43,355 nucleotides of DNA. Source: Octopus sinensis. Taxonomy: Eukaryota. The notes under the pieces were generated by a model. The model ran no database searches. It saw only the letters and a list, made by a program, of their open reading frames with translations, and was not told the origin of the DNA. A program made the translations under genes and the position numbers. How positions within the stretch are numbered: position 1 is the first letter of the stretch; every line of letters begins with the position of its first letter. The stretch is taken from positions 1-43,355 of the forward strand of contig NW_021834930.1 in NCBI RefSeq assembly GCF_006345805.1, given 5' to 3'. This document shows positions 1 through 43,355 of the stretch, piece after piece.

Positions 1-170
1 CATCATCATTATTATTATTATTATCATCATCATCATCATTTTATTATTTTTATTATTATATATTATTATTATTGTTATTATATTATTAATTATATTATTA
101 TTATTATTATATTATTATTATTCTTATTATTATTATTATTTTTATTATTATTATTATTATTATTATTTTT
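1..170. repeat. (ATT)n/(CAT)n microsatellite
   Basis: Direct reading. Confidence 0.95.
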
Positions 171-270
171 CCTTTTCATTATTCCTGGCACCCAGCCACA
201 CCTTATCCTATTTTCTCACATCCTTTACATTCATATGTAAAGGAAATATATGGCTAAACACACGCATATG

Positions 271-321
<51 letters not shown>

Positions 322-460
322 GTATATACTAGTGTGTATGTATGTCCATGTACATGAACAAATATTTGTTCATGAATATAGACATATTTGTATGTATGTA
401 TCAATATATGTGTGTATGTGTATGTAACTTCCGTTTTTTTAATATTAATAATGGGTTTTA

Positions 461-961
461 AGGCAGCGAGCTAGCAGAAACGTTAGCACACCGGTTAAAA
501 TACTTAGCGGTATTTCATCTGTCTTTACGTTCTGAGTTCAAATTCCACCGAGGTCGACTTTGCCTTTCATCCTTTCGGGGTCGATAAATTAAGTACCAGT
601 TATGCACTGGGGTCGATGTAATCGACTTAATACCTATGTCTGTCCTTGTTTGTCCCCTCTATGTTTAGCCCCTTGTGGGTAATAAAGAAATAGGTATTTC
701 ATCTGTCTTTATGTTCTGAGTTCAAATTCCACCGAGGTCGACTTTGCCTTTCATCTTTTTGGGGTCGATAAATTAAGTACCAGTTACACACTGGGGTCGA
801 TGTAATCGACTTAATACCTATGTCTGTCCTTGTTTGTCCCCTCTATGTTTAGCCCCTTGTGGGTAATAAAGAAATAGGTATTTCATCTGTCTTTATGTTC
901 TGAGTTCAAATTCCACCGAGGTCGACTTGCCTTTCATCTTTTTGGGTCGATAAATTAAGTA
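461..961 (+). mobile_element. tRNA-derived SINE family B, with body+tail tandemly repeated at 184 bp period (~2.45 copies)
   Basis: B-box GAGTTCAAATTCC; core GTCGACTTTGCCTTTCATCCTTTCGGGGTCGATAAA (resembles Meta-type SINE core); TATTTCATCT recurs at 511, 695, 879; many other copies in window. Confidence 0.85.
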
Positions 962-971
962 CACTCTCCAG

Positions 972-1026
972 CTATTCTATGCTATTGTGCTTCAAGCAAG
1001 AGAAACTATAAATGAGAATCCTGAAG
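972..1026 (+). CDS. Candidate small exon (LFYAIVLQARETINENPE), host gene unknown
   Basis: ctctccag| acceptor, GAAG|gtatct donor, only phase 0 open; no homology recognised. Confidence 0.2.
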
Positions 1027-1076
1027 GTATCTTTTTAGTATTCTTAAAGACATAGATTAACAACAGAAACAGTATT

Positions 1077-1591
1077 AATACTAAGAGGTACTATTTATCA
1101 CCACTTAAACGTGAGTGTACTGTTAGAACAGTCTATACTGCGGTAGATACCACGAGAGAACCTCTCATATAGGTTTTTTGATGCAAAATGCACTTGTATT
1201 TATATTCTTTTCTTTTCTACTCTAGGCACAAGGCCTGAAAATTTTGGGGGAAGGGACCAGTCTATTAGATCGGCCCCAGTATACAACTAGTATTTAATTT
1301 ATTGATCTCGAAAGGATGAGAGGCAAAGTCGACTTCGGTGGAATTTGAACTCAGAATGTGAAGACAGATGAAATACCGCGAAGCATTTCACCCAGTGCAC
1401 TAATGTTTCTGCCTGCTCGTCACCTTGCACTCTTATTTATATTGCTATCTCTCTGCTAGGGATATATACAAGAGTGCATTTTTTCCCATAAAGCCAATAT
1501 GAGAGGTTCTCTCAGGGTAACTATAACAGTATACTTTGTTCTAACAGAACATCCACATTTAAGTGGTGATAAATACTACCTTTTTAGTATT
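1077..1591. mobile_element. Fold-back/MITE-like element with ~125 bp imperfect inverted arms, interrupted by a SINE
   Basis: 1077-1200 is the imperfect reverse complement of ~1467-1591 (e.g. TATTTATCACCACTTAAA / TTTAAGTGGTGATAAATA; GAGAGAACCTCTCATAT / ATATGAGAGGTTCTCTC). Confidence 0.75.
1208..1427 (-). mobile_element. SINE family B inserted with probable ~18 bp TSD
   Basis: Reverse complement of family B; flanked by TGCACTTGTATTTATATT / TGCACTCTTATTTATATT. Confidence 0.8.
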
Positions 1592-1595
1592 GTTT

Positions 1596-1760
1596 GCACA
1601 GGAGTGGCTGTGTGGTAAGTAGCTTGCTTACCAACCACATGGTACCAGGTTCATTCCAACTGCGTGGCACCTTGGGCAAGTATCTTCTACTATAGCCTCG
1701 AACCAACCAAAGCCTTGTGAGTGGATTTAGTAGATGGAAACTGAAAAGAAGCCCGTCGTA
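1596..1760 (+). mobile_element. tRNA-derived CORE-like SINE family A (5' half)
   Basis: A-box TGGCTGTGTGG, CORE-like ACCTTGGGCAAGT; more than a dozen copies in window. Confidence 0.85.
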
Positions 1761-1777
1761 TATATGTTTGTGGTATA

Positions 1778-1845
<68 letters not shown>

Positions 1846-1926
1846 TGGGGAAAAAAAAGTCACGATAGGACTTTTAAGGATTTAAGGATTTATAGAAAAT
1901 GCTAAAATAATTTTATAAAAACATTT

Positions 1927-1962
1927 CAGTACCGGTTTCAGTCATTGAGACTTTTTCAACTT
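1927..1962 (-). ncRNA. Minimal type-I hammerhead-like motif, U3-A8 core variant, within a ~140 bp element (1843-1980) following (TA)n
   Basis: Minus strand AAG-UUGAAAA-AGUC[UCAAU]GACU-GAAA-CCGG-UA-CUG: 4-bp stem II, palindromic ACCGGU stem III, GUA triplet; stem I only 2 bp. Confidence 0.6.
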
Positions 1963-2217
1963 TAACAATTAAGTAATTAAACAAAGTTGATGGGACAGGG
2001 TAAATTCATTGCCTCAACCTTAGTATTTTACTGGTACATTATTTTATAGCTCATAGTGATATGTGTTTTGGTAATTAATTTGACTGTTATGTCTAGCAGG
2101 TTTAGCAATTACATAGAAGCTTTCTTGTTAACCCAACAAAAACCAGTTTGAACTAGATTGCTGCAAAGTCGGCCGTTAATATTCTCTTTGCTCTGCCCTT
2201 CAAACACCCTTCCTATC

Positions 2218-2690
2218 GAAAGAAGAAAGAAAGAAAGAAGGAAAGAAGGAAGGAAAGAAAGAAAGAAGGAAAGAAAGAAAGAAGCAAACAGAGAGAGAGC
2301 GAAAGAAATAAAGAAAGAAAGAGAGAAAGAGAAAAAGAAAGAAAGAAAAAAGAAAAGAGAAAAAGAAGGAAAGAAAGAAAGAAAGAAAGAAAGAAAGAGA
2401 AAGAAAGAATGAAACAAGCAAACAGAGAGAGAGAGAGAGCAAAAGAAAGGAAGAAAGAGAGAGAGAGAGAGCAAAAGAAAGAAAGAGAGAGAGAAAGAGA
2501 GAAAGAAAGAAAGAAAGAGAGAAAGATTGAAAGAAAGAAAGAGAGAAAGATAGAAAGAAAGAAAGAAAGAAAGAATGAGAGAAAGAAAAAAAGAGAATGA
2601 GAAAGAAAGAGTGAAACAACAAACAGAGAGAGAGAGAGAGAGAGCAAGAGAGAGAGAAAGAAAGAAAGAAAAGAAAAGAAAAGAAATACA
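2218..2690. repeat. (GAAA)n/(GA)n polypurine tract
   Basis: Direct reading; source of spurious F/L/S and K/E/R ORFs. Confidence 0.95.
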
Positions 2691-3078
2691 GCAAAGCAAT
2701 GTGACCAGAAGTTTTTGTTTTGCTTTTAATTCCACTAACGAAGAAAACCTTTCTTATTATATTCCTCTAATTAACAAAAGATGTTAATTAATCATTGTCT
2801 TCGAATTTCAATTGTGATTATACCAATGACCTGTTGTTGAAACATAAAACCACTTGGCCTATTTTAGCACCACATCAAAGACAAAACCCATTTGTCCCGC
2901 TTGTTTGGTTGCCTCATATTTTCTTCAATTCAAATATGTGGTTGGGACACTGGATATTTTTACACAAACCTTTCTCAGTTAACTCATTCTTCTTTTTTTT
3001 CTTCTTTCCTTTTTACTTTGTCACGTTTGGTGAGTTTCCGGTTTCGTTTCATCATCATTATCAACAGCACTGGCATCA

Positions 3079-3116
<38 letters not shown>

Positions 3117-3645
3117 TTTAACTTCCGCTTCTCCATGTTCCCATGGATCGGACTGAATTCATTGAGACAGATTTTTTTTTTCTATAGCCAGATGCCCTTT
3201 CTGTCACCAAGTAAGGTGATTTTCCCCCCCATGGTCAGATGTGTTTTTATGGTCAGATGTGTGGAAATAAATGATACTGCTTGTATGTTGGTGGTGCTTG
3301 TTTACAACTACCATACAACGACAAGACGAGGACACACACACATATGATGGGTTTCTTTTGGTTTCCCTTCAAATCAATTCACAAGGCTTTAGTCAACCTG
3401 GTTCTATAGTAAGAGATACTTGGCCAAAATGACATGCAGTGTGATAGAACCTGAGATCACATAGTTGGGAAGGAAGCTTCCTAGCCACACATCCATGCCT
3501 GATATATATATTATATATTATATATATATATATATTATATATATATATATAAATCTACTACTAATATAGGATGAAGTTTTTTACAGAAAAAATTTCATCA
3601 AAAAGTGGCAGCATATTAAAATACCTTTAAAGGTTAAAATAAGTT

Positions 3646-3683
<38 letters not shown>

Positions 3684-3772
3684 TATATTAATATTAGGGA
3701 TATAACTCCAAACTTACAGGGAAAAATTCAATTTAGTATTAAATCAAATTTCACAATATAAATATATAATAT

Positions 3773-4000
3773 ATATAAATTAAAGAAAAACTACTATTAT
3801 GTAATTCAAACAATGATAGACATAAATCATACCATATAGAAAAAATAAAATATATGATAAAACAAAAATTACAAAACAATAAATAAACAGTATATAATTA
3901 GTAAATAACTACGTATATTTCGTGGTTATATTTTTTCTATATGGTATGATGTACGTCTGTCATTCTTTGAATTACATAATGGTTTTTCTCTGATTTATAT
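3773..4000. repeat. AT-rich imperfect inverted repeat between (TA)n tracts
   Basis: ATTATGTAATTCAAA..ATCATACCATATAGAAAAAATA vs TATTTTTTCTATATGGTATGAT..TTTGAATTACATAAT. Confidence 0.7.
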
Positions 4001-4016
4001 ATATTATATATGTATA

Positions 4017-4235
4017 TCAGGAGAATTTACAAAAAAACAAAAGACGAAGACAGGTGGTGTAGACAACAAACAGATGTATTAGTTTAACGCTTGGGAATTG
4101 AAAAAGTCTTTAACGTTTCGAGCCTATGCTCTTCCACAGAAAGGAACACAGAGAGAAACAAGGAGAGAAAATAAAGAATGTGTAGTGGCTAGCGATCTAT
4201 CATGGCGAATGTTGAACCGAGGGGGTCACACAGGA
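4017..4235 (-). mobile_element. Penelope pLTR-like short element carrying an HHR-like motif (same family as 43112-43297)
   Basis: Clear similarity to 43112-43297; motif at 4108-4143. Confidence 0.6.
4108..4143 (-). ncRNA. Minimal type-I hammerhead-like motif, A6U variant
   Basis: CUUU-CUGUGGA-A-GAGC[AUAG]GCUC-GAAA-CGUU-AAAG: stems I and II intact, palindromic AACGUU. Confidence 0.55.
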
Positions 4236-4689
4236 TATGTATATAGTAAATCCAACTCCATTCACAGTTTGACTGGGATGGAAACTGGCATCTCTTGAGA
4301 CGACCCCACTGAATTGGAATGGTTCTCTCAGACCATCTTCCTCACCATTCTACTGAGTACCACACTTACCATTTTGACTGTCTGAGCTACAAAGTATTTG
4401 CATGACTTACAGTAATATATTTCTGAATAAACAATTAATTAAATATATAAAATCATTATTTGTAACGAGTAGAATTAAGAATAAATATGCAAATATTTGC
4501 AATTAATTAAATATAAATTTCTTTATTAATATTCTATTTCTACAACATCTATTCTATATTCAACACCTATTAATTGGACAACAGGTAAGATTACTTCTGA
4601 GAATCCATTTTTGAATAATTCTAAGCAAAGATGATGATTTTCAGTGGTTTTCTTATAACTGTATGTGTTGGAATACATTGTATGTGTCT

Positions 4690-5040
4690 GGGAGGGAGGA
4701 AGAATGGGAGAGGGAGATGAAAAGAGGGAGAGAGAGAGGAAGAGAAGGGTGAGAGAGGAAGAGGGGGAAAGAGAGAGGAAGAAAGAGGGAGAGATGAAAG
4801 GAGGAGAAAAGGGGGTGGAGAGAGGAAGAGAGGGTGTGGAGAGAAGAGAGGAGGAGAGAGGGGATGGAGAGAGGAAAATAGGGGGTGGAGAGAAGAGACG
4901 GGGAGAGAGAAGAAAAGAGAGGAAGAGAGGGGAAGAGGAAAAGAAAAGAGGGGAGAGAGATGAAGAGAGAAGAAGAGAAGGTGAGAGAGAGAGGGAGGAG
5001 AGAAAGGGTGGAGAGATGGCCAGCAGTGGAAGAGAAAAGA
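4690..5040. repeat. G/A-rich low-complexity tract
   Basis: Direct reading. Confidence 0.9.
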
Positions 5041-5579
5041 TTGGTTTATTGGAGTGAATAGGTAATAAAATAATGAATTTATGGACAAAATAGAAGATAA
5101 AACTGGTTTCTAAAACTGGGGAAATGGGTAGGTTGTTGGTGGTGGTGGTGGTGATGGGGGGGAATTAGGTAGTCCTGTTTCAATCTATATGGACATGACA
5201 AAATAGTTGTTACTAATAAAAGATGATGATGATGATGATGACGATGATGACAATGATATGACAATGATAAAATTATAAAAACAGATATTGAAATCATGGT
5301 GCTTACAATAGATTTGTGATGATGGTAATCACAATGGTGATAAAGATTATTATTATTATTACTGTTATTATTATTCGTTTTTATTATTACTGCTGTTATT
5401 GTTATTGTTGTTGTCGTTCTTATTTTTGTTACATTGTTTTTATTGTTATCAAAGGTTTACACGAATGTTTTTTCTTTAATGCAAAAACCTTTTGTATATC
5501 ATCTTGTGCTGTCCTTTAATGTTTTGATTTATATTAGCCCTTGTGGCCAATAAAAGACTTAATTATTATTATTATTATA

Positions 5580-5611
<32 letters not shown>

Positions 5612-5869
5612 TACTATTATTATCATTATCATTGAGTGAGAGAGCAGTGCATGCCATCAAAGTGACACTGAGGTAAAATATACGAAGCCCAGTATACCCA
5701 TCATGACTACCAGTCTGATAAGGGTACACTGATAAGGGCACATGCATCACAACCATTTGCACGACATGGTGATCTCATATCAAGATAAACAGCGCATGAC
5801 CTTGCAGGTGGGGCCCAGTTAGAATTTTCTTCTGGTCGAGTAGCCCATCCTGCTCAAAAGGTCCCTGAA

Positions 5870-6165
5870 TAAGTACTTATTCTATCGGTCTCTTTTGCCA
5901 AACTGCTAAGTTACGGGGACGTAAACACACTAACATTGGTTGTCAAGCGATGTTGGAGGGACAAACACAGACATACAAACATATATATATATACATATAT
6001 ACGACAGGCTTCTTTCAGTTTCCGTCTACCAAATCCTCTCACAAGGCTTTGGTCGGCCCGAGGCTATAGTAGAAGACATTTGCCCAAGGTGCCACGCAGT
6101 GGGACTGAACCCATAACCATGTGCTTCGTAAGCAAGCTACTTACCACAGAGCCACTCCTGTGCCT
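5870..6165 (-). mobile_element. SINE family A
   Basis: Reverse complement of family A consensus. Confidence 0.85.
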
Positions 6166-6179
6166 ATCACTATCATTGA

Positions 6180-6810
6180 GGACTCTCCATGACAAAATGC
6201 AGATCCTCAATGTGGTAAGGGTAGCATCACAAGTGTTGGCCCTTCAAGTTCAGGGCCAGAAAATACTCCATCTCACAACAATTATTGACTCTTTACAAAC
6301 CTCATTTGAAACCCACGATACATCACTGCCCCCACATTTGGGTCAGCAATATTTCTACACGCAGACATCCAAGACCACATCCAAAGAAGGGCCACTTGAT
6401 TGATTGGTCTAAAATCACTCACAGATACACACCAGCCTTCCACCCACGTATATGCTGTCTCTTCTTTCTTTCTACCTTTTGCATCATTATTAAAACAGCC
6501 TCTGCTTCTAAGAACTGACATGTCTCATGCCACTTCCATTCAGTCCCTTCACACTGGCTCATTTCCTCTCCTCCCATCACTCTTGTTGTGACCAAAACCC
6601 CATCAGACTTCACACTGACCATACACTCGGACTTTCCTTTCCAGAACGTCATCTCCCTGGTGTCTCCTCCCAGTTCATGTCTTTCCCGCAGGCATCTGCT
6701 TGCAGCAGCTGTGTAAGCAGAATGTTAATGACATCAAACTCAGAGAACTTGCAAGGACCTTAGGTACTGCCCCTCTCTACAGACCTAAAAAAGAAGGGAA
6801 GAAAAAAAAA
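6180..6810 (+). mobile_element. Decayed 3' end of a CR1-group LINE (ORF2 C-terminus, 3'UTR, A-rich tail)
   Basis: Frameshifted peptides ARKYSISQQLLTLYKPHLKPTIHHCPHIW, DHIQRRAT*LIGLKSLTDTHQP, VFPAGICLQQLCKQNVNDIKL match the post-RT region of CR1-group LINEs; A-rich tail 6787-6810. Confidence 0.75.
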
Positions 6811-6838
6811 TGACATGAAATATCTGAGGAAGCATATA

Positions 6839-7295
6839 ATGATTATGATGATGACAATGACGATGATGATGATAATTATAATAGCAATGATGATGATGAT
6901 GACCTATAATCCTTTCTACAATAGGCACAAAGCTTGAAATTTGATGGAGGGTGACTAGTTGATCACATCGACTCCAGTGTGTAACTGATACTTGATTTAT
7001 CGACCCCAAAAAGATGAAGGGCAAAACTGACCTCAGTGGAATTTGAACTCAGAACGTAAAGCCAGCAGAAACGGTGTTAAGCATTTTGTCCAGCACAGTA
7101 ACGATTTTGCCAATATGCCACCCTAATGATGATTTATGATAGCAGTGATGATGATGATGACGATGATGATGACGATGACGACGATGATGATATCAATTTA
7201 TAAAAGCAGTGATAATGACAATGACGGCAAAAGATTTAATAGAAATGATAATGAACATGACTATTGTAAAAGCAATGATAATGATAATGATGATG
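6839..7295. repeat. Left arm (donor) of a ~460 bp inverted duplication; contains a family B SINE (-) and flanking (ATG)n
   Basis: Near-identical reverse complement at 8317-8785, including non-SINE flanks. Confidence 0.95.
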
Positions 7296-7830
7296 AAGGG
7301 GGGAGGAGGAGGAGGAGGAGGGAAAACTTTTATAATAGAATGATAATGACTATAATAAAGGCAACGATAATGATAATAATAAAACTAGTTAAAATAGAAA
7401 TGATTATGATGATGATAATGGTGATGATGATGGTGATGATGATAACAATGATGATGATGATAATGATGATGATGGTGATGATGAAACTAGTTAAAATAGA
7501 AATGATGATGATGATGATGGTGATGATGATAACAATGATGATGATGATGATGATAATGATGATGATGGTGATGATGATGATGGTGATGATGATGGTGATG
7601 ATGATGATGATGAAACTAGTTAAAATAGAAATGATGATGGTGATGATGATGATGGTGATGATGATGATACTAGTTATGTATAATAGCAATGATAATGAAG
7701 ATAATAACTGCTACGAAAATAGTGATGTTGATGAAGATTTAAGTATCAGAACTATCCACAATAGGTGGTGGTGGTGGTGGTGGTGGTGCTGATGACAATG
7801 ATGCTGCTGCTGCTGACGATGATGATGATT
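7130..7830. repeat. (ATG)n-type microsatellite with embedded recurring AAACTAGTTAAAATAGAAATGAT (3 copies)
   Basis: Direct reading; source of the poly-Met ORF. Confidence 0.9.
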
Positions 7831-8049
7831 AGACAACTTTGGTTTAATCCCCAAATATTTAAAACCATGTACAATCTTAGAAGCTTTCACTAATTACCAA
7901 TACATTCCAAAGAGGTATATATCTCATTACAAAAGAATTAAGGAAAAGAAAAAAATGTTATCAATTAGTTATTATTTTTACTAACATCATCATCATTGGT
8001 ATGGAGGTCTGTCTTAAGTCTACAGAATCAATAATCCGCAGATTATCTC

Positions 8050-9128
8050 AGTATCATGACAATATAAGCTACTGGTGACATTGGTGCATGACATTATTTT
8101 CTGACTTCTCATACAGCTATCTATTTAAAGCTGTATATGGATAAGGTGTGGTCACAGTTGGAATTTGAATCACCAGTCTGGAACCCCTATCTTGCTCAGG
8201 ACATTGACCTCCTGGAAACTGTTCAGAGAAGTGCAGCCAAATGAATGCCCTCCATCAGGCATTTACCATACTGGGAATGCCTTGTTTCCCTAGGTATAGA
8301 ATCATTGAAGCTCTGACATCATCATTATCATTATCATTGCTTTTACAATAGTCATGTTCATTATCATTTCTATTAAATCTTTTGCCGTCATTGTCATTAT
8401 CACTGCTTTTATAAATTGCTATCATTATCGTCGTCGTCATCATCATCGTCATCATCATCGTCATCATCATCATCACTGCTATCATAAATCATCATTAGGG
8501 TGGCATATTGGCAAAATCATTACTGTGCCGGACAAAATACTTAACACCGTTTCTGCTGGCTTTATGTTCTGAGTTCAAATTCCACTGAGGTCAGTTTTGC
8601 TTTTCATCCTTTTGGGGTCGATAAATCAAGTATCAGTTACACACTGGGGTCGATGTGATCAACTAGTTCCCCTCCATCAAATTTCAAGCTTTGTGCCTAT
8701 TGTAGAAAGGATTATAGGTCATCATCATCATCATCATTGCTATTATAATTATCATCATCGTCGTCATTGTCATCATCATAATCATGTCTAACATCCATGG
8801 ACATGTTTACAAAGTCAGAAAACAGCACAGCTCCCATGACTTTCAGAAACATTTTTCACACTTAGAGTTGCTGAATCATGGGACAAACTAAACTACCTGC
8901 ATCAGTTGTTAGTTGCTAAGACATTGCATCCTTTAAAACCTCCATGCTTCCTACAATTTGCCAACACTACGCCTGATATCCCTCCCTCCCATGCACACAT
9001 GTATATTATGACTCATGCACTGTTCACTTTCCTGACTTTTATATATAATTCGATGTACTGTACATGCACCTATGATGAGTTGTGGTGCACCTGAGCACTA
9101 TGCACAATAATTTCATTGTTATTATTAT
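8050..9128 (+). mobile_element. Decayed CR1 LINE 3' end, split by the insertion at 8317-8785
   Basis: 8116-8316 AIYLKLYMDKVWSQLEFESPVWNPYLAQDIDLLETVQRSAAK*MPSIRHLPYWECLVSLGIESLKL; after 8786 HGHVYKVRKQHSSHDF..FFTLRVAESWDKL..LPASVV..DIASFK; (ATT)n tail. Confidence 0.8.
8317..8785. repeat. Right arm (derived copy) of the inverted duplication of 6839-7295
   Basis: Reverse-complement identity; interrupts the CR1 frame. Confidence 0.95.
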
Positions 9129-9459
9129 ATACTCTGACGAATGATCCAACCTTTGCCAGCAAGGAAACCAGACATTAAATAATGATGATGATGATAATGA
9201 TGATGATGATGATGATGATGATGTTGATAGTACAAGATACCCTGCGAGGTTAACCCTCAGATAGTGCTGGTACTCAATTTAGTTGAGCTGATTGGAATAA
9301 CATAAAATGAAATGTGTTCTCAAGGTCACAACATGCCATCATCATCATCATCATCATCATCATCCTCACGATCATCATCATCATCATCATCATTATCATC
9401 ACCACCACCAATGCTGCTCTTGCTACTGTCACCACCGTCACCATGATCACCACCACCAC

Positions 9460-10152
9460 CATTTTATCATCCATTTTCCTTGCTGGCATGGATTGAATGC
9501 CTTGACAGGAACTGACAAAGCCGGAGGCTGCACCAGGTTCCACAATCTGTTTTTGGCATGGTTTCTATGGCTAGATGTCCTTCCTAACAATATATATATA
9601 TATTTATATACACACATGGTCTGATCAACAAGTATCCGAACTGTGCTTTTACATGCCACCGGCACAAGGGCCAATCAGGCGGTACTGGCAATGACCACGC
9701 TCAAATGGTGTTTTTTATGTGCCACCTGCACAGGAGCCAGTCCAGTGGCACTGGCAGTGACCTCACTCAAATGTTCTTTCATGTGGCACCAGCACAAGTG
9801 CCAATAAGGCGATGCTAGTAATGATCACGCTCGAATGGTGCTTTTTATGTGCCACCGGCATGGAAGCTAGTCAGTTGCTCTGGCAATGATCATGCTCGGA
9901 TGGTGCTCTTAGCGCTCCACTAGCATGGATGCCAGTCATCGAATTTGATTTCAATTTCGATTTCACTTGCCTCAACAGGTTTAGTGTCCAATGAAGGAAA
10001 GGTATACATAAGTGGGCTGGTTACACCCCTGGCATAGGCCATGATGTCATGGTCTCACTTGGCTTGCCGGGTCTTCTCAAGCACAGCATATTTCCAAAGG
10101 TCTCAGCCACTAGTCATTGCCTTGGTGAGGTCTAATGTTCAAAGGTCATGCT
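9460..10152 (-). mobile_element. 5'-truncated RTE-clade LINE: ORF end plus 3'UTR with ~63 bp tandem units
   Basis: Minus 10152-10055 KHDL*TLDLTKAMTSG*DLWKYAVLEKTRQAK* (RTE-type C-terminus); UTR matches family C fragments; (ATG)n-like tail. Confidence 0.7.
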
Positions 10153-10504
10153 TTATTTCTAGCTATGGACCCCTTTAATTACTATTTTACTCAGGTGGAC
10201 CCCATAGCCATACGATGTTTAAAACTAGTTTTAAACTAGTTTTGTAAAAACTTCTTCCAAAATCCCTATTTTCTTTTTTGCACATTCACTTCTTTAGACT
10301 GAACTACGTAAAATGTCAGAAAGTAAAACCTACCCATTTCTTGCAATACATACTTCTAAATCAAAAATTTTTTAGGGGTCTTTAAAATACTATTGTGGAT
10401 CTCTATTTACTATTTTGTTACATGGACCCCCCAAAATCTTATATAGACTCTGGTTAAGGACCTCTGCTTTAGATGAACCATTTATAATAAATCTTATTAG
10501 AAGT

Positions 10505-10677
10505 GGCATAGGAGTGGCTGTGTGGTAAGTAGCTTGCTAACGAACCACATGGTTCTGGGTTCAGTCCCACTGCATGGCACCTTGGGCAAATATCTTCTAC
10601 TATAGCCTCGGTCCGACCAAAGCCTTGTGAGTGGATTTGGTAGACGGAAACTGAAAAGAAGCCTGTCATACATACAT

Positions 10678-10767
<90 letters not shown>

Positions 10768-10990
10768 CTATATGTTTGTATGTCTTTGCTTGTCCTCTCC
10801 CACCAAATTGCTTGACAACCGATGCTGGTGTGCTTATGTGCCCGTAACATAGCGGTCCGGTAAAAGAGACCGATAGAATAAGTACTAGGCTTACGAAGAA
10901 TAAGTCCTGGGGTCGATTTGCTCCACTAAAGGTGGTGCTGCAGCATGGCCACAGTCAAATGACCGAAACAAGTAAAAGAGTAAAAGAGAG
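10505..10990 (+). mobile_element. Full-length SINE family A with internal (TA)/(TG) tract and GTAAAAGA tail
   Basis: Matches other copies end to end. Confidence 0.9.
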
Positions 10991-11142
10991 TATATATCTT
11001 ATATTTTTTTTATATATATCTTATAATCTTATATATATATATATATGTTATAATCTTATATATATATCTTATAATAAATCTTTTATATAAATAAAACATC
11101 AAAGTGTAGCTTTTTATATCTGTTTTCTTTCTCACTTCACAG

Positions 11143-11235
11143 CTGACAGCGAGTTACACTCTTACCCCCAGTCTCTCGGTGATCACAACTCCTTCGACTT
11201 TGATGCACATCAAAATCATGATTTGGAAAATTCAG
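11143..11235 (+). CDS. Candidate 93-nt symmetric exon (phase 1: ADSELHSYPQSLGDHNSFDFDAHQNHDLENS; phase 0 also open)
   Basis: Strong polypyrimidine acceptor tttctttctcacttcacag| and consensus CAG|gtaagt donor; unique sequence; length is a multiple of 3. Confidence 0.55.
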
Positions 11236-11419
11236 GTAAGTCAAGTTTTATTATAAGCTCCAGAAAGAAAAGAAAAAAAAACCTCCAGCATGGCCACAGT
11301 CAAATGACTGAAACAAGTAAAAGAATAAAAACAGCAAAGAAAGTAACACAGATGTTATCTGGAAAATTAAGCAATTATCATTTCTTCCTGATATAGATTT
11401 AATATGTTCTTAAAATATG

Positions 11420-11577
11420 CAAGGAGTGGCTGTGTGGTAAGTAGCTTGCTTCCCAACCACATGGTTCCAGGTTCAGTCCCACTGTGTGGCACCTTGGGCA
11501 AGTGTCTTCTACTATAGCCTCAGGCTGACCAAAGCCTTGTGAGTGGAATTGGTAGACAGAAACTGAACGAAGTTTGG

Positions 11578-11608
<31 letters not shown>

Positions 11609-11815
11609 ATGTTTGTGTGTCTGTGTTTGTACCTCCACCATCACTGAACAACCAATGCTGGTGTGTTTACGTTCCCGTAACGTAGCAGTTTGGCCAAAGA
11701 GACTGATAGAATAAGTACTAGGCTTACAAAGAATAAGTCCTGGGGTCAATTTGTTCGACTTAAGGCAGTGCTCCAGCATGGCCACAGTCAAATAACTGAA
11801 ACAAATAAAAGAATT
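11420..11815 (+). mobile_element. SINE family A
   Basis: Matches consensus. Confidence 0.9.
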
Positions 11816-12193
11816 AAAAAAAGAAAAAGAACCAATTGCTGAAAATATTTTTGGTTACATGTTATAATGAACAGACCTATATTCTATAGACATTCCTTAT
11901 ATATTGTATATTTTGTACTTGTTTCATATCTATTTGATATTCTATGTCTATTATTTATGATATTCTAAGTCTATTCTATGTCTATTTGATATCTCATGCC
12001 TATAAATTAGATAACAGGTTAAAACCACTTTAGTGTACCTGTCTTCAGATGATTCTTAATGAAAATCAGGTGTTTGGAAATATCCAAAAACAAAATCTTA
12101 AACAACTGATTCTATGATATCGGTTTATTTTGTCTAAAGCATTTTTTGGTTTTCTGGAACTTTTCTTGTGCCAGTATGATTTCTGCTTGAGCA

Positions 12194-12335
12194 GGTAAGT
12201 AGATTGCTTACCAACCACATGGTTCCGGGTTCAGTCGCACTGCGTGGCACCTTGGGCAAGTGTCTTCTACAATAGCCTCGGGCCGACCAAAGCCTTGTGA
12301 GTGGATTTGGTAGACGGAAACTGAAAGAAGCCTGT

Positions 12336-12396
<61 letters not shown>

Positions 12397-12612
12397 GTGT
12401 GTGTGTGTGTTTGCGTGTCTGTGTTTGTCCCCCAACATCGCTTGACAACCGATGCTGGTGTGTTTACATCCCCATAACTTAGTAGTTCGGCAAAAGCGAT
12501 GATAGAATAAGTACTAGGCTTACAAAGAATAAGTCCTGGGGTCGATCTGCTCAACTAAAGGAGGTACTCCAGCATGGCCACAGTCAAATAACTGAAACAA
12601 GTAAAAGAGTAA
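12194..12612 (+). mobile_element. SINE family A (5' end clipped)
   Basis: Matches consensus. Confidence 0.9.
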
Positions 12613-13151
12613 AGGAATTTGCTAAAATTAAAGAGGAATCACTATATATTTATTTAGTATCTTCATATTTTACACCCACCCTACTCACATACTTGCTCTC
12701 TCCTCATATTACTGCAAACCTAAAGGTAGTTCATTTGATTATATCACCTGGAGACCAAAGAACTCAATGTGAGTGGTAGATAACGCTGCGAGTAACTGTT
12801 AGCAGATACACACAGTGAAGATATACACCAAACAGGCTATCTCTACATGAGACACAGCTATGCAAGCTAAATGTCCCTTCGTTTTACAATAAAGTCATAA
12901 AAAGACAAAGTATTAGGCCACATATTTTGGAGAGATCCTGTGAAGGCAAGGGCAAAGAAAGTGGAATATGACTAAGGTTCGCTTTGGGCATTAACCCTTT
13001 CATTACCAACCTGGCTGAAACCAGCTCTGGTTCTGAATACAAATGTCTTGTTTTCAAAAGTTTTCAATTAAAATCTTCCACCAAACCTCAGTCACAATTT
13101 ATGTTCCTAACACTAGCTTAATGATAACTAAGTTATTTTACTAAATTCTTT

Positions 13152-13338
13152 TGTGTCTGGGGAGAGTCATTCTCTTTTAGTACCTTATTATTTAACACAC
13201 TCACTGGTAAAATTTCCACTTATTTCGTCTTTATATTTTCCTAAAATTTTCGTTGCATCTTGCAACCTTTTCAATAGTCTTGACTATTCAACACACGAAC
13301 TCATATAAAGAATCTTGCAAACCAAATCCAAAAACGAA
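13152..13338 (-). mobile_element. 187 bp insertion with 12-bp TSD (ACTAAATTCTTT) carrying an HHR-like motif
   Basis: TSD at 13140-13151 and 13339-13350; absent from the 34345 MITE copy. Confidence 0.8.
13240..13279 (-). ncRNA. Minimal type-I hammerhead-like motif, U3-A8 variant
   Basis: GACUA-UUGAAAA-G-GUUGCA[AGA]UGCAAC-GAAA-AUUU-UAGG: 6-bp stem II, 3-bp stem I. Confidence 0.5.
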
Positions 13339-13675
13339 ACTAAATTCTTTGTTATATTTAAAGTAATTGAAAGAAGCACAGAGCATCTCAAAATAAATAC
13401 AGTAGCAAAAGGGTTAAAAAGACAAAAGCAGAAGACGTCAACTCCCACAATGATTTAGTTTTCATCTGTGGTGAATGTACTTAGGATTGCCACTCTTGAA
13501 TAGACCCATACAATCATCACATATGATGCACCAGCCGAACAAGGGCTGAGAAAAATGAAGGGTGGGAGGGAAAAGAGATTGAGAAAGGAATAGGAGCCAA
13601 TGAAGAATTTTTGCTGTCTCCTAAGCCTCATGGATGCAGATGGTGATACATTGTAACAAGCACATGGCATATATA

Positions 13676-14082
13676 CTCTCTTTTACTCTTTTACTTGTTT
13701 CAGTCATTTTGACTGTGGCCATGCTGGAGCACCGCCTTTAGTCGAACAAATCGACCCCGGGACTTATTCTTTGTAAGCCCAGTACTTATTCTATCGGTCT
13801 CTTTTGCCGAACCGCTAAGTGACGGGGACGTAAACACACCAGCATCGGTTGTCAAGCAATGCTAGGGGGACAAACACAGACACACAAACACACACATACA
13901 TATATAAATACATATATATGACAGGTTTCTTTCAGTTTCCGTCTACCAAATCCACTCACAAGGCATTGGTCGGCCCGGGGCTATAGCAGAAGACACTTGC
14001 CCAAGATGCCACGCAGTGAGACTGAACCTGGAACCATGTGGCTGGTTAGCAAGCTACTTACCACACAGCCACTCCTGCGCCT
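13676..14082 (-). mobile_element. Full-length SINE family A
   Basis: Matches consensus. Confidence 0.9.
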
Positions 14083-14166
14083 ATACGGATGAGATAAAAA
14101 ACAAATCTTGTCATATAGCTGTAAGTTCTTTGATTGGAATGATGTTCAAGATGATGGTAATGGCAG

Positions 14167-14495
14167 TCATCATAATCATTGTTCGACCGTGGTCGAGACA
14201 ATGGAATTTACCATGCTACGCCAGACTTCACGGTCCATCATAGCATTATGGAAGTCCTGTTGCTGGATGCCTGTATCCCTGGAGATTACATCAGGGTAGG
14301 AGAGTGTGCGCCCTGGTATTGCGAGTAGATGGCTTCCAGAGGAGAAGAGTAGAAATTGCCTCGTTTTCAGCTCTACAACAATGTCCAGCAAACTGGACTC
14401 TCCTACCTTTCACAAGAGATAACACAGGTGGTAGTTTCCCATGTATTTGCATTTTGGTTGGATGACGCTTCCACGAGAGATTTTGAGCTCTCATA
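14167..14495 (-). mobile_element. RTE-clade LINE 3' fragment (one frameshift)
   Basis: MRAQNLSWKRHPTK..RRVQFAGHCCRAENE..LLLWKP / GRTLSYPDVISRDTG..AMMDREVWRSMV; (TGA)n-type tail. Confidence 0.85.
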
Positions 14496-14592
14496 ATGGC
14501 AGTGATGATAATGATGGTGATGGTTGTAATGGTATTACTTAGCCCCAACTCAAACTCAACTGAGCAGATCTAGAATATAAACTTTAGAATAG

Positions 14593-15054
14593 AGAGAAGA
14601 ACAAAGGATAAAGAAAAGAAGGGAAGGAGAAAGTTATGAAATGCCAAGCAAGGGAATAATTTGCTGATGAGGAAGTGATTTTGGAAATGTAAAGTAGGAG
14701 TGAAGGTGTTGATGTTGATGTTGGAAAAGTAAGAGGGTCCAGGGGTGACGGTGAGGGTGTTGAGGTTGTAAAAATAAGCTGGGTGATTGTGGGGAGTTTG
14801 AGGTGACAGTGGTTGGTGTGTGTAGGATGGTGTTTAAGAACAATGGGAGTCAAGCCTTCCCTTTTCTTCTACACATTTATACACATAATAATACTTAAGT
14901 GCATAACATACATGTGTGTAAATGGTTTGATACATAGACACACACACACATACGAGAAAGAAATAAACAGTCATTGTTTGATGTTCGGTTAATTAGCTGT
15001 ATATTGATGAAAAATTTAATGAACAGAAATGTTGTACAAGGTTTGTCTGTATCA
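14593..15054 (+). repeat. ~460 bp direct duplication of 20811-21266
   Basis: Near-identical sequence, including a (CA)n tract; one 6-bp GATGTT indel. Confidence 0.95.
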
Positions 15055-15171
15055 TCCCTTCTTTTTATAAATCAGGCAGAGACTACTACACTGTCTAATC
15101 CTTTTTTAATCCTTAAAAATTTTTTTTTGCAAGACTAGGGTCTTGAAGATTTGGCAGCTATTTCTAGTAAG

Positions 15172-15371
15172 TTAATCCTTCAGCCTTTAAACCAGTCATA
15201 TCTGGCCCAAATATTTATTTTCAAACTATCTAGATCTGGCCCCTCACACCTACCCTACAATGTCATTCTAAAACTCAACAATCACATCATCAAAGTCTTG
15301 AAGTTACAAGAGAATGCAAAATTAATTGAAAACTGTGAATATTTGATAACCTGAATGCTATAAAGGCTTAA
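15172..15371. mobile_element. Degenerate TTAA MITE (family of 18840-19069)
   Basis: TTAA ends; internal similarity (CAGATCTGG..CTCACACC.ACCCTACAAT). Confidence 0.65.
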
Positions 15372-16242
15372 ACAAAAACATTTAGAGACACTCCATTATG
15401 ATGGTGGTCATGTTATTGACAATAATTTAAAGTAGTGAGCTGGAACAATCCCCAGTTCACTTAGCCACATTTCTTCTGGCTTTACATTCTGTGATCAAAT
15501 CCCACCAAAGCTGACGTTGCCTTTCGTCCTTTCAGGGTCAATAGAATAGTACCAGTTGAAAACTGGGGTTGATGTCATCGAGTAGTCCCCTCCCACTGAA
15601 TTTCAGATCTTATGCCTATAACAGAAAAGATATCATTGGCAATGATGATGATGATGGTGGTGGTGGTGGTGGTGATTTACAGTAAAGGGTTAATCCTTCA
15701 GCTGTGTATTCCATATCCTGCTTCTACCTTGACACAGGCCACTGGAAAACTATACACTCTGTTTGTCTATAAACCATTACAGGCTATACAATAACAATCA
15801 AACAAACAAAAGACAAATATTGTCATTTGTTAAATAGTTTTTTTATTATTGTTATTATTATTTTGTTTCTATTGTTTGTTTTTGATGTTCTTCATGTTTA
15901 AAATCAAGGCAACATCTGTTGTTCTAAATTCCATTTGCTGTCACCCCAGCTTGTTAAATACACATAAACCAGAGGAAAAACTTGCATTTATATGCATACA
16001 TATAATTATATACGCATACACTCACCCAATCACATAGAAGGCAGAACGGATTACTTTTATGAAAAAGCAAAAAAAAAAAAAAAAAACTTGAATTTTTTGC
16101 TTTCACAACTTTGCTACTGCACTGTAGATATTCAATGTCAGTTCCATTCATTTAACTTTTGCAGTAGTGCATGGTTACCACAACCCGCTTATACAGACTG
16201 CAACTAGATTTAATAGCTATTCATATAAATACAGTTTTTATT

Positions 16243-17100
16243 CATGAGTGAGGGTAGGCATGAGGCTGAATTGGATGTTAGAATTACAGGTGCTGGTGCA
16301 GTAATGGTCCAGATACAGCATTCATTTCTCAAACAAAGAGTGGTTGGTAAAGAAGTCAGACCTGTTATCTTCAGTTTGGTTTCCATGTCTATTCTCACAC
16401 TCGCTCATTTCCTCTCCTCCCATCACTCTTGTTGTAACCAAAACCCCATCAGACTTCACACTGACTATATGCACAGACTTTCCTTTCCAGAACGTCATCT
16501 CCCTCATATCTCCTCCCAGTTCATGCCTTTCCCCCCACAGGCATCTGCTTACAGCAGCTGTGTAAGCAGAATGTTAATGACATCAAACTCAGAGAACTTG
16601 CAAGGACCTTAAGTACTGCCCCTTTCTACAGACCTAAAAAAGACAGGAAGAAAAACATGAACATCAGGTAATACTTGAAAGGGTGTGATCATGAATATTA
16701 GCAGGCAAAATGGGGTTCTGTCGAAAGATTTTTAGAGGAACATTGTTGAACAGGGTGCATAACTTGGAGATCAGGGAGTCTTTTCAGGTCAAACTGTTAC
16801 TCTCTACTCTGTTCTATAGTTCTAGTACTATAGACATGTGGTTAGAATGCTGCAGGAAAGATTGCAGGATAGATTTTTCAAGCTGGGCCACCCAACTGGA
16901 GACTTTGGGGTAGGCCACAAGTGAAATGGTTGGATAAAATTCATAGTCTCAGTTGGACACTCTTGGAAATCCAACAAGAAAGTTTAATCATAGTTACTTA
17001 TGATAGGACCCAATGGAGAAGTTGTCTAAGAACTTTACTCCTATGACTCTACCAGGAACAGTGGGAGGTGAAAATGGATTGATGGACATAATGGGCATTT
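16243..17100 (+). mobile_element. Old RTE (Expander-like) LINE fragment split by the insertion at 16395-16661
   Basis: SEGRHEAELDVRITGAGAVM..IFSLVSMSILT | VILERV*S*ILAGKMGFCRKIFRGTLLNRVHNLEIRESFQVKLLL..HVVRMLQERL follows the RTE post-RT motif order. Confidence 0.75.
16395..16661 (+). repeat. Direct copy of 6549-6819 (CR1-group LINE tail plus a few flanking bases)
   Basis: Shared sequence and shared lesions; ends TCAC and CATGAA. Confidence 0.9.
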
Positions 17101-17417
17101 GTAATTATGATTGATGAAATACTAGAAAAATAAACTTTGTGTTTATAAAAATAAACATTTACTTTCCTTTTGTATTACCATGAAAACAAAAAAAGGAAAG
17201 CTTAGTCAAATTTATTATAACTGCTATGTAAAATGCATTGAAAATATTCATAAATTCCAAGCAAAGCTAAACAAATTCAATTTTGGACTTTACTAGTGTA
17301 TTTTGTAAAATCACACCTGTTGTAAAGTTAACATTGTTGAAACCATATGATAATATTTTCCTTGAAAGAAAAATACATATTATACAAGAATAAATATTGT
17401 ATTGATTTTTTATCCAG

Positions 17418-17490
17418 ATAAACAACTACATGTTTAACGTTACAGAATTTTTCAAAACAATCACGGATTATCAAATGTGCCATCCATCCG
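17418..17490 (+). CDS. Candidate exon (INNYMFNVTEFFKTITDYQMCHPS, or from alternative acceptor 17446: IFQNNHGLSNVPSIR)
   Basis: tttttatccag| acceptor, CCG|gtaaca donor, unique sequence. Confidence 0.3.
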
Positions 17491-18009
17491 GTAACATATA
17501 CTAACAGACAACATATACAACATTCAATTTCTCACCTCATTATGTTTGTTTTTTCTGTATTATTGCAATACCTTTGAAGTATCTGAGAATAAATCATGTT
17601 TTATGAATGGCTTTGGCATAACATATCTGCAGTTAATATGAATCAATTATACCATACTTTATTTCTTTATTTTATTCATTTATTTTATTACTTAATGTGA
17701 TTTTCTTTTTGTCGTTGTTACCTGAATATTTCTATCAATTGTTTTCTGTTTCATTCCTCACATTTTGTACAAAGATTGGAGACATGAAACTCAGAGTCAG
17801 CGTCTGCTATCAAATATATTTTAACACTCTACAGGAAGTAGACTATTAAAATATTCAGCATCTCTGTGTCATCTCATTTACTCAAGTGTTTACACGTGTG
17901 TATGTATATGTACTTGTGTATGTGTGCATGTATATCTATGCATACATATTTATTTATTGTATCCATAGGTATGTTTGTTAGTTTTATTTGTATGCAGGTA
18001 TGGTGTGTG

Positions 18010-18043
<34 letters not shown>

Positions 18044-18177
18044 GTGACCGCGTGTGTACTGTTGGCGATTTTTTTCCTCCGTCTTCCCTTCCTTCCTGAG
18101 CATCCAATAATATTATATTTGTTCCACGTCCTTGCGTTGTTGTGTTTTCTCTTTGTGTTTTCATGTTTGGATTAACT

Positions 18178-18215
<38 letters not shown>

Positions 18216-18230
18216 ATATATATACATATA

Positions 18231-18776
18231 TATTGGGTTGTCTGGAAAGTTTGTGTTGATTTTTAAAGGAAAGAAAAAAGTCAATAAATACTTGCTATTA
18301 CATTTTTAATCAACCAAATATGAACCATTTTGTAGCACAATCCGTCTCCATCTTCCCAGAATTGAGGTAGTTTCATGACAAAGAATTCATCAAGGTATCT
18401 TTTTACGTCATCCAAGGAATTGAAATTTTTACCACTAAGACTATTCTGCAGAGACATGAATAAGTGGAAATCCAAAGGAGCAATATCTGGTGAATATGGA
18501 GGGTGGGGGTAACACATCCCTGCCGAGCTGCAGCAAGTTTTGTCTGGTTCCCAAAGCATCAAGTGCCGAAAATGAACTTTCTTATCTTCCATTTTAAAGG
18601 GTTACAGAATTAACACAGGTTATAGGAACATAAACCTTCTCCCACAAAAAGATAGCTTAAACTGTGCTCCAAATGGAGGTGTAGTCAAATCCTATTTTAT
18701 GGATTCAACCATGTTCTTAAATAAGTCGAAAGGTAAGCTACTATAAATCAGCATGAACTTTCTGGACAACCCAATA
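18231..18776 (-). mobile_element. Internally deleted mariner element in (TA)n
   Basis: TIRs TATTGGGTTGTCTGGAAAGTT / AACTTTCTGGACAACCCAATA; TA flanks. Confidence 0.92.
18281..18592 (-). pseudogene. Mariner transposase remnant (N-terminus joined to C-terminus), mellifera-like
   Basis: MEDKKVHFRHLMLWE joined to HPPYSPDIAPLDFHLFMSLQNSL (YSPDLAP motif). Confidence 0.9.
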
Positions 18777-18785
18777 TATATATAA

Positions 18786-19263
18786 TTGAAAGAATGAGTA
18801 GAGATGGCTCTTTTGAAGGTTTAATTTTTTTTCTTTATCTTAAACCCTTTAGCATTTAAACCGGCCATATCCGGCCAAAAGTATTCTGCCTGTTTTATGT
18901 TCAAACTGGCCAGATCTGGTCTCTCACACCAACCCTACAATATCGTTTTAAAAATTAACAGCTACCTCATCAAAATCTCATAGCTACAAGATAATGCATG
19001 ATTAGTTCAAGGCAATGTGGCTGAAAAAGCATTAACTTTGGAAGAATAATGTGAACACCAAAGGGTTAATAGTAATGTTTACAGTGAGTTACTCTGATAT
19101 GAATTTCAAAGCTTCACGTAGCCGTTTTCAAACTGAAAAATGTATGTTTTACTGGTACATGAAGCTTGAAACTCATCAGAGTAACTCACTGTAAACATTT
19201 TTATTATTAAGATTAAAATAAAAATTATCCCCTCAAAATACCCATCTCCAATCATTCTTCCAA
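18786..19263. mobile_element. Fold-back element between (TA) tracts, with a MITE nested in its left arm
   Basis: AATGTTTACAGTGAGTTACTCTGAT / ATCAGAGTAACTCACTGTAAACATT plus imperfect outer arms. Confidence 0.7.
18840..19069. mobile_element. piggyBac-type TTAA MITE
   Basis: TTAA(A)CCCTTT...AAAGGGTTAA. Confidence 0.8.
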
Positions 19264-19322
19264 ATATATATAATACTGTACCAAGAACTTTCTCTTTATT
19301 ATTCTACTATATGTATATATAT

Positions 19323-19727
19323 CGTCATCGTTTAGCGTCCGCTTTCCATGCTAGCATGGGTTGGACGGTTCAACTGGGGTCTGGGAAGCCAGAAGGCTGC
19401 ATCAAGCCCAGTCTGATCTGGCAGTGTTTCTACGGCTGGATGCCCTTCCTAACGCCAACCACTCCGTGAGTGTAGTGGGTGCTTTTTATGTGCCACCCGC
19501 ACAGGTGCCAGACGGAGCTGGCAAACGGCCACGAACGGATGGTGCTTTTACGTGCCACCGGCACGGGGGCCAGGCGAAGCTGGCAACGGACACGAACAGA
19601 TGGTGCTTTTACATGCCACCGGCACGGGGGCCAGGCAAGGCTGGCAACGGACACGAACGGATGGTGCTTTTACGTGCCACCGGCACGGGGCCCAGGCGAG
19701 GCTGGCAACAGACATGAGCGGATGGTG
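19323..19727 (-). mobile_element. Family C (RTE 3'UTR fragment) with four ~61 bp tandem units
   Basis: TGCCACC at 19491, 19553, 19614, 19675; homologous to the 9460 element. Confidence 0.8.
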
Positions 19728-20096
19728 TATATATATATGTATATATATTTATTTATTTATTTATATGATGGACTTTCCTGTCGAAGATGACATAAGTGTT
19801 CAGTTTTTTCCGAACGACCTGCACAAATGATTTGTTTATAAGAATAAAATGTTCATGCCACACATTAGCTCAATCTCCCACCCGCCATCAAATCAACGTT
19901 GTCTGAACTGGGGTACTGTGTGCCACAACGTCAGGTAACAAAGTGATCACAGAGCAACATGAGGTGAAGTGTTCTGCTCAAAAACACAACACACCACCCT
20001 GCCCAGGAATTGAAATCACGATCGCTAGATCGTGAGTGCAACACTCCAACCAGTAGGCCATGCGCCTTAACTATATATATATATATATGTGTGTGG

Positions 20097-20373
20097 TGGC
20101 CGTTGCCAGCCTCGCCTGGCCCCCGTGCCGGTGGCACATAAAAAGCACCATCCATCTGTGGCCGTTTGCCAGCTCCGTCTGGCACCTGTACGGGTGGCAC
20201 GTAAAAAGCCACCCACTACACTCACAGAGTGGTTGGCGCTAGGAAGGGCATCCAGCCGTAGAAACACTGCCAGATCAGACTGGGCCTGATGCAGCCTTCC
20301 GGCTTCACAGACCCCAGTTGAACCGTCCAACCCATGCTAGCATGGAAAGCGGACGCTAAATGATGATGATGAT
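20097..20373 (+). mobile_element. Family C copy, inverted relative to 19323-19727
   Basis: Reverse-complement match; (ATG)n tail. Confidence 0.85.
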
Positions 20374-20810
20374 GTATGTGTGTCTGTGTAACTGAACAAA
20401 AGTATAGACAGGCAGACAGGCAGACAACAGGTATTGAGTCAGATAACGACATTTCAATACTAGTACAACGTATTGAGAAAACCAAATGCATAAAGAAGCA
20501 TATATGCAGCAGGAGGTCAGTAAAAGTCTCGACTGTGAAAGGTTCTTAATAGCTGCAATGGGTGAATACACACGATTTTGTCTTTGCATTGATATTCGGC
20601 AGTTATTGATAATTCTTCCATAATTCATTAAGCAGATGGTCGTTAGGAATAAAACTGACAGACTGCTCTCTCCCAGCTCACTCTGTCTCTGTCTTTCCTA
20701 ATTAAAAATAATTATCGTTAACTATATTCCTTTATGTAATATTCTACTATATACGTTTTTGATGTCCTAATTGAATTTGAATTTAAAATAGGGCAGGCCG
20801 AGTGCCAGGT

Positions 20811-21266
20811 AGAGAAGAACAAAGGATGAAGAAAAGAAGGGAAGGAGAAAGTTATGAAATGCCAAGCAAGGGAACAATTTGCTGATGAGGAGGTGATTTT
20901 GGAAAAGTAAGGCAGGAGTGAAGGTGTTGATGTTGGAAAAGTAAGAGGGTCCAGGGGTGACGGTGAGGGTGTTGAGGTTGTAAAAATAAGGTGGGTGATA
21001 GTGGGGAGTTTGAGGTGACAGTGGTTGGTGTGTGTAGGATGATGTTTAAGAACTATGGGAGTCAAGCCTTCCCTTTTCTTCTACACATTTATACACATAA
21101 TAATACTTAAGTGCATAACATACATGTGTGTAAATGGTTTGATACACACACACACACACACATACGAGAAAGAAATAAACAGTCATTGTTTGATGTTCGG
21201 TTAATTAGCTGTATATTGATGAAAAATTTAATGAACAGAAATGTTGTACAAGGTTTGTCTGTATCA
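20811..21266 (+). repeat. Second copy of the 14593-15054 duplication
   Basis: Direct sequence identity. Confidence 0.95.
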
Positions 21267-21374
21267 ATAAGACGAGTAAGGAGCACTCTTACTTTCTCTG
21301 TTTCTGTTTTACTGATGCCAGCGTGACCCAGCTAGTTAAGTTCACTCTTAAGGAGAGAGAGAGAGAGAGAGAGG

Positions 21375-21717
21375 GGCAGGAGAGATATAAGGGGAAAGAA
21401 AATTAGAGAGAAAAGCAGAAAGAGAGAGAGAGGCAGGAGAGATATAAGGGGAAAGAAAAATAGAGAGAAAAGCAGAAAGAGAGAAAGAGGCAGGAGAGAT
21501 ATAAGGGGAAAGAAAAATAGAGAGAAAAGCAGAAAGAGAGAGAGAGGCAGGAGAGATATAAGGGGAAAGAAAAATAGAGAGAAAAGCAGAAAGAGAGAAA
21601 GAGGCAGGAGAGATATAAGGGGAAAGAAAAATAGAGAGAAAAGCAGAAAGAGAGAGAGAGGCAGGAGAGATATAAGGGGAAAGAAAAATAGAGAGAAAAG
21701 CAGAAAGAGAGAAAGAG
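21375..21717. repeat. 57-bp purine-rich minisatellite x6 (114-bp higher-order dimer x3)
   Basis: GGCAGG at 21375, 21432, 21489, 21546, 21603, 21660; alternate units end GAGAGAGAG vs GAGAAAGAG. Confidence 0.92.
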
Positions 21718-23116
21718 AGCGAGAGATAGAGAGAAAAACAAAGGGAAAGTGAGAAAGAAACATATGCACAAATAAAGAGGAAGAGAGTGGCGGGGTGGGT
21801 GGGGGTGGGGTTGAGAGAAACAGACAGACTGGGAAAGAGAGACAGATGCAAGCAGACAAGGCAGGAGAAACTTAGAGGTGAGAGAAATAAAGAGAGATAA
21901 ATGGAGAGGAAGAAGAAAAGAGAGTCGGAGAGACAGACTGGCCGAGGAAGAAAGACTGATAAATGGAGATTAATATTGATACAAAATGCTTGCAATTTGT
22001 GTGAAATAGTTCAGAAGTATAACAGAACTGTGTGTATATGGGTGTATATTTTGGGAGAATATACATGAAGTGTTAAGACCGATCTTTCTGGAGGTGTAAA
22101 GCACTCGTGGTGGCAATTTATATAAGCACCCATGCAGTATCATGTTAAAGCACCTGTGTGGTGCCGTGTAAAACCGCCTATGTGGTACCACATAAAAGCA
22201 CCCAGCGTGCCCTGTAAAGTGGTTGGCATCAGGAAGGGCATCCAGCCGTAGAAACCAAGCCAAATCAGATGGGGTCTGGTGCACTCCCTCCCACTCACCC
22301 AGCATGCCAGCCCTGGTCACACCATCCAGCCCTTGTCAGCATGGACAACAGATGTTAAATGATGATGAAGATGGCGATGATAATGATAATGATGTTCCGG
22401 TGTATGCTTACTCGTTTTGCATGTGTATGTGTGTGTGTGGGGGGGAGGAATGTGTGTGTATGTGTGTGTGTGAGAAAGACTGAGTGAGAGAGAAGGTATG
22501 TTTGTGTGTATCTATCACTATGTTTATGATGGTTGGTGTCATTTACTTAATCATCAATTCATGTATGTTCTAGTATGGTAAAAGATAAACTTCATGGATG
22601 AGACCAGAATAAAGCTAAAACATAACCAGAGTTGTCTTCCTACTTGCTAGAGAAAAAAAAAGGACATCAGATATTGACTAAATTTGGCTAGGTTGCAAGC
22701 ATTCTCTGGGTTGTAAAAAATAGTGGTGCATTCATCCCTAAAATAAGTCTGTAAGAGGATTCCCAAAAATATTGCTGTTTACTTGAGAGAAGAGCTGAAT
22801 GTTTTCACATTGTTGGCAATCTTCAGAACAAAGGTTTTCAAATAAACAAAATAACTGTAGATTTATGTACATTGTACTTATATGATAATAATGATAATAT
22901 GCTGTATATATTATCATCATCAGCAGCAGCAGCATCTTCTGTTCATTTTCCAAGCAGACATGGGTAGGATGGTTTAATAGGATTCAATGTGCCAGAGAAT
23001 CATATCTCATTTTTGACATTATTTCTATGGCTTGATGCTTTTCTTAAACACCAAAAACTGTAGTGTGTGTGTGTATGCAGACACACACACACACACTCAT
23101 ACACACTTATATATAT

Positions 23117-23357
23117 ATTCTTTTCCTTGTTTCAGTCATTTGACTGCGGCCAAGCTTGAGCACCGCCTTTAGTCAAGCAAATCGACCCCAGGACTTATTC
23201 TTTATAAGCCTATTCTACCAGTCTCTTTTGCCAAACCGCTAAGTTATGGAGACATAAACACATCAGCATCGGTTGTCAAGGGATGCTGGGGGGACAAACA
23301 CATACATACATACATACATTATATATATATATATATATATATATTATTATATATATA

Positions 23358-23389
<32 letters not shown>

Positions 23390-24012
23390 TATTTATATAA
23401 TATATATACATACATACATACATACAATGGGCTTCTTTCAGTTTCTGTCTACCAAATCCATTCACAAGGCTTTGGTTGGTCCGAGGCTAGAGTAGAGGAT
23501 ACTTGCCCAAGGTGCCACATAACAAGACTGAACCTGGAACCATCTGGTTGGTAATCAAGCTATTTACCACACAACCACTCCTGCACCTGTTTATATATAT
23601 TTATATACTCTTTTACTCTTTTACTTGTTTCAGTCATTTGACTGCGGCCATGCTGGAGCACCGCCTTTAATCGAGCAACTCGACCCTAGGACTTATTCTT
23701 TTGTAAGCCCAGTACTTATTCTATCGGTCTCTTTTGCTGAACCGCTAAGTAATGGGGACATAAACACACCAGATCTGTTGTCAAGCAATGCTAGGGGGAC
23801 AAACACAGATACACCAAACACACACACGCATATATATATATAACATATTACGATGGCTTCTTTCAGTTTCCGTCTACCAAATCCACTCACAAGGCTTTGG
23901 TCGGCCCAAGGCTATAGTAGAAGACACTTGCCCAAGGTGCCACGCAGTGGGACTGAACCCGGGACCATTTGGTTCGTATGCAAGCTACTTACCACACAGC
24001 CACTCCTACGCC
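23117..24012 (-). mobile_element. Two adjacent SINE family A copies (23117-23588, 23607-24012)
   Basis: Match consensus. Confidence 0.9.
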
Positions 24013-24589
24013 TATATATATATAATTTTTCTGCTTCTGTTACCTTGAAGTTGTTTTTCCAAAATTGCTTACAAACAATTATGATAAATATTTAAGCATG
24101 ATGTTGCTTATAATGCATAGATATATTGAATATGTACATATTTGTGCCTATGTGTATGCATATGTACAATACACATACACAGATAGCTAGATAGATAGAT
24201 AGACAGACTAATAAAAACACACACACGCACACATATAGGTATCCAATGCTCCGATGCATTGTGAGAACATGACATTACTATGTTCTTATTATTTTAATTC
24301 AATTTATTAAAAACTTCAACGTCAATACGAATATTTAATTTCAATCTAATTTCACTTTAGCATTTTCACTTATTCAGTTGGAAGCCTAGATATTTTGCAA
24401 ATGCAGTTCTGAATTGAAAACACAACAAAAAACTAGCAAGAAATAATTCCACATGAAAATGCATCACGTAAAATAGTGCATTATTAAGTGATATTCACCT
24501 GGGAATACATATGTTACATGTTACTGCTATCTCCAGGTGTTCTCTTGTATTAATTGATTCCTCACATCACTTCTACCATCACTATCATG

Positions 24590-24591
24590 AC

Positions 24592-24634
<43 letters not shown>

Positions 24635-24859
24635 TATACATATAAATATATATATATGTATATACCTATAAATATATATATATATACATATAAATATATA
24701 TATATATATAACATATAATATATAATATATATACATATAAATATATATATATACATATAAATATATATATACATATATATATAATATATATATGTATATA
24801 ATACATATATATGTATATACATACATATATATATATATGAATATACATATATATATATA

Positions 24860-24893
<34 letters not shown>

Positions 24894-24941
24894 ATATTAT
24901 ATATACTATATATATATATATATACATAATATATATATATA

Positions 24942-24972
<31 letters not shown>

Positions 24973-25046
24973 ACACTATATATATATACATATATATATA
25001 TGTATATAATATATATATATGTACATACATACATACATACATATAA

Positions 25047-25096
<50 letters not shown>

Positions 25097-25135
25097 CACA
25101 TATATGTATATACATACATATATATATATATATAC
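24590..25135. repeat. Long imperfect (TA)n
   Basis: Direct reading. Confidence 0.95.
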
Positions 25136-25621
25136 TATGGCATTCTGTCGGTTATGATGACAAGGTTTCCAGTTGATCCAATCAACAGAACAGCCTTTTC
25201 ATAAAATTAGCATGCAAATGGCTGAGCACTCCACAGACACGTGTACCCTTGATGTAGTTCTTGGGGGAGATCCAGTGTTGGAAGGTACCACATGAGTGAA
25301 AATATATAGGGAAGAGGATTTGAAAATACACAGGTCTTATAAAGATGTTTTACGTGAACTGCTTAAACACAAACCCTCTCTTAACATTGTCTTATCATTG
25401 TCAAAAACTCTATCACTGAATTTTAATACATCTATGTTAACTAGTTTTGAACGCCGCAAACCGGTCAGGTCAATAAACATTATTAAAAGGCCTCTGCATT
25501 TTCAAATCCTCTTAGACATACATACATACATATGTATATGTATATGTGTGTGTATATGGCGGTGCCCCAGCATGGCCACAGCTCATGAGCTGAAACTAGA
25601 ATCAATCATATATAAATATGT

Positions 25622-25934
25622 GGAGGCGCAATGGCCCAGTAGTTAGGGCAGCGGACTCGCAGTCGTAGGATCGCGGTTTCGAATTCCCAGACCGGGCGTT
25701 GTGAGTGTTTATTGAGCAAAAACACCTAAAGCTCCACGAAGCTCCGGGAAGGGTGGGGGTGGCGATCCCTGTTGTACACTTTAGCCACAACTTTCTCTCA
25801 CTCTTTCTTCTGTTGGCCTACTCGCTTAGCCAGCGGGGTGGCATCATTTGAAGGCTAAAACAATGCGAAGCGCATTGTGACCAGCGATGTGTAGCAACAT
25901 CTGATAGCCTGGTCGGTCCCGGTGATCACCGTGA
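25622..25934 (+). mobile_element. tRNA-derived SINE family D
   Basis: A-box TGGCCCAGTAG, B-box-like GGTTTCGAATTCC; inverted copy at 32472-32771; related copy 27922-28228. Confidence 0.8.
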
Positions 25935-26022
25935 TATATATATATATAGGAAAATGTGTTGTTGAAAATCCACTTAAATTTCAAAAGCTCGTAAATGTTT
26001 GAAATACATTTATTTACATATA

Positions 26023-26065
26023 TACCAAACTAGTTTCAACAATATTTTTTTGTTTATCAATGGTA
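26023..26065 (-). ncRNA. Hammerhead-like motif (U3-A8), left arm
   Basis: Mirror of 26321-26362. Confidence 0.45.
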
Positions 26066-26320
26066 AAAAGTGTAAAATTAGAAAAACATTGTTATAAGTT
26101 TCAATGTTGACAAATCAAAATGTTTCAATGTTGTACATTCTAATAAATTAATATACAGTTTTAATTTCAAACTTACACCTTCTGTTTTGAACATGATAAT
26201 TTATCAACATTGAAACATTTTAATTTATCAACATTGAAACATTTTAATTTGTCAAGATTGAACCATTTTAATTTGTCAACATTGAAACTTATAACTATGT
26301 TTTTCTAATTTTACACTTTT

Positions 26321-26362
26321 TACCATTGATAAACAAAAACTATTGTTGAAACTAGTTTGGTA
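26321..26362 (+). ncRNA. Hammerhead-like motif (U3-A8), right arm
   Basis: UACCA-UUGAUAA-ACAA[AAACUA]UUGU-U-GAAA-CUAG-UU-UGGUA: 5-bp stem I, palindromic AACUAGUU; stem II one nt out of register. Confidence 0.45.
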
Positions 26363-26486
26363 TATATGTAAATAAATGTATTTTAAACATTTACGAGCTT
26401 TTGAAATTTAAGTGCATTTTCAACAACACATTTTCCTATATTTTTTTCCTGTGTGGAAACACCACTCCCTCTTTTGCTATATATAC

Positions 26487-26518
<32 letters not shown>

Positions 26519-26520
26519 GT

Positions 26521-26849
26521 ATGGCTCAGTGGTTAGAGCATCGAGCTTACGATCGTGAGGTTGTGAGCTCGAATCCCGGACCGGGCTGCGTGTTGGTTTC
26601 TTGAGCAAGGCACTTTATTTCACGTTGCTCCAGTTCACTCAGCTGTAGAAATGAGTTGCGACGTCAATGGTGCCAAGCTGTATCGGCCCTTGCCTTTCCC
26701 TGGAAAATTGGTGGTGTGGAGAGGGGAGGCTGGTATGCATGGGCGACTGCTGGTCTTCCATAAACAACCTTGCCCGGACTTGTGTCTAGGAGGGTAACTT
26801 TCTAGGTGCAATCCCATGGTCAATCATGACCGAGAAGGGGTCTTTACCC

Positions 26850-26853
<4 letters not shown>
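26521..26853 (+). mobile_element. tRNA-derived SINE family E
   Basis: TGGCTCAGTGG A-box, B-box-like GCTCGAATCC; copies at 27441-27775 (+) and 35890-36213 (-). Confidence 0.85.
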
Positions 26854-26880
<27 letters not shown>

Positions 26881-27187
26881 GATATATATATATTATGTTG
26901 TGTATATATATATATATATAATATATATATATATATATGTGTGTATATATATATATATATATGTGTATATATAATATATATATATGCATGTATTAGTGAC
27001 ACATTTATAGCGTTTTGATTCAATGCTATATTTTAAACCAAAAGCTATCCTATAGATCTTTAACCAGCACTGTATGTATAGACAAATGAAAATACCTTGT
27101 TTTATATATACAGTACCTTGATGAATGGAAAATATGAGATTAACCAAAATCAACCAAACTAGTTTCAACCTTCAGTTTGAATTTCAG

Positions 27188-27243
27188 CAACCAAGTTACT
27201 GTTTTAACTATTCATGGAGACACTACTTCCCAACCCATTAAAG
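27188..27243 (+). CDS. Candidate 56-nt exon (NQVTVLTIHGDTTSQPIK, phase 2 to 1)
   Basis: tttgaatttcag| acceptor, AAG|gtataa donor; one frame open. Confidence 0.2.
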
Positions 27244-27440
27244 GTATAAACAAATTGGATACACCAATTTGCAACATCTGTGCTAACTACAATTATGTGA
27301 ATATATTTTGCAATGCAATATTATATTGAAATATAACACTATTAACACACTGGTAAATTATTACTCAAATGAGCTGCTAAGTACATGTTACATATGCAAA
27401 TTGGTCTATTTGGTTTAATTAAGCTCTTAGTCACAGAGTG

Positions 27441-27775
27441 AAGGCACGTGGCTCAGTGCTTAGAGCATAAGGTTTACGAGACTGAGGTTGGGAGTTCGAT
27501 TCCTGAACCAGGCTGTGTGCTCTGTTCTTGAGCAAGACACTTTTATTTTACACTGTTCTATTTAACTCAGTTGTAGAAATGAGCTGCAATGTTACTGGTG
27601 CCAAGCTGTATCAGCTTTTGCTTTTCCCTTGGACAACATTGGTGGCATTGAGAGCAGAGACTCTCTTCTGGTCTTCAATAAAACAACCTTGCCTGGACTT
27701 GTCCTTTGGGCGGTGGGGAACTTTGTAGGTGCAATCACACGGTCATTTGTGACTGAAGTGGGGGTCCTTACCCTT
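27441..27775 (+). mobile_element. SINE family E
   Basis: Matches 26521-26853. Confidence 0.85.
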
Positions 27776-27921
27776 AGTCATAGTGCATTTATAAACTATA
27801 GCTGTGTGGATAGTTGCATCAGGTATTCAGTTATTAAGGAAATCACTACACAAGAGTGAAACAGCTGTGTGATGTTATTTCCTCTGTCAGGAAATATATT
27901 GTGGTGCTACTTTAGTGTGTG

Positions 27922-28228
27922 TGGAGGCACATGGCCTTGTGGTTATAGCAGCGGACTCGTGGTCGAGGGATTGCGGGTTCGAATCTCAGACTGGGTGATG
28001 TGTGTTTATGAGTGAAACACCTACACTCCACGCAGCTCTGGCAGAAGGTAATGGCGAACTTCTGCTGACTCTTTCACCACAACTTTCTCTCACACTCTTT
28101 CCTCCTGCATCTTGCAGCTCACCTGCGATGGACCAGCATCCTGTCCAGGTGGGGAACCTATACACCAATAAAACTGGGAAACCAGCCCTTATGAGCCAGG
28201 CATGGCTCGAGAAGGAACAAACAACAAC
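27922..28228 (+). mobile_element. tRNA-derived SINE related to family D
   Basis: A-box TGGCCTTGTGG, B-box GGTTCGAATCTC; (AAC)n tail. Confidence 0.8.
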
Positions 28229-28540
28229 TTCAGTGTGCAGCCAACTGTAAAATGACCTGACCTGTGTTAAAATTAGAGCTAGAGTTTAGAGCAAGGGTTA
28301 GATTATACACTAGAGTGTAAATAGCAGGTAGACTGCATGCCAAAGTGTCACTGATATTGTATATCAAATTGAGATATTTATCTCTGTGTCTTTCTCTATG
28401 TACAGTATTCACTATAAAACATCTATAAATATAGAGGTGCTTATGCCTGACTAAATATATATGTAGATTTTTCTTCAACCATGTAATGACACGTGTGCTT
28501 TTCTTGGACTATTCTTTTACTCTTCTCCGGACTTTCCCCT

Positions 28541-28575
28541 TTTTCTGATGAAGAGCCATGCTTGAAACATCACAC
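28541..28575 (+). ncRNA. Hammerhead-like motif with canonical core and decayed stem I, in a pLTR-like element (~28490-28705) abutting (TA)n
   Basis: CUGAUGA-A-GAGC[CAU]GCUU-GAAA-CAUC. Confidence 0.5.
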
Positions 28576-28705
28576 CCATGATGCTGAGAGAAAGTTTAAA
28601 ATGGAAAACCATTTTCAACTTTCTCTGTATCATTTTAATACGTCCAATGCATATGTCCTCTTGACTTTTTTTTGTCTTTTTCCTTTTTTTTTACTTTTGA
28701 TTTAC

Positions 28706-28788
28706 CTATATATATATATATATATATATGTATATAATATATGTATATATATATATGATATTATATATACATGTGTCTGTATGTGTCT

Positions 28789-28833
<45 letters not shown>

Positions 28834-29160
28834 GCATATATTTATACATGTGTGAGTGTATGTGTATATATTATACACACACACAGGTATAATATATATA
28901 TACATATATATATATACATACATGTGTGTGTGTGTGTATATATATATAATATATATATATATACACATGTGTGTGTGTGTGTCTATATATATTATATTAT
29001 ATATATATATTATATATATTATATATACACATGTGTTATATTATATATATATATATATATATGTTTACATGTGTATATAGATATGGATATATATATACTT
29101 TATATATATATATGTATGTATATATGTGTATAGATATGTATATATATATATATATATATG
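28706..29160. repeat. (TA)n/(TG)n mosaic microsatellite
   Basis: Direct reading. Confidence 0.95.
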
Positions 29161-29631
29161 TTGAGATGAAAAATCTATAGATATACATAGTAGAACAGTA
29201 TACAAATGCTTATGTGGATATCTATGGGTATAAGTTTTGGCAGCTGGTTTGTGTGATGTATGTGTAACAACCAGAAAGAGATAGTGTGTGTGTATATGTG
29301 TGTATGTGATTGAGTAAGTATATGTAAATGTAGTATTTGCGCTTTCTACATCCACACACCATTAAATGTCTTGCTATGCAAGAAAGAATATTTAAGTCAA
29401 CACTATATGTACATTTGTGTATATATATGTATGAATATATATGTGTATCTGAGTGTGTGTGTGTGTGTGAATGTATGTGTGTTAGTAACAGAAAAGGTAT
29501 CTAGCCATAAAAAAATCTGCTTCAGTGAATTCCATCTGAGCCCATGCAAGGAATGAAAAGTTGGCCTGAAAATGATGGCGATGTATGTGTGTGTTTATAT
29601 ATGTAAATATTTACATACATACATATGTATA

Positions 29632-29685
<54 letters not shown>

Positions 29686-29939
29686 ACGTACATATTTTGT
29701 TTGCTAGCAGGCCCTCTGAGACTGACGCTGTTAATGTCCTGTTCAAACTGTTGCAAGTCAACACATGCAGGAAAGACATGAGTCGAGAAAAGATTCCAGA
29801 GGGTTGATATTCAGAGGAAAGGAAGAATTGGCACAGTGGGTGCCCAGGGTTACAAGGGGTGAACAGATGGGTAAGCCTGGAGTCCCTGAGTAGTAAAAGT
29901 ACGAGCCCAACCACCATCCTGTAGCAAAGCCATTCAGTG

Positions 29940-29977
<38 letters not shown>

Positions 29978-30221
29978 TTTAAACATGGTATGTTATTTAA
30001 ACATACACATGGTAGTATGTTGATTAAAGCAGTTTCAGTGTCAATGGCCACCTGATGTCAGCCACAGTATTGATATAAATGCTACTGGCTCTACCTCAGG
30101 AATTCTTCAGTGTTTGTTGAGTATATAATAAATGAGAAAAACAGAAAATATAATTAATAAAGAAGCTCATGAATACCATTTTATGGTTCTCTCATTTGCT
30201 GTATAAATATATGTGTATATA

Positions 30222-30266
<45 letters not shown>

Positions 30267-30391
30267 ATAAATTATGTATAAATTTTACCTTTAAAGGCAT
30301 TTTTTGATATGCTGGCCATTGATAGAATTTTTTTCTCGAAAAAAATTTTATCCTATATCAATTATAAATTATTATATATATATATATATAT

Positions 30392-30628
30392 GAGCACCAA
30401 CAATTTGATCTCTTTGAAAGTCTGATAGATATGTCATTTTAATGAATTTTAAATACATTTTTCTGATGATATCTGAAAAGAAACAGCAATTTTAGCAAAA
30501 CATATTAAGCAACACTAATAATAAATCAAAAAACATAAAAATAAACAAGCTTTTGACGGTTTTATAGATATTACAAAATTATGATGCTATGATGCTAGGT
30601 GTTTCCATTATTTTGTCCAAACCCTGTA
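30392..30628. mobile_element. Possible Tc1-like terminal remnant
   Basis: Ends GTTTCCATTATTTTGTCCAAACCCTG-TA (CAGGGTTTGGACAAAATAATGGAAAC on minus strand), a typical Tc1 TIR start; partner TIR not found. Confidence 0.45.
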
Positions 30629-30634
30629 TATACC

Positions 30635-31261
30635 CACGAGGGGGTGCTGAAAAGTTCCTGGTTTTAAGGGTATCATGAAAGGTCCAACCTACTGAGTTCT
30701 TTTGCAGGGCTTAGAAAACCTGAAGGACCACTGCAATTAGTGTGTGAATCTGAGAAGGTACTATCTTTATATATAAAAGTGAGGTTGTGTGCTGTCTGTC
30801 TCCTACGATTTAGATTCCTAACTACTGCCACATTTTGCGGTGCAGTTTAACCTAAACCGGGTATCTTATAGTCGTGATTCATATTGAGCTGTTCTGGGTA
30901 GTAGCGCGCGTCTACGATGAGTGTACGATTTAAAAAAAAATTTACCATAATTTTTTTCCATTTTAATGCATTTTTTCGCTATTATATAAGGGAGGTAACT
31001 CTCTAAAAATGTCTGGGTATTAGCGCGCGTCTACGATGAGTCTACGATTTAAAAAAAAATTTATCATCATTTTTTTTCCATTTTTAATGCATTTTTTTGC
31101 TATTTTTTGGCTATAACTCTCTAAAAATGCTAATATAGTTATTTCCCTTACAAACCCGAGCAACGCTGGGCGATACTGCTAGTGTTAAATATAATCATAA
31201 TTAACTGATCCTGTATTTTCTTTTACCCAAAGCCAGAAACTTTGCAGCCATCCCTCTCATA
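30635..31261 (+). mobile_element. Mariner-derived MITE interrupted by a Helitron
   Basis: TIR-like CGAGGGGGTGCTGAAAAGTTCCTGG / CCAGAAACTTTGCAGCCATCCCTC; rejoined sequence reads GLENLKDHCN*CVNLRRYYVK (mariner C-terminus-like). Confidence 0.7.
30764..31182 (+). mobile_element. Non-autonomous Helitron with an internal 119-bp tandem duplication
   Basis: A|TC 5' end, 3' hairpin CCCGAGCAACGCTGGG then CTAG|T, no TSD; TCTGGGTA.TAGCGCGCGTCTACG at 30893 and 31012. Confidence 0.88.
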
Positions 31262-31519
31262 TATAAGTTAAAATAAGACTGTTGTTTAAAAGCAAGTTTA
31301 AGAATAAGAACAGAACATTTAATGTTGGGGGTGGTTCTAAACTGAAAATGGAGTCAAATTTACCCAGGAAATCAATTTGAATGGAATTTCAAGCTTTGTG
31401 TATTGGCTTATTCAACCAGTCAATAGGTGAGGCTTGACATTCCAGACAAGTTGATTTATACATGAATATATTTTAATATGTTTACACGTGGTCGTGTGGG
31501 GTCGTGTGTGGGCATATAT

Positions 31520-31753
31520 ATCATCATCATCATTGTTTAACATCTGTTTTCCATGCTGGCATGGGTTGGATAGTTTGATTGAAGACTGGCAAGCCAGTAG
31601 GCTGCACTAGGCTCCAGTCTGATCTAGTGACGTTTCTACAGATTGATGCCCTTCCTAATGCCAACCACTCAGAGTGTAGTGAGTGCTTTTCACATACCAC
31701 CAGCACAGGAGCCAGTTGGTGGGGGTACTGGCTTTGACAATGTTCAGGAGGTG

Positions 31754-31793
<40 letters not shown>

Positions 31794-32385
31794 GGAGTAA
31801 GCACGTAAATGTGAAACAAGGTGGAAAGAAGAGTACTCAAATACCAGAGTAACAGATTTTGTTATATTTCTGCTGCTTTTAAATAAAGTATATATCATCA
31901 TCATCATCATCATCATCATTTAGCGTCCGCTTTCCATGCTAGCATGGGTTGGACGGTTCAACTGGGGTCTGGGAAGCCAGAAGGCTGCACCAGGCCCAGT
32001 CTGATCTGGCAGTGTTTCTACGGCTGGATGCCCTTCCTAACACCAACCACTCTGTGAGTGTAGTGGGTGGCTTTTTACGTGATATATATCATCATCATCA
32101 TCTGGCATGGGTTAGACAGTTCAACTGGGGTCTGGGATACCCTTCTTAATGCCAACCACTCCAAGAGTGTAGTGGGTGCTTTTTACGTGCCACCGGCACA
32201 GGGGCCAGAAGTACTACTGGCATCAACCACGATCAGATGGTGCTTTTTACATGCCACCAGCACAGAAGCCAGTCAAAGCAGCACTGGCATCGGCCATGTT
32301 TGGATGGTGCATTTTATGTGCTACTGGTATGGGGCTCACAACTATAATTTCCATTTGATTTGATTTTGATATTGCTGATGGTGAT
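31520..32385 (-). mobile_element. Cluster of family C (RTE 3'UTR) fragments
   Basis: Three partial copies, each starting with (CAT)n. Confidence 0.75.
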
Positions 32386-32471
32386 GTGTATATATCTATA
32401 TATATATATATATATACACACACACGTATACATGTATACATATGTGCCCACACATGATCGCATATATATAT

Positions 32472-32771
32472 GTCACGTCACGTGATCATGTGACCGACCA
32501 GACCATCAGATGTTGTTACACATCGCTGGTGACAATGCGTTTGCATTGTTTTAGCCTTCGAATGACGCCACCCCGCTGGCCAAGTGAGCAGGCCAACAGA
32601 AGAAAGAGTGGGAGAAAGAGTGGTGAAAGAGTACAGCAGGGATCACCACCCCCTGCCGGAGCCTTGTGGAGCTTTTAGGTGTTTTCGCTCAATAAACACT
32701 CACAACGCCCGGTCTGGGAATCGAAACCACGATCCTGCGACCGCGAGTCCGCTGCCCTAACCACTAGGCCA
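32472..32771 (-). mobile_element. SINE family D
   Basis: Reverse complement of 25622-25934. Confidence 0.85.
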
Positions 32772-32799
32772 TATATATGTACATACATATATATATACA

Positions 32800-32840
<41 letters not shown>

Positions 32841-33204
32841 TTCCGGGTTCAGTCTCTCTCTCTCTATATATATATATATATTTATGTCTATATATTAATA
32901 TGTGTGTGTGTGTGTGTGTGTGAGCAAGTGTATACAGGTAAGAGCTAATGACAGAAAGGTCATCCAACCATAGAAAATCTCGCTCACAACATTCTATGTG
33001 ACTCATGCATGCAACCATGAATAAGTTGACACTAAAATGTTGATGGTGTATCATAATCATCTTAAGTCTGCTTCAAAAGCTGGCATATAAACTGGACAGG
33101 ACAAGTCATCATGGCTCGAATCCTCTGATTTGGGAAACGTTGTTCTCACAGACATCTGCCCCAGTTTTATTTTGACTTGGTTTCTATGTCAGATGCTCTT
33201 CCAA

Positions 33205-33420
33205 TTCTTTCCTACTCTAGGTACAAGGCCCAAAATTTTGGGGGAGGGGGCCAGTTGATTCGATCGACCCCAGTATGCAACCGGTACTTGATTTATCAAC
33301 CCCGGAAGAGTGAAAGGCAAAGTGGACCTTGGTGGAATTTGAACTCGGAACGTAAAGACGGATGAAATACCGCGAAGCATTTCATCCTCCATGCTAATGT
33401 TTCCGCCAGCTCACCCCCTT
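33205..33420 (-). mobile_element. SINE family B
   Basis: Matches 1208-1427. Confidence 0.85.
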
Positions 33421-34344
33421 AAATGCTCTTCCTATTGCTACTTTACAAACTATGCCAGGAATATTGTATTGCGACACAGATATTAGTGAGGTTGCATAGT
33501 TTTCAGTGAGATAGAATATTAGGGACTGCATTTACCAACCACTTTTCAGTGTGTACATGGTGCATTTTTCATGACACCAGTAGCAGAGAGGCTGATATGC
33601 TCACAAATCCTTCTTGAGATGGTAAGATGTGGTAGCTCTTTGCCAAGCCAAGGACATATGAAGATGGGGTGGGAAATGTAGAAAGTACTCTATAACCTTT
33701 TTTTGTTACTATAGTTCTGTGTCAGTACACTGTGTTTATTTCAATTAACGTTCAAAATAATTACACTGTGTAACACGATTTTTGTCCCAGGGTAGCAACT
33801 TTTATTTCCTATTTGCTTATCCCTAGAAAGTATGAAAAATGGTTAATATTTCTTTCAAACTTTGCCTTTGTTACACTTACTTAAACCCCAAAGAACCCCC
33901 TCTCAGCACATGGCTATGTTGCTCCCCTATTACTCCTGCTCATGATCAGAGATGCATATATTGTCAAGGGACATGTTGAAGTGGTTAAGGTCAAGCAAAT
34001 GACAAGCAAATCTGTGGTACTGAACGGAATATTTGCTCTAACAATATTTCTGCTTCAGCAATTCAGCACTGAATCTGTCTAAAATATAATGGAAAATAAG
34101 TCAGTTTCAAAACATTGATGTGCAGGTTACAAAAGCAAAGTTTAAAGGGAATAGTAATCATTTCCTTAGACTTCTAGACAGAAGCAAAAAGGTAATAACA
34201 CTTACTGACCAAAGACAAAATTTTGTTACGCTGTGTTGTGAATGGAACATAAATTGTTGGAAGGTTTTAACCCAGATCACTTTAAAACAGTGAATTTGTA
34301 TCATAAGGCCAATGGAAGTTACAGATAGGTTGGGATGAAAAGGG

Positions 34345-34572
34345 TTAACCCTTTCATTACTGTATTTATTTTAAGATGCTCTGTGTTTCTTTCAATTACT
34401 TTAAATATAACAAAGAATTTAGTAAAATAACTTAGTTATCATTAAGCTAGTGTTAGGAACATAAATTGCGACTAAGGTTTGGTGGAAGATTTTAATTCAG
34501 AACTTATGAAAACAAGATATTTGTACTCAGAGCCAGGGGCGGTTTCAGCCGGTTTGGTAATGAAAGGGTTAA
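34345..34572. mobile_element. piggyBac-type MITE, uninterrupted
   Basis: TTAACCCTTTCATTAC / GTAATGAAAGGGTTAA; its left TTAA is also the end of a preceding AAAAGGG-TTAA element. Confidence 0.9.
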
Positions 34573-34665
34573 ATGTGTGAATTAAGAAGGGCATGCTAGA
34601 AAGAGCAAGTGATAATAGCAGCAGAGCCAGAAACATATAGCGACTAATACATTTAGATGTATGTA

Positions 34666-35040
34666 TTCTTTCATTCTGTTTCAGTCATCTTGACTGCGGC
34701 CATGCTGGAGCACCGCCTTTAGTCAAACGAATCAACACCAGGACTTATTCTTTGTAAGCCTAGTACTTGTTCTATCAGTCTCTTTTGCTGAACCACTAAG
34801 TTACAAGGATGTGAACACACCAACATCGGTTGTCAAGTGATGGTGGGGGACAAACACACACACAAACATACATATATATGACGGGCTTCTTTCAGTTTTC
34901 ATCAACCAGATCCACTCACAAGGTTTTGGTTGGCTTGAGGCTTTAGTAGAAGATACTTGTCCAAGGTGTCACGCAGGTGGGACTGAACCCGGAACCATGT
35001 GGTTGGTAAGCAAGCTACTTACCACACAGCCACTCCTGCA
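34666..35040 (-). mobile_element. SINE family A
   Basis: Matches consensus. Confidence 0.9.
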
Positions 35041-35581
35041 CTTCTTTTCTATAATGCCACCCCTCGCATCTCCAACATCATTCCGACATATGTTCTTACA
35101 AGTTTACATGCCTCATTACTTCAGCCCTTCAGAATTAGGGATCGCATGACGTGCACTTCATAGAATGTCAGTGCATTTCTAGGAACTTAATTAACAGGTG
35201 TGATTTTATTTCAGGAAAATGTAGCCTGAGAAACCTGAAATGTATGTTTTTTTTATGCTTAAGTGATCTTTGTTATGCCAACTACAGTGATGGGCGTTTA
35301 TGCATACATATGTAAATACATGTATTTATATATGGATGCACAAATTTATATATGTGTATATATGTATGTATTCTTTTATTCGTTTCACTCATTTGACTGC
35401 AGCCATGCGGGTGCACCGCCTTTAGTCAAACATATCGACCCCAGGACTTATTCTTTGTAAGCCTAGTACTAATTCTATAGGTCTCCTTTGCCAAACCGCT
35501 AAGTTACGGGGATGTAAACACTCAAGCATCGGTTGTCAAATGATGTTGGGGGGACAAACACAGACACACAAACATATACAT

Positions 35582-35634
<53 letters not shown>

Positions 35635-35889
35635 TATATATATTATCCCACGTGGGGATAATTGAAATTCCTCTTTTCTGTTACTACTATATAGTAGTAT
35701 ACGGAGCTTTTGACTGGTAGCACTTGCATGTGCAAGTTGTTTGCAAGACATATTTAATCTTTTGTTTCAGTCATCAGACTGTGGCCATGCTGGGGCACCA
35801 CCTCGATGGGCTTTAGTTGAATGAATTGACCCTAGTGCTTATTTTTTTAAAACCTGGTACTTATTCTGTTGGTCTCTTTTGCTGGATTA

Positions 35890-36213
35890 AAGACCCCCTT
35901 TGGTTATGAATGGCCATGAGATTGTACCCAGAAAGTTCCCTTCCTGGGTACAAGTCTGGGCGAGGTTGTTTGTGGGAGACCAGCAGTCACCCATGCATAC
36001 CGGTCTCCTTTATCCACGCCACTGATGTTATCCAAGGGAAAGGCAATGGCCGATACAGCTTGGCACCAATGTTGCCGCAACTCATTTCTACAGCTGAGTG
36101 AAGTGGAGCAACATGAAATAAAGTGTCTTGCTCAAGAACAGAACATGCAGCCCGTTCCGGGAATTGAACTCACTACCCCATGATTGTGAGCCTGACACTC
36201 TAACCACTGAGCC
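35890..36213 (-). mobile_element. SINE family E nested in a family A-like SINE (35757-36470)
   Basis: Reverse complement of 26521-26853; family A halves on both sides. Confidence 0.8.
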
Positions 36214-36278
36214 AGTTGTCAAGTAGTGATGGGAACAAATGCAGACACAAAGACACACACACACATATATATATATAG

Positions 36279-36309
<31 letters not shown>

Positions 36310-36493
36310 ACGACAGGCTTTCTTTCAGTTTCTGTGTACTAAATTCACTCACGAAGCTTTGGTCACCCCAAGGCCGTAATACAAGACATTTGTCCAAGAT
36401 GTCACACAGTGGAACTGAACCCAGAACCATGTGGCCAAGAAGCAAACTTCTTGCCACACAGTCATGCCTATACCTCACACAGCTACATCTATT

Positions 36494-36745
36494 CATCATC
36501 ATCATCATCATCGTTTAGCATCCACTTTCCATGTTGGCATGGGTTGGACGGTTCAACTGGGGTCTGGGAAGTCAGAAGGCTGCACCAGGCCCAGTCTGAT
36601 CTGGCAATGTTTCTACAGCTGGATACTCTTCCTAACGCCAACCACTCTATGAGTGTAGTGGGTGCTTTTTACGTGCCACCGGCACAGGTGCCAGACGAGG
36701 CTGGCAAACGGCCACGATCGGATGGTGCTTTTTATGTGCCACCTG
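36494..36745 (-). mobile_element. Family C (RTE 3'UTR) fragment
   Basis: Matches 19323-19560. Confidence 0.8.
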
Positions 36746-37108
36746 GCCTAGAGAGTGAGGGTGTTGGAGTCACAATGACTAGATTGTATTTTTGATTCTT
36801 GAACAAGGCAGTGCATTGTGTTCCTTGGCAAAATACCTGATTTCACCTTGCTCTGCAGTGACTTCGATATTTGACATGTGGCAGATTTTGCACCTGGACA
36901 GGTAATGCTGATTTGATAGAGAGAGAGTGAGCTAAAGCACCGTACAAATATATGATCACAATAAACAAATCAACACATAGTTTTTTCAGCGAGAAGCTGA
37001 AAAACCCTCATCTGTCATTTATGACAAGAGAAAAAAAGCATGTATGTACATATATATTCAGAATTACTATTTTACATCTTCATATAAATAAAATATGTCT
37101 TGAAAACT

Positions 37109-37623
37109 TACCGTAAATCCTCGAGTATAATCTGCACTTTTTTCCCAAAATTTAAAGGTCAAAATCCCTAGTGCATATTATATACGAGGTTAAAAATGAA
37201 AATTATTTTCTAAGCAATATCCGAGTCTCTATTTGCTGTCTGGCAATGTTTATTCAGATGCATTTTATGATGTCGGGTGCGAAAATACCTTAAGCTAAGC
37301 CTGAAAGCAATGTAGTCATAAAAGAATCATCCATAATTTGCAGTAAGCAACATTTATTAAACGTTATTACTGTTATTTCTTTATTTTCTGCAAACAAAAT
37401 GCACAAAAAAGCTACACGTTTACATTATGTTATATATACAATAATAATAAAGGACATTACCGTATACATTTTTACAAACCAAGGACGTTATATAAGCTCC
37501 TTGACTCAAGTTAGAGAAGGGGTGCATACTATACACAAGGTTTAGGTTTTTCAGAGGTATAGCCCCCTAAAAATCCTCTGCGTATTATACTCAAGGGCGG
37601 ACTATACTCGAGGATTTACCGTA
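37109..37623. mobile_element. Tc1/mariner-superfamily (pogo/Tigger-like) MITE
   Basis: TA-CCGTAAATCCTCGAGTATA / TATACTCGAGGATTTACCG-TA. Confidence 0.85.
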
Positions 37624-38259
37624 AGTGTAATTGTCACAGTAAAATACTTATAAATGCTTTTCACTCTCTAATAGCCTGTATAATGTAGAAGTAAAAGCCA
37701 AATAGTTTTTGCTTTCATAACATAATATTTCAAAGCTGAACTTGCATTACACCATTTAACATCGTCATATATGATATAGACACCGAGGTTGAAAGGTGGT
37801 GGCTTTTGTGACTGTCTCACATAAAAATTTTAGTCGTTTACAGAATTGCAAATTCTATTCCATGCATGAAATTAAATTTTTTAATAAAATATTGGAAATA
37901 TTTTGCCTTTAATATTTAATAACTACTACTTATAGTTTGTGAAGATATGTAGGTTAATGTTTAGTGTATTCAGCTCATGATCGCAAGGTTGTGGGTTCAA
38001 TTCTCAGTGGTGAGTTGTGTCCTTTTGCTACAGTCTATTCAACTGGCAAAAATATTTTCCTAAAAGAAGTGGAGAAATTGTCAGAGTACAAAAGACCAAG
38101 ATGTGAGGCATGAAGGAGAAAATAATTATTTCTACTCTAGACACAAGGCCTTGAAATTCTCTGGGGAAGGGAGTGAGTCGATTGCATCGACCCCTGTGCA
38201 TAACTGGTGCTTATTTCATAGTCCCCGAAAGGATGAAAGGCAAAGTTGACCTCAGTGGA

Positions 38260-38765
38260 ATAATTGGAGCATTGAGCATGATAAAAAAAAAACAAATGAG
38301 TAAAACTGTAGAAGCTATACCTAGACCCTCAACACTACACAATGTCCAAAAAATAGCCCTGCTGGGAACAGCCCATATCCTACACAAGACTCTATCAATT
38401 TAATAATAAAACTCAAACAAAACAATCCAACAAACAAAACGCACTCTATGTAGCAAATATCTAATAAAAAAAACAACCACTAACAGGCCAGATACCCAAC
38501 AGAAGAACACAAATTGCATTACACACACAACACACAATACAAACACTAATATAACAAAAGACTGCAACCAATCCCATAACAAAACAAGTTGATGCAATAT
38601 TGGGAAGAGTTTGCACCCCCGCCCCCCCAACAACAAAAAAGAACACACAATGTTGCACTCACCCCAGAAACATGGATGTGTGGCAAGTGATGCAGTGGAA
38701 ATTTTCCTGAAACTACCAAATGTTGAATAATAATAATAATGATGATGATGATAATGATAATAATA
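38260..38765 (+). mobile_element. 3' end of an R4/Dong-like (RLE) non-LTR retrotransposon
   Basis: IIGALSMIKK..LHNVQKIALLGTAHILHKTLSI* C-terminus, A/C-rich UTR, (TAA)n tail. Confidence 0.75.
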
Positions 38766-39140
38766 AGAGCACTCAGAGAGCGCAAACCTCCGCCAAGGCA
38801 ACACCACCCAACGTCCTCTCAATGATTAGCCAGAGATGATTTTTAAAATGAGAATATCTGAAATAAATTTGATTGCTCTCACAAACGAGAGTTCTAAAAA
38901 TGAACCCGATCGCTCTCAAAAATTAAGTAAAATAACCGGAAAAATAATCCAGAATCCTTGTCCGGTACCAGATCAATTCTAAAATATAATCACTTTGTGC
39001 CAGTCACGAGGCCAAACATCCCTGAAAGTTTCATTTGAATCCATCCAGGGGTTCTTGAGATATCTTGTCCATGGACAAATAAACAAACAAATACAACTGA
39101 AAACAATACCTCCGCCTTTGCTAAGACGAAGGTAATAATA
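38766..39140 (+). mobile_element. Possible Helentron/HINE-like non-autonomous element
   Basis: ACCTCCGCC near the 5' end and terminal hairpin TACCTCCGCCTTTGCTAAGACGAAGGTA; (TAA)n flanks. Confidence 0.45.
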
Positions 39141-39339
39141 ATGGTTTCAAATTTTCACAGAAGGCCAGCAATTTCAGGAAAGGTGGTAAGTTGTTTATAT
39201 TGGTCCCTGAGATTAACTAGTACTTATTTTATTGACCCCCGAAAAGATGAGAGGCAAAATCAATCTCAGCAGAATTTGAACTCAGAACATAAAGAGGGAC
39301 AAAATACTACAAAGCATTTTGCCTGATGTGCTAACAATT

Positions 39340-39575
39340 CTTATTTCTTTACTACCCACAAGGGGCTACATACAGAGGGGGACAAACAAGGACAAACAAA
39401 CGGATTAAGTCGATTATATCGACCCCAGTGCGTAACTGGTACTTAATTTATCGACCCCGAAAGGGATGAAAGGCAAAGTTGACCTTGGCGGAATTTGAAC
39501 TCAGAACGTAACGGCAGACGAAATACGGCTACGCAATTCGCCCGGTGTGCTAACGTTTCTGCTAGCTCACTGCCT
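39340..39575 (-). mobile_element. SINE family B (same tail as the 461-961 units)
   Basis: TTATTTCTTTACTACCCACAAGGGGCT tail plus core. Confidence 0.85.
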
Positions 39576-39789
39576 TTTGTAATAATAATAATAATGATAG
39601 CAAGAAAAATAATTGGCATCATTTTTATAATTTTTCTGTGTATTCACTGCCTTAGGACACAGATGTTATACAATTGCATATCGCTAATAGCCTAAATTTA
39701 ATAGCTGTAGGGCAGATCTCTTCCTCTTTCCATTTCACAAACAAACAATGCTCATAGGGAACGTTTGTGTCATTGCTATACCATTTTAG

Positions 39790-39841
39790 GAATTCAGACT
39801 GCTTGGAAGCAAACTGACAGTGAAATTGCTAGTTTCTTCCG
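39790..39841 (+). CDS. Candidate 52-nt exon (GIQTAWKQTDSEIASFFR or EFRLLGSKLTVKLLVSS)
   Basis: ccattttag| acceptor, CCG|gtaact donor; unique sequence. Confidence 0.25.
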
Positions 39842-40026
39842 GTAACTAGGTTGTCACCAAAGACATAACATGTAAACAATAATATTATTGTTGCTATGAC
39901 TATAATATAGACACATATCAAACAATGACTGATGTTAATTAGACGACTCAGAAAGTGGAAAGGTCATTGCACAGTTGAGAGGTCAAATTAAATGCATTAG
40001 CAATGGCTTATAATGATTTCGGATCT

Positions 40027-40428
40027 TCTCTTTTACTCTTTTACTTGTTTCAGTCATTTGACTGTGGCCATGCTGGAGCACTGCCTTTTAGTCGAGCAAG
40101 TCGACCCCCCCAGGACTTATTCTTTGTAAGCCTAATATTTATTCTATCGGTCTCTTTTGCCGAACCGCTAAGTTACGGGGACGTAAACACACCAGCATCG
40201 GTTGTCAAGTGATGTTGGGGGGACAAATACACACACACACACATATATATACATATGCATATATACAACGGGCTTCTTTCAGTTTCCATCTACCAAATCC
40301 ACTCACAAGGCTTTGGTTGGCCCAAGGCTATAGTAGAAGACACTTGCCCAAGGTGCCACACAGTGGGACTGAATCCAGAACCATGTGGTTGGTAAACAAG
40401 CTACTTACCACACAGCCACTCCTGTGCC
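40027..40428 (-). mobile_element. Full-length SINE family A
   Basis: Matches consensus. Confidence 0.9.
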
Positions 40429-40429
40429 T

Positions 40430-40632
40430 GTTACTTGTCCTCTTCTTGTTTGTTGTTGACACAACATTTCGGCTGATATACCCTCCAGCCTTCATCAGGT
40501 GTCTTGGGGAAATTTCGAACCTGGTTCTCATTCCTAAAGTATTTTTCGATGTTATTATAATTATTCAGGTCACTGCTTGGAATCGAACTCAGAATCGTGG
40601 GGTTAGTAGCCTGCACTCTTAACCACTATGCC
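40430..40632 (-). mobile_element. tRNA-headed SINE-like element ending in a hammerhead ribozyme
   Basis: GGCATAGTGGTTAAG A-box, CTACTAA anticodon-like loop, GAGTTCGATTCC B-box, then HHR. Confidence 0.75.
40458..40503 (-). ncRNA. Minimal type-I hammerhead ribozyme, canonical core
   Basis: GACAC-CUGAUGA-A-GGCUG[GAGGGUAUAU]CAGCC-GAAA-UGUU-GUGUC: perfect 5-bp stems I and II, GUU triplet. Confidence 0.75.
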
Positions 40633-40643
40633 CACGGGCATAT

Positions 40644-40780
40644 GGCATAGTGGTTAAGAGTGTGGGCTACTAACTCCAAGATTCCAAGTACGATTCCAAG
40701 TAGTGACCTGAATAATAACAACAAGAGCATCGAAAAATACCTTCGGAATGAGAACCCAGGTTTGAAATTTCCCCAAGACA
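40644..40780 (+). mobile_element. Inverted (head-to-head) truncated copy of the tRNA-HHR element
   Basis: Imperfect reverse complement of 40500-40632; stops at CCCCAAGACA, immediately before the HHR core. Confidence 0.85.
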
Positions 40781-41286
40781 AAAGGCAAAGTCGACCTTGG
40801 CGGAATTTGAACTCAGAACGTAAAGACAGACCAAATACTGCTAAGCATTTCACCTGGTGCGCTAATGTTTCAGCCAGCTTGCCACCTTATACATGGTACA
40901 AATAATGAAGCATGATAATGGTGATGATGATGATGATGTGATCCTTTTGATGCAGGAGGATCCCTGCTTAGGCCCAATCAACAAAACCTACATATCTGAG
41001 ATCATTTAAAAGATCAAGGATAAATGTCCTCTCCGAAAGACCCTGAAAATAGAAAGGAGAAAATTTCAAATAAAGATGATTTATCGTACACTGTCATATA
41101 TTTATGATTATTAATTTTCTAGTAATTAATTCTATCGGACTAATGATTACAGACAATTTAAATGTTTACAGTTGGATGAATATTTGCATACTGTAGCATT
41201 GACTGTTTTATCAGTTGAATGGCCTTCAATAACTCAACAAGACAAGTAGCTAATTTAGTATTCACATATTTGTGGCAGGAAATATT

Positions 41287-41690
41287 CTTTTATCTTATAT
41301 CGTTTTAACCTGTTCCAGTCAATGCACTGCGGCCATGCTGGAGCACTGCCTCGAAGAGTTGTAGTTGAACAATTTGGTCCCCTATTCTTTTTTTTTTTTG
41401 CTTTTAAAAGTCTGGCACTTATTCTATCAGTCTCTTTCCCCAAACCGCTAAGTCACAAGGATGTAAACAAACCAATACCGTTTGTAAAGTGGCATAGGGG
41501 ACAGGCATAAACACACACACACACACACACAATGATGTGCTTGTTTCAGTTTCCATCTCCAATCCATTCGGAAGATTTTGGTTCGCCCGGGATTATAGAT
41601 GAAGATACTTGCCCAAGATGCCATGCCATAGAAGTGAACCTGAAAGCAGATTGGTAGGAAGCAAACTTCTTACCACACAGCCATATCTGC
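41287..41690 (-). mobile_element. Diverged SINE family A
   Basis: Matches consensus with many substitutions. Confidence 0.75.
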
Positions 41691-42818
41691 AAACTATAAT
41701 GATTTAAAGAGAAATAATAATACATTGAGAAAAAAAAAATCAAATAAAATTATTTATACTTTTCTGTTAAATATGGGAGATAACTCTGGACATATTTTGT
41801 CCTTGTTTTGACCTCATTAGGCACAGACATTGCTGAGTGATTAAAAACTTCATGGCTCTAGATTTGATCCCATTCATGACAAGTCCTTCCCATGGGCATT
41901 TCTCCATGTATGATAGAGAAAGAGAGCCTGTGAGATCCCTGACAACAGGTTATTGTCCACTCTTACAAAATTAGCTGGAGCAAATGAAATCAAGAACTCT
42001 GAGAAATAGAAATAATAATACTAATACTACTACTACTAATAATAATAATCCTTTCTACAGGAAGTACAAGGCATCAAATTTGTGGTGAGGGGACTAGTCG
42101 ATTACATTGACCCCAGTGTTTCACTGGTACTTAATTTATTGACCCTGAAAGGATGAAAGGCAAATTACCCACCAAGGACAATTAACCCCCCTCACCTCCA
42201 TAGGACAATTCCCTCCAACGACAACTACCCCTTGGGGCAATTACCCCCTCTCCAATATATTAAGAAGTTTCAAATCATCATAATTGTCCTTGGAGTGGGA
42301 GATATTGTCCATGGGGGATAAATGACCTAGACTTATAGAAACTGCACCCCTCTGCCAAGCCATGTTGAACCAATGTGGCAGGGTAGGTTCATCAAACCAT
42401 TATGATCTCAAGTTCAAATCCATGGTCTTCACATCTGAGGAGAGAACCTGCTGAGGTCTTCATCCTACAGTGGACTGACAATAGGCAATCCAATCCAAGA
42501 CAAGCAGCTATGTGTGCCTTATCAGATATGGTAACAGGATTTCAACTCATGATTATGAGACTAATCAAACGACAGCTTAATCCCACAACTGTTGTGTAAT
42601 TGTGTCACTGTCAATAAGACTAAGCCAGGGGAGCCATCAGCTTATGTTAACTCAATACATATGTTCAGTTCCCTGCATCAGTTTTTGTTTCCTTTCCATA
42701 TCTTCTCTTACTGGACAGAGGCCAGTTGTGTGTGTCTGTGTGTGTGTGTGTGTGTGTCTATGTTGATATATATGTAACAAATTTATTACACGTTAACAAA
42801 GAATCACTGCTGTCACTC

Positions 42819-42859
<41 letters not shown>

Positions 42860-42965
42860 CGCACATACACGCATATGTGTGTGTGTGTGTGCATGTATAC
42901 ATATATATATGCATGTATATATACACATATGCATGCATGCATGCATACATACATACATACATACA

Positions 42966-42996
<31 letters not shown>

Positions 42997-43111
42997 GTAT
43001 ATATAATGTATTCACCTATACTAGCAATACCCCAAATATTACATAGATAATTATAATTCATACGAATATTTATTGCCAATACTTGTATAAATATATATAT
43101 ATATATATATA

Positions 43112-43297
43112 AAGGGAAAGTTTACGAAAATAAACAAAAGACGAAGGCAGGTGGAGTACAAACAAAACAAGTATTAGTATAGCACTCAGGAATAGAAAAA
43201 GTCTTTTACGTTTCGAGCTACGCTCTTCGACAGAAAGATACACAGAAAAAAACAAGGAGAGAAAAAAATGCGTGTAGGAGCTAACGATCTATCACGG
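43112..43297 (-). mobile_element. Penelope pLTR-like short element in (TA)n
   Basis: Homologous to 4017-4235; (TA)n on both sides. Confidence 0.6.
43202..43238 (-). ncRNA. Minimal type-I hammerhead-like motif, A6U variant
   Basis: UCUUU-CUGUCGA-A-GAGC[GUA]GCUC-GAAA-CGUA-AAAGA: 5-bp stem I, GUA triplet. Confidence 0.55.
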
Positions 43298-43312
43298 TAT
43301 ATATTATATATA

Positions 43313-43345
<33 letters not shown>

Positions 43346-43355
43346 CGCACACACA

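What the first reader, a model, noticed from the sequence alone, without database searches (positions are those of the whole stretch)
1927..43238. Eight hammerhead-like motifs in 43 kb, in several distinct small elements
Seen: motifs at 1927-1962(-), 4108-4143(-), 13240-13279(-), 26023-26065(-), 26321-26362(+), 28541-28575(+), 40458-40503(-) and 43202-43238(-). They share the order stem I, core, stem II, GAAA, tiny stem III, UH, stem I', although stem sequences differ between element families. Several stem III regions are palindromic (ACCGGU, AACGUU, AACUAGUU). Established: palindromic minimal stem III allows PLE hammerheads to work as dimers. Inference: this genome hosts a dense, diverse population of PLE-derived ribozyme elements. 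Within an intron they could cleave pre-mRNA or antisense RNA.
Basis: partly seen in the sequence, partly recalled or inferred. Interest (0 to 1): 0.75.

Follow-up and report, generated by a model that had tools for sequence, protein, structure and literature searches.

The report
Penelope retrotransposon ends carrying hammerheads
The eight ribozyme-like motifs are real but mostly ordinary: they are seven short end-pieces of Penelope-type jumping genes from six repeat families, which likely carry their hammerheads as largely silent passengers; one family's end-piece also holds a tRNA-like segment that may act as a promoter.

Summary
All eight motifs are at the stated coordinates and each lies in a dispersed repeat. 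They are seven insertions of six families (26023/26321 are one inverted pair). Four pass a strict hammerhead descriptor, against 0 in 50 shuffles. 1927 has a broken stem I, the 26023/26321 pair an atypical stem II, and 28541's whole family lacks stem I. Five families adjoin Penelope-like RT/GIY-YIG coding sequence elsewhere in the genome, and the families show Penelope marks (tails, inverted truncated copies, (TA)n targets). Stems and the 3-8 pair covary across families, so the master elements were likely selected for ribozyme folding. Among copies chosen only by sequence downstream of the cut site, 58 of 60 run through it, so insertion templates were likely uncut. The window is a repeat-rich patch (8 motifs versus about 1.1 per 43 kb in an even sample). 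Dispersed minimal Penelope hammerheads, including U3-A8 cores, are published. The host-gene cleavage idea is untested. The most unusual part is family B, a Penelope/Poseidon end repeat with a tRNA-like head where 12 of 14 long copies start; this scan noted it before on other DNA.

The parts
1846..1981 (-). Family E pLTR fragment ending in (TA)n; hammerhead 1927-1962 with U3-A8 core, 4-bp stem II, ACCGGU, A17; stem I cut to 2 bp in this copy
   Evidence: family adjoins a Neptune-type ORF end in L113 and L196
3993..4206 (-). Family A (older subfamily) pLTR fragment; hammerhead 4108-4143 with C3-G8, A6U, extra A, G10.1-C11.1, ACGU, U17
13140..13151 (.). Target-site duplication, left copy on the + strand (12 bp); the empty site is present once in the paralogous repeat at 34345-34572
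13152..13285 (-). Family D pLTR fragment; hammerhead 13240-13279 with U3-A8 core, extra G, G10.1-C11.1, 3-bp stem I, AAUU, U17
   Evidence: an 82%-alike subfamily follows a GIY-YIG ORF in L195
13287..13338 (+). Inverted copy of the family D tail at the 5' side of the insertion (Penelope-type inversion)
13339..13350 (.). Target-site duplication, right copy
25946..26134 (-). Family C inverted, 5'-truncated arm without tail; hammerhead-like motif 26023-26065
26131..26476 (+). Family C direct arm with 24-bp tandem repeat, motif 26321-26362 (U3-A8, 5-bp stem I, extra U before G12, ACUAGU, U17) and 35-nt tail, ending in (TA)n; same insertion as the inverted arm
   Evidence: full-length element with two pLTRs in L193
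28470..28708 (+). Family F, an old relative of family A; motif 28541-28575 has a canonical core but no stem I; internal 40-bp inversion at 28587-28626
40432..40640 (-). Family B direct arm: tRNA-like head, (AAT)n, ATG-led frame, canonical hammerhead 40458-40503 (5-bp stem I, 6-bp stem II, CpG-decayed AUGU, U17); cut off at the 3' side by another SINE
40570..40634 (-). tRNA-like segment with A-box- and B-box-like motifs about 45 nt apart (box consensus recalled)
   Evidence: not called a tRNA by ARAGORN or Rfam
40644..40780 (+). Family B inverted arm (head to the 5' strand of stem I), forming the 281-bp palindrome
43091..43297 (-). Family A pLTR fragment between (TA)n arrays; hammerhead 43202-43238 with C3-G8, A6U, 5-bp stem I, ACGU, A17
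   Evidence: family follows a Neptune-type ORF end in L186

Best explanation
The eight motifs are minimal type I hammerheads, intact, variant or decayed, inside seven short end-pieces (pLTR fragments) of six repeat families, five of which adjoin Penelope-like RT/GIY-YIG coding sequence elsewhere in this genome, and in these solitary copies the ribozyme is likely a mostly silent passenger. Shown: family membership, ORF linkage (well for B and C, by one or two loci for A, D, E; none for F), tails, inversions, a 12-bp target duplication, cross-family covariation, and that 58 of 60 sampled copies span the predicted cut site. Inferred from PAc (PMC11167929): the element's protein nicks AT-rich DNA and starts reverse transcription inside the RNA at one of two tail sites 50-150 nt downstream of the hammerhead, then copies back through the uncut ribozyme until it falls off or reaches the RNA's 5' end. 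That would deposit many 100-350-bp hammerhead-bearing fragments per full-length copy, with clustered 5' ends as seen in A and B. Inferred: selection on the fold acts in the master elements, where dimer- or protein-assisted cleavage would process tandem transcripts; inserted copies then decay neutrally.
For: ORF linkage: C in 6 of 23 non-window loci, and L193 has two pLTRs around ORF1 and an RT-EN ORF; B directly downstream of a Penelope/Poseidon-type EN end in 27 of 30 loci picked by the EN (one is the query, two are duplicates); E in L113 and L196, A in L186, D-like in L195. Tails and inversions. B ends about 121 and 156 nt after its ATG, close to the 111-118 nt of PAc. Covariation: 9 of 9 multi-copy clusters with a WC 3-8 pair and 8 of 9 with a self-complementary A15.1..U16.1, against 9 of 16 and 4 of 16 singletons. 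Uncut templates: 29 of 30 B and 29 of 30 A copies extend upstream of the cut site (one per set is the query's own locus, and L382 was re-read by eye as starting at the site). 5' ends: 20 of 30 A copies start 87-109 nt upstream of the site; 12 of 14 B loci that reach the head stop there. Decay: core plus both stems intact in A 40 of 57, B 36 of 98, C 16 of 22, D 21 of 30, E 7 of 21, F 0 of 18.
Against: No cleavage or transcription was measured. Family F has no ORF link (0 of 19 loci) and is placed only by likeness to A (2 of 3 copies above all 300 local shuffles). A, D and E rest on one or two loci each, D on an 82% subfamily. No B copy was found whose tail runs on into the ORF (none among the 30 loci), so the ATG-led frame is not shown to be the ORF start. 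The C ORFs seen are frameshifted, so these families may be extinct. Clusters are not phylogenetically independent. Copies spanning the site could also come from cut and re-ligated RNA. Intact fractions are biased upward because copies were chosen for likeness to the window.
Confidence: 0.82

Rival explanations
1. Some short units, family B above all, are self-propagating non-autonomous elements: the tRNA-like head would drive RNA polymerase III transcripts that the Penelope protein copies in trans, as a LINE copies a SINE. This adds to the best explanation rather than replacing it.
For: B head aligns best with the genome's tRNA-Arg(TCT) among 15 distinct tRNA sequences compared (z 6.7, score 52 versus max 39 in 200 shuffles); A- and B-box-like motifs 45 nt apart; 12 of 14 loci stop within 21 nt upstream to 4 nt downstream of the A-box start; no run of four T in 260-282 nt of two copies; 35,533 first-look candidates for the B frame versus 2,705 for the EN DNA (different search modes).
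Against: The head lies about 40 nt downstream of the ORF stop in the coding element's own pLTR, so a pile-up there marks a transcription start of either polymerase; family A piles up too without any tRNA-like part. Absence of T4 is expected about one time in three at 26% T (my estimate). ARAGORN and Rfam do not call the head. 16 of 30 loci stop downstream of the head.
Confidence: 0.4
2. The motifs are active ribozymes that cut host pre-mRNA or antisense RNA passing through the locus, alone or as dimers through their palindromic stem III.
For: Four copies pass the strict descriptor; 4108 and 43202 share ACGU on one strand and could pair in principle; 6 of 8 motifs are on the minus strand; 43202 and 40458 fold into stems I and II as monomers.
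Against: The only same-family same-strand pair is 39 kb apart and carries A6U; a change at A6 gave low activity in a natural case (A6C, PMC3088659 passage). Five of eight have U17. The C arms and the B arms would pair with each other in a read-through RNA. Single minimal hammerheads showed no cleavage and dimers little (PMC4209133); PAc's needed protein (PMC11167929). No host exon identified.
Confidence: 0.07
3. They are non-LTR retrozymes: tandem ~300-nt units that self-cleave, circularise and spread by rolling-circle copying.
For: Short non-coding units with type I hammerheads; retrozymes are proposed to derive from pLTRs (bioRxiv 10.64898/2026.07.22.740005, abstract to methods).
Against: No tandem array contains a motif in the window; second copies in fetched loci are inverted (B, C, D), and only 1 of 30 A loci has a second same-strand copy, 1.3 kb away; ends lie at tails, not at cut sites.
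Confidence: 0.05
4. Most of the eight are chance matches in AT-rich DNA.
For: A loose descriptor gives 7 hits against about 3.5 in shuffles; Rfam lists no hammerhead.
Against: All eight are conserved parts of repeat families at the pLTR hammerhead position; strict scan 4 versus 0; cross-family covariation.
Confidence: 0.03

Closest known systems
[quoted passage not shown]
   Same: Type I, 1-bp-equivalent palindromic stem III, several families per genome, mostly solitary or as close opposite-strand pairs, U3-A8 variant, extra nucleotide after A9 and G10.1-C11.1 (A, B, D, F).
   Different: Family-wide A6U (A), A10.1-U11.1 without extra base (E), extra U before G12 (C), lost stem I (F). Not found in the held papers searched; supplements and Lunse et al. 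2017 were not seen.
Neptune-type EN+ PLEs (CX2-5CxxC linker, (TA)n targets; PMC8557442, passages)
   Same: Partners of A, C, D and E have the CxxxxCxxC linker before GIY-YIG; tails and inverted truncated copies; (TA)n flanks for A, C, E and many D copies.
   Different: The C partner and relatives have an upstream ORF1 overlapping the RT-EN frame at a T6-A run; clade assigned by motif, no tree built.
Penelope/Poseidon clade, PAc of the green anole (PMC11167929; parts 1-2 of 4 and passages)
   Same: B partner lacks the Cys linker; an ATG-led frame runs through the hammerhead to the element's end; two 3' ends about 35 nt apart, 121 and 156 nt after the ATG; copies from uncut RNA.
   Different: B's pLTR holds a tRNA-like segment just after the ORF stop, where most long short-copies begin.
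Schistosoma SM-alpha / Sj-alpha SINE-like hammerhead elements (review PMC6765202, passages)
   Same: Pol III-type promoter followed by a type I hammerhead (family B).
   Different: Those are described as tandem repeats released by cleavage; B is dispersed, head-to-head, ends in a PLE tail and is contiguous with a PLE ORF.
Non-LTR retrozymes (PMC7229834, passages; bioRxiv 10.64898/2026.07.22.740005, part 1 of 5)
   Same: Short non-coding hammerhead-bearing repeats of likely PLE origin.
   Different: No tandem units here; ends are not at cleavage sites.

Membership tests
PLE minimal hammerhead | Core CUGANGA..GAAA..UH or U3-A8 variant | tested here: met
   Met in B, F (canonical) and C, D, E (U3-A8); A carries A6U family-wide
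PLE minimal hammerhead | Stems I and II can form | tested here: inconclusive
   Met for 4108, 13240, 40458, 43202; stem II register atypical in C; stem I 2 bp at 1927; absent at 28541 and in 0 of 18 F relatives
PLE minimal hammerhead | Self-complementary A15.1..U16.1 | tested here: met
   Family majority palindromic in A-E; window copies 40458 and 28541 altered by CpG decay
PLE minimal hammerhead | Stem and core covariation across families | tested here: met
   9 of 9 clusters WC at 3-8; stems differ in sequence yet pair
PLE minimal hammerhead | Self-cleavage as dimer or with protein | not testable with these tools
   Only contigs of unconfirmed RNA runs were available
EN+ Penelope-like element | pLTR adjoins an RT plus GIY-YIG ORF on the same strand | tested here: met
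   B 27 of 30, C 6 of 23, E 2 loci, A 1, D-like 1; Pfam RVT_1 on L193 30.5 bits, GIY-YIG on L195 33 bits. Not shown for F
EN+ Penelope-like element | Direct pLTRs flanking the ORF | tested here: inconclusive
   Seen for C (L193); not found for the other five families
EN+ Penelope-like element | Optional 30-55-nt tail and inverted 5'-truncated copy | tested here: met
   B, C, D show both; E shows inversion; A showed no inversion in 30 loci
EN+ Penelope-like element | Phylogenetic placement of RT | not tested
   Clades assigned by linker motif only; L312 versus L183 BLASTP E 2e-19
tRNA-derived SINE (family B) | tRNA-related head with A and B boxes | tested here: met
   Best match tRNA-Arg(TCT), z 6.7 among 15 sequences, not a full tRNA set; box consensus recalled
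tRNA-derived SINE (family B) | Head is foreign to the partner autonomous element | tested here: not met
   The head is part of the coding element's own pLTR
tRNA-derived SINE (family B) | Transcribed by RNA polymerase III | not testable with these tools
   Indirect only: 5' pile-up at the head, no T4
Non-LTR retrozyme | Head-to-tail tandem units each with a hammerhead | tested here: not met
Non-LTR retrozyme | Circular monomeric RNA | not testable with these tools
   No raw RNA reads offered

The most novel reading that the evidence does not exclude
A protein-coding Penelope/Poseidon element has captured a tRNA-Arg-like polymerase III promoter into its end repeat and, through internal priming at the tail, sheds tens of thousands of SINE-like hammerhead copies made from uncut RNA; with family F, which spread with a hammerhead lacking stem I, this genome is a natural test showing that Penelope hammerheads are dispensable for insertion.
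Probability: 0.4. Interest if true: 0.6.

Novelty: new member of a known kind. Interest (0 to 1): 0.33.

Why it matters
As given, the finding extends a published pattern (thousands of dispersed minimal PLE hammerheads per animal genome) to a likely octopus genome, with a rough 68,000 motif-bearing fragments from seven profiles (10 in 400 kb, scaled; wide error). Its value is as material on an open question, what PLE hammerheads are for: masters keep the fold under covariation, yet insertions come from RNA spanning the cut site and one family spread without stem I. The natural core variants (A6U, extra U before G12) are ready for cleavage assays. The tRNA-headed pLTR of family B would, if polymerase III use were shown, link Penelope elements and SINEs.

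Tried and rejected
Loose descriptor scan: not discriminating. Rfam: no hammerhead among the 150 of 204 rows shown; no tRNA match on 40430-40800; ARAGORN none in the window and 8 B loci. Search for B's partner by a divergent RT fragment beside one B copy gave another clade, with B only in the query's own locus among 30. B's short frame as protein query: no homologue among longer proteins and no copy running on into an ORF; the partner was found from the upstream side instead. MITE reading of the 26-kb palindrome: rejected, since the arms are a tail-less inverted copy and a tailed direct copy of a PLE end. Sequencing runs: no RNA holder listed on record; contigs laid on a B copy show only presence and the two 3' ends. 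Laying RNA contigs on the window returned nothing, so whether the window is intronic is open. The A-versus-F alignment used a copy in the wrong orientation and was redone. The automatic 5'-end call for L382 was wrong and was re-read by eye. The even sample is 400 kb from contigs C1-C6 only. Lunse et al. 2017 is not held. No supplement was read; the alignments in the supplement of PMC4209133 and repeat libraries such as that of PMC13282606 may already hold these families or variants.


Full report
Setting. The window is a whole 43,355-bp contig of a 2.72-Gb animal genome. About 53% is interspersed repeat and it is full of microsatellites. A 69%-identical homologue of one partner protein is labelled as an octopus protein, so the host is likely an octopus. 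After masking, no host exon was recognisable; two candidate frames gave no Pfam hit.

Observation. With at most one core change and 3-4-bp stems, 3 motifs pass, against shuffle means of 0.1-0.35; with two changes and 3-bp stems 7 pass against about 3.5. A descriptor allowing the published U3-A8 core and A6U, and requiring a dimer-compatible A15.1..U16.1, passes 4 (4108, 13240, 40458, 43202) against 0 in 50 shuffles. Rfam lists no hammerhead in the 150 rows shown.

Families. Each motif lies in a dispersed repeat. First-look candidates (lower bounds): A 1,702, B 3,319 by DNA and 35,533 by protein, C 1,106 (19), D 670 (20), E 291 (24), F 215 (25). 4108 and 43202 are both A; 26023 and 26321 are the inverted and direct arms of one C insertion. 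So seven insertions, six families. Profiles of these families and of a young seventh family find these eight motifs in the window and no more.

They are Penelope ends. C lies 0.6-0.9 kb downstream of a GIY-YIG ORF end in 6 of 23 non-window loci, and L193 has two pLTRs around an ORF1 and an RT-EN ORF. E follows an ORF end in L113 and L196, A in L186, and an 82%-alike D subfamily in L195; all four partners have the CxxxxCxxC linker described for Neptune/Nematis (PMC8557442, passages). B follows the C-terminus of a linker-less Penelope/Poseidon-type endonuclease in 27 of 30 loci picked by that endonuclease; L434 shows RT, EN and an inverted end piece upstream. The B-partner fragments had no Pfam hit themselves, but their homologues carry PF00078 and PF26215 and L312 matches the intact ORF of L183 at E 2e-19. 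F has no ORF link but resembles A. Tails (35 nt in B and C, about 55 nt in D), inverted truncated copies and (TA)n flanks match the described PLE insertion structure; the D insertion has a 12-bp target duplication and an empty paralogous site.

Covariation. A scan of all 1.9 Mb held that did not require 3-8 pairing or a palindrome gave 10 multi-member clusters; I dropped one that is both strands of one palindrome. In the other 9 the majority core has a Watson-Crick 3-8 pair (5 C-G, 4 U-A) and in 8 the A15.1..U16.1 segment is self-complementary, with different stem I and II sequences; among 16 singletons the figures are 9 and 4.

State of the copies. Against family majorities: 43202, 4108, 13240 and the C pair are typical of their families; 40458 has a CpG-type change in stem III; 1927 has lost a stem I pair; 28541 belongs to a family in which 0 of 18 relatives form stem I. 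Family-level oddities are A6U in A, an extra U before G12 in C and U17 in B, C, D. U3-A8 is known and active; a natural A6C variant had low activity (PMC3088659, passages).

Was the RNA cut? I picked 30 B and 30 A copies by sequence downstream of the predicted cut only. 29 of 30 in each extend upstream through the ribozyme; one in each starts within about 4 nt of the site, about what scattered truncation would give. This parallels PAc, where catalytic mutants inserted normally and the ribozyme needed the protein (PMC11167929). The 5' ends cluster instead: 20 of 30 A copies start 87-109 nt upstream of the site, and 12 of the 14 B loci that reach the tRNA-like head stop there. I infer that internal priming at the tail, followed by copying to the RNA's start or earlier drop-off, produces these short fragments.

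Family B. Its head aligns best with the genome's tRNA-Arg(TCT) among 15 tRNA sequences compared and has A- and B-box-like motifs (consensus recalled). It starts about 40 nt after the ORF stop, inside the coding element's pLTR. An ATG-led frame runs through the hammerhead to the end, with 3' ends about 121 and 156 nt after the ATG. Polymerase III use is untested. Earlier notes of this scan report the same family on other DNA; three placed the head inside a coding element's pLTR, which moved me from a plain SINE reading and which searches confirm.

Density. An evenly spaced 399,900-bp sample of contigs C1-C6 holds 10 profile hits in 8 insertions, 1.1 motifs per 43 kb, none passing the strict descriptor; reversed sequence gives 0. 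Flanks of other copies hold 3.5 per 43 kb. The window has 1.6 times the (TA)n arrays and 2.4 times the common SINE of the even sample. It is an upper-tail, repeat-rich patch; the profiles were built from its own families, which inflates the contrast.

Literature. Dispersed minimal hammerheads in several families per genome, opposite-strand pairs and U3-A8 cores are in PMC4209133 (parts 1-2 of 4 read), which also reports no cleavage by a single motif and low cleavage by dimers. Searches of the held library for hammerhead with octopus or cephalopod, Penelope with tRNA-derived SINE (34), octopus genome with Penelope and SINE (35), Penelope-like with polymerase III and pLTR (87) and A6U (76) found no description of these families; PMC13282606 (parts 1-2 of 3) counts octopus PLE families without describing ribozymes. 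Subscription papers, supplements and repeat libraries were not seen.

Verdict. Real, well above chance, and of a known kind: Penelope end fragments with hammerheads. The claim of host RNA cleavage is untested and unlikely. Interest 0.33; the tRNA-headed pLTR and the evidence for uncut templates are the parts worth following.

Noticed in passing
L183:674-4374 (+), L182, L184, L193: Neptune-type PLEs with a 240-480-aa ORF1 overlapping the RT-EN frame; a run of six or seven T followed by A sits in the overlap in three divergent families, a likely -1 frameshift site. PMC8557442's Fig. 1 legend mentions frameshifted ORF1 in some PLEs; which clades was not seen.
   Followed up: partly
L182:5155-5200 and L158, L167, L170-L173: A young PLE family (several 781-aa open frames listed) carries a U3-A8 hammerhead with ACAUGU stem III and A17; the best candidate for assays.
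   Followed up: partly
window 34345-34572 and 12991-13417: A 228-bp element with terminal inverted repeats (MITE-like); the copy at 13 kb is interrupted by the family D insertion.
   Followed up: partly
window 18284-18601 (-): 106-aa frame resembling a decayed Tc1/mariner transposase C-terminus (by eye; no Pfam hit).
   Followed up: partly
window 6836-7190 and 8431-8785: 355-bp inverted repeat, 92% complementary, 1,240 bp apart.
   Followed up: no
window 6422-6760 and 16229-16609: Two similar stretches giving similar translations, probably a repeat not covered by the masking.
   Followed up: no
window 509-962, 19478-19727, 9647-9860, 21360-21717: Tandem arrays: 184-bp SINE-like unit x2.5, 61-66-bp units x3-4, and a 57-bp purine-rich unit x6.3.
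   Followed up: no
L098, L105, L110, L195 upstream of family D: Family D's 3' UTR is a long (CA)-rich tract shared between short copies and the ORF-linked copy; family A's is a long C-rich tract (L186).
   Followed up: partly
L218, L219, L220, L225, L227: Two further hammerhead families with canonical CUGAAGA core beside a third PLE-like RT clade.
   Followed up: no

What the first reader, a model, noticed from the sequence alone, without database searches (positions are those of the whole stretch)
1927..1962. U3-A8 covariant hammerhead core in perfect register
Seen: the core is UUGAAAA instead of CUGANGA, with stem II AGUC/GACU, GAAA, ACCGGU and a GUA site. The same double change occurs in unrelated elements at 13240 (UUGAAAA) and 26023/26321 (UUGAUAA). 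Established: positions 3 and 8 form a Watson-Crick pair in the active fold and U3-A8 is a tolerated natural variant. Inference: recurrence across three families suggests compensatory selection for activity rather than decay. Searches requiring CUGANGA would miss these.
Basis: partly seen in the sequence, partly recalled or inferred. Interest (0 to 1): 0.7.

Follow-up and report, generated by a model that had tools for sequence, protein, structure and literature searches.

The report
Penelope hammerhead relic with cut footprint
This is the leftover end of a Penelope-type jumping gene carrying a tiny hammerhead RNA motif whose U-A core pair is already in print; copies of its youngest sister lineage break off at the predicted cut site, which likely means the variant cuts in living cells, while this copy's own lineage shows no such trace.

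Summary
The motif is real (minus strand, 1927-1962). It lies in a 5'-truncated copy of a Penelope-like retrotransposon (family A, at least 748 copies). U3-A8 in such minimal hammerheads is published (PMC4209133, PMC3088659).

In family A, U3-A8 is the majority state (690 of 748). C3-G8 (2) is not enriched over single changes (23 and 14; p=0.10). The other cited sites are not in perfect register; two are arms of one insertion of a related element. Small lineages with a mismatched 3-8 pair were copied.

Activity is supported differently. Of 82 copies of the sequence downstream of the cut site that lack the normal G three bases upstream, 24 break there (22 events), one fused to U6. The excess is confined to the youngest subfamily, which mostly has G10.1 (10 exact breaks, 0.3-0.9 expected). 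The older subfamilies with A10.1-U11.1, including this copy's, show none (2 vs 1-2.9). This copy also has only a 2-bp stem I and is probably inert. Cleavage is untested. The scan noted U3-A8, cut marks and U6 fusions earlier in other genomes.

The parts
1927..1962 (-). Minimal type I hammerhead motif, U3-A8 core, family A (subfamily A1t); predicted scissile bond between 1930 (A17) and 1929 (C1.1)
1953..1959 (-). Core positions 3-9 (U3 at 1959, A8 at 1954)
1940..1952 (-). Stem II, 4 bp with 5-nt loop; A10.1-U11.1 here, G10.1 in 17 of 19 copies of the youngest subfamily
1931..1936 (-). Palindromic stem III (6 nt), predicted to pair between two RNA copies
   Evidence: PMC4209133
1960..1962 (-). 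5' strand of stem I; position 1962 breaks the third pair (A opposite G; family majority C)
1844..1982 (-). 5'-truncated 3' end (pLTR) of a family A Penelope-like element, short end without the tail; begins about 23 nt upstream of U3
1868..1891 (-). 24-nt insertion private to this copy, flanked by a 3-nt duplication
   Evidence: read from sequence
1774..1843 (.). (TA)n microsatellite at the element's 3' end, the likely target site
13241..13277 (-). Family B minimal hammerhead motif, U3-A8, extra G between 9 and 10.1, G10.1-C11.1, 3-bp stem I, U17; no ORF tied to it
26023..26065 (-). Family C motif, left arm of an inverted insertion (arm 25944-26133); extra U before G12, U17
26321..26362 (+). 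Family C motif, right arm of the same insertion; family C copies lie downstream of RT and GIY-YIG fragments elsewhere in the genome

Best explanation
The motif is the minimal hammerhead at the 3' end of a truncated Penelope-like retrotransposon copy; it inherited the U3-A8 core shared by most of its family, and it is predicted to cut only when two RNA copies pair through the palindrome. Shown: repeat family, RT-linker-GIY-YIG upstream on the same strand in longer copies, tail, inverted arms, (TA)n ends, U3-A8 in 690 of 748 copies. Inferred mechanism: tandem transcripts dimerise through ACCGGU, U3-A8 replaces C3-G8 in the active fold, and cleavage after A17 leaves a 5'-OH end at C1.1. When such a cut RNA is the template, the new copy starts at C1.1, sometimes after ligation to another RNA such as U6. 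This trace is strong in the youngest subfamily (mostly G10.1) and not detectable in the older, larger subfamilies with A10.1-U11.1, to which this copy belongs. Cleavage is therefore likely real but optional for copying, and this copy, with no partner arm and a 2-bp stem I, is probably inert.
For: Family and element: 43 matches among 40 scored of 297 candidates; 555 exact pattern matches, control 0. RT and endonuclease fragments upstream on the same strand in many loci; L194 reads RT C-terminus, a C-x4-C-x2-C linker and LIY..C..C..YIG in one frame with one stop, the Neptune/Nematis layout of PMC8557442. Extra tail of about 30-35 nt in 35 of 124 copies. Core states. Cut marks: of 82 matches, 41 point mutants, 13 twelve-nt repeat deletions, 4 small indels, 24 breaks at C1.1 (hand curation; 22 events after merging three rows with one shared junction). 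The letters before C1.1 fit breaks at C1.1 (p=0.30) and not breaks spread over positions 16.1, 17 and 1.1 (p=6e-5). One copy has the 3' half of U6 joined directly to C1.1 (Rfam U6 56.1 bits); RtcB joins U6 cyclic phosphate to 5'-OH RNA (PMC6789731 abstract). 17 of 24 breaks but 10 of 41 point mutants carry the youngest subfamily's marker (p=0.0005); exact breaks 10 vs 0.3-0.9 expected, 7 without internal deletions (p=5e-5 at 0.93 expected). In three loci (L366, L384, L395) the partner arm shows U3-A8 with G10.1-C11.1.
Against: No cleavage assay and no raw RNA reads. Broken copies lack the core, so their core state is inferred from a linked marker (partner arms show it in three loci only). The search could not see breaks downstream of C1.1; 31 unselected arms gave none at C1.1 and 2 downstream. 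The expected counts rest on a break rate of 0.42% per nt measured mostly in older subfamilies (34 events in 8068 nt) and an assumed site mutation rate of 3-9% (2 of 32 seen). Some junctions have 1-2 nt microhomology. Computed dimers prefer an inactive pairing (-19.4 and -20.1 kcal/mol) over the one-site active arrangement (-14.7 and -17.3). Pfam gave no above-threshold RT or GIY-YIG match. In the anole element, hammerhead mutants did not affect insertion in vitro and no RNA-seq reads ended at the site (PMC11167929 passages). Families B and C gave no clear cut marks.
Confidence: 0.72

Rival explanations
1. One reading: U3-A8 arose separately in three unrelated families and was kept each time by selection for cleavage, so this copy's lineage is active too.
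For: Paired states dominate across families: 96 of the first 100 U3 matches with the GUC palindrome context have A8 (1139 matches, control 28); C3-G8 families also exist (245 matches, control 40); the 360-nt family has both states with few mismatches (59/34 vs 5/1).
Against: A and C are related (57% aa); the 360-nt family tree needs only one switch, with weak support (bootstrap 75, root unreliable); mismatched lineages were copied; no excess of breaks in this copy's lineage group (2 exact vs 1-2.9 expected).
Confidence: 0.12
2. The whole family's hammerhead is inactive; U3-A8 was fixed by drift in an AT-rich genome, and breaks at C1.1 come from reverse transcriptase stalling just 3' of the palindromic duplex, followed by template switching.
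For: A stall in front of stem III would also end cDNA near A17/C1.1 (inference). Computed folds favour inactive dimers and monomers are no more stable than shuffles (z -0.08 to -0.46). Only one U6 junction among 24 breaks. Cleavage was dispensable in vitro for another element.
Against: The palindrome and stem I are shared by the subfamilies, yet the excess appears only where G10.1 is present. The 10.1-11.1 position stays paired through A-U, G.U and G-C states. The U6 junction is exact, without added or shared letters.
Confidence: 0.14
3. A chance arrangement in AT-rich sequence.
For: No Rfam hammerhead hit; short, weak stems.
Against: 0 strict hits in 100 shuffles; 0 in reversed controls over 418 kb; position in the 3' end of a Penelope-like element matches the published location.
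Confidence: 0.02

Closest known systems
Minimal type I hammerheads in pLTRs of metazoan Penelope-like elements, incl. the U3-A8 variant of Schistosoma mansoni Cercyon (PMC4209133; parts 1-2 of 4 read, supplements not seen)
   Same: U3-A8 core (about 1,300 hits there), short stem I, palindromic stem III, single or inverted copies from truncated elements, extra nucleotide between 9 and 10.1 (as in family B).
   Different: Family A has a 4-bp stem II, no extra nucleotide and mostly A10.1-U11.1. That paper reports low in vitro cleavage and no in vivo evidence; here genomic breakpoints give an indirect trace in one subfamily.
Natural U3-A8 core covariants (PMC3088659; section 8 and passages read)
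   Same: States that 3 and 8 pair, covary to U3-A8 in nature and were active in vitro.
   Different: Not resolved within a retrotransposon family; no copied mismatch lineages in the part read.
Neptune/Nematis-type EN+ Penelope-like elements (PMC8557442; passages read)
   Same: RT followed by a CX2-5CxxC linker and GIY-YIG with two inner cysteines; 30-40 bp tail; inverted 5'-truncated arms; microsatellite ends.
   Different: Clade not fixed by an RT tree here; no intact ORF was recovered.
U6/LINE-1 chimeras made by RtcB ligation (PMC6789731; abstract and start of introduction read)
   Same: U6 3' end joined to a retrotransposon fragment and copied into DNA.
   Different: Here the junction falls on the predicted ribozyme cut, which would supply the 5'-OH; one case only, and U6 is 5'-truncated.
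Metazoan non-LTR retrozymes (PMC7229834 passages; bioRxiv 10.64898/2026.07.22.740005 passages)
   Same: Fits the separate 360-nt tandem family used as a test bed.
   Different: Family A itself is the end of a coding element, not a tandem non-coding unit.

Membership tests
Minimal type I hammerhead (PLE type) | Core N3-UGA-N-N8-A ... GAAA with a Watson-Crick 3-8 pair, A15.1-U16.1 and H17 | tested here: met
   U3-A8 accepted variant
Minimal type I hammerhead (PLE type) | Stem II closed next to the core | tested here: met
   4 bp, present in all folds; first pair varies A-U, G.U, G-C across subfamilies
Minimal type I hammerhead (PLE type) | Palindromic stem III for dimer formation | tested here: met
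   6-nt palindrome; computed best dimer is an inactive pairing
Minimal type I hammerhead (PLE type) | Stem I flanking the cut site | tested here: inconclusive
   3 bp in the family majority, 2 bp in this copy; a 2-bp helix I is described for Drosophila virilis Penelope
Minimal type I hammerhead (PLE type) | G10.1-C11.1 (highly conserved, not absolute) | tested here: not met
   A-U in this copy and in 34 of 42 and 85 of 92 copies of the older subfamilies; G-C in 11 of 19 of the youngest
Minimal type I hammerhead (PLE type) | Self-cleavage after position 17 | not testable with these tools
   Indirect trace only, in the youngest subfamily
Rfam hammerhead families | Match to a covariance model | tested here: not met
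   No hammerhead family among 108 matches at E<=1
EN+ Penelope-like element, Neptune/Nematis type | RT followed by C-terminal GIY-YIG with two inner cysteines, upstream of the pLTR on the same strand | tested here: met
   By motif and tblastn in longer family A copies; the window copy has no ORF; Pfam below threshold
EN+ Penelope-like element, Neptune/Nematis type | CX2-5CxxC linker motif | tested here: met
   against description
EN+ Penelope-like element, Neptune/Nematis type | Optional 30-40 bp tail, inverted truncated arms, microsatellite targets | tested here: met
   Tail in 35 of 124 copies; 3 inverted pairs among 43 matches; (TA)n ends
EN+ Penelope-like element, Neptune/Nematis type | Placement by RT phylogeny | not tested
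   No reference RT set on hand; only fragments recovered
Non-LTR retrozyme | Non-coding tandem monomers of 150-450 bp (for family A) | tested here: not met
   Family A copies continue into coding sequence

The most novel reading that the evidence does not exclude
One retrotransposon family records its ribozyme being turned back up: older lineages with U3-A8 and A10.1-U11.1 spread without visible cleavage, and the youngest lineage reached G10.1-C11.1 through G.U and began to leave cut and U6-ligated copies. Core pairs change through mismatched intermediates that are still copied (U3.G8, C3.A8). Penelope hammerheads would then cut in the germ line but be optional for transposition, and this family gives a ready natural series to test that.
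Probability: 0.3. Interest if true: 0.65.

Novelty: new member of a known kind. Interest (0 to 1): 0.42.

Why it matters
The variant core itself is in print, so the motif alone is ordinary. What matters is the open question whether the weak hammerheads of animal Penelope-like elements cut in cells and whether copying needs the cut (no in vivo evidence in PMC4209133; dispensable in vitro in PMC11167929). This family gives an indirect yes to the first for a U3-A8 ribozyme and a likely no to the second, and supplies natural variants that differ at only the 3-8 or 10.1-11.1 pair for a direct assay. It also shows that U3-A8 motifs outnumber C3-G8 ones in one searched context of this genome (1139 U3 matches with GUC, mostly A8, vs 245 C3-G8 with GUH), so CUGANGA-only censuses undercount.

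Tried and rejected
Rfam scan of the window: no hammerhead hit. Within-family covariation test in family A: not significant. Direction of change between U3.G8 and U3-A8 in family A: not resolved; divergences are alike (5.8-5.9% vs 6.1%) and no outgroup was found. Root of the 360-nt family tree: unreliable, outgroup branch 1.79; its Fisher p of 5e-20 counts copies, not events, and is not used as proof of selection. Cut marks in families B and C: 2 of 39 B arms end within 2 nt of the site and one diverged C arm begins about 3 nt before it; inconclusive. The 13 twelve-nt deletions ending at C1.1 were left out of the break count because a short direct repeat explains them. Expression: no RNA holder listed; only contigs could be laid, so no RNA ends could be read. 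The AG just before U3 looks like a splice acceptor (as at helix I in D. virilis), but none of the 15 of 16 joints shown ends there and none was listed. No other letters at core positions were listed in four runs under four organism labels, but contigs drop rare variants, so this is not used. Pfam on 10 window ORFs and 9 element fragments: nothing above threshold. The subfamily table was wrong (pattern error, 5 rows) and was redone; only its expected-count lines are used. One row of alignment A1 had wrong coordinates and the alignment is not used for counts. Lunse et al. 2017 and Martick and Scott 2006 were not held and are known only through citing passages. Paper searches: (listings); none of the listings showed a report of Penelope copies starting at the hammerhead site, but Lunse 2017, the Terminon paper and all supplements were not seen, so this is a weak negative.

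Full report
1. Observation. On the minus strand the window reads stem I strand (1962-1960), core UUGAAAA (1959-1953), stem II AGUC/GACU with a 5-nt loop (1952-1940), GAA, the palindrome ACCGGU (1936-1931), A17 (1930) and CUG (1929-1927). A relaxed descriptor finds 5 hits in the window against 0.12 per shuffle; the strict class occurs once against 0 in 100 shuffles. Rfam has no hammerhead hit here. 'Perfect register' holds for the core, stem II and palindrome. Stem I has only two Watson-Crick pairs, and the first pair of stem II is A-U. The site at 13241-13277 has an extra G after position 9 and U17. The sites at 26023 and 26321 are two arms of one inverted insertion, with an extra U before G12 and U17.

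2. What it is. The motif lies in a repeat (family A) of a 2.72-Gb animal genome. Exact 30-nt patterns give 748 matches, controls 0, which is a lower bound on copy number. The window copy spans about 1844-1982, is cut short about 23 nt upstream of U3, carries a private 24-nt insertion and ends in (TA)n. Longer copies have RT and endonuclease fragments upstream on the same strand. One reads RT C-terminus, a C-x4-C-x2-C linker and LIY..C..C..YIG in one frame with one stop, the Neptune/Nematis layout described in PMC8557442 (passages). 35 of 124 copies have an extra tail of about 30-35 nt and inverted pairs occur. Pfam did not confirm the domains above threshold. Family C is a related element (57% identity over 116 aa). 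Family B could not be tied to an ORF.

3. In family A the 3/8 states are U-A 690, U-G 23, C-A 14, A-A 9, G-A 4, U-C 4, C-G 2, G-G 1, U-U 1. C-G is not enriched (0.55 expected, p=0.10). U3-A8 is thus the family's majority state and most other states look like later mutations. One exception: in a sublineage marked upstream, 15 of 29 copies are U3.G8 against 26 of 748 G8 overall, and they share a second marker (6 of 9 vs 0 of 12). A template with a wobble core was therefore copied; whether it is ancestral or derived is unresolved.

4. Across families. With the same palindrome, C3-G8 gives 245 matches (control 40) and U3 with a GUC site gives 1139 (control 28), 96 of the first 100 being A8 (hand count). 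A 360-nt tandem family has both states at about 90% identity: 59 U-A, 34 C-G, 5 C-A, 1 U-G, 1 A-A in the first 100 of 270 (hand count). With positions 3, 7 and 8 masked, the 7 C3.A8/A3.A8 units of 62 form a clade (bootstrap 96) next to the C-G group, and one switch explains the tree (bootstrap 75; root unreliable). Pairing at 3-8 is the rule, which fits selection, but the number of independent events is unknown and mismatched lineages were copied.

5. A trace of cleavage. An earlier scan note (e1-8643110) suggested looking for copies that start at the cut site. I searched for the 29 nt downstream of the site with G16.2 excluded: 82 matches, all fetched and classified (with hand curation). 41 are point mutants, 13 are 12-nt deletions between short repeats, 4 are small indels, and 24 break at C1.1 (22 events; three rows share one SINE junction). 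Of the 22, 12 have a letter other than A before C1.1, 8 have A and 2 have TA. Breaks spread over positions 16.1, 17 and 1.1 would give 4.9/6.5/10.6 (p=6e-5); breaks at C1.1 would give 14.7/4.9/2.4 (p=0.30). One copy has the 3' half of U6 joined straight to C1.1, as expected if RtcB ligated U6 to a 5'-OH end (PMC6789731, abstract). In L334 both inverted arms start at C1.1.

6. The trace is subfamily-specific. 17 of 24 breaks but 10 of 41 point mutants carry a one-base marker downstream (p=0.0005). Intact copies with that marker (A1c, n=19) are 17 U3-A8, with 10.1-11.1 G-C in 11 and G.U in 6; the other subfamilies are mostly A-U (34 of 42, 85 of 92). A1c is the least diverged (3.7%, n=15, vs 5.6%, n=18, and 6.1%, n=77; p=0.004 and 7e-6) (these sets include loci picked for variants, and substructure can inflate divergence). 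With a background of 0.42% breaks per nt, exact breaks are 10 vs 0.3-0.9 expected in A1c and 2 vs 1-2.9 in the rest; without internal deletions A1c keeps 7 (p=5e-5 at 0.93 expected). The window copy is in the group without excess.

7. Limits. Breaks downstream of C1.1 were invisible to the search; 31 unselected arms show none at C1.1 and two downstream. Rates are estimates. A reverse-transcriptase stall before the palindrome could also end copies here, though it would not explain the link to G10.1. Computed dimers favour an inactive pairing, and this copy's stem I costs 2.6 kcal/mol in the active arrangement relative to a typical copy. Families B and C gave no clear marks. No RNA ends could be read.

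8. Comparison with print. U3-A8 is reported as a natural covariant, active in vitro (PMC3088659, section 8), and in about 1,300 minimal hammerheads of Schistosoma Penelope-like elements (PMC4209133, parts 1-2 of 4), which also describes palindromic stem III, dimers, low in vitro activity and no in vivo evidence. In an anole element, C3G or G8C abolished cleavage but not insertion in vitro, and no RNA-seq reads ended at the site (PMC11167929, passages). The listings showed no report of copies starting at the site, but Lunse 2017 was not held and supplements were not seen. The scan noted U3-A8, cut marks, U6 fusions and mismatched families before in other genomes; these notes are unchecked and are not counted as support.

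9. Verdict. A real motif and a new member of a known kind; this copy is probably inert. The added value is the indirect, subfamily-resolved sign that a U3-A8 Penelope hammerhead cuts in the germ line while copying does not seem to need it. Interest 0.42.

Noticed in passing
L131-L144, L212-L268, L298-L317 (e.g. G000:C2:17172079, C4:90625832): A 360-nt tandem, retrozyme-like family with C3-G8 and U3-A8 subfamilies at about 90% identity and a small C3.A8 clade between them; C7-G8 is a CpG, so G8A may have come first.
   Followed up: partly
L337:1529-1581 (G000:C3:105651885 region): 3' half of U6 snRNA fused exactly to the predicted 3' cleavage product of family A.
   Followed up: yes
L357 and both arms of L393: The same SINE-like 5' piece is joined to C1.1 of family A at two loci, so a chimeric element may have been copied; similar SINE sequence lies in the window near 25620-25790.
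   Followed up: no
window 13285-13290 and L061-L090: Family B copies end or invert at a narrow spot 37-46 nt upstream of the predicted cut site (25 of 39 arms; partly biased by the query), next to a small hairpin. Unexplained.
   Followed up: partly
L210-L236 (e.g. G000:C1:8691201): An abundant further U3-A8 family (D) with a U.U mismatch at the base of stem II and a GUC site; one copy lies downstream of a GIY-YIG fragment.
   Followed up: no
window 1960-1975 and family A: The family majority has a pyrimidine-rich run and CAG immediately before U3, like a splice acceptor; no splice joint was seen in contigs.
   Followed up: partly
L319, L321, L327, L338, L341, L344, L348, L350, L351, L383, L388, L391: A recurrent 12-nt deletion removes GAAA, the palindrome and the cut site in 13 of 82 rows, in several subfamilies.
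   Followed up: no
L214:1500-1535 (G000:C1:21437447): A U3.G8 motif with well-formed stems I and II, not assigned to a family.
   Followed up: no
window 18281-18601 and 38155-38403: ORF pieces that look like a mariner transposase end and a non-LTR retrotransposon end (recalled resemblance; Pfam gave no match).
   Followed up: no
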